Below, one piece after another: positions 1 to 32,455 of a DNA stretch of 32,455 bases (position 1 is its first letter; each line of letters starts with the position of its first letter). A model generated the notes under the pieces. It searched no databases and was not told the DNA's origin. It worked only from the letters and a program-made list of their open reading frames with translations. Origin of the DNA: Bdellovibrionales bacterium (lineage in GTDB: Bacteria > Bdellovibrionota > Bdellovibrionia > Bdellovibrionales > JAMPXM01); the NCBI GenBank assembly GCA_043739185.1, contig JAYUEN010000431.1, forward strand, positions 1 through 32,455. The letters run 5' to 3'. The translations under genes and the position numbers were made by a program.

Positions 1-85
1 GAAGCCTTTTGATTTCGACATATATTTAGAATCTATTCACGCTTTTATTGAAAAGGGAAATTGTCTTCCGGTATTTAAACACTAA
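1..85 (+). CDS. C-terminal fragment of a response-regulator receiver (REC) protein, 5'-truncated by the window edge
   Basis: Frame starting at nt 2 reads KPFDFDIYLESIHAFIEKGNCLPVFKH* (TAA 83-85). KPF is the conserved REC beta5-alpha5 motif. It lies directly upstream of a hybrid kinase and is too short for the ORF track. Confidence 0.6.
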   Translation, partial: KPFDFDIYLESIHAFIEKGNCLPVFKH

Positions 86-146
86 GAACGGTCAGAGGAT
101 GCAAACTTAGTCGATTTGCTTGCCTGCCCTGAATTGCGGAGTCGGC

Positions 147-3100
147 ATGGCAAAGAAAAAAAAAATCAAAAGACCAGAAGACATTAAGAAGCTTACGCTG
201 CCCAAAACCAATCACAAAAAAAATGATACCGGCAACAAATCCGCCAAAAGCCTAAAGGAGTTCCCGGCGAGCGAGCTTATTGGTTCTAGTTCCCGCTTTC
301 CAATAGTGGGGATTGGTGCTTCGGCTGGTGGCTTAGAAGCATTTACCGATTTACTTGAGGCTCTACCTAATGACACCGGCATGGCATTTGTTTTTGTTCA
401 GCATTTGGACCCCTCACACCATAGCATGGCACCAGAAATTTTATCTCGTTCTACTAAAATGCGCGTTCAAGAAGTTACAGATGGTATGCAGGTTCTACCC
501 AACAACATCTATTTAAATCCGCCCAATTACTGCATTTCGATTTTGAATGGTCATTTAAGTCTTCTTCCACGCATTGAGACTCGAGGCCAGCATTTGACTA
601 TTGATTTTTTCTTTTTATCGCTCGCGAAGGACCAACAAAGACGGGCTATTGGAGTGGTTCTTTCTGGAGCTGCATCTGACGGAACTCTCGGACTTAAAAA
701 TATTAAGGACGAAGGCGGCCTGGCAATTGCGCAAGACCCAAAATCTGCAAAATACGACGGTATGCCTAAAGGCGCTATCGCGTCGGGAGTTATAGATTTG
801 ATATTGCCCCCAAAAGGCATCGCGCAGGAGCTTACAAGAATATCAAAGCATCCGTATATCGCCGCCGCTTGTGAGACCAACGGCTTAGGACAAATTGAAC
901 GCAGCGGTTTGAAGGACGAGCATGAAGATCAGGACAAACTTAATAGCAATTTAGACGTTGATCTTCGAAAAATTTTTGCTTTATTACACTCACAAACAAA
1001 GATTGATTTTTCAAATTATAAGCACACCACTCTAAAAAGACGTATTCAAAGACGGATGATGGTGCGAAAAATAGAGGGCCTAAACTCCTACGCCAAATTT
1101 CTTCAAAGTAATCCGACCGAAATAAAAGCCCTTTATGCCGATATGCTCATCAATGTAACTGAATTTTTTCGCGATCCTGATTCATTTGAGACATTGAAGA
1201 ATTCAGTATTCCCACAGCTCATGAAGAAAAGGACTCCCGACGCTGCTATCCGTATTTGGGTGCCGGGCTGTTCGACTGGAGAAGAAGTTTATTCTATTGC
1301 TATTTTACTTCTCGAGTTTATGGGAGATGCTGGTGCTAAGATTCCAATTCAGATTTTTGCGACAGACATAAGTGAGTCGACTATAAAAAAAGCAAGAGCC
1401 GGAGTCTATGCCGAGGGTATTGAGCGGAGTGTAAGCAAAGAGCGGCTCAACAGATTCTTTGACAAGGTAAATGGCGGATTTAAAATTAATAAATCGATTC
1501 GAGATTTATGTCTGTTTTCAAAACACGATGTCACAAGTGATCCGCCATTTTCAAAACTCGATCTTGTCTCCTGTCGGAATGTCTTGATCTACTTTGCTGC
1601 CATTTTACAAAAACGTGTCATTCCGGTCTTTCACTACTCGCTCAATCACGACGGCTTTCTTTTTATGGGCAGAGCTGATAGCCCAGGCGGCACCTCAAAG
1701 CTATTTACGCTCGTAGATAAAACACACAAAATTTATTCTAAGATTAACGTTCCAACACCTATGACTTTTCGATTCCCTTTGAGTGCATACGTGCCTGAGG
1801 CACAGGACGTAACTACGAAGATCCCCGAACCAGCCAGGAGTAAAAGTGATTTTCAGAGCGATGCGGATCGAATCTCTCTCCTCAAATACGCCCCGCCCTC
1901 GGTGGTCGTAAACTCTGATCTTGAAATTTTGCAGTTTCGAGGCAGAACGGTTCCTTTTCTTGAACCGGCATCGGGACTTCCGAGTTCGAACATACTCAAG
2001 ATGGCAAGAGAGGAACTGCTGCATGGTCTTCGCATGACGATCCAGGCGGCTACTAAACAAAACTTGCAAGCCAGGCAAGAGGGTTTAGCATTTGTTGTGG
2101 ATGGCAAGCAAAGATACGTCAATATCGAAGTGATCCCGGCCAATCCTTTGGCGCCACCAAATCAGCGTAATTTAGTGATTTTTTTTGAAGAAGTGGCGTC
2201 AATTACTCCAATACCCAAGCAGAAGGCTACTCTTGGCGGTAAAGTTGGGGCCAAAAAAGGGCAAGAAAAAAATATTCGTATTCAGCAAAGTCAGCGGATC
2301 AACCAGCTTGAGCAAGATGCCCTAGCCAATAAGCAGTATCAGCAGTCAATGGCTGAAGAATTTGAAGCCGCAAAAGAGGAACTCACTGCTGCCAATGAGG
2401 AATTACAAAGCACCAACGAAGAACTTCAAAGCACCAATGAAGAAATGGAAACCGCGAAGGAGGAAATTCAATCCTCCAACGAAGAGTTGACGACGGTAAA
2501 TGATGAACTACAAAATCGCAATTCAGAGCTGGCACTTTTCAGCAGCGACTTAAATAATGTGCTGAGTAGTGTAGAAATTCCTATCTTAATCGTTGGCAGT
2601 GATCATCGCATCAGAAGATTTACCCCCAAAGCCGAAAAATTCTTCAAATTAATACCTAGCGATGTCGGTCGCCCCATTGGTGATATTAAAACTGAGTTTG
2701 ATCTGGATCTAGATTTGGATGACTTGATACGCGAGGTTGGTGAATCGCTGCGTCCTCAAGAAAAGGAAATCAAAGATCGACAAGATCGCTGGGTCAGGCT
2801 TCAAATTCGACCCTATAAAACAGTCGACAATCGAATTGACGGTGCTGTGATCACATTGATGGATATTGAAGCGCTCAAAAAGCAAGTCGCAGCTTCTAAA
2901 AGGGCCCAAGATTATCATACTTCTGTGGCGGAGACAGTACAGCTCCCTCTTGCAGTCCTAGATGTTCAGTTGCGCCTCCTATCCGCGAACAGTGCTTTCT
3001 GGGAACATTTTAAGCTTTCTCAACAATTCACCGGAAGAGATTGCTTTGCAATTCTAGAAATGCAAAGCGACTCCGCGCACTTGATGCGCAAGCTACTTAC

Positions 3101-5066
3101 TGAAAATTTGAGTTTAAATGAGAAAGTACGGTCCGTTGAGATGGATTGCGAGTTCACTCAACTTGGGCATCGCAGCTTGCTCATATCGGCGAGTTTTATC
3201 GATTGGATAGGAGAGATGGCTCAGGGGGCTCAGGGGGCTCAGGGGGCTCAAGAGCCCAAAGCAATTCTCCTTAGTCTTGAAGACATCACTGAACGCAAAC
3301 GAATAGAAATAGATTTGGCGCGCGAAACGAAAATCGTTCGGCTATTTGAATCCGTAACGACGGCAGCAAATGAGGCAACAAGCTTTGATAGTGCCTTACA
3401 AATATTTCTTGATCGAATATGTGTCCATACTAAATGGCCAGTGGGATATGCATTTTTACTCTCAAATGATGGCTCCAGTGAGTTCCGTCCATCCAATGTG
3501 TGGCACCTTGATGATCCTAAAAGGTTTGCCCGCTTTAGAGAGGCGACTGAACTTTCAAAGCTCGCTCCGGGAGATGGCTTAGCAGGGAAAGTCTCAGCTA
3601 ATGGCAAACCAGTTTTTATTTTAGACCTTATACATGATTCGGCATTTACGAAAGCAAAACTCATCGAAGAAACAGGTGTTAAATCTGCAATTGGTTTTCC
3701 TGTTTTTGTTGGCGGATCGATCGTTGCGGTCCTTAAGTTTCTTTCTGAAGAAACAAAAGAACCGGACCAGAGATTGATCCAAGTCATCACTCACGTTATT
3801 CCGCAACTTAGCCGAGTTTTTGAGCGCAAGCTATCAGAAGAGGCGACGATGCAACGCTTTGGAAAAGAGCAAGAGGCCCGCGCCAACGCTGAAGACGCAA
3901 ATCAGACGAAAGACGAATTCTTAGCGACCCTTTCTCATGAGCTTCGAACGCCACTCACCTCAATTCTTTCGTGGTCGCAACTTATTCAAAAACAGAAATT
4001 CGATCCCGAGAAAATCAAACATGGAATTAAGATGATCGAGCAGTCTGCTAAAATGCAGGGCCAGCTAATTGATGATCTACTAGACGTCAATCGGATTCGA
4101 TCCGGCAAACTTTCCTTTAACTTCGCTCAAATCAATCCAAGCGAACCTGTAATTTTATCCGTAGAAGCTGTTCGTGCCTTGGCTGAAAGTAGGCAGATAC
4201 TTATTGAATTAGAAATAAAAATCCAATCAGAAAAGATCTGGGCTGACGGTGAACGTCTTCAACAAGTTGTATGGAACTTACTAACTAACGCCATAAAATT
4301 TTCCTCCAAGGGCGGCGTAATACGTGTTTTGGTTGAACCTGTCGAGGAAAGTGGCGAACAATTTGCAATGATCAGAGTTAGCGATCAGGGAAAAGGAATT
4401 AGTCCTGAGTTCGTGCCAAGGCTTTTTGAGCGTTTTAGTCAGGCCGATAGTAGCTCTATAAGAGTTCACGGAGGCCTTGGTTTGGGACTAGCGATTGTTC
4501 GTGATTTGATTCAGTTACAAGGCGGCAAGGTTCGAGCTGAGAGTGACGGAGTAGGCAAAGGCGCGACATTTACCGTTTTACTTCCTAGCAAGTCAGGACC
4601 CGTTGGTATGACGAGTGAAACAAACTCGCCGTTAGAAACAAAACCGCGAGAAAATGTTGAATCGGCTGACCTCGCTGGTTTATGCGTAATGGTTGTTGAT
4701 GATAATCAAAGTACGCTTGAGGTCTTGCGTGAAGCTCTACATTCTTTCGGCGCAAAAACATTTCCTTGCCATACGGTGCTCGAGGCACTTGAAGCTTTTG
4801 AAAGTTTCAAACCGGACGTTTTGATAAGCGATATTTCTATGCCGGTAGAAGATGGCTATAGCCTGATTCGAAAGATTAGAAGTCTTGGATCTGAACGCCG
4901 TGGCGATATTCCTTCCTTAGCGCTTACGGCGTATGCAACAAAAGGAGATATCAAAAGAGCTTTGTCTGCTGGCTTTGATTCACACATGGCGAAGCCGTTT
5001 GATACATTCCGTCTTGGTCGAGCGGTTGCTGAACTTGCTAAAAATACCAAAGTTAAACCTTCATGA
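147..5066 (+). CDS. CheB-CheR-PAS-coiled coil-PAS-GAF-HisKA-HATPase-REC hybrid sensor kinase (CheB/CheR fusion type)
   Basis: CheB motifs GIGASAGG, VQHLDP and SGAASDG. CheR motifs INVTEFFRD, WVPGCSTGEE and SCRNVLIY. EELQSTNEE heptads. H-box FLATLSHELRTPL, N-box NLLTNAIKF, G boxes DQGKGI and GGLGLGL. C-terminal REC (VVDD, ISDISMP, KPF). Start moved from TTG 120 to ATG 147, which follows GGAG. Confidence 0.93.
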   Translation: MAKKKKIKRPEDIKKLTLPKTNHKKNDTGNKSAKSLKEFPASELIGSSSRFPIVGIGASAGGLEAFTDLLEALPNDTGMAFVFVQHLDPSHHSMAPEILSRSTKMRVQEVTDGMQVLPNNIYLNPPNYCISILNGHLSLLPRIETRGQHLTIDFFFLSLAKDQQRRAIGVVLSGAASDGTLGLKNIKDEGGLAIAQDPKSAKYDGMPKGAIASGVIDLILPPKGIAQELTRISKHPYIAAACETNGLGQIERSGLKDEHEDQDKLNSNLDVDLRKIFALLHSQTKIDFSNYKHTTLKRRIQRRMMVRKIEGLNSYAKFLQSNPTEIKALYADMLINVTEFFRDPDSFETLKNSVFPQLMKKRTPDAAIRIWVPGCSTGEEVYSIAILLLEFMGDAGAKIPIQIFATDISESTIKKARAGVYAEGIERSVSKERLNRFFDKVNGGFKINKSIRDLCLFSKHDVTSDPPFSKLDLVSCRNVLIYFAAILQKRVIPVFHYSLNHDGFLFMGRADSPGGTSKLFTLVDKTHKIYSKINVPTPMTFRFPLSAYVPEAQDVTTKIPEPARSKSDFQSDADRISLLKYAPPSVVVNSDLEILQFRGRTVPFLEPASGLPSSNILKMAREELLHGLRMTIQAATKQNLQARQEGLAFVVDGKQRYVNIEVIPANPLAPPNQRNLVIFFEEVASITPIPKQKATLGGKVGAKKGQEKNIRIQQSQRINQLEQDALANKQYQQSMAEEFEAAKEELTAANEELQSTNEELQSTNEEMETAKEEIQSSNEELTTVNDELQNRNSELALFSSDLNNVLSSVEIPILIVGSDHRIRRFTPKAEKFFKLIPSDVGRPIGDIKTEFDLDLDLDDLIREVGESLRPQEKEIKDRQDRWVRLQIRPYKTVDNRIDGAVITLMDIEALKKQVAASKRAQDYHTSVAETVQLPLAVLDVQLRLLSANSAFWEHFKLSQQFTGRDCFAILEMQSDSAHLMRKLLTENLSLNEKVRSVEMDCEFTQLGHRSLLISASFIDWIGEMAQGAQGAQGAQEPKAILLSLEDITERKRIEIDLARETKIVRLFESVTTAANEATSFDSALQIFLDRICVHTKWPVGYAFLLSNDGSSEFRPSNVWHLDDPKRFARFREATELSKLAPGDGLAGKVSANGKPVFILDLIHDSAFTKAKLIEETGVKSAIGFPVFVGGSIVAVLKFLSEETKEPDQRLIQVITHVIPQLSRVFERKLSEEATMQRFGKEQEARANAEDANQTKDEFLATLSHELRTPLTSILSWSQLIQKQKFDPEKIKHGIKMIEQSAKMQGQLIDDLLDVNRIRSGKLSFNFAQINPSEPVILSVEAVRALAESRQILIELEIKIQSEKIWADGERLQQVVWNLLTNAIKFSSKGGVIRVLVEPVEESGEQFAMIRVSDQGKGISPEFVPRLFERFSQADSSSIRVHGGLGLGLAIVRDLIQLQGGKVRAESDGVGKGATFTVLLPSKSGPVGMTSETNSPLETKPRENVESADLAGLCVMVVDDNQSTLEVLREALHSFGAKTFPCHTVLEALEAFESFKPDVLISDISMPVEDGYSLIRKIRSLGSERRGDIPSLALTAYATKGDIKRALSAGFDSHMAKPFDTFRLGRAVAELAKNTKVKPS
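3218..3250 (+). repeat. In-frame 9-bp tandem repeat (GGCTCAGGG)x3.7 encoding AQGAQGAQGAQ
   Basis: Perfect nucleotide-level repeat seen directly in the sequence. Confidence 0.95.
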
Positions 5067-5647
5067 AAAAAAGCTTCCCCAACTTCGTTGTCGGCATCGG
5101 TGGTTCAGCGGGAGGTCTCAAGGCCTATACGGCCCTACTTGAGGCCCTGCCATCCAATACTGGCATGGCCTTTGTCTTCATCGCTCACCTTAGCCCTACC
5201 GGCAAAAATCTGTTACCTCACATCTTATCACAGTCAACGAATATGCCGGCGATTCAAGCCACGGACGGTATGCCTATTCAGGCAAATCATATCTACGTGA
5301 TTGCCCCGAATACAAATCTTCTTATGAAAAACCTCAACTTTGAAGTTGTCTCACCCCGCACCCTGAGCAATGGGCGGCACAAACAGGTCGATTTTTTTCT
5401 AATTTCTCTGGCCGAGACAATGGGAGCACGAGCAATTGGAATTATTCTTTCTGGCGGCGATGGCGATGGCACCGAAGGATGCAAATTTATTAAGGCCAGA
5501 GGAGGAAAAACCTTTGCACAAGATTTCTCCGCAGATGTTGAATCCATGCCTCTTCATGCTCAAGCTTCAGGTTGTGTTGATCTCGTTTTATCACCGGACA
5601 AAATTTCAGTTGAACTTACCAAGATTAGTAGCCACTTGGCTCATTGA
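5063..5647 (+). CDS. cheB: Stand-alone CheB-type protein-glutamate methylesterase (no REC domain)
   Basis: Ser-His-Asp triad motifs GGSAGG, AHLSP and SGGDGDG, plus SMP. ATGA overlap with the kinase stop codon. Confidence 0.9.
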   Translation: MKKSFPNFVVGIGGSAGGLKAYTALLEALPSNTGMAFVFIAHLSPTGKNLLPHILSQSTNMPAIQATDGMPIQANHIYVIAPNTNLLMKNLNFEVVSPRTLSNGRHKQVDFFLISLAETMGARAIGIILSGGDGDGTEGCKFIKARGGKTFAQDFSADVESMPLHAQASGCVDLVLSPDKISVELTKISSHLAH

Positions 5648-5734
5648 AATGAGTATGCTCTTCCCGAAGCATTCAGACTCACTTAAATCAAATGTAAATT
5701 TTTAATGCGCCCAACTGATTTATTGAAAGTGACT

Positions 5735-6379
5735 TCAGTTTAAAAATGCTTCAAAACCTAAATCTCTTTGACGCTTTTCAAAGTATGGAGCTTCGTATTT
5801 GTAATTTGCAGATACAAAATCCCAATTCAGAACACGCCAAAATTTGTCTAAATATTTAGGCTTGTCATTTTGATAATCTAGGTAGTAAGCATGCTCCCAG
5901 AGGTCGCATACCATGATTGGCGACATTTCGTACACCAAGGGATTGTCTGCATTGGCCAAAGCCTCGATTGCAAGTTCTCCATCTGAGTTTTGCACGAGCC
6001 AGACCCAACCTGATCCAAAAAGCTCTACTGCACTTTTACTAAATTTAGCTTTGAAGTCGTCTAGAGAGCCAAACTTTTCAACAATTGCTGCACGCAGTTC
6101 ACGCGAAGCTTGAGTCTTATCAGGGCTTAAGCATTTCCAGAAGAAAGCGTGATTAAAGGCTTGAGCCGCATTGTGAAAAATAGCTTCGTTCTTTTGAAAG
6201 GTCCTAATGAGCACCTCTTTTAAATCTAGTTTTTCAAATTCAGTTCCTTTGACGAGCTCATTTAAAGTCGAAACATATTTCTTATAATGCTTCAGATAAT
6301 GAGTTTCGAGTGCTTTTTTAGAAATATCTGGCTCTAAGCTATCGGTATCAAACGCTAACTTTTCAATTTCAAATGCCAT
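5735..6379 (-). CDS. sodB: Superoxide dismutase, Fe-type
   Basis: HYLKH..YV, AAQAFNHAFFW (the AAQ signature indicates Fe-SOD), FGSGWVW and DLWEHAYY. Start reassigned to ATG 6379 after GGAGAA; the longer ORF runs through the repeat element. Confidence 0.92.
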   Translation of the reverse strand: MAFEIEKLAFDTDSLEPDISKKALETHYLKHYKKYVSTLNELVKGTEFEKLDLKEVLIRTFQKNEAIFHNAAQAFNHAFFWKCLSPDKTQASRELRAAIVEKFGSLDDFKAKFSKSAVELFGSGWVWLVQNSDGELAIEALANADNPLVYEMSPIMVCDLWEHAYYLDYQNDKPKYLDKFWRVLNWDFVSANYKYEAPYFEKRQRDLGFEAFLN

Positions 6380-6416
6380 ATTTTCTCCAAATATAAATGT
6401 TTTCTTTTGAATTTCA

Positions 6417-6539
6417 TAGATGAGTCCAAAATTAATGCGACCGAGGCGTTCGAGGAGGAGGCGCGGAGACCTACTACTTGTAGGCCGCACAAGCCGACAG
6501 CTAAAGCACTGAAGGTCCCATTAATTTTGGACTCATCTA
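6417..6539. mobile_element. 123-bp MITE/REP-like element with 26-bp terminal inverted repeats
   Basis: TAGATGAGTCCAAAATTAATGCGACC ... GGTCCCATTAATTTTGGACTCATCTA match at 25/26, with the outer 21 bp perfect. TA at both ends, GC-rich core, internal CCTAC-N5-GTAGG hairpin, no transposase. Confidence 0.75.
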
Positions 6540-6542
6540 AAC

Positions 6543-7208
6543 TTATAGGTTGAGGGCTAGACCCAACGCCGCACTTAAATCTGAACGATACAAGCTAACC
6601 GCATTCATTACGCTATCAATTGATCGACTGTAGTCGACCTCTATCAATAAATCAGTTGAAGTACTGAGATTGAATTTAAATCCTCCCCCTACCAAAAAAT
6701 CTGTTTCCCAAGACTTTGCACCTATTTGTGTTGTGGGTGTTGAATACATTGTATTGTCTGAAATTAAAGTTGAACCCATAACTCCTGCTTTAATGAAAAC
6801 CGAAGTCGATTCTTGGCCATTAAAATAGTATTTTAAGTCAAGAGGGACACTGATATAATTTGCCGTAAAGTCATTTTCACTCAAGCCATTATTATAAGTC
6901 GTGCCGAACTGTCGGTATAGGGCCCCAGTCTCAAGAACCATTCCGCCGTTTCCTAAGAGATCAAAGAGAATCCCGGCGCTGTAGCCATTGGGTCTTGAGT
7001 AACGCGAACTATGATCACCTTCATAACCTGCGTTAGCAAACGACCCCTCAAATATGATGCGCCTGAAAAATCGCTCTTCGGAACGATTTGGATTGGATAC
7101 ACTTGTCTGACTACTAGCACCCGGTTCATCTGCAAAGAGCTTGGGCGCAAGGCAGATTGAGAAAACGATACTTAAAAAAATTGGGCCGAACTTAGAATAA
7201 TTTTTCAT
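6543..7208 (-). CDS. Outer-membrane beta-barrel protein (OMP_b-brl_2/PorT-like)
   Basis: Signal peptide, alternating amphipathic strands, YISVPLDLKYYF motif, C-terminal strand ALGLALNL. Confidence 0.7.
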   Translation of the reverse strand: MKNYSKFGPIFLSIVFSICLAPKLFADEPGASSQTSVSNPNRSEERFFRRIIFEGSFANAGYEGDHSSRYSRPNGYSAGILFDLLGNGGMVLETGALYRQFGTTYNNGLSENDFTANYISVPLDLKYYFNGQESTSVFIKAGVMGSTLISDNTMYSTPTTQIGAKSWETDFLVGGGFKFNLSTSTDLLIEVDYSRSIDSVMNAVSLYRSDLSAALGLALNL

Positions 7209-7477
7209 AGTTTGCCCAATCTTTTTCCTGATTTGTATGAGCCAGAAAACAATCCGACGAGCATCAGAAAAACCACGGCACCAATCACCGACATTACAAA
7301 AGAGCCCCAGAATCCATAGGCGGTAACGCCCAAAATACTAAATACAAAGCCACCGACAAAAGCGCCAATGATACCGACTATTAAATCAGTAACAACGCCC
7401 ATCCCGTGACCTTCAACTAGTATTCCTGAGAGCCAACCAGTCAGTATCCCAATCATCAAAAACGCTAGAATGTTCAT
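7205..7477 (-). CDS. GlsB/YeaQ/YmgE family (transglycosylase-associated) stress membrane protein
   Basis: Gly-rich three-TM protein with IVGIIGAFVGG and SVIGAVVFL. RBS AGGAG. Confidence 0.9.
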   Translation of the reverse strand: MNILAFLMIGILTGWLSGILVEGHGMGVVTDLIVGIIGAFVGGFVFSILGVTAYGFWGSFVMSVIGAVVFLMLVGLFSGSYKSGKRLGKL

Positions 7478-7534
7478 AAATTCTCCTTTTAAAAATTTTT
7501 AAATCGATTTGAAATTCAACTCAAAAGCTTAGAT

Positions 7535-7550
7535 TGCAACAATTCAGCCG
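7535..7550 (-). promoter_or_regulatory. Predicted sigma-54 promoter CGGCTGAATTGTTGCA for ymgE-like/OMP/sodB
   Basis: GG-N10-GC with TTGCA, 58 nt before ATG 7477. Confidence 0.7.
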
Positions 7551-7587
7551 TTAACAGCTCAAGACTCAACGCCTTTGAGCTAAATCC

Positions 7588-7839
7588 TTAAGGCGATTTG
7601 TCTCTACTTGGGGCATGTATAGCCCGACCAGCTGTTCTCATGCGAAATCGAGAGTGACTCTTTTGTGGCGGAGGAGCCGCTTCGGTAGTCTGATTGTCCC
7701 CGGCAACTACCACTCCCTGCGTAGAAAAAGAAACGCCGTCTAGGTCATAATGATCATCGACATCTCGTGAAGAGATTTTTTTTGAACTTAGATGATTGCG
7801 CCAACTCATAAACATTTTTTTGAAATCAACTCTGTTCAT
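7588..7839 (-). CDS. Small hypothetical hydrophilic protein
   Basis: ORF directly downstream of dps on the same strand. GAGGA RBS before ATG 7839. Confidence 0.55.
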   Translation of the reverse strand: MNRVDFKKMFMSWRNHLSSKKISSRDVDDHYDLDGVSFSTQGVVVAGDNQTTEAAPPPQKSHSRFRMRTAGRAIHAPSRDKSP

Positions 7840-7890
7840 CACTAAATTCCTCATTAAAACAAACAATTTTATTAAGCAAATTTCTTGAAA

Positions 7891-8373
7891 CTACTTTTTT
7901 GCTTGCAGATGGGCTTCGACAAACCACAAATATTTGTCTAAGCCCCTTGAGATTTCAGTTAAGATATCAGCTGAATCAGCATCGCTCACTTCAATGCAAG
8001 ATTGAATAGCCTTACGAACTTGTGCACCTGCGCCACTCAAGGTATCAGAAAGATATTCAATATGGGCATGCCCATCGCTGATAACCACGGGATATTCCTT
8101 TAGACATGATTTCTTTGTAACAAACTGTGCGGTTCCTTCGGCAATTCCACCAAGCTGTACAACTCTTTCGGCAAGCAGGTCAGTATACTCACCAAAACTC
8201 TGGTAAATTTGATCGAAGAGTTCATGAAGGGCAATAAAATTAGGACCTTTGACATTCCAATGAGCTTGTTTTGAATTCAGAACTCCATCTAAACAAGTTG
8301 CCAAACAAGCGTTGAGAAGCTCGATAACTGGCACGCGACTCGCAACCGGAATACTATTTTTAGTTTGATACAT
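7891..8373 (-). CDS. dps: DNA protection during starvation protein Dps
   Basis: HWNVKGPNFIALHELFD, DLLAERVVQLGG and DKYLWF. RBS AAGGAG. Confidence 0.96.
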   Translation of the reverse strand: MYQTKNSIPVASRVPVIELLNACLATCLDGVLNSKQAHWNVKGPNFIALHELFDQIYQSFGEYTDLLAERVVQLGGIAEGTAQFVTKKSCLKEYPVVISDGHAHIEYLSDTLSGAGAQVRKAIQSCIEVSDADSADILTEISRGLDKYLWFVEAHLQAKK

Positions 8374-8401
8374 TTTTTCTCCTTATTTCGAATACTGTTT
8401 C

Positions 8402-8629
8402 TTAAAATTGAGCTTGCTGGCGCATCCGACTGTCTCTGCGACTTGCTTGACATACGCGATTTACAAGTCGTGCAATTTCGTTATCAATTTCGCTTGTTGC
8501 GCGGTCTGCGAGGTCACCCTGACACTCGGGAATTCTCTCTTCAACTCGATGAGAAGTGTTCTCAAAGAAGCTTTGGTTCTTTTTAATTTCAAATGGCGAT
8601 CCGAGTTTTTTAAGTTTACTAATTTTCAT
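8402..8629 (-). CDS. Small hypothetical protein, first gene of the dps operon
   Basis: GGAAGGA RBS. Lies between a sigma-54 site and dps. Confidence 0.55.
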   Translation of the reverse strand: MKISKLKKLGSPFEIKKNQSFFENTSHRVEERIPECQGDLADRATSEIDNEIARLVNRVCQASRRDSRMRQQAQF

Positions 8630-8681
8630 AAATCCTTCCGATCTTGTTTACTTTAATTGAGATCTCTCAGGATTTTGTAAG

Positions 8682-8697
8682 AGCAAGTATTTAGCCA
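8682..8697 (-). promoter_or_regulatory. Predicted sigma-54 promoter TGGCTAAATACTTGCT for the dps operon
   Basis: TGGC-N7-TTGCT, 53 nt before ATG 8629. Confidence 0.78.
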
Positions 8698-8874
8698 TTT
8701 GAAAAAAAGCATTCAATTCGTCTGAATTGGGCCACTTAACTGATCCCAATGATTTTGGTGTCGTACCATTTGAGCCCGATTGTAGGAACTTTCGACCCAT
8801 TTGAAACAATACGAACCCCCCTGCATAAAATTGCGAAATGGCAGTTCAAGGCATTTCTTAAACTAAGAATAAAT

Positions 8875-8890
8875 GGGTACATTCGTTGCA
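8875..8890 (+). promoter_or_regulatory. Predicted sigma-54 promoter GGGTACATTCGTTGCA (divergent partner of the 8682 site)
   Basis: GG-N10-GC with TTGCA, 49 nt before ATG 8939. Confidence 0.68.
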
Positions 8891-8938
8891 CTCGATTCGC
8901 ATACTAGAGTCTCAATACTTTTAAAAAAGGAAAATTAT

Positions 8939-9502
8939 ATGCTCAGTTTATGTCTTAAAATAGCCTTGCTCATTTCTACAATTGGTTTTGGCCTCCCAGG
9001 CCTAGCTAAGGATGATATTGATACTTCCTCTTCGACTTCGCTCAGAAACCTACAGCCCAACTACTTAAGTTATGATCGGCTCGGTCTTGGAATCAAATGG
9101 GGTACTCTGACCGGAGTGAGTGCAAAGTATTGGATGGACGACTTTCAGGCCGTCGAAATCACCGCAGCTTTTGCGGATGCCAATACCGCAATCGGAGTAG
9201 ACTATCTTTGGAATTTTCGCGGAGCCCTTGCAAATTTGGGCAAATTCAAAGAAGTCGATAATTTTGTGCCTTTTGCCGGTGCGGGTTTACTTTCAAGCTT
9301 CGGAACAAGTGCATCTAATAGTCGACTCTTTAATCATGATACCGATAGTTTTGACCTAGCGGTGCGAGTACCTATCGGTATGGAATTTATTCCGACCACA
9401 GTACATATGGGGATTTTCGCAGAGATTGGGCTTGGTTTCGGATTTATTCCAAATTCGTATAGCTTTGCAACTGCCGACATCGGCGCCAGATATTACTTTT
9501 AA
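8939..9502 (+). CDS. Outer-membrane beta-barrel protein (DUF3996-like)
   Basis: Signal peptide from ATG 8939 (AAGGA RBS). GLGI..G..TGVSAKYW, VRVPIGMEF and C-terminal GARYYF beta-signal. Confidence 0.7.
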   Translation: MLSLCLKIALLISTIGFGLPGLAKDDIDTSSSTSLRNLQPNYLSYDRLGLGIKWGTLTGVSAKYWMDDFQAVEITAAFADANTAIGVDYLWNFRGALANLGKFKEVDNFVPFAGAGLLSSFGTSASNSRLFNHDTDSFDLAVRVPIGMEFIPTTVHMGIFAEIGLGFGFIPNSYSFATADIGARYYF

Positions 9503-9567
9503 TATTAATCTGGGCGAAGGCGCCTCATGCTGTAAAGACATTTTTATTTTTATACTAAGGAGCTAAA

Positions 9568-10134
9568 ATGTTAACTAAAAAAGTATCTGTAATCGCCGGG
9601 AGCTTACGACGCGAATCCTATAGTAAAAAAATTGCGAAGCTACTTACAGAGATTGCGCCTCGTCCGCTGGAACTTCAAATCTTAAAAATCGAAAATCTTA
9701 GTTTCTATAATCAAGACCTTGATGAGACGCCTCCACTTGCGTGGACTGAATTTCGCAATCAAATTAGGAGCTCAGACGCAATTATTTTTGTTACTCCTGA
9801 ATACAATCGGTCTATACCTGGAGTTCTCAAGAACGCCTTAGATATTGCATCAAGACCTTATGGTCAAAACGCATTTGAAAAAAAGGCGGCAGGAGTCATT
9901 AGCATTTCAATCGGCGCCCTTGGTGGCTTTGGCGCAAATCATCACCTGAGGCAAATACTTGTTCCTCTCAATATGCCAACAATGCCGCAGCCTGAAGTCT
10001 ATTTGGGCGAGGCTAAGAAATACTTTAGTGACAGTGGTAGCTTCATAAGTGAACCGACGAGGGGCTTACTCATTAAATTTTTGAGTTCATTTAGTGATTG
10101 GATTGAAAGATCGAAAGTACAAATCTTAAGCTGA
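9568..10134 (+). CDS. NADPH-dependent FMN reductase (ChrR/YieF-like)
   Basis: GSLRRESYS, TPEYNRSIPGVLKNALD and GGFGANHHLRQ. RBS AAGGAG. Confidence 0.92.
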   Translation: MLTKKVSVIAGSLRRESYSKKIAKLLTEIAPRPLELQILKIENLSFYNQDLDETPPLAWTEFRNQIRSSDAIIFVTPEYNRSIPGVLKNALDIASRPYGQNAFEKKAAGVISISIGALGGFGANHHLRQILVPLNMPTMPQPEVYLGEAKKYFSDSGSFISEPTRGLLIKFLSSFSDWIERSKVQILS

Positions 10135-10275
10135 GAAATTATTCGTTGCAGCGGTCGGGCGAAAATTCCCAATTGGGCAAGGATGCCGTTGAGTTACTTA
10201 GCCAATAAAATCAGCATCAATAAAAATTTTGAATTAAAACAATTAGTTATTTTCATAAGATCGCAAAACTTGTGG

Positions 10276-10291
10276 TGGCATTGACATTGCT
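10276..10291 (+). promoter_or_regulatory. Predicted sigma-54 promoter TGGCATTGACATTGCT
   Basis: Near-consensus TGGCA-N6-TTGCT, 43-49 nt before ATG 10334/10340. IHF-like AAACAATTAGTTA at 10237-10249. Confidence 0.82.
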
Positions 10292-10333
10292 CTAACAGAA
10301 AGTCGTTCCCAAACAACAAACAAGAAAAGGTAG

Positions 10334-10972
10334 ATGCATATGAAGAAACTAATACTCACCCTCGTTCTCTCTTTAGTCGGATCAGGATTTGCAAATGCTC
10401 AAGCACTAGTTGCGGCTGTAAATTTTGATGATATGAAGGCGACCTGCCAAAATCCCGCCAAATTTCACAATCAAATTGCACCGACAAATATTCAGTTGTC
10501 TTGCAAAGATTTGATTTATAAATGGGTTCCGGATCAAGTTGGCAGCTATACATTACCAACATCTCGCTTGGTAACAGCTTCGCTCATTTCTGACAAATTC
10601 TCAGTATCACCACTTACCGCTGCGGTTGCATCAGAGGTTCAAGTTGCTCAATGCGCCCAGTACAAACAAGTTGCTGAAAGTGTCGAGACCGTTCGCTCAA
10701 TGAGTTGTGCTGATGTGATTTCTTACACCGGTACATCAATTGATTTTTGTAAAGTAGCCCTTGATTCTTTGCGCATCGCAAACAGAAATGTTGTGAGCTC
10801 ACAAGAGACAGGCAAAACTGTTAGTCTTTGCGGCAATTCAGCCCACACTGAAGTGGCTGTGGTCTCAAATCTAACTGAGGATCAAGTGGATCGCCTCGAA
10901 CGCGAAGTAAAACTCGCACGAGAAAACGATGAAAAGGCCCATATGAAATCACATCGTATGATGGGCCGATAG
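10334..10972 (+). CDS. Secreted cysteine-containing hypothetical protein
   Basis: MKKLIL...ANA signal peptide, six Cys, charged C-terminal helix. Confidence 0.75.
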   Translation: MHMKKLILTLVLSLVGSGFANAQALVAAVNFDDMKATCQNPAKFHNQIAPTNIQLSCKDLIYKWVPDQVGSYTLPTSRLVTASLISDKFSVSPLTAAVASEVQVAQCAQYKQVAESVETVRSMSCADVISYTGTSIDFCKVALDSLRIANRNVVSSQETGKTVSLCGNSAHTEVAVVSNLTEDQVDRLEREVKLARENDEKAHMKSHRMMGR

Positions 10973-11007
10973 TTCAGTCTTGCTTGAAAAAATTTAGTTC
11001 TGATGCT

Positions 11008-11039
11008 TGGCCTCTCCTGTTTGAAAATGGGAGAGGCCA
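11008..11039 (+). other. Intergenic hairpin TGGCCTCTCC-N12-GGAGAGGCCA
   Basis: Perfect 10-bp stem with no U-tract, so possibly an mRNA stabiliser or weak terminator. Confidence 0.6.
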
Positions 11040-11076
11040 TGTACGTATTAATTCTTAATTTATAAAGGTTTTAAAA

Positions 11077-12198
11077 ATGAAATGCATATCTTATATTGTG
11101 GCGCTTAGTACACTTACTGCCTGTGGAAATAATACTTTGTTTATTCCCACGAAGGCCTCGCTAGATCCTGCTAGCTCGATATCAGCCAATGTGCGTGAGT
11201 CCGGTGATCTGATGAGGGCTCTGGGATTTGAGAATATCGATCTCTTAAGTGATCCTGCTTTGACCGCAGTCACTTCCGAGTTTGGATTCACGATTATTCA
11301 TCTTAAAAAATTGCCGTTTAAATCTGACCTCGCCGTTGCCAATGTCGTACCGTGGTCCTCATGGTGGTTTCCTCAAAGAGAAAAAACCTTATTTGATGAT
11401 TCGCAATCTAATGGCATGGCCACTCTAAACAAATATGATTTGGTTCGGAAATCACGAGACCCAAGACTGGGCTCGGCTGCAGCTTTCGAACGCCAGTCTT
11501 ACAAACCGAACTCGCTTGCCTGGGAAGGACTATGCGATGCTTGGTCGATCGCCTCAATTGTTATGCCAGAACCAAAGCATTCAGTTACGATCAGCATAAA
11601 TGGCTGGCAGAAAGCCGTCACCTTTGATGTTGTAGATCTCAAAGCACTCATGCTTAAAACTTACGAGGCCGTTGATGATTCAGGCTTTAAATACTATGGA
11701 CAGAAATTTACTGGCGATAGCAATGGCTGGGTATTTCCTGACATTTTCCCTGATCAGTTTCACCGATTTTTAGAAATTCAGCTCTTTCAAAAAAAACAGG
11801 CATTTATTATGGATCATGACCCCAGTGCCGAAGTTTGGAATGTCCCGGTTTTCAAAGCAAATTATACCATTGATTCAATACCAGGAGAGCCGAACTCAGT
11901 TTTTGTAAGAACTTGGGTTTTTTCGGCAGAACAAGTGACAGCTGACAAGAAATCTTCGGTTGGAACTCGGGAGGCAATTCGCGAATACAACTATGTTCTT
12001 ACTGGAATCAGAAATTCAAGTGGCGACCTATTGGTAAAATCAGGTTACTGGACAAAAGGCCCCACAGGTGTCGATTCGCGAAGAGATCATCCCGATTACC
12101 TGACAACTATACCGGATCCACAAAGGCTGATTCGCAAGAGTTGGAATCCTGAAATCGATATCAAACTAGTTGATGAAATATTATCTCAATCTTTTTAA
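11077..12198 (+). CDS. Lipoprotein with transglutaminase-elicitor (GP42/TGase_elicitor)-like domain
   Basis: Lipobox LTAC. Motif order PWSSWWFP, KYD, WEGLCDAW..ASI..PEP, DLKAL, VWNVPV, HPDY matches my recollection of this family. Confidence 0.65.
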   Translation: MKCISYIVALSTLTACGNNTLFIPTKASLDPASSISANVRESGDLMRALGFENIDLLSDPALTAVTSEFGFTIIHLKKLPFKSDLAVANVVPWSSWWFPQREKTLFDDSQSNGMATLNKYDLVRKSRDPRLGSAAAFERQSYKPNSLAWEGLCDAWSIASIVMPEPKHSVTISINGWQKAVTFDVVDLKALMLKTYEAVDDSGFKYYGQKFTGDSNGWVFPDIFPDQFHRFLEIQLFQKKQAFIMDHDPSAEVWNVPVFKANYTIDSIPGEPNSVFVRTWVFSAEQVTADKKSSVGTREAIREYNYVLTGIRNSSGDLLVKSGYWTKGPTGVDSRRDHPDYLTTIPDPQRLIRKSWNPEIDIKLVDEILSQSF

Positions 12199-12425
12199 AA
12201 CTTCGTCATTCACTTGATGTGGGGCTCGCATCAGAATTGTAAAAAATGTTTTTATGTAAGCCCTAAAATTCAATTTAGCCGAATCTGCTTTCGATCAACA
12301 ATTTACACTCGGTCATTTTGCCCCATACTTTAAATTTCAATTCGGTTGGAGTCGAACCCAACCTTTAATTAATTCATATGTGATAACTAACGACTCAGCA
12401 AACGAATTGATCCTCATTTTTAAGT

Positions 12426-12441
12426 TGGCAGCTATATTGCT
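12426..12441 (+). promoter_or_regulatory. Predicted sigma-54 promoter TGGCAGCTATATTGCT for the glucan synthase
   Basis: Near-consensus TGGCA-N6-TTGCT, 62 nt before ATG 12503 and 97 nt before TTG 12538. Confidence 0.82.
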
Positions 12442-12537
12442 ATATCTCACACCTGTACGAGAAATTCTAACTTAAGCGCCAAGATAAGAAAAAGAGTAAA
12501 ACATGAAAATTCAAAGCACTCGCTTACGAATCGAAAG

Positions 12538-15500
12538 TTGATTTTGATAAATCAAAGCAACGAGAACGCAATTAAGGGTGAAATCTATAGCGTCGAGCGA
12601 CTCGAAGAGTTTGCAGTCTATCTCGCGGCCCAACTAGATGTCGGCGCCAAACCCAAAGTTGCGCATTCATTACTACCGAGAATGCGCGACAATGGTATTA
12701 AACTTTTAGAATCTTATCGAACTCTGACTGATGCCGTTCATAAAAAACAAAGTATTCCCCCGGCCGCTGAATGGTTAACTGATAATTTTCATATCATTGA
12801 AGACCAACTGCGGGAGATTCAAGAGGATCTACCTCCCGCATTTTACAATGAGCTTCCAAAAATTTCCTTGGGCGAATTGAGTGGGTATCCGCGAATTTAT
12901 GCAATCGCATTGGCACTCATTGCGCATACCGATAGCCAACTCGAACCGGACACGATACGAAGGTTTGTTCTGTCCTATCAAAAAGTATCAACTTTAAAGA
13001 TAGGTGAGCTTTGGGCGCTGGCCATTACACTTAGGCTAGTACTGGTTGAGAATTTACGCCGAATTGCCGTGCAAATGGTGGCCGATTATGAAAACACAAT
13101 TTTTGCAAATAACTATGTAGATCGTCTTATTGAATTGGTTGCGAACAAATCAAAATTTCAAAACTTGATCTTGAAGCTCCCGAAGTATTGGCGCAAATCG
13201 ATTCACAATGACTCTGCTGTGATGGCTCAATTTGCCAAACGCCTTCGCGACCAGGAGCCTGAGCTTTTTCCTGCTCTAGAAGCACTCGAAAAACATCTGG
13301 CAAAAGAGAACTCCTCGATTGAACATATCGTCCATCTTTCGCATCATATACAGGCCTCGAATCAAATAAGTGTAGCAAATATAATTACCAGTATGCGGCT
13401 TTTATCGAGCCTCAATTGGCGGGATTTCTTCGAAAGCCTGAGCATGGTCGATCGGGTTTTAGAGAAAGATCCTGTCTATTCGAAAATGGATTTTTTAACT
13501 CGCGATCGCTACCGGCATGTAATTGAAAAGCTGAGCAAAAAGACTCAAAGCTCAGAGATTGAGATCTCTGAAAAACTCATTCAAATTATCAGTGACGTTG
13601 AAGTCAAATCTCCTGAAGATTCTCGAAAATCTCATATCGGTTACTATTTGATTGGACAGGGAGCCAAAAAACTACATCTAGATTTGGCCTATCAAAACAG
13701 ACTTTTATATTTTGCTCAAGCTCACCCAAACCTCATTTATTTTGGACTAATGGGCATACTTCTCGGTTTTTTTTGCGCAGCACCTCTTGTTTATTCAGTA
13801 TTGCACGGGGCATCGCTTGCATTACTATTTGGAATAAGTTTATTGATACTCATTCCCTGCAGTGACCTTGCGCTTACTTTTTCGAACTTTATTTTAACAC
13901 ACGCAATTCGACCAAAGAATTTGCCCAAACTTGATTTCTCCTCTGGAATTCCCGAAACCGCACGAACCATGGTGGTCATACCTTGTATGCTCTCTAACCC
14001 CAAAGTGGTATTAGAGTTAGTTGAAAAAATTGAAATACACTTTCTTGGCAATTCGGATAACCAATTACTATTTGCTTTGTTAACAGATTTTACCGATGCT
14101 GACACCGAGATTTTTTCGACTGATGATGACTTGGTCCGACTCGCAACTGAAAGTCTTGAACTACTCAACCAAAAATACAAAGGAGCAAAGGCCAAGCGAT
14201 TCTTTCTTTTTCATAGACGACGCCAATGGAATGAATCCGAAAATGCTTGGATGGGATGGGAAAGAAAGCGTGGCAAAATTCACGAGTTCAACCGTCTTTT
14301 GCGTGGCAATAAAAACACCAGCTTTACTATGGTGACGGCCCCCAGAGAACTTCTTCAATCAGTTCGTTTTGTCATCACCCTAGATGCCGATACCCAGTTA
14401 CCAAGAGATACTGCGCGCAAGATGGTGGGCACAATTATGCATCCTCTCAATCAAGCGAAATTCGATCAGAATTTGGGCCGAGTGGTAGATGGCTACGGAG
14501 TACTTCAACCGCGTATCGGAATTTCTCTAGAAAGCTCGGGACGATCAGCTTTTGCCAAACTTTTTTCGGGCAATACCGGAATCGATCCTTATACCACCGC
14601 AGTCTCTGATGTTTACCAAGATCTTTATCACGAAGGCAGCTATACCGGCAAGGGGCTCTATGATGTCGATGCATTTGAAGCGGCACTCAATAATCGCATT
14701 CCAGAAAATTCGATTTTAAGTCATGATTTGTTCGAGGGGCTTTTTGCTCGAACTGCACTTCTCACCGATGTTGAACTCATAGATGATTATCCGCAATCTT
14801 ATCATAGCTATTTCACCAGGCAGCATCGATGGACTCGCGGGGATTGGCAAATTAGCTCTTGGATTCTGCCTTTTGTTCGCAATCAAAAAAATGCTTGGGT
14901 CCGCAATCGCCTTCCCTTGATTTCTCGCTGGAAGATCTTTGATAACTTAAGGCGAAGCTTCGTCTCCCTCGCACTTTTTCTTTGGCTTGTATTAGCTTGG
15001 TCGAGTCTTCCTGGCTCACCCCTGTTCTGGACCGCTTCTGCACTTTTTATCATTGTTTCACCAGGTTTATTTCACGCCATATATGAAAGTTTTTTATGCT
15101 TATTTAAACAAAACCAATCGCGTTTTTTACTTGCAAGATTCAATATCAAAACCAGTCTCTTGCAGTGCTTTTTACGAATTGTATTTCTCGCTCATCAGGC
15201 AATTATTCACTTAGACGCTCTTATTCGTGTTCTCTACCGAAAAAATATCTCGAAATTAAAATTGCTCGAATGGGCCCCTGCAGCCCATATGGAGAGTCAA
15301 AAATTCAGTTTAAATCTACCATTTTGGCAAAGCTGTTGGCCAACTGAAGGCGCCTTGCTTGCCTGTGCTTTGTTCACATTAATTGTAAAGCCCCCAAGGC
15401 AACTCATGCCCGCACTGATTTTATTGGCACTGTATTTATTGTGGTTCAGCCACCCAGCTGTTGCCTTTTGGATTAGTCGCAAATCAATCCGCAGAAAAGA

Positions 15501-18500
15501 AATCCTCAAACCCGAAGCCAAAATAATATATCGTCAAATTGCACGCCGGACTTGGCATTACTTTGAAAGCTTCGTTGGAAGTAGTGACAACTGGCTCCCA
15601 CCCGACAATCATCAAGAATTTCCGCAGGCTCTCACCGCTCATCGTACTTCACCGACCAATATCGGACTCTACCTACTATCGGCCCTATCTGCCTATGATA
15701 TGGGTTTTGTGAGCTCAATCAAATTCATAAAACTTCTGAATGCAACACTGGAAAGTATGAAGAAGTTAGAAATGCATGAAGGTCACTATTACAATTGGTA
15801 CGATACCCAGAGCCTGCAAACTCTGCATCCAAAATATGTCTCAACCGTCGACAGCGGGAATCTCGCCGGATATTTATTGGTAACAAGAGAGGCTTGCCTT
15901 AAGTTTTCCAAGTATTTTGTAGTTGATCAAAAAGTATTTTCTGGCCTGAGAGATTTATTGCTCATTGCCGAAGGCGAACTCAAAGCTTCGGGATTATTTT
16001 CTTCTGAAATGAATGCGCACTTTTCTCAATGTTATCAGCTTCTCAGCTCATCTGAAGTTGAAAACAATTTGGATTGGGCCATTGTCTTAGATGAACTCGC
16101 CCTTTCATTTGAAAATATTTCTGATCTCATATTAAAAATAACGAGTTCCCCTGCAGATTTCGATATTAAAAAAACTCTTGTATGGATTGAGGCCGCAGGC
16201 CTTCAGCTGAAAGAAACCAAGAATGATTTAAAGATGGTCGCGCCCTGGGCAAATTCATCAAGACTTGGTTTTACAAGTCAAATCGCGAGCTATTCGGAAG
16301 TGCTCTCTTCGCGCTGGGAAAAGCTTGTAAGGGTCTCAATTCAAAACTGTCAATTTTCTGAAATTTCAAAAATTCATGAGCATATTCTTAAAGAACTTAA
16401 AGAAATTCGCGATCAAATTTCTCAGAAAAACGATCAAAGCATAAATCAAGTCTCAGGCCATTTGACATTGGGCAGAGAGCTTACCAATGAACTCTCTTTG
16501 TTGATTGATGCGACTCTTGCGGGAAAAGCATTTGTCCTTGGTCTCCTTTCTGAGGCAGAGGAAGCAGCGCAATTTTTAGAACAGCAGTTTGGCTCAATGA
16601 ATTTTAGTTTTCTTTTAGATAAGCTTCGCGGAGTATTCAGTATCGGCTACAATGTCACCGAAGGAAAATTCGACTCGGGTCTTTATGATTTGTTAGGATC
16701 AGAATCAAGACTTGCAAGCTTTTTGGCAATTGCCAAAGGCGATGCAACTCAAGAACATTGGTTTCTCCTCGGTCGTCAACTTGTCCCGGTGAGCGGAGGA
16801 AGAGCGCTCATTTCCTGGACCGCTTCAATGTTTGAATACCTGATGCCGAATTTAATCATGCGAAATTATGAAAATACTCTTCTCAATGAAAGTATTCACA
16901 GTGTGGTTTCTCGGCAAATTCAATACGGCAATGAAAACCGCGTCCCCTGGGGGGTGTCTGAAGCCGGCTATAATGCCCGTGATCTTCAGTTCAACTATCA
17001 ATACGGACCATTTGGAATTCCTGGCCTCGGTTTAAAACGTGGCCTCAGCCAAGATTTGGTGATTTCACCTTACTCTACAATTTTGGCCGCTCAAATTAGG
17101 CCCATTGCAGCCTATGATAATCTTAAAGTATTGATCGAAAATAAATTATTGCGGGAATATGGTTTTTACGAGTCGATTGATTATACTTCTGAGCGACTTC
17201 CGGAAAATCAAAAGTTTGCCGTGGTCAAATCTTTTATGGCCCATCATCAGGGGATGAGTTTAGTATCTATCAATAATATGCTTCACGATAATATTATGCA
17301 CGACCGTTTTCACAGTGATACTCGAGTCATGGCAACTCGTCTTCTACTACAAGAACGAATCCCACAAGGTATCACGCCAGTCTTGCCAAAAGCTGCAGAG
17401 ATTGAACTCGAGTCCGAGCCGCTAGCGACCACAAGCTCATTTGTTCGTCACTATACCGACCCGAGCGGAGCCGCGCCAAAAATTCAGCTCCTTTCAAATC
17501 GAAATTATTCAATTATGATTTCAACAGCGGGCGGCGGCTATTCTAAATGTAATGATCTTGCCGTAACAAGATGGAAAGAAGACCCAACTCGCGACAATTA
17601 TGGCAGCTATATTTTTATCAAAGACTCCGTTCAAGACAAACTATGGTCTAGCACTTACCAGCCATTAGCGGAGCTTCCCGAATTCTATCAAGTTTCTTTC
17701 GGCGAAGAAAAAGTTGAATTCCGTCGTCGTGACGGAGATATTTCAAGTCATACGCAGATTCTAGTCGCACCTGAAGACAATGTTGAAATCAGACATCTCA
17801 CACTTACCAATCATTCAAGCGAAGCTCGTACATTAGAATTAACCAGCTATCTAGAGCCTGTACTTGGTCCGCCGGCAAACGATTTAGATCATCCCGCATT
17901 TAGTAAACTCTTTATTCAAACTGAATTTCTCTTTTCAAAAAATGCCATTCTAGCTGGTCGGCGCAAGCGATCCTCAAATGACAAAGATATTTGGGGACTT
18001 CATGTTGTGGTGACGGACGGCGATTTGCTGGCGGATATTGAGTACGAAACCGATCGAATGAAATTCATAGGTCGCGGGCGTACCTTATCAAGCGCATTAG
18101 CGCTTTTTGAAGAGAAAAGTCTTTCAAATACATGCGGCGCAACGCTCGATCCAATTCTCTCGCTTCGGGTTAAAGTTCAAGTTCCGGCAAACGGTAAACT
18201 TCAAGTTGCGTTTACAACTGGATTGGCTCCAAGTCATGAGAAAGCGTTGGAATTGGCCGATCGATATCATGACATTCATGCCTTTGAACGCGAATGTAAA
18301 ATTGCCTGGACAAAATCGCAAGTTGATATGAGACATCTCAATATAGATTCAGCCGCCGCACACCTCTATCAACGCCTAGCTGAAAGAATATTGTATTCTG
18401 AGTCGACACTCAGACCACCCGCTCATAAACGAGCAGTTCATACGAATGTGCAATCGAGTCTCTGGCCAAGTGGCATAAGTGGCGATTTGCCTATAGTCGC

Positions 18501-21354
18501 TATTCGTATCAATGATCTAAAAGATATTGCCATTATTCGTAAGCTATTGCGTTGCCAAGAATACTTAAGACTCAAGGGTTTGGTTTATGATTTTATAATA
18601 ATAAACGAACATCGCACTACTTATTTTCAAACTCTGCAAGACGAACTTCAGCAATTGATTCGCACCACGGGAAGTCAAATTTGGCAAAATAAATCTGGTG
18701 GCATTTATATTTTACGTCGAGATATAACTCCTGAAAAAGACATTGATCACATTCAAGCAGTCGCTCGAGTCTCGCTATCGGCTGATCTTCCACTCAATGA
18801 TCAAATTAGACGTCAAGTCATCAAAGAGCATTCGCCTGAGCCCTTGCCAACACTAAACAAAATTAATTTAGCGGCCAGTGCATTTGTAAAAGACCGTGTT
18901 TTTGCAAAAGTTGAGCGAAATGCAGAAGCTCTCTTGACCGCAAACGAACTTGATTTCTTCAATGGCTTCGGTGGTTTCAGTAAAGATGGAAGCAAATATA
19001 TTATTCAACTTCATTCACGGGAATGCACGCCCGCGCCATGGATCAATGTCATAGGCAACGAGCTTGGATTTGGCTTTCAAGTAAGTGAAAGTGGCTCTTC
19101 ATATACTTGGAATTTGAATAGTCAAACCAATCGCCTTACGCCTTGGTCTAATGATCCGGTGACCGATCCCTCTGGAGAAATCATCTATCTAAGAGATGAT
19201 GATACCGGAGAGATTTGGACCCCTACTCCCCAACCCATACGAAGTGATGCGCTTTATACAATTGAACACGGCCAAGGCTTTACTCACTTTAAACATATTG
19301 ATCACGGCATCGAACATTCTCTAATCCAGTTTGTTCCCCAAAAAGAATCCATCAAAATTTCACTTTTTAAAATTAAAAATTTGACGGTTCGTAAACGTCG
19401 CATATCGGTTTCAAGTTATACAGAATGGGTGCTTGGTTCAAGACGAGAAAAGACTTCTCCTTATTTGATTTGTGAACTAGACCGTGAAAGTGGAGCTATT
19501 TTTGCCAGCAACCCACATGATGATGAGTTTGCCTCAATGCTCTCATTTGCCGACTTCAGTAGCAAGGATCGGACATTCACTTGCAGTCGCAAAGAGTTTC
19601 TTGGTCGAAACGGCAACTATGCAAATCCCGCAGCACTTAAATTCAAAGGGCTGGGCCAAAAAAGAGGGACTGGCAATGATCCTTGCGCCGTCTTGCAAAC
19701 GTCTTTTGAACTAGATGCAAATGAGACCTATGAAATGACCATTTTGCTCGGGCAAAGCGAAAGCAGAGAGAAAGCTCGGGAATTGAGCCTGCGTTATCGC
19801 GATATCAAAAACGCAAAACTCGCACTTGATGGAATCACAGATTTCTGGAAGAAATTAATTAATGTGATCCAAGTCAAGACACCAGATCCTGCCACAAATA
19901 TTCTCATGAATAATTGGCTTTTGTATCAAACACTTTCTTGCAGGTATTGGTCGCGCACTGCACTTTATCAATCAGGCGGTGCCTATGGATTTCGAGATCA
20001 ACTTCAAGACTCAATGAGTTTTGTTTATGCGGCTCCCGAAATTACCAAAGAGCATATTATCAGATCCTGCGAGCATCAATTCAAAGAGGGTGATGTTCAA
20101 CACTGGTGGCATCCTCCAAGTGGCCGGGGCCTGCGAACTCGCATGTCGGATGATTTACTTTGGCTTCCCTTTGTCGTGAGTCACTACATTCAAGTCACCG
20201 GCGACAAAGCCATTTTGAATGAACGCGTTTCCTTTATAGAAGCTCCGCTATTAGTATCTGAAGAAGAAGATTCTTACTCCCGCCCTAATGTTTCAGTGGA
20301 GATGGCCACAGTTTTTGAACATTGTATACGGGCTATCAAACACTCGCTAAGTTTAGGTGAACATAATTTGCCTTTAATAGGCACCGGCGACTGGAACGAC
20401 GGCATGAACCGCGTGGGCTATCTTGGTAAAGGTGAAAGCATTTGGCTCGGATGGTTTCTTTACAAAGTCCTAGAAGATTTTGTCCCCCTTTGTAATCAGC
20501 CGGAGAATTTGGCTTTGAAAGAGCAATTTGTTTCTCATATGGCATTACTTAAATCAGCATTAGAAACTTCTGGCTGGGATGGCGATTGGTACAGACGCGC
20601 TTATTATGATAGTGGCGACCCACTTGGCTCCGCATCTAACGAAGAATGCAAAATAGATTCAATCGCACAATCATGGGCTGTTTTATCCAATTGTGCTGAA
20701 CCTAAGCGAGCTTCACGGGCCATGCAAAAAGTAGCTGATCTCCTCATCCATAAAAAATCTCAGCTCATCCTATTATTTACGCCTCCTTTTGACCGCACAA
20801 CCAAGGACCCTGGATATATAAAAGGTTATGTTCCGGGAGTTCGAGAAAACGGTGGCCAATACACACACGCTGCTATTTGGGTCGTAATGGCCTACGCCAA
20901 ACTTGGACTAGGAAATAAAAGTTTTGAAATCTTTCAAATGTTGAATCCAATTCAACACTCCAAAACCACTTCTTTGGCAAAAGAATACCGAATTGAACCC
21001 TATGTCATAGCGGCAGACATTTACTCTGGAACTAAACATGAAGGAAGAGGTGGCTGGAGTTGGTATACGGGATCGGCATCTTGGTATTATCGCGCGGGTC
21101 TTGAATCTATTCTCGGCTTTGATTTGCGAGGCAATATACTGAAGCTCCATCCCAATATTCCTTCGGACTGGAAGACCTATGAAATTAGTTATCTTCACGG
21201 CCAATCTCAGTATGTGATCTCAATCATGAATCCGATGTCATTGTGTAGTGGCAAGATGAAGTATAAATTGGATGGCAAAGAATTGCCGGGGCAAGAAGTA
21301 ATACTTTTAGACGATGGCAAGCAACATCATATCACAGCAAGCTTGAATGCTTAG
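12538..21354 (+). CDS. ndvB: Cyclic beta-1,2-glucan synthase (NdvB/ChvB/Cgs: GT84 + glucoamylase-like + GH94 phosphorylase domains)
   Basis: 2938 aa. GWERKRGK, ITLDADT, LSHDLFEG, RQHRWTRGDWQ, TM region, LPPDN..RTSPTNIG, STVDSGN, PWGVSE, QSGGAYGFRDQLQD, GDWNDGMN and RENGGQYTHAA. Confidence 0.95.
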   Translation: MILINQSNENAIKGEIYSVERLEEFAVYLAAQLDVGAKPKVAHSLLPRMRDNGIKLLESYRTLTDAVHKKQSIPPAAEWLTDNFHIIEDQLREIQEDLPPAFYNELPKISLGELSGYPRIYAIALALIAHTDSQLEPDTIRRFVLSYQKVSTLKIGELWALAITLRLVLVENLRRIAVQMVADYENTIFANNYVDRLIELVANKSKFQNLILKLPKYWRKSIHNDSAVMAQFAKRLRDQEPELFPALEALEKHLAKENSSIEHIVHLSHHIQASNQISVANIITSMRLLSSLNWRDFFESLSMVDRVLEKDPVYSKMDFLTRDRYRHVIEKLSKKTQSSEIEISEKLIQIISDVEVKSPEDSRKSHIGYYLIGQGAKKLHLDLAYQNRLLYFAQAHPNLIYFGLMGILLGFFCAAPLVYSVLHGASLALLFGISLLILIPCSDLALTFSNFILTHAIRPKNLPKLDFSSGIPETARTMVVIPCMLSNPKVVLELVEKIEIHFLGNSDNQLLFALLTDFTDADTEIFSTDDDLVRLATESLELLNQKYKGAKAKRFFLFHRRRQWNESENAWMGWERKRGKIHEFNRLLRGNKNTSFTMVTAPRELLQSVRFVITLDADTQLPRDTARKMVGTIMHPLNQAKFDQNLGRVVDGYGVLQPRIGISLESSGRSAFAKLFSGNTGIDPYTTAVSDVYQDLYHEGSYTGKGLYDVDAFEAALNNRIPENSILSHDLFEGLFARTALLTDVELIDDYPQSYHSYFTRQHRWTRGDWQISSWILPFVRNQKNAWVRNRLPLISRWKIFDNLRRSFVSLALFLWLVLAWSSLPGSPLFWTASALFIIVSPGLFHAIYESFLCLFKQNQSRFLLARFNIKTSLLQCFLRIVFLAHQAIIHLDALIRVLYRKNISKLKLLEWAPAAHMESQKFSLNLPFWQSCWPTEGALLACALFTLIVKPPRQLMPALILLALYLLWFSHPAVAFWISRKSIRRKEILKPEAKIIYRQIARRTWHYFESFVGSSDNWLPPDNHQEFPQALTAHRTSPTNIGLYLLSALSAYDMGFVSSIKFIKLLNATLESMKKLEMHEGHYYNWYDTQSLQTLHPKYVSTVDSGNLAGYLLVTREACLKFSKYFVVDQKVFSGLRDLLLIAEGELKASGLFSSEMNAHFSQCYQLLSSSEVENNLDWAIVLDELALSFENISDLILKITSSPADFDIKKTLVWIEAAGLQLKETKNDLKMVAPWANSSRLGFTSQIASYSEVLSSRWEKLVRVSIQNCQFSEISKIHEHILKELKEIRDQISQKNDQSINQVSGHLTLGRELTNELSLLIDATLAGKAFVLGLLSEAEEAAQFLEQQFGSMNFSFLLDKLRGVFSIGYNVTEGKFDSGLYDLLGSESRLASFLAIAKGDATQEHWFLLGRQLVPVSGGRALISWTASMFEYLMPNLIMRNYENTLLNESIHSVVSRQIQYGNENRVPWGVSEAGYNARDLQFNYQYGPFGIPGLGLKRGLSQDLVISPYSTILAAQIRPIAAYDNLKVLIENKLLREYGFYESIDYTSERLPENQKFAVVKSFMAHHQGMSLVSINNMLHDNIMHDRFHSDTRVMATRLLLQERIPQGITPVLPKAAEIELESEPLATTSSFVRHYTDPSGAAPKIQLLSNRNYSIMISTAGGGYSKCNDLAVTRWKEDPTRDNYGSYIFIKDSVQDKLWSSTYQPLAELPEFYQVSFGEEKVEFRRRDGDISSHTQILVAPEDNVEIRHLTLTNHSSEARTLELTSYLEPVLGPPANDLDHPAFSKLFIQTEFLFSKNAILAGRRKRSSNDKDIWGLHVVVTDGDLLADIEYETDRMKFIGRGRTLSSALALFEEKSLSNTCGATLDPILSLRVKVQVPANGKLQVAFTTGLAPSHEKALELADRYHDIHAFERECKIAWTKSQVDMRHLNIDSAAAHLYQRLAERILYSESTLRPPAHKRAVHTNVQSSLWPSGISGDLPIVAIRINDLKDIAIIRKLLRCQEYLRLKGLVYDFIIINEHRTTYFQTLQDELQQLIRTTGSQIWQNKSGGIYILRRDITPEKDIDHIQAVARVSLSADLPLNDQIRRQVIKEHSPEPLPTLNKINLAASAFVKDRVFAKVERNAEALLTANELDFFNGFGGFSKDGSKYIIQLHSRECTPAPWINVIGNELGFGFQVSESGSSYTWNLNSQTNRLTPWSNDPVTDPSGEIIYLRDDDTGEIWTPTPQPIRSDALYTIEHGQGFTHFKHIDHGIEHSLIQFVPQKESIKISLFKIKNLTVRKRRISVSSYTEWVLGSRREKTSPYLICELDRESGAIFASNPHDDEFASMLSFADFSSKDRTFTCSRKEFLGRNGNYANPAALKFKGLGQKRGTGNDPCAVLQTSFELDANETYEMTILLGQSESREKARELSLRYRDIKNAKLALDGITDFWKKLINVIQVKTPDPATNILMNNWLLYQTLSCRYWSRTALYQSGGAYGFRDQLQDSMSFVYAAPEITKEHIIRSCEHQFKEGDVQHWWHPPSGRGLRTRMSDDLLWLPFVVSHYIQVTGDKAILNERVSFIEAPLLVSEEEDSYSRPNVSVEMATVFEHCIRAIKHSLSLGEHNLPLIGTGDWNDGMNRVGYLGKGESIWLGWFLYKVLEDFVPLCNQPENLALKEQFVSHMALLKSALETSGWDGDWYRRAYYDSGDPLGSASNEECKIDSIAQSWAVLSNCAEPKRASRAMQKVADLLIHKKSQLILLFTPPFDRTTKDPGYIKGYVPGVRENGGQYTHAAIWVVMAYAKLGLGNKSFEIFQMLNPIQHSKTTSLAKEYRIEPYVIAADIYSGTKHEGRGGWSWYTGSASWYYRAGLESILGFDLRGNILKLHPNIPSDWKTYEISYLHGQSQYVISIMNPMSLCSGKMKYKLDGKELPGQEVILLDDGKQHHITASLNA

Positions 21355-21532
21355 GATCAGATACCATGGCTTCACTTTTGAAATTACCAATTAAGGCCTT
21401 AAAGTTCTGACCAAAGGATACTTTATTAATCTGTAAGTAGGCGTCTTCGGACGAGTCGAATTGAATGCGAGTAGCAGTTTGAGTTTTTATAACACTCTCA
21501 ATTTTTTTAAAAAACTCACTTTTCTTTTTCAT
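21332..21532 (-). CDS. Possible small hypothetical protein (66 aa) overlapping the 3' end of ndvB
   Basis: AGAGGG RBS-like sequence before ATG, and downstream of a minus-strand sigma-54 site. No recognisable motif. Confidence 0.35.
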   Translation of the reverse strand: MKKKSEFFKKIESVIKTQTATRIQFDSSEDAYLQINKVSFGQNFKALIGNFKSEAMVSDPKHSSLL

Positions 21533-21802
21533 AATTTTTGCCCTCTGCTCTTTCTGCTCATATTTCGTTTAAGATCCTATCACATTTCAACTTCAGATTC
21601 TTTAATTTCCCATTTTCTAACAAATGATTGACTCACAAAATTGTTAACAATATTTTTCTCACCAAATGCCCCTGCAACCAACTGAGATGAAATTGCGAAC
21701 GAGGCCTAGGCTGAAATTTGAGAATCAGAAGTAAAAATTTCAACGAAAAGTCTCTGTTTCGAAAAATCTTTAAGACTGCAATGCAGGCTGTTCCCATCTA
21801 CC

Positions 21803-21818
21803 TGCAAAGCACTCGCCA
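21803..21818 (-). promoter_or_regulatory. Predicted sigma-54 promoter TGGCGAGTGCTTTGCA with no obvious adjacent gene
   Basis: TGGC-N7-TTGCA, divergent from the 21942 site. Confidence 0.6.
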
Positions 21819-21941
21819 CAGCTCAATTGCATGAGCCGCGCTCCCATCAATTTCAATCAGGCACAATGACTCAAAGCCAAGAAAAAAAAAGGCCTTTTGC
21901 TACAAATAGCACTTTCACTTCTATTCAGCAGAGTGATGAGC

Positions 21942-21957
21942 TGGGCAGCTAATTGCA
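21942..21957 (+). promoter_or_regulatory. Predicted sigma-54 promoter TGGGCAGCTAATTGCA
   Basis: TGG-N10-GC with TTGCA, 73 nt before ATG 22030. The -24 half deviates from consensus (TGGG). Confidence 0.55.
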
Positions 21958-22029
21958 CTTTGATATTTTGAAATTTATCCGCCAGAAAATAAGTGATCCA
22001 AATTAGCACTGACCCATTAAGGAGAAAAA

Positions 22030-22689
22030 ATGAAAAAATCAAAACTCTCGGCAGCCTTCAATTCAAGTTTAATACTCGTTTCTCTATTCATGTTTGCATG
22101 CACCAAAGATACTGCTGCTGATATTGATGAGGAAAGCAAAAATAAAATCACCGCTAGTGGGAATCCGGCTTTGCAAAATGCCACTTATGCGGCTCCCTGT
22201 GGCACCTCGAATCTCGCTCATATAGGATCGATTCCTCTCTTAGCAAGTCAAACCTATGTCGAAATGGGAAGCCTAAATTTCAACAAACGCCAGGTTTATT
22301 TTACAGATGCCGATTGCAAAACTATGGCCTTTCAAATTCAAGAAAGAGGACGCATTCACGTCGCAGGCAAATCAGCCGTGGTTGCAAATGCACTCGACGA
22401 AGATTTTAATTATGAAAGCATAACTCTAATGGTTCATGACGAACTTGTTATGAATGCCTTCAATCAAGTTAGTTTATGCGGAATCAATAATTGGACCAAG
22501 GGCACCGAAAGAGATCTTGGGGTTCAAGCCTCTGTCGGTATTTGCCCCGGTCAAGTTTCTCACCGTAAAACAATCGAAATTGTACTTGTTGAAAACAATC
22601 AACTCTATTTTGGAGCCGACGATAATCCGGACAATGCCCACAAGCGACCTACACAAGTGAATCGCTCTAGACCATTTTCTAAAAAGTAG
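22030..22689 (+). CDS. Cys-containing hypothetical lipoprotein
   Basis: AAGGAG RBS, basic N-terminus, hydrophobic stretch, lipobox-like MFAC, four further Cys. Confidence 0.75.
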   Translation: MKKSKLSAAFNSSLILVSLFMFACTKDTAADIDEESKNKITASGNPALQNATYAAPCGTSNLAHIGSIPLLASQTYVEMGSLNFNKRQVYFTDADCKTMAFQIQERGRIHVAGKSAVVANALDEDFNYESITLMVHDELVMNAFNQVSLCGINNWTKGTERDLGVQASVGICPGQVSHRKTIEIVLVENNQLYFGADDNPDNAHKRPTQVNRSRPFSKK

Positions 22690-22702
22690 AAATGAGAGAA
22701 AA

Positions 22703-23071
22703 ATGAATTTGGAAATGGGATCAATTTCGAATAGAGCAAATCCAAAAGCGCATCGCTTATCCTATCAAGTTAAGCGTTGTGGATACCTCTTTACCTGGTT
22801 GTTAGTGAATATGACTTTGGCATCCTTGAGCTTTGCTTTGGCCAATGAAGGTAAACCTGAATCTAAGTTAAATAAAACAGTTGAAACCGGAAACAATTTT
22901 AAAAAAAATAGCAAAAAAGTAGCTCAAGGCACAAAAGAGTCTCGATGTGCCAAAGACGCAACAAAATGCCTTTCACAAAAATCCAAACGCCAAATGAGTG
23001 AAGGCCGAGTTGAACTTGACGAGAAAGCTACTGACCACCAGAACACTAAGTTACAAAGAAGAACCAACTAA
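22703..23071 (+). CDS. Small Lys-rich exported protein with C-x6-C
   Basis: Hydrophobic segment ending in FALA, followed by a highly charged K/E-rich domain. Start uncertain. Confidence 0.6.
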   Translation: MNLEMGSISNRANPKAHRLSYQVKRCGYLFTWLLVNMTLASLSFALANEGKPESKLNKTVETGNNFKKNSKKVAQGTKESRCAKDATKCLSQKSKRQMSEGRVELDEKATDHQNTKLQRRTN

Positions 23072-23169
23072 TATATAAGAAATCAAAAGCTGTTTTGCCT
23101 TAAAAAGCTTGGTTTAAACTAGACCAAAACTCTGTAGACATATCCGGAATAAGACGCAAACATTTTAAC

Positions 23170-24399
23170 TTGCGCAACTCCACTCCTATTTTATTGGTAA
23201 TATTTCTTTGCACTTACTTTTCTTCAAGTTCTGCCTTCGCAAAACTTTTCTGTGCACCATTCAAAGTTCATCTTTTCGCAAGTCTGCCCCCACCTCCGGT
23301 GATTATAATTCCCGAAATTTTGCCAAACAATTGGGAAAGTCAGATTCCGTTGCAAATTGGCCAATTTAAAACTCAAGAGGACTTTCCGAAGCTTTACCAA
23401 GCTTGGTTGATTCGTCATCCAAATGAACTCTTAGATAAAGAGCGTTTCGCATGGCTGAATTGCCTGGCATACTATGTGAAGATAGATACCAATAAAAACG
23501 GAATTCCCGACTGGACGGCAATTGTTGACAATGAACCCGCTCGCGTTTTATTTCCTCAAGATCCCGATTTAGATGGCGTTGGCAGCCCCAAGGTTTTAGA
23601 TCCTTCTCCGGACTATGCCAATATTAAATCGAGTAATTCAAAACTTAAAATTCCAAATCACCTTAAATTGAATATAAGAAATAATCCTGCGGCCTATAGA
23701 GTGCAAAAAAAGCTTTTCTCAGAATTTGGCATAATCGCCATTGATCACACCGATACTCATTCTTCGGTAGTACTATTAGAACTTTTAAAGCTACTCGAAT
23801 CTGCCTTTCCAAAAGATCTCGTCTCAAAGATGAAGGGCCTGCGCTATATTTATGCCTTCTTAAGTCATGACCCATTCAATAATATTGCTTCATATCACAG
23901 AGAGGCGAATGCCATTAGCATTGGCGGCAAGCACTCGTATGCAGAGCACCGCTTGTCGCCACAAGAAAGAGTTGATTTAGTTGCAGCCCTTGCCCACGAA
24001 ATTGCACATGCGTATTTATTTGAAAATTTAACAGCATTGAAACTCGCACAATTGGCAGAAAAATTTGGCGGTTGGAGTGATTTGCAAACTTCGGATATTA
24101 CGAACTTTTATTCACAGATATTTTTCACACCAGCGCCGCAGCAAAAGCTAGAATTTAATAATAAGTACAAGAGAGCAAATATTATATCGGAGTACGCTCT
24201 TAGCAATATTCACGAGTGGTTTGCCGATTCCTTTGCTGCCGTCATATTAATTAATTTAGGCTCAGCTTCGTATTTTGGCACAATCGACTGGCAAAGGCTC
24301 CTAGTGAAGTCGCCACAAAAACATACAGAATACTGGAGCGATTATAATCAAGTTCCAATCGGATTTCGACTTTGGCTAAACGCCAGGCTATTTAATTAA
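23170..24399 (+). CDS. Secreted zinc metallopeptidase-like protein (HExxH; ATLF/lethal-factor-like third ligand)
   Basis: Signal peptide ending AFA. LAHEIAHAY and SEYALSNIHEWFADSF. DTNKNGIPD and DPDLDG Ca-binding-type loops. Confidence 0.7.
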   Translation: MRNSTPILLVIFLCTYFSSSSAFAKLFCAPFKVHLFASLPPPPVIIIPEILPNNWESQIPLQIGQFKTQEDFPKLYQAWLIRHPNELLDKERFAWLNCLAYYVKIDTNKNGIPDWTAIVDNEPARVLFPQDPDLDGVGSPKVLDPSPDYANIKSSNSKLKIPNHLKLNIRNNPAAYRVQKKLFSEFGIIAIDHTDTHSSVVLLELLKLLESAFPKDLVSKMKGLRYIYAFLSHDPFNNIASYHREANAISIGGKHSYAEHRLSPQERVDLVAALAHEIAHAYLFENLTALKLAQLAEKFGGWSDLQTSDITNFYSQIFFTPAPQQKLEFNNKYKRANIISEYALSNIHEWFADSFAAVILINLGSASYFGTIDWQRLLVKSPQKHTEYWSDYNQVPIGFRLWLNARLFN

Positions 24400-24437
24400 G
24401 GACAGAAAAAGAGACCGCGACGAATCTTTTTCCGTCC
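24400..24437. terminator. Hairpin between convergent genes
   Basis: GGACAGAAAAAGA...TCTTTTTCCGTCC imperfect inverted repeat filling the gap between two stop codons. Confidence 0.5.
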
Positions 24438-24445
24438 AATGAAAT

Positions 24446-25015
24446 CTATTTTTTTCTAACGACAACTACTACAGCCATAGACTCAGCTCCATCCCGAGCA
24501 ATGGTATTGAAGTCTTCTCTTGCCATCGGTAGACTGGCATCCTTACTAAAAACCGATTTGATTTCTGCATCGTCAGTCCTAAAGGTCTTTGCCAACCAAT
24601 TTGAGGCATCCGCCATATTATAGGCCTTAATACTCGGTGAATTCATATAGGCTTTAAGAAATTCTTTGACCTTCTCGATCCTAGCGTTTGCCAAGTCCTG
24701 ATCTGATTTTGGCAAGCTCTTTCCGGTTCTGGGAAATGCCTTGTCGGACCAAACCGCCAATTCAATTTTATCAATATCATCAGCACCTACATTATTAACA
24801 ACCTCTTGAAGCTTGGTCTGCTCTCCAGCCCTCAATTGCGAGCTCCCAATTGCAAAAGCAACTACGACGCTGCGACCATAGTGGTGACTATCGACCTCAG
24901 CATCAGAATTTGCGGCACTCCTATTCATTGGTACATCATGCGCACAAGCGGCAGATAAGATACAAAATGAAAATGCCCAAAGACACAATGGTAACTTTTT
25001 ACTAATGTAATTCAC
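24446..25015 (-). CDS. Lipoprotein with a degenerate OmpA-C-like fold
   Basis: GTG start after AAGGAG, lipobox SAAC. FAIGSSQL...WSD...DLANARIEKVKEFL resembles an OmpA-C domain. Confidence 0.6.
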   Translation of the reverse strand: MNYISKKLPLCLWAFSFCILSAACAHDVPMNRSAANSDAEVDSHHYGRSVVVAFAIGSSQLRAGEQTKLQEVVNNVGADDIDKIELAVWSDKAFPRTGKSLPKSDQDLANARIEKVKEFLKAYMNSPSIKAYNMADASNWLAKTFRTDDAEIKSVFSKDASLPMAREDFNTIARDGAESMAVVVVVRKK

Positions 25016-25099
25016 AGTAATCTCCTTGTTTTTTAGTTTCATATTTAATTTCTATACCAGGAAAATTCCTGATATTTCATGAGAACGAAATTTCGGTCT

Positions 25100-25130
25100 G
25101 TACGAGCGGCACAATGAATGCCGCTCGTAC
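25100..25130. other. Perfect 12-bp hairpin GTACGAGCGGCA-N7-TGCCGCTCGTAC
   Basis: Seen directly, just downstream of the SYLF gene. No U-tract on the transcribed (minus) strand. Confidence 0.7.
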
Positions 25131-25144
25131 TTTGATCAAATGTC

Positions 25145-25834
25145 TCAATGTGCATAGTTTGAAAGTGCTTCATTATATGGACGAAGCATTGCGGGCATAA
25201 GAATATAATCCGTATTGTGCTCCAACAGATCTGTAGCGCTTAGTTTCGATCCATAAACCATAATATTTGTCTTGGTATCAACGCTGATGATCGAGCCATC
25301 TAGGGTGAGACCAGCAAATAAACCACGGCTTCTTGAATAACTATAGATTTCGCTACTGAGAGTTAAATCAGTACTCGCCTGAGCTTCCCTGCCCACAGGC
25401 CCTGCGGCAATTGAAACATCACCACCGAGAGTAAATTTGCCCTTTGACATCTTTACTGCAGCTTCTGATTTGACAAAAACTAAAACCAAGTCAACGGACT
25501 CTACCCCAATCTGAAATCCCCAGCTACCGCCAGCGATTGTTATGAAAGAAGGTTGACTCCATCGCCCACTTACTCGACACGAAACCAATCCCTGCCCATA
25601 TTGCCCGCCAAAAATGAATCCGGCCTTAATTACATTAGGAATGGTGGCAATACATGTCGCTTTATTCATTAGGTTGTGCGGAATTCCTCCATCTGAAATT
25701 TCAGAAATTTCCCGAAGCACACTTGCCGAGACATTTACTTTGTCTACTAGATCTGGCATGGTCTCTGCAGTCGCAAATGAAGAAATTGTCATCATGACCG
25801 CGCCGGTCAAAAGTGTTTTAAAAGTATTTCTCAT
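25145..25834 (-). CDS. Ysc84/SYLF lipid-binding domain exported protein
   Basis: Signal peptide. KAGFIFGGQYGQG, WSQPSF, GFQIG, AAGPVGR and YSRSRGLFAG. Confidence 0.92.
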   Translation of the reverse strand: MRNTFKTLLTGAVMMTISSFATAETMPDLVDKVNVSASVLREISEISDGGIPHNLMNKATCIATIPNVIKAGFIFGGQYGQGLVSCRVSGRWSQPSFITIAGGSWGFQIGVESVDLVLVFVKSEAAVKMSKGKFTLGGDVSIAAGPVGREAQASTDLTLSSEIYSYSRSRGLFAGLTLDGSIISVDTKTNIMVYGSKLSATDLLEHNTDYILMPAMLRPYNEALSNYAH

Positions 25835-25874
25835 TTTGTACCTCTATTCGATTTGTTAAAACCATTCGCATAAT

Positions 25875-26075
25875 TTAATTGCGAGTTTCTGATCGGTTTT
25901 GTTCTTTGGGCTTACGCTCCTGAGACTGAGACATATCTTTCTCATTAGTTTTTTGTTTGTTGGGATCATCTGCTTTTTTTGCATTAGGCGAAAATGAAGG
26001 CGCGACCTTCTTGCCCCCGTTTTCCTGATGATTAGCAGACTTCTTCTCTTCTTTTTGAAACTTTTTGTTATCCAT
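25875..26075 (-). CDS. Small highly hydrophilic (hydrophilin-like) protein
   Basis: AAAGGAG RBS. 66 aa, rich in K/E/N/Q/S and almost devoid of hydrophobic residues. Confidence 0.75.
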   Translation of the reverse strand: MDNKKFQKEEKKSANHQENGGKKVAPSFSPNAKKADDPNKQKTNEKDMSQSQERKPKEQNRSETRN

Positions 26076-26129
26076 TTGAATTCTCCTTTGTAATTTTTTT
26101 TAACTCTTTACCTGTCGCATTTCATTGAT

Positions 26130-26145
26130 AGCGAAATCCTTGCCA
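26130..26145 (-). promoter_or_regulatory. Predicted sigma-54 promoter TGGCAAGGATTTCGCT
   Basis: TGGCA, GG-N10-GC, 55 nt before ATG 26075. Confidence 0.72.
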
Positions 26146-26286
26146 AGTTTTGGCGACGAGGAAATCAACCAAACTAGCTACTTACAGAGTTGCGCAATTT
26201 TTTGAAACGACTTTTTGACCCAAACATGATCTGCCAGTTCATTTCCTGCCCATCGCTCAAAGGGCTTCAACCAAAATATTATTTTT

Positions 26287-26302
26287 TGGTCAAGACTTTG
26301 CA
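26287..26302 (+). promoter_or_regulatory. Predicted sigma-54 promoter TGGTCAAGACTTTGCA (divergent partner of the 26130 site)
   Basis: TGG-N10-GC with TTGCA, 49 nt before ATG 26351. Confidence 0.68.
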
Positions 26303-26350
26303 GTAAAGTTCCTTGTCTCAAACATTAATCTAATTCGAGCCTTTAATTTT

Positions 26351-27142
26351 ATGAATTCAAAATCTTCACTACATTCATTTTTCAAACTTAGGAAATGGCA
26401 AATTCTGCTTTCGACAGTTTTTTTTTCAATATCACAATTGCAGGCGAGCGAAAGTCTTTCAAGAGATGGCCTCAATATCTACCGCCACAACGAAAATTAT
26501 TTTATTACAGGCAAGGAAGAAACCAAGATTCAATTGAGCTTTAAAATGGAGCTAATTGCTGATGCAGGCTTTTACGTTGCCTATACTCAATTGATGTTTT
26601 GGGATCTTGGCATTGGAACGGCACATTTTTCAGATGTAAACTACAATCCTGAATTCTTTTATCGCCTAAGGCTGAGCAATTCGATTTTAAAGGAAATTGA
26701 CTTCTGCCCGCTAGACCACAAATCAGACGGTCAAACCGCCGAAAACGCCCGCAGCTGGAACCGTACTTATATAAATTTAAGAAGTGACTATGAGTTTTTT
26801 CATTTGAATTTTCGAACGGAAACGAAAATGTATTACTTCTATGAATACGACAATACGAATCCTGAAATCTACCGTAAGCTTGGGCTTATCGAATTTGGGT
26901 TTACGATTGAAAATCTTTTGTTAGGTCGTTTTAGTCAAGATGAACTCAATATTAAAATCGTGCCAGGAGGGGTTTTTAGTATGTCTGAAAATGAAGGTCA
27001 TCAGGAATTGAACTTTAAATTTCGTTTGCAAATACCCCGACTCAATCCATCAATTTATTTTCAAATATACAATGGAACCGACGAAAAGCTGATAAAATAC
27101 AACGAAACTGCAACCAGTTATCGAATCGGCTTAGCTCTTTAA
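26351..27142 (+). CDS. pldA: Outer-membrane phospholipase A (OMPLA)
   Basis: KIQLSFK, YTQLMFW, NYNPEFFY, HKSDG...RSWNR and C-terminal strand IGLAL. Confidence 0.85.
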   Translation: MNSKSSLHSFFKLRKWQILLSTVFFSISQLQASESLSRDGLNIYRHNENYFITGKEETKIQLSFKMELIADAGFYVAYTQLMFWDLGIGTAHFSDVNYNPEFFYRLRLSNSILKEIDFCPLDHKSDGQTAENARSWNRTYINLRSDYEFFHLNFRTETKMYYFYEYDNTNPEIYRKLGLIEFGFTIENLLLGRFSQDELNIKIVPGGVFSMSENEGHQELNFKFRLQIPRLNPSIYFQIYNGTDEKLIKYNETATSYRIGLAL

Positions 27143-27152
27143 TTGAACAGAT

Positions 27153-28598
27153 CTAAATTCCCAATTCTTCTAGTCTAGGTGAATTGATTTCTTTTTCTTT
27201 TCGATAAAGTGTTTTTCGGTCAATTCCTAATAGCTTTGCCGCCAAGTCTTTTTTACCGGCAGTTCTCTTAAGAATATACTCAATATATTTCATCTCGAGC
27301 TGTTGAATAGTAATACAGGAGCTAAAAATATCATTTGGAAGCTCATGAACTAGTTCTTTCTTGTCTGACGCTACTTCAATGTCACAGACTTCAATCTGAT
27401 TTGTATTACAAAATACCATTGCTCGTTCAATGGTATTTTCAAGCTCTCTGATATTGCCCGGCCAGTCTTGCAAGCTCAAATGCTCAATTGCATGCGCACT
27501 CAAGCTCTTTACCAAGGGATTCAAACTAGAATATTTCTCTACAAAATGTTCTGCCAAAAGAGAAATATCATTTTTGCGGCTCTTTAAGGTTGGAACCTCA
27601 ATATAAACCACATTGATTCGATAATAAAGATCTTCTCGAAATCGTCCGGCCTTGCATTCTACTTTAAGGTCGCGGTGACTTGCCGCAATGATTCGCACAT
27701 CGCTTTGCTTTGTAATATTCTCGCCAACTAATTTATACTCTCGCTCTTGAATAAACCTCAAAAGTTTACCTTGTAGAGCCAAAGGCATATCACCAATTTC
27801 ATCTAAAAAAAGTGTGCCCCCCTCAGCGGTTTCAACCAGACCTTTTCGCCTTGAAATGGCCCCGGTGAATGCACCTTTCGCATGTCCAAAGAGCTCACTC
27901 TCAAGAAGATTTTCTGGAATTGCAGTACAATTGAGTGCAACAAAGGGTTTGCGCGCCCTAGGCCCACTCTTATGTATCGCCTGAGCAATGAGTTCTTTCC
28001 CGGTTCCGCTCTGGCCAAACAACAAAACATTGACTCGATTGCGGGCAACTTTCTTGATCATAGACAAGACACTTTGCATCTTCGGATCATTTCCGATCAA
28101 CGAAAGTGCATGAGATGAAAGCTTTGCGGTGTCCAATATCTCTAAGCCTTCGCGCTCTAGAATTCGATCCTTAAGCAGCCCCTGCATAATCGATTTGAGC
28201 TCTAAAATATTAAGAGGTTTTATAATGTAATGATCTGCACCTATGCGCATCGATTCAACCGCAGTTTCAATACTCGCAAACGCCGACATAATAATAATGA
28301 GTGTATCGCTTAACTTTCGTAGTTCTTTAGTGAATTCAATGCCACTCAGCCCAGGCATTATTAAGTCAGAAAGGATGATATCGTAACCGGAGGTACCTGT
28401 GTCCAAACAATTTTGTTTTATTTTATCTAATGCGTCTTTCGCAGTTAAAAAGTGATCGAGTAAATAATTTTCAGCAAGAAGTTTATACTTCAAAAACTCA
28501 AAAATTTCTAAACTATCGTCTATTACTAAGATCTTTGTTTTGGGTGTTTTAATTATTTCACCAGCCACACCCGTCGCACTGTTCGCATTGCTCTTCAA
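27153..28598 (-). CDS. Sigma-54-dependent NtrC-family response regulator (REC-AAA+-Fis HTH)
   Basis: REC (IDD, SDLIMP, KP), Walker [40 protein letters not shown] and [12 protein letters not shown]. Confidence 0.96.
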
Positions 28599-28917
28599 TG
28601 TCCACCATTTTTTCTTTTGAAAATAAATATTTATTGATTACCTTGCGGAAATGTATTTACACCCTAGACGATTGTTCGAAAACTAGCAATGCCTTTCGCA
28701 ATTTAACTTTCAAACCACATGAGAAGAAAAGGAAATTTAGCAAATTTGAGTCGAAGATAGGTTTTGCACCATATGACACTTTTTGATTTATAATTTTTTC
28801 ACATAGCTATCTTAACACAATCTGATTAATCAACGAGCTTAAATAACAAATCCTTTGCCCCGTTCACAGCTCGAGCGCGGAGCAAACTCAACAGACAAGC
28901 ACTCAGTATCCCGCACC

Positions 28918-28949
28918 AAAGGGCCCATGCAAACGATTGCCCTGGACCC
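28918..28949 (-). terminator. Probable intrinsic terminator of the 29581-28974 operon
   Basis: Minus strand GGGTCCAGGGCAA-TCGT-TTGCATGGGCCC followed by TTT. Confidence 0.45.
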
Positions 28950-28973
28950 ACTGTTTTCTTAGTTACCTCTCTA

Positions 28974-29246
28974 CTAATGATGAGCTCTGGTCGTAGTTTC
29001 ACTTTTTTGGTGATTAAAATAAAAATATGCGCCAGCAGCTATCACTGAAATACCCGCACTGACCATCGCAATTGTTCTCCAGTTTTCCCGAGAAAACTTT
29101 TTGATGGCTGGGAGCGCCTTGCTCACTTCTGCAACCAATTCTTGAGCCTTCTCACCACTGGTTTTACTTCCATTGAGGCTTGCTGTGTCCAGACCCTTTT
29201 TCCCACGGCTTGGTTCTTCTCTATAACGATATTCTGTTTTGTCCAT
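28974..29246 (-). CDS. Small C-terminally anchored membrane protein (ElaB/YqjD/DUF883-like architecture)
   Basis: Charged N-terminus, FSRENW, then a single C-terminal TM. AAAGG RBS. Confidence 0.6.
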   Translation of the reverse strand: MDKTEYRYREEPSRGKKGLDTASLNGSKTSGEKAQELVAEVSKALPAIKKFSRENWRTIAMVSAGISVIAAGAYFYFNHQKSETTTRAHH

Positions 29247-29302
29247 AAAATCGACCTTTCATTTTAATTGGGTAATTTCTCACTTTCACTTCAATCTTCT
29301 TT

Positions 29303-29581
29303 TTAATTTCCTATACTATGAGAGCTTTCAATCACGGAATCTGTTTGCCGAAGCACAATACTCAATGCGAAAGCAACAAGTGGAGGCGTCAGACCTCGCC
29401 AGTTCATCCTCAGATAATAGGTAAGATCTATTAATTCAGATAGACTGGTATCAACAATTTCACGCTCTTCGCTAATAAAATTCATAATTTTGTCTTGCAG
29501 GACTTTTGGATGTTTTAATATTCCCATCAGAACTTCATGAGAGTCAGAACCTTGAAGATCCTTTGAATTGTTCACAAGCAA
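29303..29581 (-). CDS. Small hypothetical protein with a hydrophobic C-terminal segment
   Basis: TTG start after AGAAAGGA. LRMNW followed by a hydrophobic stretch echoes the neighbouring gene. Confidence 0.55.
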   Translation of the reverse strand: MLVNNSKDLQGSDSHEVLMGILKHPKVLQDKIMNFISEEREIVDTSLSELIDLTYYLRMNWRGLTPPLVAFALSIVLRQTDSVIESSHSIGN

Positions 29582-29602
29582 GTCCTTTCTAATCGAGTTT
29601 CA

Positions 29603-29641
29603 CTGTCTCTGTCTCTGTCTCTGTCTCTGTCTCTGTCTCTG
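29603..29641. repeat. Hexanucleotide microsatellite (CTGTCT)x6.5
   Basis: Perfect 39-bp repeat seen directly. Confidence 0.97.
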
Positions 29642-29644
29642 ACC

Positions 29645-29660
29645 TGCAAGCTTGCGGCCA
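29645..29660 (-). promoter_or_regulatory. Predicted sigma-54 promoter TGGCCGCAAGCTTGCA
   Basis: TGGC-N7-TTGCA, 64 nt before TTG 29581. Confidence 0.78.
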
Positions 29661-29985
29661 AATATTTGTCGCGAAGGCTAACACCCTAAGAATAGGCCCT
29701 AAAAATTATTTCTAATGATCTTGTTATCCATATTCCGACCGCTCAACGCATTTAAATGGGGCAGAAAGAAATTCCTAAATGAAACTTATCGCCCCATTTA
29801 TTTGAGTCCTGATTTTAAGAAAATGATTTCATTCCTGCGTTCAATTGAGAAATATTTTTGATCAAACTACTTTATAAGATTTATTTCGCTTTCAATTAAT
29901 TTTGTTTGGACGGGGCAAGTTTTCTCACTCCTGCATGAAATGGGGAATCATGACCGTCCGAACACTGATCTGGCAGCTTTGGGGA

Positions 29986-30001
29986 TGGCCGCAAATCTGC
30001 A
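29986..30001 (+). promoter_or_regulatory. Predicted sigma-54 promoter TGGCCGCAAATCTGCA for the ompA-DUF1328-csbD operon
   Basis: TGGC, GG-N10-GC, 45 nt before ATG 30046. Shares TGGCCGCAA with its divergent partner. Confidence 0.75.
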
Positions 30002-30045
30002 TTAGTATTTGGGACGATTAGTAAATATTTTCAAAAGGATTCAAA

Positions 30046-31473
30046 ATGATTCAAACCAGTTTCGCAAAATTGTTCACTCTGATGATTACCTTATTAGGAT
30101 TAGCAGCCTGTGGGCACTCGCCAACAATTCAAGAGTATTCAGTTGGCGCAAGCCCGAGTGAAGAAATTCAGAAGTTAGACGTCGCCATGACCAGTGCTTA
30201 TCGTGATCAGGTCGATATGCTCGCTCCAAACAGTTTTGAAAATGCCAAAGTCTCCCTCACCGAAGCCAAATCGCAATTAGATAAGCAAAAAGATCCAGCA
30301 AAGACATTGCATACAATTGCCACGGCAAATTCCTACTTGAAACAAGCAATCGCGGCTTCGCAAGTTGCACATGCAAATATTGAGGAAGTTATCTCTGCGA
30401 GAAAACAAGCCATTGCCGCTGGCGCAACCAAGCACTTTGACAAAGAATTTATGGCAACCGATCGACAATTGCGCGAAGTCACTTCCGACCTCGAAAAGAA
30501 TGAAGTTGCTTCCGCTGAAAAAAATCGTACCAGACTTCAAAATGAATATCTCAATCTCGAACTACTCTCGATTAAGACTGAAAGTTTACATAGTGCAGGT
30601 GAAACTATCGAACAGGCTAAAACTGAAGGAGCCAAATCACTCGCACCACGAAGCCTTGCAATTGCAGAAAAGAAGTATAGAGATACCGATGCATTTATAA
30701 CTGCAAATCGTCACGACGCACAAGTGAATGTCAGGTCAGAAGAAAGCAAAGCACTTGCCGTTCATCTTTTGAAAATTACCAGAGCCTCAAAGCTTGATAA
30801 AAAAACTTCGTCTGAAGAGTTGGCGCTGAGAAATGAGAATGACCAAAACTTAGCTTCAGAAAAGGACGCGGAGCTTCAAGCCAAAGAAACTGTATTGAAA
30901 AATCAAGGCGAAGAACTCACGACCAAGGATATGCAACTCGCAAAAAGCGAGAATGTGTTACAAAATAAGAATGCAGAACTGACTGGTGCCGCCTTAGCCT
31001 TGAATGAATCCAATAATAAAGCCGACGCCGAAAAAGAATTTAATCAGAAGTACGAAACTGCCCGTTCTGAATTTAGTGAACAAGAAGCCGAAGTATATAA
31101 ACAAGGCGATGCACTCGTAATTCGTCTAAAAGCCCTTGAGTTTCCCAACTCTAAAGCCAATTTAAAAGCTGCTAATTTCTCGCTATTGGCAAAAGTAGAG
31201 AAAGTAATTAAAAGCTTTGGCCCAAGTTCGGTCGTGATCGAAGGTCATACTGATTCTGTAGGAGGAAAAGTGGTAAACGAAAAGCTCTCCGTTCAGCGAG
31301 CACAGGCTATTCGAGAATATTTTATAGCCAATTCGGTAACTGACTCAGGTAAAATCAGCGCTATAGGTTATGACTATCAAAAGCCCATTGCGAGCAATAA
31401 GACACCTAGTGGCCGTGCTCAAAATCGTCGAGTCGATATTCGCATATTGCCTGATAAGACGACTTCACTTTAG
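30046..31473 (+). CDS. OmpA-family lipoprotein with a long helical/coiled-coil stalk
   Basis: Lipobox LAAC. IEGHTDSVG, NEKLSVQRA and GRAQNRRVDI peptidoglycan-binding motifs. Confidence 0.92.
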   Translation: MIQTSFAKLFTLMITLLGLAACGHSPTIQEYSVGASPSEEIQKLDVAMTSAYRDQVDMLAPNSFENAKVSLTEAKSQLDKQKDPAKTLHTIATANSYLKQAIAASQVAHANIEEVISARKQAIAAGATKHFDKEFMATDRQLREVTSDLEKNEVASAEKNRTRLQNEYLNLELLSIKTESLHSAGETIEQAKTEGAKSLAPRSLAIAEKKYRDTDAFITANRHDAQVNVRSEESKALAVHLLKITRASKLDKKTSSEELALRNENDQNLASEKDAELQAKETVLKNQGEELTTKDMQLAKSENVLQNKNAELTGAALALNESNNKADAEKEFNQKYETARSEFSEQEAEVYKQGDALVIRLKALEFPNSKANLKAANFSLLAKVEKVIKSFGPSSVVIEGHTDSVGGKVVNEKLSVQRAQAIREYFIANSVTDSGKISAIGYDYQKPIASNKTPSGRAQNRRVDIRILPDKTTSL

Positions 31474-31534
31474 TGCTTTTCACTGAATATTAACTTTATT
31501 TCGCAACGAATTTTTTAACAATAGGAGGTTTAGG

Positions 31535-31972
31535 ATGTTACGCGCAGCTATTGGATTTTTTATAATTGGACTTGTGGCTTTTGCATTAGGAGCTGGAGGT
31601 GTTGGGGGCCTGTCTATTGAAATAGGTCGAACTCTTCTCTTTGTGTTTATCGCTTTCGCAGTTTTGAGTTTCTTGGTCTCACTCTTTACGGGAAAAAAGC
31701 CACAAATAATTTGGATTCCTATTTTTCTCTTTGGCCTAACCTTCGCGCCCGGCACATCGAATGCCAACGCTGAAGATTCACCGAAAACTCAATTTCAAAA
31801 TGATATCGGCGACGCAAAAACAGATACAAAAGTTCACGCGCGAAAGCTGAAACGTTATGTCAGAAATAAAACGGGCAAGCAAAGTAGGGTCAAGGATTCA
31901 AAGGATTTGATTTACGATGCAAGCGATAAAACACAAAATTCGATTGAAAAAGTTGAACGCAAAGCTAAATAG
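31535..31972 (+). CDS. DUF1328 (UPF0391) membrane protein fused to a signal-peptide-like segment and a Lys/Asp-rich tail
   Basis: The first ~55 aa (MLRAAIGFFIIGLVAFALG..G..IGRTLLFVF) match DUF1328. AGGAGG RBS. Confidence 0.75.
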   Translation: MLRAAIGFFIIGLVAFALGAGGVGGLSIEIGRTLLFVFIAFAVLSFLVSLFTGKKPQIIWIPIFLFGLTFAPGTSNANAEDSPKTQFQNDIGDAKTDTKVHARKLKRYVRNKTGKQSRVKDSKDLIYDASDKTQNSIEKVERKAK

Positions 31973-32004
31973 ATTTTAACAACGATCAATAAGGAGAAAG
32001 AATT

Positions 32005-32259
32005 ATGACAATCAATGAAAATACCACAAATGGTAAATGGCTTGAAATTAAAGGCAATATTCAAAAGGCCTGGGGAAATCTCACCGACAACGAATTAGAG
32101 CAATCCAAGGGCGATATCAAAGCAATAGGCGGCTTAATTCAGCAACGATACGGAGAGGTTCAAGAAAGCTACGGCAAAAAACTTTCAGCGATTTTTCAAG
32201 ACTTCAAAGTAGAGAAAGATAAAAAGCTTGAGTCTATTAAATCTTCTCTTAAGTCTTAG
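32005..32259 (+). CDS. csbD: CsbD/YjbJ family general stress protein
   Basis: GKWLEIKGNIQKAWGNLTDNEL...G.IQQRYG. AAGGAG RBS. Confidence 0.93.
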   Translation: MTINENTTNGKWLEIKGNIQKAWGNLTDNELEQSKGDIKAIGGLIQQRYGEVQESYGKKLSAIFQDFKVEKDKKLESIKSSLKS

Positions 32260-32291
32260 AAACTGGGCCCTTAGACTGTAAAGGCTTAAAA

Positions 32292-32307
32292 TGGCCTGGG
32301 CTTTGCT
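32292..32307 (+). promoter_or_regulatory. Possible sigma-54 promoter TGGCCTGGGCTTTGCT pointing out of the window
   Basis: TGGC-N7-TTGCT. The target is not visible and the site overlaps the terminator. Confidence 0.45.
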
Positions 32308-32345
32308 TTTTGCCTTTTGGCATGAAGCGAGCTTGTTTTTGTTTT
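32299..32345 (+). terminator. Intrinsic terminator after csbD
   Basis: Imperfect stem centred on TGCC-TTTT-GGCA, followed by TTGTTTTTGTTTT. Confidence 0.55.
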
Positions 32346-32455
32346 AAATCCACCACCGAAAAATTCGTAAAGCGAATGAATCTCAATTCATTCGGAAGTT
32401 TTTTTCGTAAACACGACAAAGCCCAAGTGAAACGCTACCGCTGCCCGATTTGTAA

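Follow-up and report, generated by a model that had tools for sequence, protein, structure and literature searches.

In the papers found, no regulatory explanation is given for how Bdellovibrio-like predators live through prey starvation and environmental stress in the absence of RpoS, SigB or EcfG. On a Bdellovibrionales contig, stress-type genes stand together behind predicted sigma-54 promoters. The csbD, DUF1328, ElaB, BON, ymgE and dps families are markers of RpoS, SigB or EcfG general stress regulons; apart from this background, the link to stress comes from the name of the Dps model and from osmY as an RpoS-dependent gene. The window analyzed here is the whole contig JAYUEN010000431.1 of assembly GCA_043739185.1 (Bdellovibrionales bacterium; 32,455 nt, positions 1-32,455 of the forward strand). 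A sequence-only reading had taken it for a self-contained stress island with its own sigma-54 activator and CheB/CheR hybrid kinase. The analysis points to something wider: with a probability of about 70%, the window is one densely packed, reshuffled part of a Bdellovibrionota-wide sigma-54 regulon, likely a general stress response, that works by the mechanism proposed below.

Sigma factors

The check for rpoS in related genomes, suggested together with the island, was run: the RpoS model TIGR02394 was over its cut-off in 0 of 121 genomes of the order, and the matches listed fall in frames of RpoD size. The eight sigma-70 proteins of the genome are RpoD, an RpoH-like protein, FliA and five ECFs, the latter reaching the generic superfamily cut-off only. 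The SigB and SigBFG cut-offs were reached by no sigma factor of the genome, and NepR (PF18557) gave 0 matches in this 97.65% complete assembly; SpoIIE/RsbU-type phosphatases gave four. RpoN is encoded by a full-length frame of 486 codons on contig C116.

Genes of the contig

Gene identities come from a Pfam/NCBIfam profile scan of 27 proteins of the window, which bore out the claimed cluster of dps, sodB, csbD, DUF1328, ymgE-like, SYLF, FMN reductase, OmpA and glucan synthase-like genes; no Rfam match was found in the window. At the left edge lies a 27-codon 3' gene remnant (2..85, +), which begins with KPF, is probably the end of a receiver protein and has no Pfam match; this is what stands behind the REC protein described as upstream of the kinase. 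It is followed by the CheB-CheR-PAS-GAF-HisKA-HATPase-REC hybrid kinase (147..5066, +), with its catalytic motifs present and no clear membrane helix, and by a second, stand-alone CheB methylesterase (5063..5647, +). On the minus strand come a sodB-like Fe-type superoxide dismutase (5735..6379), an outer-membrane beta-barrel protein (6543..7208), a GlsB/YeaQ/YmgE family membrane protein (7205..7477; PF04226), a small ORF without family whose homologues follow sigma-54 sites in G001 and G002 (7588..7839), Dps (7891..8373; NF006975 over cut-off) and a 75-aa protein without family that is the first gene of the dps unit (8402..8629). A paralogue of this leader on contig C286 likewise has a sigma-54 site, and the Dps orthologues of the same-genus genomes G001-G003 lie within sigma-54-led units (16.4-19.7 bits). 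An interspersed repeat of ~105 bp (6431..6535), with 18 BLAST matches in the genome, itself counted, separates the outer-membrane protein gene from sodB.

The plus strand then carries an outer-membrane beta-barrel protein with a weak Pfam match (8939..9502), an NADPH-dependent FMN reductase (9568..10134), a protein without family match whose start is signal-peptide-like (10340..10972), a lipoprotein-like protein with a transglutaminase-elicitor-like domain (PF16683; 11077..12198) and a 2938-aa protein with PF10091 and GH94 (12538..21354), which we take to be a cyclic beta-1,2-glucan synthase (NdvB/Cgs)-like enzyme. For the latter, a frameshift near its beginning was considered and rejected, because a 12-codon leader ORF (12503..12541, +), also present in G003, overlaps with its stop the TTG start of the synthase. 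A small ORF without family, conserved in G003 (21332..21532, -), is followed by three genes without assigned function (22030..24399, +) that encode a 219-aa lipoprotein-like, a 122-aa and a 409-aa protein, the 122-aa protein belonging to a family of small secreted proteins that is frequent in the module.

The right part of the window holds an OmpA-like lipoprotein (24446..25042, -), placed by profile comparison with relatives in the module's conserved 198-aa family, a SYLF/Ysc84 protein (25145..25834, -), a 66-aa very hydrophilic protein (25875..26075, -), an outer-membrane phospholipase A1 (26351..27142, +) and the REC-AAA+-HTH sigma-54 activator (27153..28598, -). Beyond it are a small protein with a C-terminal hydrophobic segment (28974..29246, -), a protein without family whose homologues lie in sigma-54-led units of G001 and G002 (29303..29575, -), a 475-aa OmpA-domain lipoprotein (30046..31473, +), a DUF1328 domain fused to the small secreted family (31535..31972, +) and CsbD (32005..32259, +). 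The DUF1328 domain scores 23.7 bits, below the Pfam cut-off, but 75 bits against the profile of its relatives. Two earlier labels held in part: the "hydrophilin" is strongly hydrophilic (GRAVY -2.3), yet contains only 3% glycine, and 28974..29246 is by its predicted features ElaB-like in layout only, homology having been found neither with Pfam nor with the relatives' DUF883-type profile, and an atlas search having given nothing above 0.83. The true DUF883-type gene of the genome sits on contig C523.

Sigma-54 promoters

The sequence YGGCA-N6-TTGC occurs upstream of genes 55 times in this genome, against 3-15 times at other spacings. Twelve effector units of the window, delimited by gene spacing, were scored with a -24/-12 matrix trained off the contig, and sites of at least 10 bits lead eight of them, against a genome background of 189 in ~2930 upstream regions (6.5%; binomial p=1.2e-7). 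These eight sites are 7535..7552 (-; first G at 7549; 10.2 bits), 57 nt before ymgE; 8682..8699 (-; 8696; 14.0 bits, with 15.9 at the G003 equivalent); 10274..10291 (+; 10277; 18.3 bits); 12424..12441 (+; 12427; 14.1 bits, with 15.0 in G003 and 14.4 in G002); 21803..21820 (-; 21817; 13.8 bits, with 13.2 in G003), 270 nt before the small ORF 21332..21532; 29645..29662 (-; 29659; 14.1 bits); 29984..30001 (+; 29987; 10.8 bits, with 10.6 in G003); and 32290..32307 (+; 32293; 17.8 bits), for a gene past the contig end. Two further units score 6.8-7.2 bits: the site at 26130..26147 (-; first G at 26144) has 7.2 bits and its orthologous place in G001 has 16.0, while for the weak 6.8-bit site before phospholipase A1 (26285..26302, +; 26288) no counterpart was found at the orthologues in G002 or G003. 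The remaining two units have a weak GG-N10-GC only; one such site, at 8873..8890 (+; 1.0 bit), recurs in all four genus genomes, 47-48 nt ahead of the orthologue. The genes at 22030..24399 have a weak site only (5.1 bits).

The claim that nearly every effector operon begins with a -24/-12 site thus holds reasonably well for the effector operons. SodB and FMN reductase, like the activator and the kinase, lack a strong sigma-54 site of their own in the matrix scan. SodB may be linked to sigma-54 solely via possible read-through across the repeat element. Sigma-54 is used widely in this genome, with 22 sigma-54 activators (enhancer-binding proteins, EBPs) besides the 189 upstream regions, which largely precede genes for secreted and envelope proteins. 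The window contig nevertheless ranks first of 78 contigs of at least 15 kb in site density (7 of 20 upstream regions).

A shared upstream motif

A palindromic motif upstream of these promoters was found de novo by EM, with log-likelihoods of 103-121, shuffles reaching 24-43; the signal from a spaced-dyad enrichment test was diffuse only. It has the form G-k-k-s-AAAwTTT-s-m-m-C and tends to occur in tandem, ~21-23 bp apart and ~50-130 nt upstream of the -24 element. In the window, predicted upstream activating sequences (UAS) lie at 7609..7627, for the ymgE promoter, at 10155..10173, at 12308..12326 and at 29910..29929, for the OmpA-DUF1328-csbD unit, and a tandem pair ~21 bp apart lies between two divergent promoters at 8761..8801, a pair of the kind also seen at three G003 promoters. 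When trained on other genera, the motif scored a median of 7.8 on nine window promoters and 4.4 on 180 other sigma-54 promoters of this genome (p=5e-4), and on 28 promoters outside the order it scored 7.95 against 4.5 in their own shuffles (p=4e-9). Cross-genome p-values are overstated, because kin genomes are not independent. The motif is degenerate: three of the nine window promoters score below 6.6 on the order motif, and several effector promoters off the contig are low. It is a predicted activator-binding site that carries over from genus to genus and to families beyond the order.

Conservation in genus, order and phylum

Comparison of synteny, also suggested earlier, was carried out: -24/-12 sites are kept upstream of orthologues in the genus, the order and other families of the phylum. 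In the same-genus genomes G001-G003 they are retained although gene order differs, and in relatives the gene set of the window is scattered. The loci surveyed across order and phylum were hand-picked for taxonomic spread or top score and are thus non-random. Among csbD-centred loci of the order, sites of at least 10 bits precede 16 of 27 DUF1328 genes, 19 of 56 csbD genes and seven of 11 genes of the OmpA-like family; other genes of the same loci have them in 35 of 374 cases (~9%), shuffles in 0-3%, and the activators (0/16) and Hpt genes (0/11) not at all. At the level of units, 36 of 92 csbD units in the order have a site, by a scan that missed at least one known site, and in the phylum nine of the best 30 Pfam matches to DUF1328 have one, so that many copies are regulated otherwise. 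Outside the order, 20 loci contained Hpt in 17, DUF1328 in 14 and csbD in 12 cases, and all 14 DUF1328 genes have a sigma-54 site. The core beside the activator is DUF1328, csbD and an ElaB-like gene, with BON, ymgE and dps recurring, and phospholipase A1 adjoins the clade activator in other families too. A CsbD profile search of a genome-contig collection returned one locus, L070, again from a Bdellovibrionales bacterium.

It counts against the regulon that in B. bacteriovorus HD100 none of the 140 attack-phase start sites mapped in Table S2 of PMC3627812 has, by eye, a well-placed -24/-12 element, Bd2462 coming near, and the promoter mapped there for dps (Bd2620) is not sigma-54-like. One third of the attack-phase promoters mapped in that study have no assigned regulator (PMC3627812).

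The activator and its clade

The claimed REC-AAA+ activator with an intact GAFTGA inside the cluster is confirmed by motifs and Pfam: 27153..28598 has the REC aspartate motif, Walker A and B, GAFTGA at residue 242, an R-finger motif and an HTH. Activators from the csbD loci of 20 other genomes formed one clade in a quick tree, since superseded by a finished tree of 37 rows, in which 22 module activators of phylum-wide origin group as a single clade with support of 100/99. Of the 72 order genomes that have both among the matches listed, 37 have the clade activator no more than 6 kb from csbD (150 listed of 207 csbD matches; 110 activator matches of at least 610 bits, a chosen threshold). In genomes outside the order, its distance to DUF1328 is at most 6 kb in 20 of 23, compared with two of 29 for lower-scoring sister activators. 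A metagenome scan with the activator alignment gave generic EBPs and was therefore used as a control only: neither csbD nor DUF1328 occurs in any of its 80 EBP loci, of which one has a clade member and 33 span at least 8 kb.

The activator of the window falls outside this conserved clade, in a separate lineage of five rows (support 100/100). Topology tests kept a position as sister to the clade (p-AU 0.127) and rejected nesting with the module activators of its own family (p-AU 0.0003), and on the clade profile it scores 460 bits, less than a C9-type sister (567 bits). On this phylogeny the window activator is a genus-specific sister paralogue of the phylum-wide clade and not a member; the phylum-wide activator itself was not found in this genus. 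The recognition helix of the window activator reads IDRKTLYRK, and IDRKTLY is common to the clade, the window activator and a paralogue on contig C94 that sits beside an Hpt gene; the C9-type sister differs, and in the G003 orthologue the helix reads INRKTLY. The promoters persist in G001 and G002, whose best match is the C94-type paralogue, so that the window activator as sole driver is not supported.

Signal input

The recurring partner of the clade activator is a REC-HisKA-HATPase-REC kinase together with Hpt; in this genome the best stand-alone Hpt is encoded off the window, on C94. The CheB/CheR kinase had been named as the probable input. Its close homologues occur in 35 of 251 order genomes; it was not found in G001 or G003, both of which keep the promoters, and a CheB/CheR kinase was present in one of 136 other csbD- or activator-centred loci. 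Beside the clade activator it was seen in one other genome only, G206, in the form of a full-length kinase of 54% identity located 35 nt downstream. The clade activator is adjacent in none of 20 further kinase loci, and five of them have module-type genes nearby; in most of these 20 the upstream gene matches the kinase/receiver profile, which also matches plain receiver proteins and so makes histidine kinase counts upper bounds. The proposal of this kinase as the input did not hold up, and it is an accessory input at most.

Proposed mechanism and alternatives

Stress genes behind conserved sigma-54 motifs and a shared upstream motif make control by a dedicated activator and a phosphorelay likely. 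The regulon would comprise genes that combine a -24/-12 site with the shared UAS, namely csbD, DUF1328, ElaB-like, ymgE, BON, OmpA/OMP and some dps genes. Hybrid kinases, typically REC-HisKA-HATPase-REC, would pass phosphate to Hpt and on to the REC-AAA+-HTH activator with the helix IDRKTLY, and the activator would bind the tandem UAS and open the sigma-54 promoters, so that their genes would be transcribed, presumably under stress. In this genus, the place of the phylum-wide activator has likely been taken by the sister lineage, which is present twice, in the window and on C94. The sigma-54 wiring of general-stress-type genes is thus supported and broader than proposed, given that sites and motif are conserved and RpoS was not found. 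It is fairly probable that this amounts to a fourth architecture, besides RpoS, SigB and EcfG, for a response to general stress or for dormancy, in which a multi-kinase Hpt relay converges on one conserved sigma-54 EBP as master, the genus has replaced the master by a sister paralogue of unchanged DNA code, and swappable sensors, the CheB/CheR kinase among them, feed the relay.

The original idea, in which the window's kinase signals directly to its activator as sole driver of a self-contained island, draws on the top rank in site density, on the activator's usual slot by phospholipase A1 and near OmpA-DUF1328-csbD, on the G206 arrangement and the five kinase loci with module-type genes, and on a CheB/CheR fragment 2.5 kb from the OmpA orthologue of G002. 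It appears decidedly unlikely, considering the distribution of the kinase described above and that ElaB, BON and further ymgE-type genes with sigma-54 sites, like Hpt and the paralogous activator, lie on other contigs. Horizontal acquisition is rejected with it, on ordinary composition (GC 0.415 against 0.418 for the genome; tetranucleotide rank 23 of 45) and these scattered partners; no integrase or transposase family was found among the 27 proteins scanned in the window, whose flanks fall outside the contig.

A real regulon and activator could instead serve envelope remodelling or a phase of the life cycle that is resting, bdellocyst-like or late in growth. Envelope proteins make up most of the targets, including OMPs, OmpA lipoproteins, phospholipase A1, the glucan synthase and SYLF, the sigma-54 promoters of the genome mostly precede secreted proteins, and neither sodB nor FMN reductase has its own site; the conserved core by the activator is, however, the very set that RpoS, SigB or EcfG governs in other bacteria, and no such sigma factor was found, so that this output is unlikely. 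That the sites reflect heavy sigma-54 use by several unrelated activators, with no single regulon, fits the 22 EBPs, the ~9% of other genes with sites and the degenerate UAS. It is nonetheless highly improbable, as one activator clade is tied to the same effector genes throughout the phylum and a single upstream motif holds across genera and beyond the order.

Relation to known systems

In Vibrio, LuxN and LuxQ are hybrid kinases that signal via the Hpt protein LuxU to the sigma-54 activator LuxO, a relay logic like that predicted here; on the LuxO model the window activator reaches 320 bits, far below the cut-off of 800. The Pseudomonas AlgB gene probably adjoins a DUF1328 gene; a DUF1328 search of plasmids found nothing. 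AlgB, of KinB/BphP-AlgB, is described in PMC6932827 as a GAFTGA-bearing NtrC-type regulator. What the Lux and AlgB systems control, quorum-sensing RNAs or alginate and biofilm genes, differs from the output predicted here.

RpoS of Gammaproteobacteria, SigB of Bacillota and EcfG-NepR-PhyR of Alphaproteobacteria control like kinds of effectors (csbD/yjbJ, DUF1328/ytjA, elaB, ymgE, BON/osmY, dps), osmY being RpoS-dependent. Neither a sigma-70-type sigma factor dedicated to stress nor such an anti-sigma factor was found here, and the predicted output instead uses sigma-54 with an AAA+ activator and upstream sites. The relay of Sphingomonas, which according to PMC5898713 runs from kinase to single-domain receiver to phosphotransferase to master regulator, resembles the recurring kinase, REC, Hpt and activator genes. 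Nla28 of Myxococcus xanthus is described as binding direct 8-bp repeats, CT(C/G)CG(C/G)AG, whereas the motif here is a palindrome around an AT-rich centre. The Nla28 main text contains no csbD, dps or DUF terms, whereas the targets here are classic stress-gene families; Bdellovibrio, Dps and CsbD are absent from the main text of PMC12316311. In Desulfovibrio vulgaris, the sigma-54 response regulator DVU3305 is tabled as "general stress response", but its regulon, as given there, is two local operons only (DVU3298-3305), and neither a csbD/DUF1328/ElaB module nor an Hpt relay is apparent in that account (PMC4641369). In the Borrelia Rrp2-RpoN-RpoS pathway as outlined in PMC4014564, sigma-54 and an EBP likewise head an adaptation programme; there sigma-54 acts via rpoS, whereas here the effector genes bear sigma-54 sites and rpoS was not found.

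No description of this regulon was found in the literature searched, a scope that excludes subscription papers and, for PMC12316311 and PMC9765219, the supplementary files; Bdellovibrio with sigma54 and general stress response returned nothing there, and Bdellovibrio with CsbD nothing relevant. The analysis supplies a candidate master regulator clade, relay partners, promoters and a predicted binding motif. If the reading is true, a sigma-54-based design joins the three textbook general stress systems, with a bearing on storage and persistence of biocontrol predators. Among named Bdellovibrio strains in culture, Tiberius (AFY01791.1), NC01, HCB-162 and GT3 have a member of the clade.

Predicted sigma-54 promoters of the window and the genus

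Pfam and NCBIfam searches bore out the claim, made from sequence alone, that stress-type gene families are clustered in the window. They confirmed Dps, Fe-SOD, CsbD, DUF1328, YmgE, SYLF, FMN reductase and OmpA, together with a second CheB, phospholipase A1, a PF10091+GH94 protein, the sigma-54 activator (27153-28598) and a kinase with CheB, CheR, PAS, GAF, HisKA, HATPase and REC domains, and both activator and kinase carry catalytic motifs. The ElaB-like and hydrophilin labels stand on layout and composition.

Genome-wide, upstream regions gave 55 hits at the -24/-12 spacing versus 3-15 at other spacings. Using a promoter matrix trained off-contig, strong sites (at least 10 bits) were found in 6.5% of the genome's upstream regions and in 1.1% of shuffles. 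The sequence-only reading that nearly every effector operon begins with such a site holds for eight of the 12 effector units at this threshold (p=1.2e-7), with two more at about 7 bits, but not for two units with a weak GG-N10-GC alone, nor for sodB and FMN reductase; neither these two genes nor those for the activator and kinase have their own strong site. By site density the window ranks first of 78 contigs. In three same-genus genomes the window genes are dispersed across many contigs and their order differs, yet the sites remain before the orthologues: 16.4-19.7 bits for the dps unit, 14.4-15.0 for glucan synthase, 16.0 for the hydrophilic protein-SYLF unit and 10.6 for an OmpA orthologue. 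Counting against conservation, the OmpA orthologues in G001 and G002 score just 4.6-5.5 bits, and conservation fails for the site of the phospholipase gene. In all four genus genomes the second OMP gene is preceded, at 47-48 nt, by its weak site. Another conserved site, within 21633-21820, stands 270 nt upstream of the closest called gene, and the interval may hold a small ORF (21633-21797) or a non-coding RNA.

The window is an entire contig of a 4.85 Mb assembly (540 contigs, 97.65% complete), whose nearest csbD relative in the genome collection is 82% identical (L070) and whose module activator homologues have Bdellovibrionota as their named source. The genome encodes RpoN and 22 strong sigma-54 activator domains, and its sigma-70 family consists of RpoD, an RpoH-like protein, FliA and five ECFs, none of which reaches the RpoS, SigB or SigBFG cut-offs; NepR was not found at this completeness. 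The comparison with related genomes that the earlier reading had called for gave an RpoS model over cut-off in none of 121 order genomes, and the HD100 sigma factor list, in the available portion of its source, is likewise without RpoS (PMC3464611). Another contig ends in a further incomplete rpoN 3' end (G000:C354:5-85), which would be explained by contamination (3.7%) or by a second copy of the gene.

A module across the phylum

csbD is present in 152 of 251 order genomes. Neighbour clustering for 92 csbD genes, drawn from 86 genomes, gave as recurrent partners DUF1328, OMP barrels, a small secreted family, DUF883/ElaB, a sigma-54 activator and Hpt, as well as OmpA-like lipoproteins, BON, single receivers, a REC-HisKA-HATPase-REC kinase, dps, phospholipase A1 and a conserved membrane protein without a Pfam match, presumably GSP17M-like. 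At these loci a site precedes unit-leading DUF1328 in 16/27 cases, csbD in 19/56 and OmpA-like genes in 7/11, versus 35/374 other genes and 0/16 activators; just 36 of the 92 csbD units have one. The activators at these loci fall into a single clade, and cultured Bdellovibrio includes a carrier, strain Tiberius (AFY01791.1). Sites are commoner where the genome has the clade activator, that of the phylum-wide module: the genome has it for 25/35 units with a site and for 24/56 units lacking one (p=0.01). Where an order genome has both this activator and csbD among the matches listed, the two are no more than 6 kb apart in 37 of 72 cases; outside the order the activator lies within 6 kb of DUF1328 in 20/23 genomes versus 2/29 for sister activators. 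Twenty clade-activator loci outside the order include Hpt in 17 and a site before all 14 DUF1328 genes. Neither csbD nor DUF1328 occurs in any of 80 metagenome activator loci, and the clade profile has no match in some complete genomes of the order. Of the 30 DUF1328 genes that score best on Pfam across the phylum, nine are preceded by a site, which means that different promoters serve the remaining copies. A sigma-54 site is missing from many of the csbD and DUF1328 copies with the highest Pfam scores (L020-L049, L151-L180), and their promoters may answer to another stress regulator in the phylum. At L162:50-1725 (genome G401) DUF1328 has a strong site and is convergent with an unrelated activator, whose C-terminus we take to resemble AlgB, a hint of repeated origin for the DUF1328-sigma-54 link.

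Activators and kinases

The window activator has an orthologue (73%) in G003 alone; G001 and G002 carry just a 56% paralogue, which the source genome also has on C94, beside its best stand-alone Hpt. The window lineage, five proteins, forms its own group (100/100) apart from the module clade, which has 22 members (100/99), and a sister position was not rejected (p-AU 0.127). Nesting the lineage with members of its own family was rejected (p-AU 0.0003). Both lineage and clade share the helix IDRKTLY, except the G003 orthologue (INRKTLY); the C9-type activator has INRRTLY. A search of the source genome did not turn up the phylum-wide activator. In this genus its role was probably taken over by a sister paralogue that keeps the predicted DNA code, and the window activator, the C94 paralogue or both could drive the window promoters. 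A genus-conserved cluster of the paralogous activator, Hpt, a receiver protein, hybrid kinases and three sigma-54 sites (G000:C94:38500-45200, L013, L014) is a prime candidate for the true hub of the relay. The C9-type sister activator (G000:C9:600-5500) has CBS-like domain genes and four sigma-54 sites around it, one of them before itself, and probably runs a separate regulon.

The CheB/CheR kinase had been taken as the probable signal input, which its distribution does not favour: 35 of 251 order genomes have a close homologue, none was found in G001 or G003, and of 20 further kinase loci none adjoins a clade activator, five having module-type genes nearby. In G206 a homologue with 54% identity along its length comes immediately after Hpt and a clade activator, and G002 has a fragment close to its OmpA orthologue. 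With so sparse a distribution and so rare a linkage, the kinase may be an accessory input but is not the conserved one.

A relay model and its alternatives

A model is proposed in which a hybrid kinase would pass the signal to Hpt, Hpt would relay it to the activator, and the activator would open the sigma-54 promoters of a stress-protection gene set. Beside the motifs, motif conservation, gene linkage and trees observed, this relay is given a probability of about 0.7. A self-contained island, as originally supposed, is unlikely: the composition of the window is ordinary, and a true ElaB-type gene (C523), BON (C346), a second ymgE-type gene (C316), a GSP17M-like gene (C252) and others have sites on other contigs, C498 with a near-perfect upstream palindrome. 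That the genes form no single regulon is very improbable. Palindromic searches gave Gtg.aaaattt.caC, far above shuffles, in 32 promoters from other genera and GGG..aa.tt..CCC in 27 of this genus, the sites being often tandem by eye, about 21-23 bp apart; the window has a predicted tandem site at 8761-8801. With the other-genera motif nine window promoters score 7.8 versus 4.4 for 180 other sigma-54 promoters of this genome (p=5e-4); with the genus motif, trained without the window, they are higher too, more weakly (p=0.015). The order motif also scores well on 28 promoters from beyond the order (p=4e-9 versus shuffles); it is degenerate and misses some promoters.

An envelope or life-cycle programme as the output, with OMP and OmpA-like genes among those linked and Dps and CsbD beside them, is also unlikely. 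Counting against the relay model, in the attack phase of HD100, which may or may not carry the clade activator, 0 of 140 start sites have a well-placed -24/-12 element by eye, and the promoter mapped for dps there does not resemble a sigma-54 one (PMC3627812 Table S2).

The relay's module is alike in predicted output to the RpoS, SigB and EcfG responses, and the defining factor of each was not found. Its predicted wiring resembles the Sphingomonas relay as far as the accessible part of that source describes it. Nla28 and DVU3305 (PMC4641369) are sigma-54 activators tied to general stress in print, and in the portions of those sources available their motifs or targets differ from the module's. 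No description of the module was found in the literature searched, a scope exclusive of subscription papers and several supplements; Bdellovibrio, Dps and CsbD are absent from the main text of a 2025 cross-phylum sigma-54 survey (PMC12316311).

Further features

On C523 a sigma-54-led unit continues after the ElaB-type gene with a 52-aa membrane protein (22745-22903), which we take to resemble DUF3309. In G003 (L052:4819-5229) OMP and sodB remnants are fused by deletion into one 136-aa frame, which suggests that this cluster is decaying there. DUF1328 (31535-31972) is joined with the small secreted protein in one gene, as in G003 and G018; in most other genomes the latter is a separate downstream gene. 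A leader ORF (12503-12541; 12 codons, 14 in G003), its stop overlapping the TTG start of glucan synthase, has conserved residues and mainly synonymous changes relative to G003, and translational coupling or control of glucan synthase is possible. Between sodB and the ymgE-OMP unit stands an interspersed repeat of about 105 bp (6431-6535) with 18 BLAST hits in the genome, copies 78-92% identical and no Rfam match. Short tandem repeats comprise a CTCTGT run (29606-29640) upstream of the first gene of the 29659 promoter and a 9-bp in-frame repeat (GAQ) within the kinase (3221-3253).

Follow-up and report, generated by a model that had tools for sequence, protein, structure and literature searches.

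A contig of a Bdellovibrionales bacterium carries twelve sigma-54-type sites that probably head a general-stress and envelope-protection regulon

A contig of 32,455 nucleotides from a Bdellovibrionales bacterium (GCA_043739185.1) that probably belongs to a group of predatory bacteria bears on the question of how predators lacking RpoS live through starvation from one prey to the next. The whole contig was analysed and is referred to as the window. An initial annotation had proposed eleven to twelve sigma-54 promoters, tightly spaced to start codons, in this stretch.

All 12 claimed sites are present as GG-N10-GC on the strands proposed and, by sequence, are confirmed as real sigma-54-type sites. 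Named by the first G of the GG, they lie at 7549, 8696, 21817, 26144 and 29659 on the minus strand and at 8876, 10277, 12427, 21943, 26288, 29987 and 32293 on the plus strand; the positions reported earlier each mark the lower boundary of a 16-mer, and measuring from the -12 end reproduced the site-to-start distances. The matrix scan proposed as a check, run with a matrix built from the genome minus the window contig, gave 12 sites scoring at least 8.5 in the 3,815 bp of window intergenic DNA, whereas 300 Markov simulations averaged 0.95, peaked at 5 and never attained 12. Window intergenic DNA holds no other high-scoring GG-N10-GC sites, and the 28,620 bp of coding DNA contain 13 sites of at least 8.5. 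The bare four-base core is common, as had been cautioned (20 vs 10.7 expected), and the extended motif is less uniform than described, with TTGCW in 10 of 12 sites, TGGC in 8 and both together in only 6. Genome-wide, the N10 spacer yields 154 upstream matches, while spacers 1–2 bases shorter or longer yield 24–34, and forward matches outnumber reverse ones by 122 to 15 in 1,578 non-divergent regions; 11 of the 12 window sites are oriented toward a gene and the remaining one toward the contig end. Scans of 21000-32455 for sigma-70 promoters and terminators gave chance-level results. Nine of the 22 window genes are sigma-54-headed, compared with 222 of 2,746 genome-wide (Fisher p 3e-5); at the contig level the binomial p is 4e-4, which becomes borderline once 130 site-bearing contigs are corrected for. 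The sites and the genes that they head are listed below.

7536-7549, minus: -24/-12 site, score 11.2, heading YmgE and a beta-barrel OMP
7477-7205, minus: YmgE (transglycosylase-associated), Pfam
7208-6543, minus: beta-barrel OMP behind YmgE, Pfam
8683-8696, minus: -24/-12 site, score 14.4, heading a 75-aa ORF, Dps and an 83-aa ORF
8373-7891, minus: Dps, above the NCBIfam cut-off
8876-8889, plus: -24/-12 site, score 12.2, heading the next two genes
8939-9502, plus: beta-barrel-like protein
9568-10134, plus: NADPH-dependent FMN reductase
10277-10290, plus: -24/-12 site, score 18.2, heading a 212-aa exported protein and a transglutaminase-elicitor-like protein
12427-12440, plus: -24/-12 site, score 17.1, heading the next two features
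12503-12541, plus: 12-codon upstream ORF from ATG 12503, also found in G003
12544-21354, plus: GH94/glucoamylase-domain glucan synthase-like gene, main frame aligning at TTG 12544
21804-21817, minus: -24/-12 site, score 10.7, followed by the next two features
21650-21792: conserved non-coding stretch of ~140 nt between site 21817 and the 66-aa ORF
21532-21332, minus: 66-aa ORF
21943-21956, plus: -24/-12 site, the weakest (score 8.9), heading 219-aa lipoprotein-like, 122-aa and 409-aa ORFs
26131-26144, minus: -24/-12 site, score 10.0, heading a 66-aa ORF, Ysc84/SYLF and a 198-aa protein
25834-25145, minus: Ysc84/SYLF protein
26288-26301, plus: -24/-12 site, score 12.7, heading the next gene
26351-27142, plus: outer-membrane phospholipase A
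29646-29659, minus: -24/-12 site, score 10.8, heading small ORFs of 92 and 90 aa
29603-29641: 6-bp repeat in the leader behind site 29659
29987-30000, plus: -24/-12 site, score 11.8, heading the next three genes
30046-31473, plus: OmpA-domain lipoprotein
31535-31972, plus: DUF1328 fusion
32005-32259, plus: CsbD, above the Pfam cut-off, below the NCBIfam cut-off
32293-32306, plus: -24/-12 site, score 17.7, at the contig end

In same-genus genomes, orthologous transcription units retain sites despite rearrangement. Around its GG and TTGCT, site 8696 matches the G003 sequence at every base, and in G001 and G002 a small ORF with a site precedes Dps; orthologues of the unit behind 8876 retain a site in all three genomes. 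The G002 orthologue at 10277 has a site scoring 15.4 together with an enhancer match, site 12427 is kept in G003 and present in G002, and a site precedes a small ORF and Ysc84 in both G001 and G002. Site 29987 and the order of its genes are kept in G003, where the orthologue of the 90-aa ORF of the 29659 operon carries its own site. The G003 locus shows no equivalent of site 21943 and lacks the lipoprotein gene, site 26288 is absent before the G003 orthologue of phospholipase A, and the region of G003 that aligns at site 32293 does not keep that site.

Some details of the initial annotation need amendment. Site 8876 falls within a longer ORF opening at ATG 8873, but the start that has a ribosome-binding site and is kept in G003 is the downstream one at 8939. 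The 62-nt distance reported for 12427 was reproduced, but the ATG at 12503 used for it lies in a different reading frame from the GH94 gene. Sites 21817 and 32293 had been left without a clear adjacent gene. The former is no orphan, as it is kept in G003 and points at the 66-aa ORF; the latter has no adjacent gene in the window, and since the contig ends 162 nt further on, its gene may be cut off. A small RNA behind site 21817 was considered and is not supported, given that the stretch has no Rfam match, folds ordinarily (z-score -0.03) and was found at length in 1 of 30 family genomes. For 7200-10900, the listing gave no RNA holder.

The general-stress marker genes Dps, CsbD, DUF1328 and YmgE all lie in sigma-54-headed operons of the window, and about half of the window targets are exported proteins without assigned function. 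Contig C316 encodes a YmgE paralogue with a site scoring 15.8 and a strong enhancer pair, and the family of the 198-aa protein behind site 26144 occurs in the conserved module described below. The genome, 97.65% complete, has an intact rpoN and ~200 such -24/-12 promoters; the initial annotation was silent on this number and on the promoter targets. None of 61 genomes had an RpoS above the TIGR02394 cut-off, in a model built on proteobacterial RpoS. In this genome there are only three large sigma-70-family proteins (619, 409 and 269 aa) and five small ones, the best SigB/F/G-type match reaches 135 bits vs a cut-off of 234, and NepR gave no matches. In the literature, with subscription papers mostly outside reach, no sigma-54 general-stress or RpoN regulon was found for Bdellovibrionota; the accessible text of a Ralstonia report (PMC4676750) describes no phenotype for rpoN2 and does not contain the word 'stress'.

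The enhancer is a 15-bp palindrome, consisting of G-(T/G)-(G/T)-(G/C)-(A/C), five A/T-rich bases and the inverted repeat, located 35–110 bp upstream and frequently paired ~19–24 or 31 bp apart. In cross-validation, 31/40 and 26/33 held-out promoters scored at least 7 at 35–110 bp, compared with 1/40 and 3/33 at 125–200 bp, and outside the order the enhancer was found in 10 of 13 promoters vs 0 of 13 in the control. The signal, strong across relatives, is weaker in the window: 10 of 12 promoters score at least 4, vs 448 of 1,615 non-sigma-54 upstream regions (p 3e-4), with strong matches being scarce (4/12 at 6 or more, 1/12 at 8 or more) and a pair score of 10 reached only by 8696/8876. A search with the exact consensus pattern returned 0 matches. 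De novo motif search in the genome's own sigma-54 promoters recovered a shifted palindrome, AAATTG-N3-CAATTT, which is probably the same element read from a different centre. Matches to the IHF consensus were found in none of 12 window promoters and none of 77 module promoters.

8762-8797, between sites 8696 and 8876: tandem palindromic enhancer, pair score 15.0
10156-10172: candidate enhancer for site 10277
12309-12325: candidate enhancer for site 12427
29911-29927, 67 bp upstream of site 29987: single enhancer-like palindrome, score 9.9

The suggestion that divergent promoter pairs could share enhancers fits 8696/8876, where the tandem palindrome is centred 73/92 and 105/86 bp from the respective GG, is conserved in G003 and exceeds a pair score of 12 that only 3 of 600 controls reached. 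Support for sharing is weak at 26144/26288 (a low-scoring pair at 26216-26252) and lacking at 21817/21943, which has no enhancer site, and at 29659/29987, whose single good site is near 29987 only. Across the promoters, the enhancer is clear at 8696/8876 and 29987, modest at 7549, 10277 and 12427, and weak or absent at the others.

The window also encodes a candidate activator and a possible sensor.

27153-28598, minus: REC-AAA+-HTH enhancer-binding protein, candidate activator, Pfam
147-5647, plus: CheB-CheR-PAS-GAF-HisKA-HATPase-REC hybrid kinase and free CheB, Pfam

The enhancer-binding protein, one of 22 in the genome, contains GAFTGA, Walker A/B, the receiver Asp and the helix [10 protein letters not shown]; an intact RpoN and an activator with GAFTGA/Walker motifs are both present in the genome. 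The helix GIDRKTLY is the hallmark of the activator family, shared by the window activator and by paralogues on contigs C94 and C9. The protein is below the cut-off of every NCBIfam named family shown, and FastTree, used after an earlier quick tree, placed it on a genus-specific branch next to a module clade of 43 members, without settling how four activator subclades branch relative to one another. All 30 loci picked by activator similarity alone have the [IV]DRKTLY helix, and within 1.5 kb csbD, DUF1328 or DUF883 occurs in 19 and Hpt in 16. A search of named genomes using the activator as query yielded nothing beyond generic NtrC-family proteins (36–45% identity), and the Bdellovibrionales-built CsbD, DUF1328, DUF883 and Hpt profiles had no match in those 80 loci, a control that is weak because the profiles are lineage-specific. 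An argument from presence and absence (sites only with the activator) was dropped, as seven candidates were scored per genome and this genome was missed; G070, scored as without an activator match, holds a shortened member in the tree. The hybrid kinase region has no intergenic -24/-12 site upstream, and the kinase is a possible candidate sensor for the activator.

Among relatives, csbD-centred 20-kb loci from 20 genomes have a site at 40 of 269 genes, with ~2 expected by shuffling, vs 14 of 238 genes in control loci taken from those genomes; because the sampled genomes are related, such cross-genome counts are not independent. Seven of the 20 csbD loci hold a REC-activator, and DUF1328, DUF883, BON, ferritin/Dps, Hpt and hybrid kinases are found nearby, the linkage of activator, DUF1328, csbD and Hpt being repeated across families and orders. 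In 40 further DUF1328 loci, a site immediately precedes DUF1328 in 23, 12 were called without one and five were uncalled. Among the 30 best-scoring genes of each type in the order, a site was found at none for DUF1328 and at one for ferritin/Dps; csbD genes had one in 8 of 30. In Sphingopyxis, csbD is a direct target of the EcfG general stress response, according to the consulted part of PMC7083833.

The sigma-54 promoter reading is thus well supported by the controls for chance, orientation and spacer, by conservation, by the intact rpoN and by an activator encoded nearby. Sequence analysis yielded the promoters and showed that they are conserved; it also gave the gene set, the activator family, and the enhancer motif with its position. 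From these, the 12 sites are probably the promoters of a general-stress and envelope-protection regulon, in which, most likely, one activator family switches on survival and cell-envelope genes. RpoN-RNA polymerase would wait in closed form at every -24/-12 site, and a phosphorylated GIDRKTLY-family REC-AAA+-HTH activator, either the 27153-28598 protein or its C94 and C9 paralogues, or both, would bind the upstream palindromes and open the promoter by ATP hydrolysis. We infer that the signal probably arrives via hybrid kinases and the free Hpt protein, and that many stresses or starvation may induce the response. On a broader scale, it is about evenly balanced whether Bdellovibrionota have a general-stress system of their own, in which CsbD/Dps/DUF1328/BON-type genes are transcribed by sigma-54 under the control of hybrid kinases, free Hpt and a dedicated [13 protein letters not shown] enhancer-binding protein acting at a conserved palindromic enhancer. 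Such a system would take the place of RpoS/SigB/EcfG across much of the phylum, and the window would be an expanded form of it, specific to the genus and equipped with a paralogous activator.

Other readings of the locus were weighed. Chance matching is very improbable: although ~1 site is expected in window intergenic DNA, so that a single weak one, for example 21943, may be spurious, the observed number far exceeds this and orthologues conserve sites. The sites could instead be real promoters in a dense patch of a large envelope and secretome network with several activators and no single regulon, which we consider unlikely, albeit the strongest of the alternatives. The ~200 sites genome-wide are consistent with it, as are N termini that a crude rule marks as signal-peptide-like in 124 of 230 sigma-54 genes vs 632 of 2,540 others, and annotated targets that include a secretin, a TonB receptor, proteases, nucleases and a phospholipase D (91 proteins in 20 regions only); PMC3162934, in its accessible part, argues that the bacterial exterior is a sigma-54 domain. 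The enhancer is only modestly in excess at other sigma-54 promoters (41/185 vs 226/1,615), but the window promoters outscore those for the module enhancer (p 0.011), and the recurrent activator-DUF1328-csbD-Hpt linkage also counts against this reading.

An oxygen or redox regulon resembling Myxococcus NmpRSTU is improbable. NmpR, as far as the consulted text of PMC11841059 goes, acts under a phosphorelay on paired GCGCA-N5-TGCGC sites, with the same 5+5+5 geometry as here, and controls CBS and Usp genes. The C9 paralogue adjoins CBS proteins and a PAS kinase, one Usp gene has a sigma-54 site, and Dps, SOD and FMN reductase are in the window. However, respiratory, CBS and Usp genes are absent from the window, where NmpR-like matches number 8 vs 10.25 expected, with none upstream of the 12 sites. 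The NmpU kinase has a protoglobin domain, and this domain was not found in the genome. Slightly less probable still is a life-cycle programme for in-prey growth, exit or prey-independent growth, a counterpart of the FliA attack-phase regulon. In the parts of PMC3627812 consulted, FliA accounts for 92 of 140 attack-phase promoters of B. bacteriovorus and growth-phase starts are unmapped; Table S1 records rpoN expression in each of the two phases (169 and 270 RPKM), and one of the 140 promoters (Bd2462, Table S2) looks -24/-12-like by eye, unscored. Secreted hydrolases are also frequent among the genome-wide targets. Against this, the conserved core of CsbD, DUF1328, DUF883, BON and Dps-type genes belongs elsewhere to general-stress regulons; small-genome members of the order are often without csbD and DUF1328, and DUF1328 lacks a site in several complete genomes, which argues against an essential phase switch.

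The general-stress and envelope-protection reading would support sigma-54 as another route to a general stress programme, although the mechanism of the switch is textbook knowledge. The activator family it names, the binding site it predicts and its list of targets are testable in cultured members of the phylum, and it bears on the shelf life and persistence of predators as biocontrol agents.

Among known systems, Myxococcus xanthus NmpRSTU is alike in that a phosphorelay leads to an NtrC-like activator with paired 5+5+5 palindromes, several sigma-54 operons and stress-type targets, according to the available portion of PMC11841059, which describes NmpU as haem-binding and in whose main text the word Hpt is absent. 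It differs in its half-site, in its protoglobin kinase, not found here, and in its targets, which are oxygen-use genes (PMC11841059, same portion) rather than CsbD/DUF1328/Dps/YmgE/OmpA. The FliA regulon of B. bacteriovorus likewise places a large dispersed gene set under one alternative sigma factor, but through a sigma-28 promoter without enhancer, in the consulted portion of PMC3627812, whose main text does not contain the word RpoN. NtrC-family systems (NtrB/NtrC, AtoS/AtoC and ZraS/ZraR) share the REC-AAA+-HTH architecture with GAFTGA, -24/-12 promoters and paired palindromic enhancers, and ntrC, AtoC and ZraR are the window activator's best NCBIfam matches; it nevertheless falls under each cut-off (e.g. 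401 vs 559 bits for ntrC), its predicted targets are general-stress and envelope genes, and its putative partners are Hpt and hybrid kinases instead of a simple paired kinase. The RpoS and SigB regulons comprise the same target types as here, namely CsbD, Dps, YmgE, DUF1328, DUF883, BON and envelope lipoproteins. The EcfG-NepR-PhyR stress response is alike in these same types (PMC7083833, in part). Unlike in those responses, whose RpoS, SigB and NepR were not found here, the promoters of the window are of the -24/-12 type, needing an ATPase activator.

A position weight matrix seeded with the sigma-54 consensus was refined on the upstream regions of the source genome (G000) minus contig C431, the contig presented here in full, using gene calls from a simple in-house caller. 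The learned motif was TGGCAY-N5-TTGCW, with GA instead of GC at -12 in ~14% of sites, and its matches were most frequent 40-90 nt upstream of start codons. At a score of 10, a site was present in 222 of 2,746 upstream regions versus 27 in shuffled sequences, and the 1,578 non-divergent regions held 122 forward and 15 reverse matches. This excess, together with the strand asymmetry, indicates at the sequence level that approximately 200 predicted sigma-54 promoters of this genome are real. The genome (4.85 Mb, 540 contigs) encodes an intact rpoN and 22 strong enhancer-binding proteins. Its sigma-factor set resembles that given for B. bacteriovorus in PMC3464611 and PMC11209729, in keeping with a probable placement in Bdellovibrionales. 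RpoS exceeded the cut-off in 0 of 61 genomes of the order, and neither a SigB-type factor nor NepR was found in G000. A further rpoN copy (83% identical) is represented at a contig edge (L002, G000:C354:1-91) by its last 30 codons and may be a second gene or contamination.

The initial annotation had claimed eleven to twelve GG-N10-GC promoters in the window, listing twelve sites. All twelve motifs were found, and the matrix scan recovered exactly these as the intergenic sites scoring at least 8.5, where 0.95 were expected. Their conservation in three same-genus genomes (G001-G003) is listed below.

Sigma-54 sites of the window (position of the first G of GG, strand, conservation)
7549, minus: site
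8696, minus: aligned to a G003 site
8876, plus: aligned to a G003 site; target with a site in G002 or G001
10277, plus: target with a site in G002 or G001
12427, plus: aligned to a G003 site; target with a site in G002 or G001
21817, minus: aligned to a G003 site
21943, plus: counterpart absent in G003
26144, minus: site
26288, plus: conserved site absent in G003
29659, minus: site
29987, plus: aligned to a G003 site
32293, plus: conserved site absent in G003

Of the 22 genes in the window that have a gap upstream, 9 carried a site at a score of 10 (Fisher p = 3e-5 versus the genome); C431 was the top-ranked contig, with an enrichment that is borderline once corrected for many contigs. Orthologous units of G001-G003 retain sites despite altered gene order, and in G001 and G002 the Dps and Ysc84 genes each lie downstream of a small ORF with a site. 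The window is native to its lineage, given its GC content (41.5% versus 41.8% for the genome), a tetranucleotide profile near the median (rank 44 of 78) and the presence of orthologous DNA in G003 at 70-79% identity. Two intergenic GG sites with a non-GC -12 box were also seen, at 6414-6427 (minus, score 7.2) before the SOD gene and at 28846-28859 (minus, score 10.3), 261 nt before the activator gene. No good site of their own was found in the window for SOD, the CheB-CheR hybrid kinase or the activator.

Pfam and NCBIfam assigned the window genes to YmgE, Dps, FMN reductase, Ysc84, phospholipase A, OmpA-domain lipoprotein, DUF1328, CsbD and beta-barrel families and to a GH94/glucoamylase-domain protein, while ~10 target ORFs had no family match. 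The GH94 protein is presumably of the cyclic glucan synthase type. Its gene (2,936 aa) starts with TTG, and an upstream ORF of 12 codons that opens with a separate ATG (12503-12541) ends 2 nt before this TTG; a similar 14-codon ORF overlaps the same TTG in G003, making translational coupling or leader control possible. Directly after 21817, a non-coding stretch (21650-21792, minus; 75% identity in G003) precedes a 66-aa ORF without assigned function; it showed no Rfam match and no unusual fold, and may be a long leader or a lineage-specific RNA. A perfect 6-bp repeat of 6.5 copies (29603-29641), between site 29659 and its first gene, could vary leader length. The DUF1328 protein at 31535-31972 has an extra C-terminal part of ~85 aa, here and in G003, most relatives having the 60-aa form. 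The stretch 147-5647 encodes a CheB-CheR-PAS-GAF-kinase-receiver fusion and, after it, a stand-alone CheB, with a weaker -24/-12-like match (5016, score 11.5) within the kinase gene, 47 nt upstream of the CheB start.

In the window activator (27153-28598, minus; REC-AAA+-HTH), the receiver Asp, the Walker A/B and GAFTGA motifs and the helix [10 protein letters not shown] are present. Among the G000 activators listed, this helix occurs only in the window protein and a paralogue on contig C94, with a close variant on C9. In a FastTree phylogeny of 91 proteins, with four rows left out (a mis-translated outgroup, a long branch and two duplicates), the window activator grouped with its G003 orthologue and the C94 group (support 100) within a 52-member clade (99) that includes the 43 activators (100) of the conserved module described below. 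Each of two further sigma-54-rich patches carries a paralogous activator, accompanied on C9 (L262) by CBS proteins and a PAS kinase and on C94 (L263) by Hpt, a hybrid kinase and a receiver with its own site. In G003, Hpt and a receiver adjoin the OmpA-DUF1328-CsbD operon.

Across the 151 genomes of the order, csbD was present in 102 and DUF1328 in 104. At csbD loci from 20 genomes, 40 of 269 genes had a site versus 14 of 238 in control loci; the neighbours, identified among 125 selected proteins scanned, were a REC-AAA+-HTH activator, hybrid kinases, single receivers and Hpt, together with DUF1328, DUF883, BON, ferritin/Dps and OmpA. At 40 further DUF1328 loci, sites preceded 75 of 423 genes, the usual layout being an activator divergent from DUF1328, a glycine-zipper protein and a beta-barrel. 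With one module activator as query, 62 of 201 phylum genomes matched at E<=1e-125; among the 30 activator loci listed, all encoded the [IV]DRKTLY helix, and csbD/DUF1328/DUF883 (19 loci) or Hpt (16) lay within 1.5 kb. Sites were found at 0 of the best 30 DUF1328 genes by Pfam score (28 of a different N-terminal type), 1 of the best 30 ferritin/Dps matches and 8 of the best 30 csbD matches; the sigma-54 wiring of the module is therefore common, not universal. A shortened, 318-aa member of the module-activator clade (L309:5345-6301, genome G070) adjoins DUF883, which has a sigma-54 site. A second DUF1328 type lacking -24/-12 sites was seen at loci L192-L219 of other genomes, many with a TGTGA-like palindrome of 15-20 bp that lies ~100-125 nt ahead of the start. 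Over 26 sequences, its log-likelihood was 115, compared with 56 in a mononucleotide shuffle; it may reflect sigma-54-independent use of a related site.

A motif search over 77 module promoters returned a palindrome that is best described as a 15-bp core, rich in A/T at its centre, and lies 40-100 bp upstream of GG; second palindromes lay mostly 19-24 or ~31 bp from the first. This candidate enhancer was recovered in cross-validation (31/40 and 26/33 near versus 1 and 3 far) and in other orders (10/13 versus 0/13). Matches at the window promoters are weaker, yet above background: 10 of 12 scored at least 4, versus 448 of 1,615, and 4 of 12 at least 6. Enhancer sharing had been proposed for four divergent pairs. 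It is supported for 8696/8876 by a tandem palindrome between the promoters (8762-8797), conserved in G003, where the tandem lies between the promoter of the corresponding 75-aa ORF and that of GH94 and a similar copy precedes the beta-barrel orthologue. The pair 26144/26288 has a weak tandem; the proposal was not supported for 21817/21943, with no palindrome, or for 29659/29987, with one good palindrome, 67 bp from 29987.

The window feature is real, and a chance origin of the matches is scarcely credible. We consider it probable that a phosphorelay activates a [14 protein letters not shown] protein, which, once activated, would open the window promoters during stress or starvation; gene neighbourhood suggests the kinase-Hpt-activator link. 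A broad envelope network under multiple activators, in keeping with the 124 of 230 sigma-54 targets that look exported, is an unlikely reading by comparison. An NmpR-like oxygen response is more doubtful still, and a life-cycle programme slightly more so.

The proposed stress phosphorelay would work in the same way as NtrC-family systems. Its targets are those of the RpoS, SigB and EcfG regulons, but, judged by the defining sigma factors, the system does not belong to these. A literature search found no description of this sigma-54 wiring.
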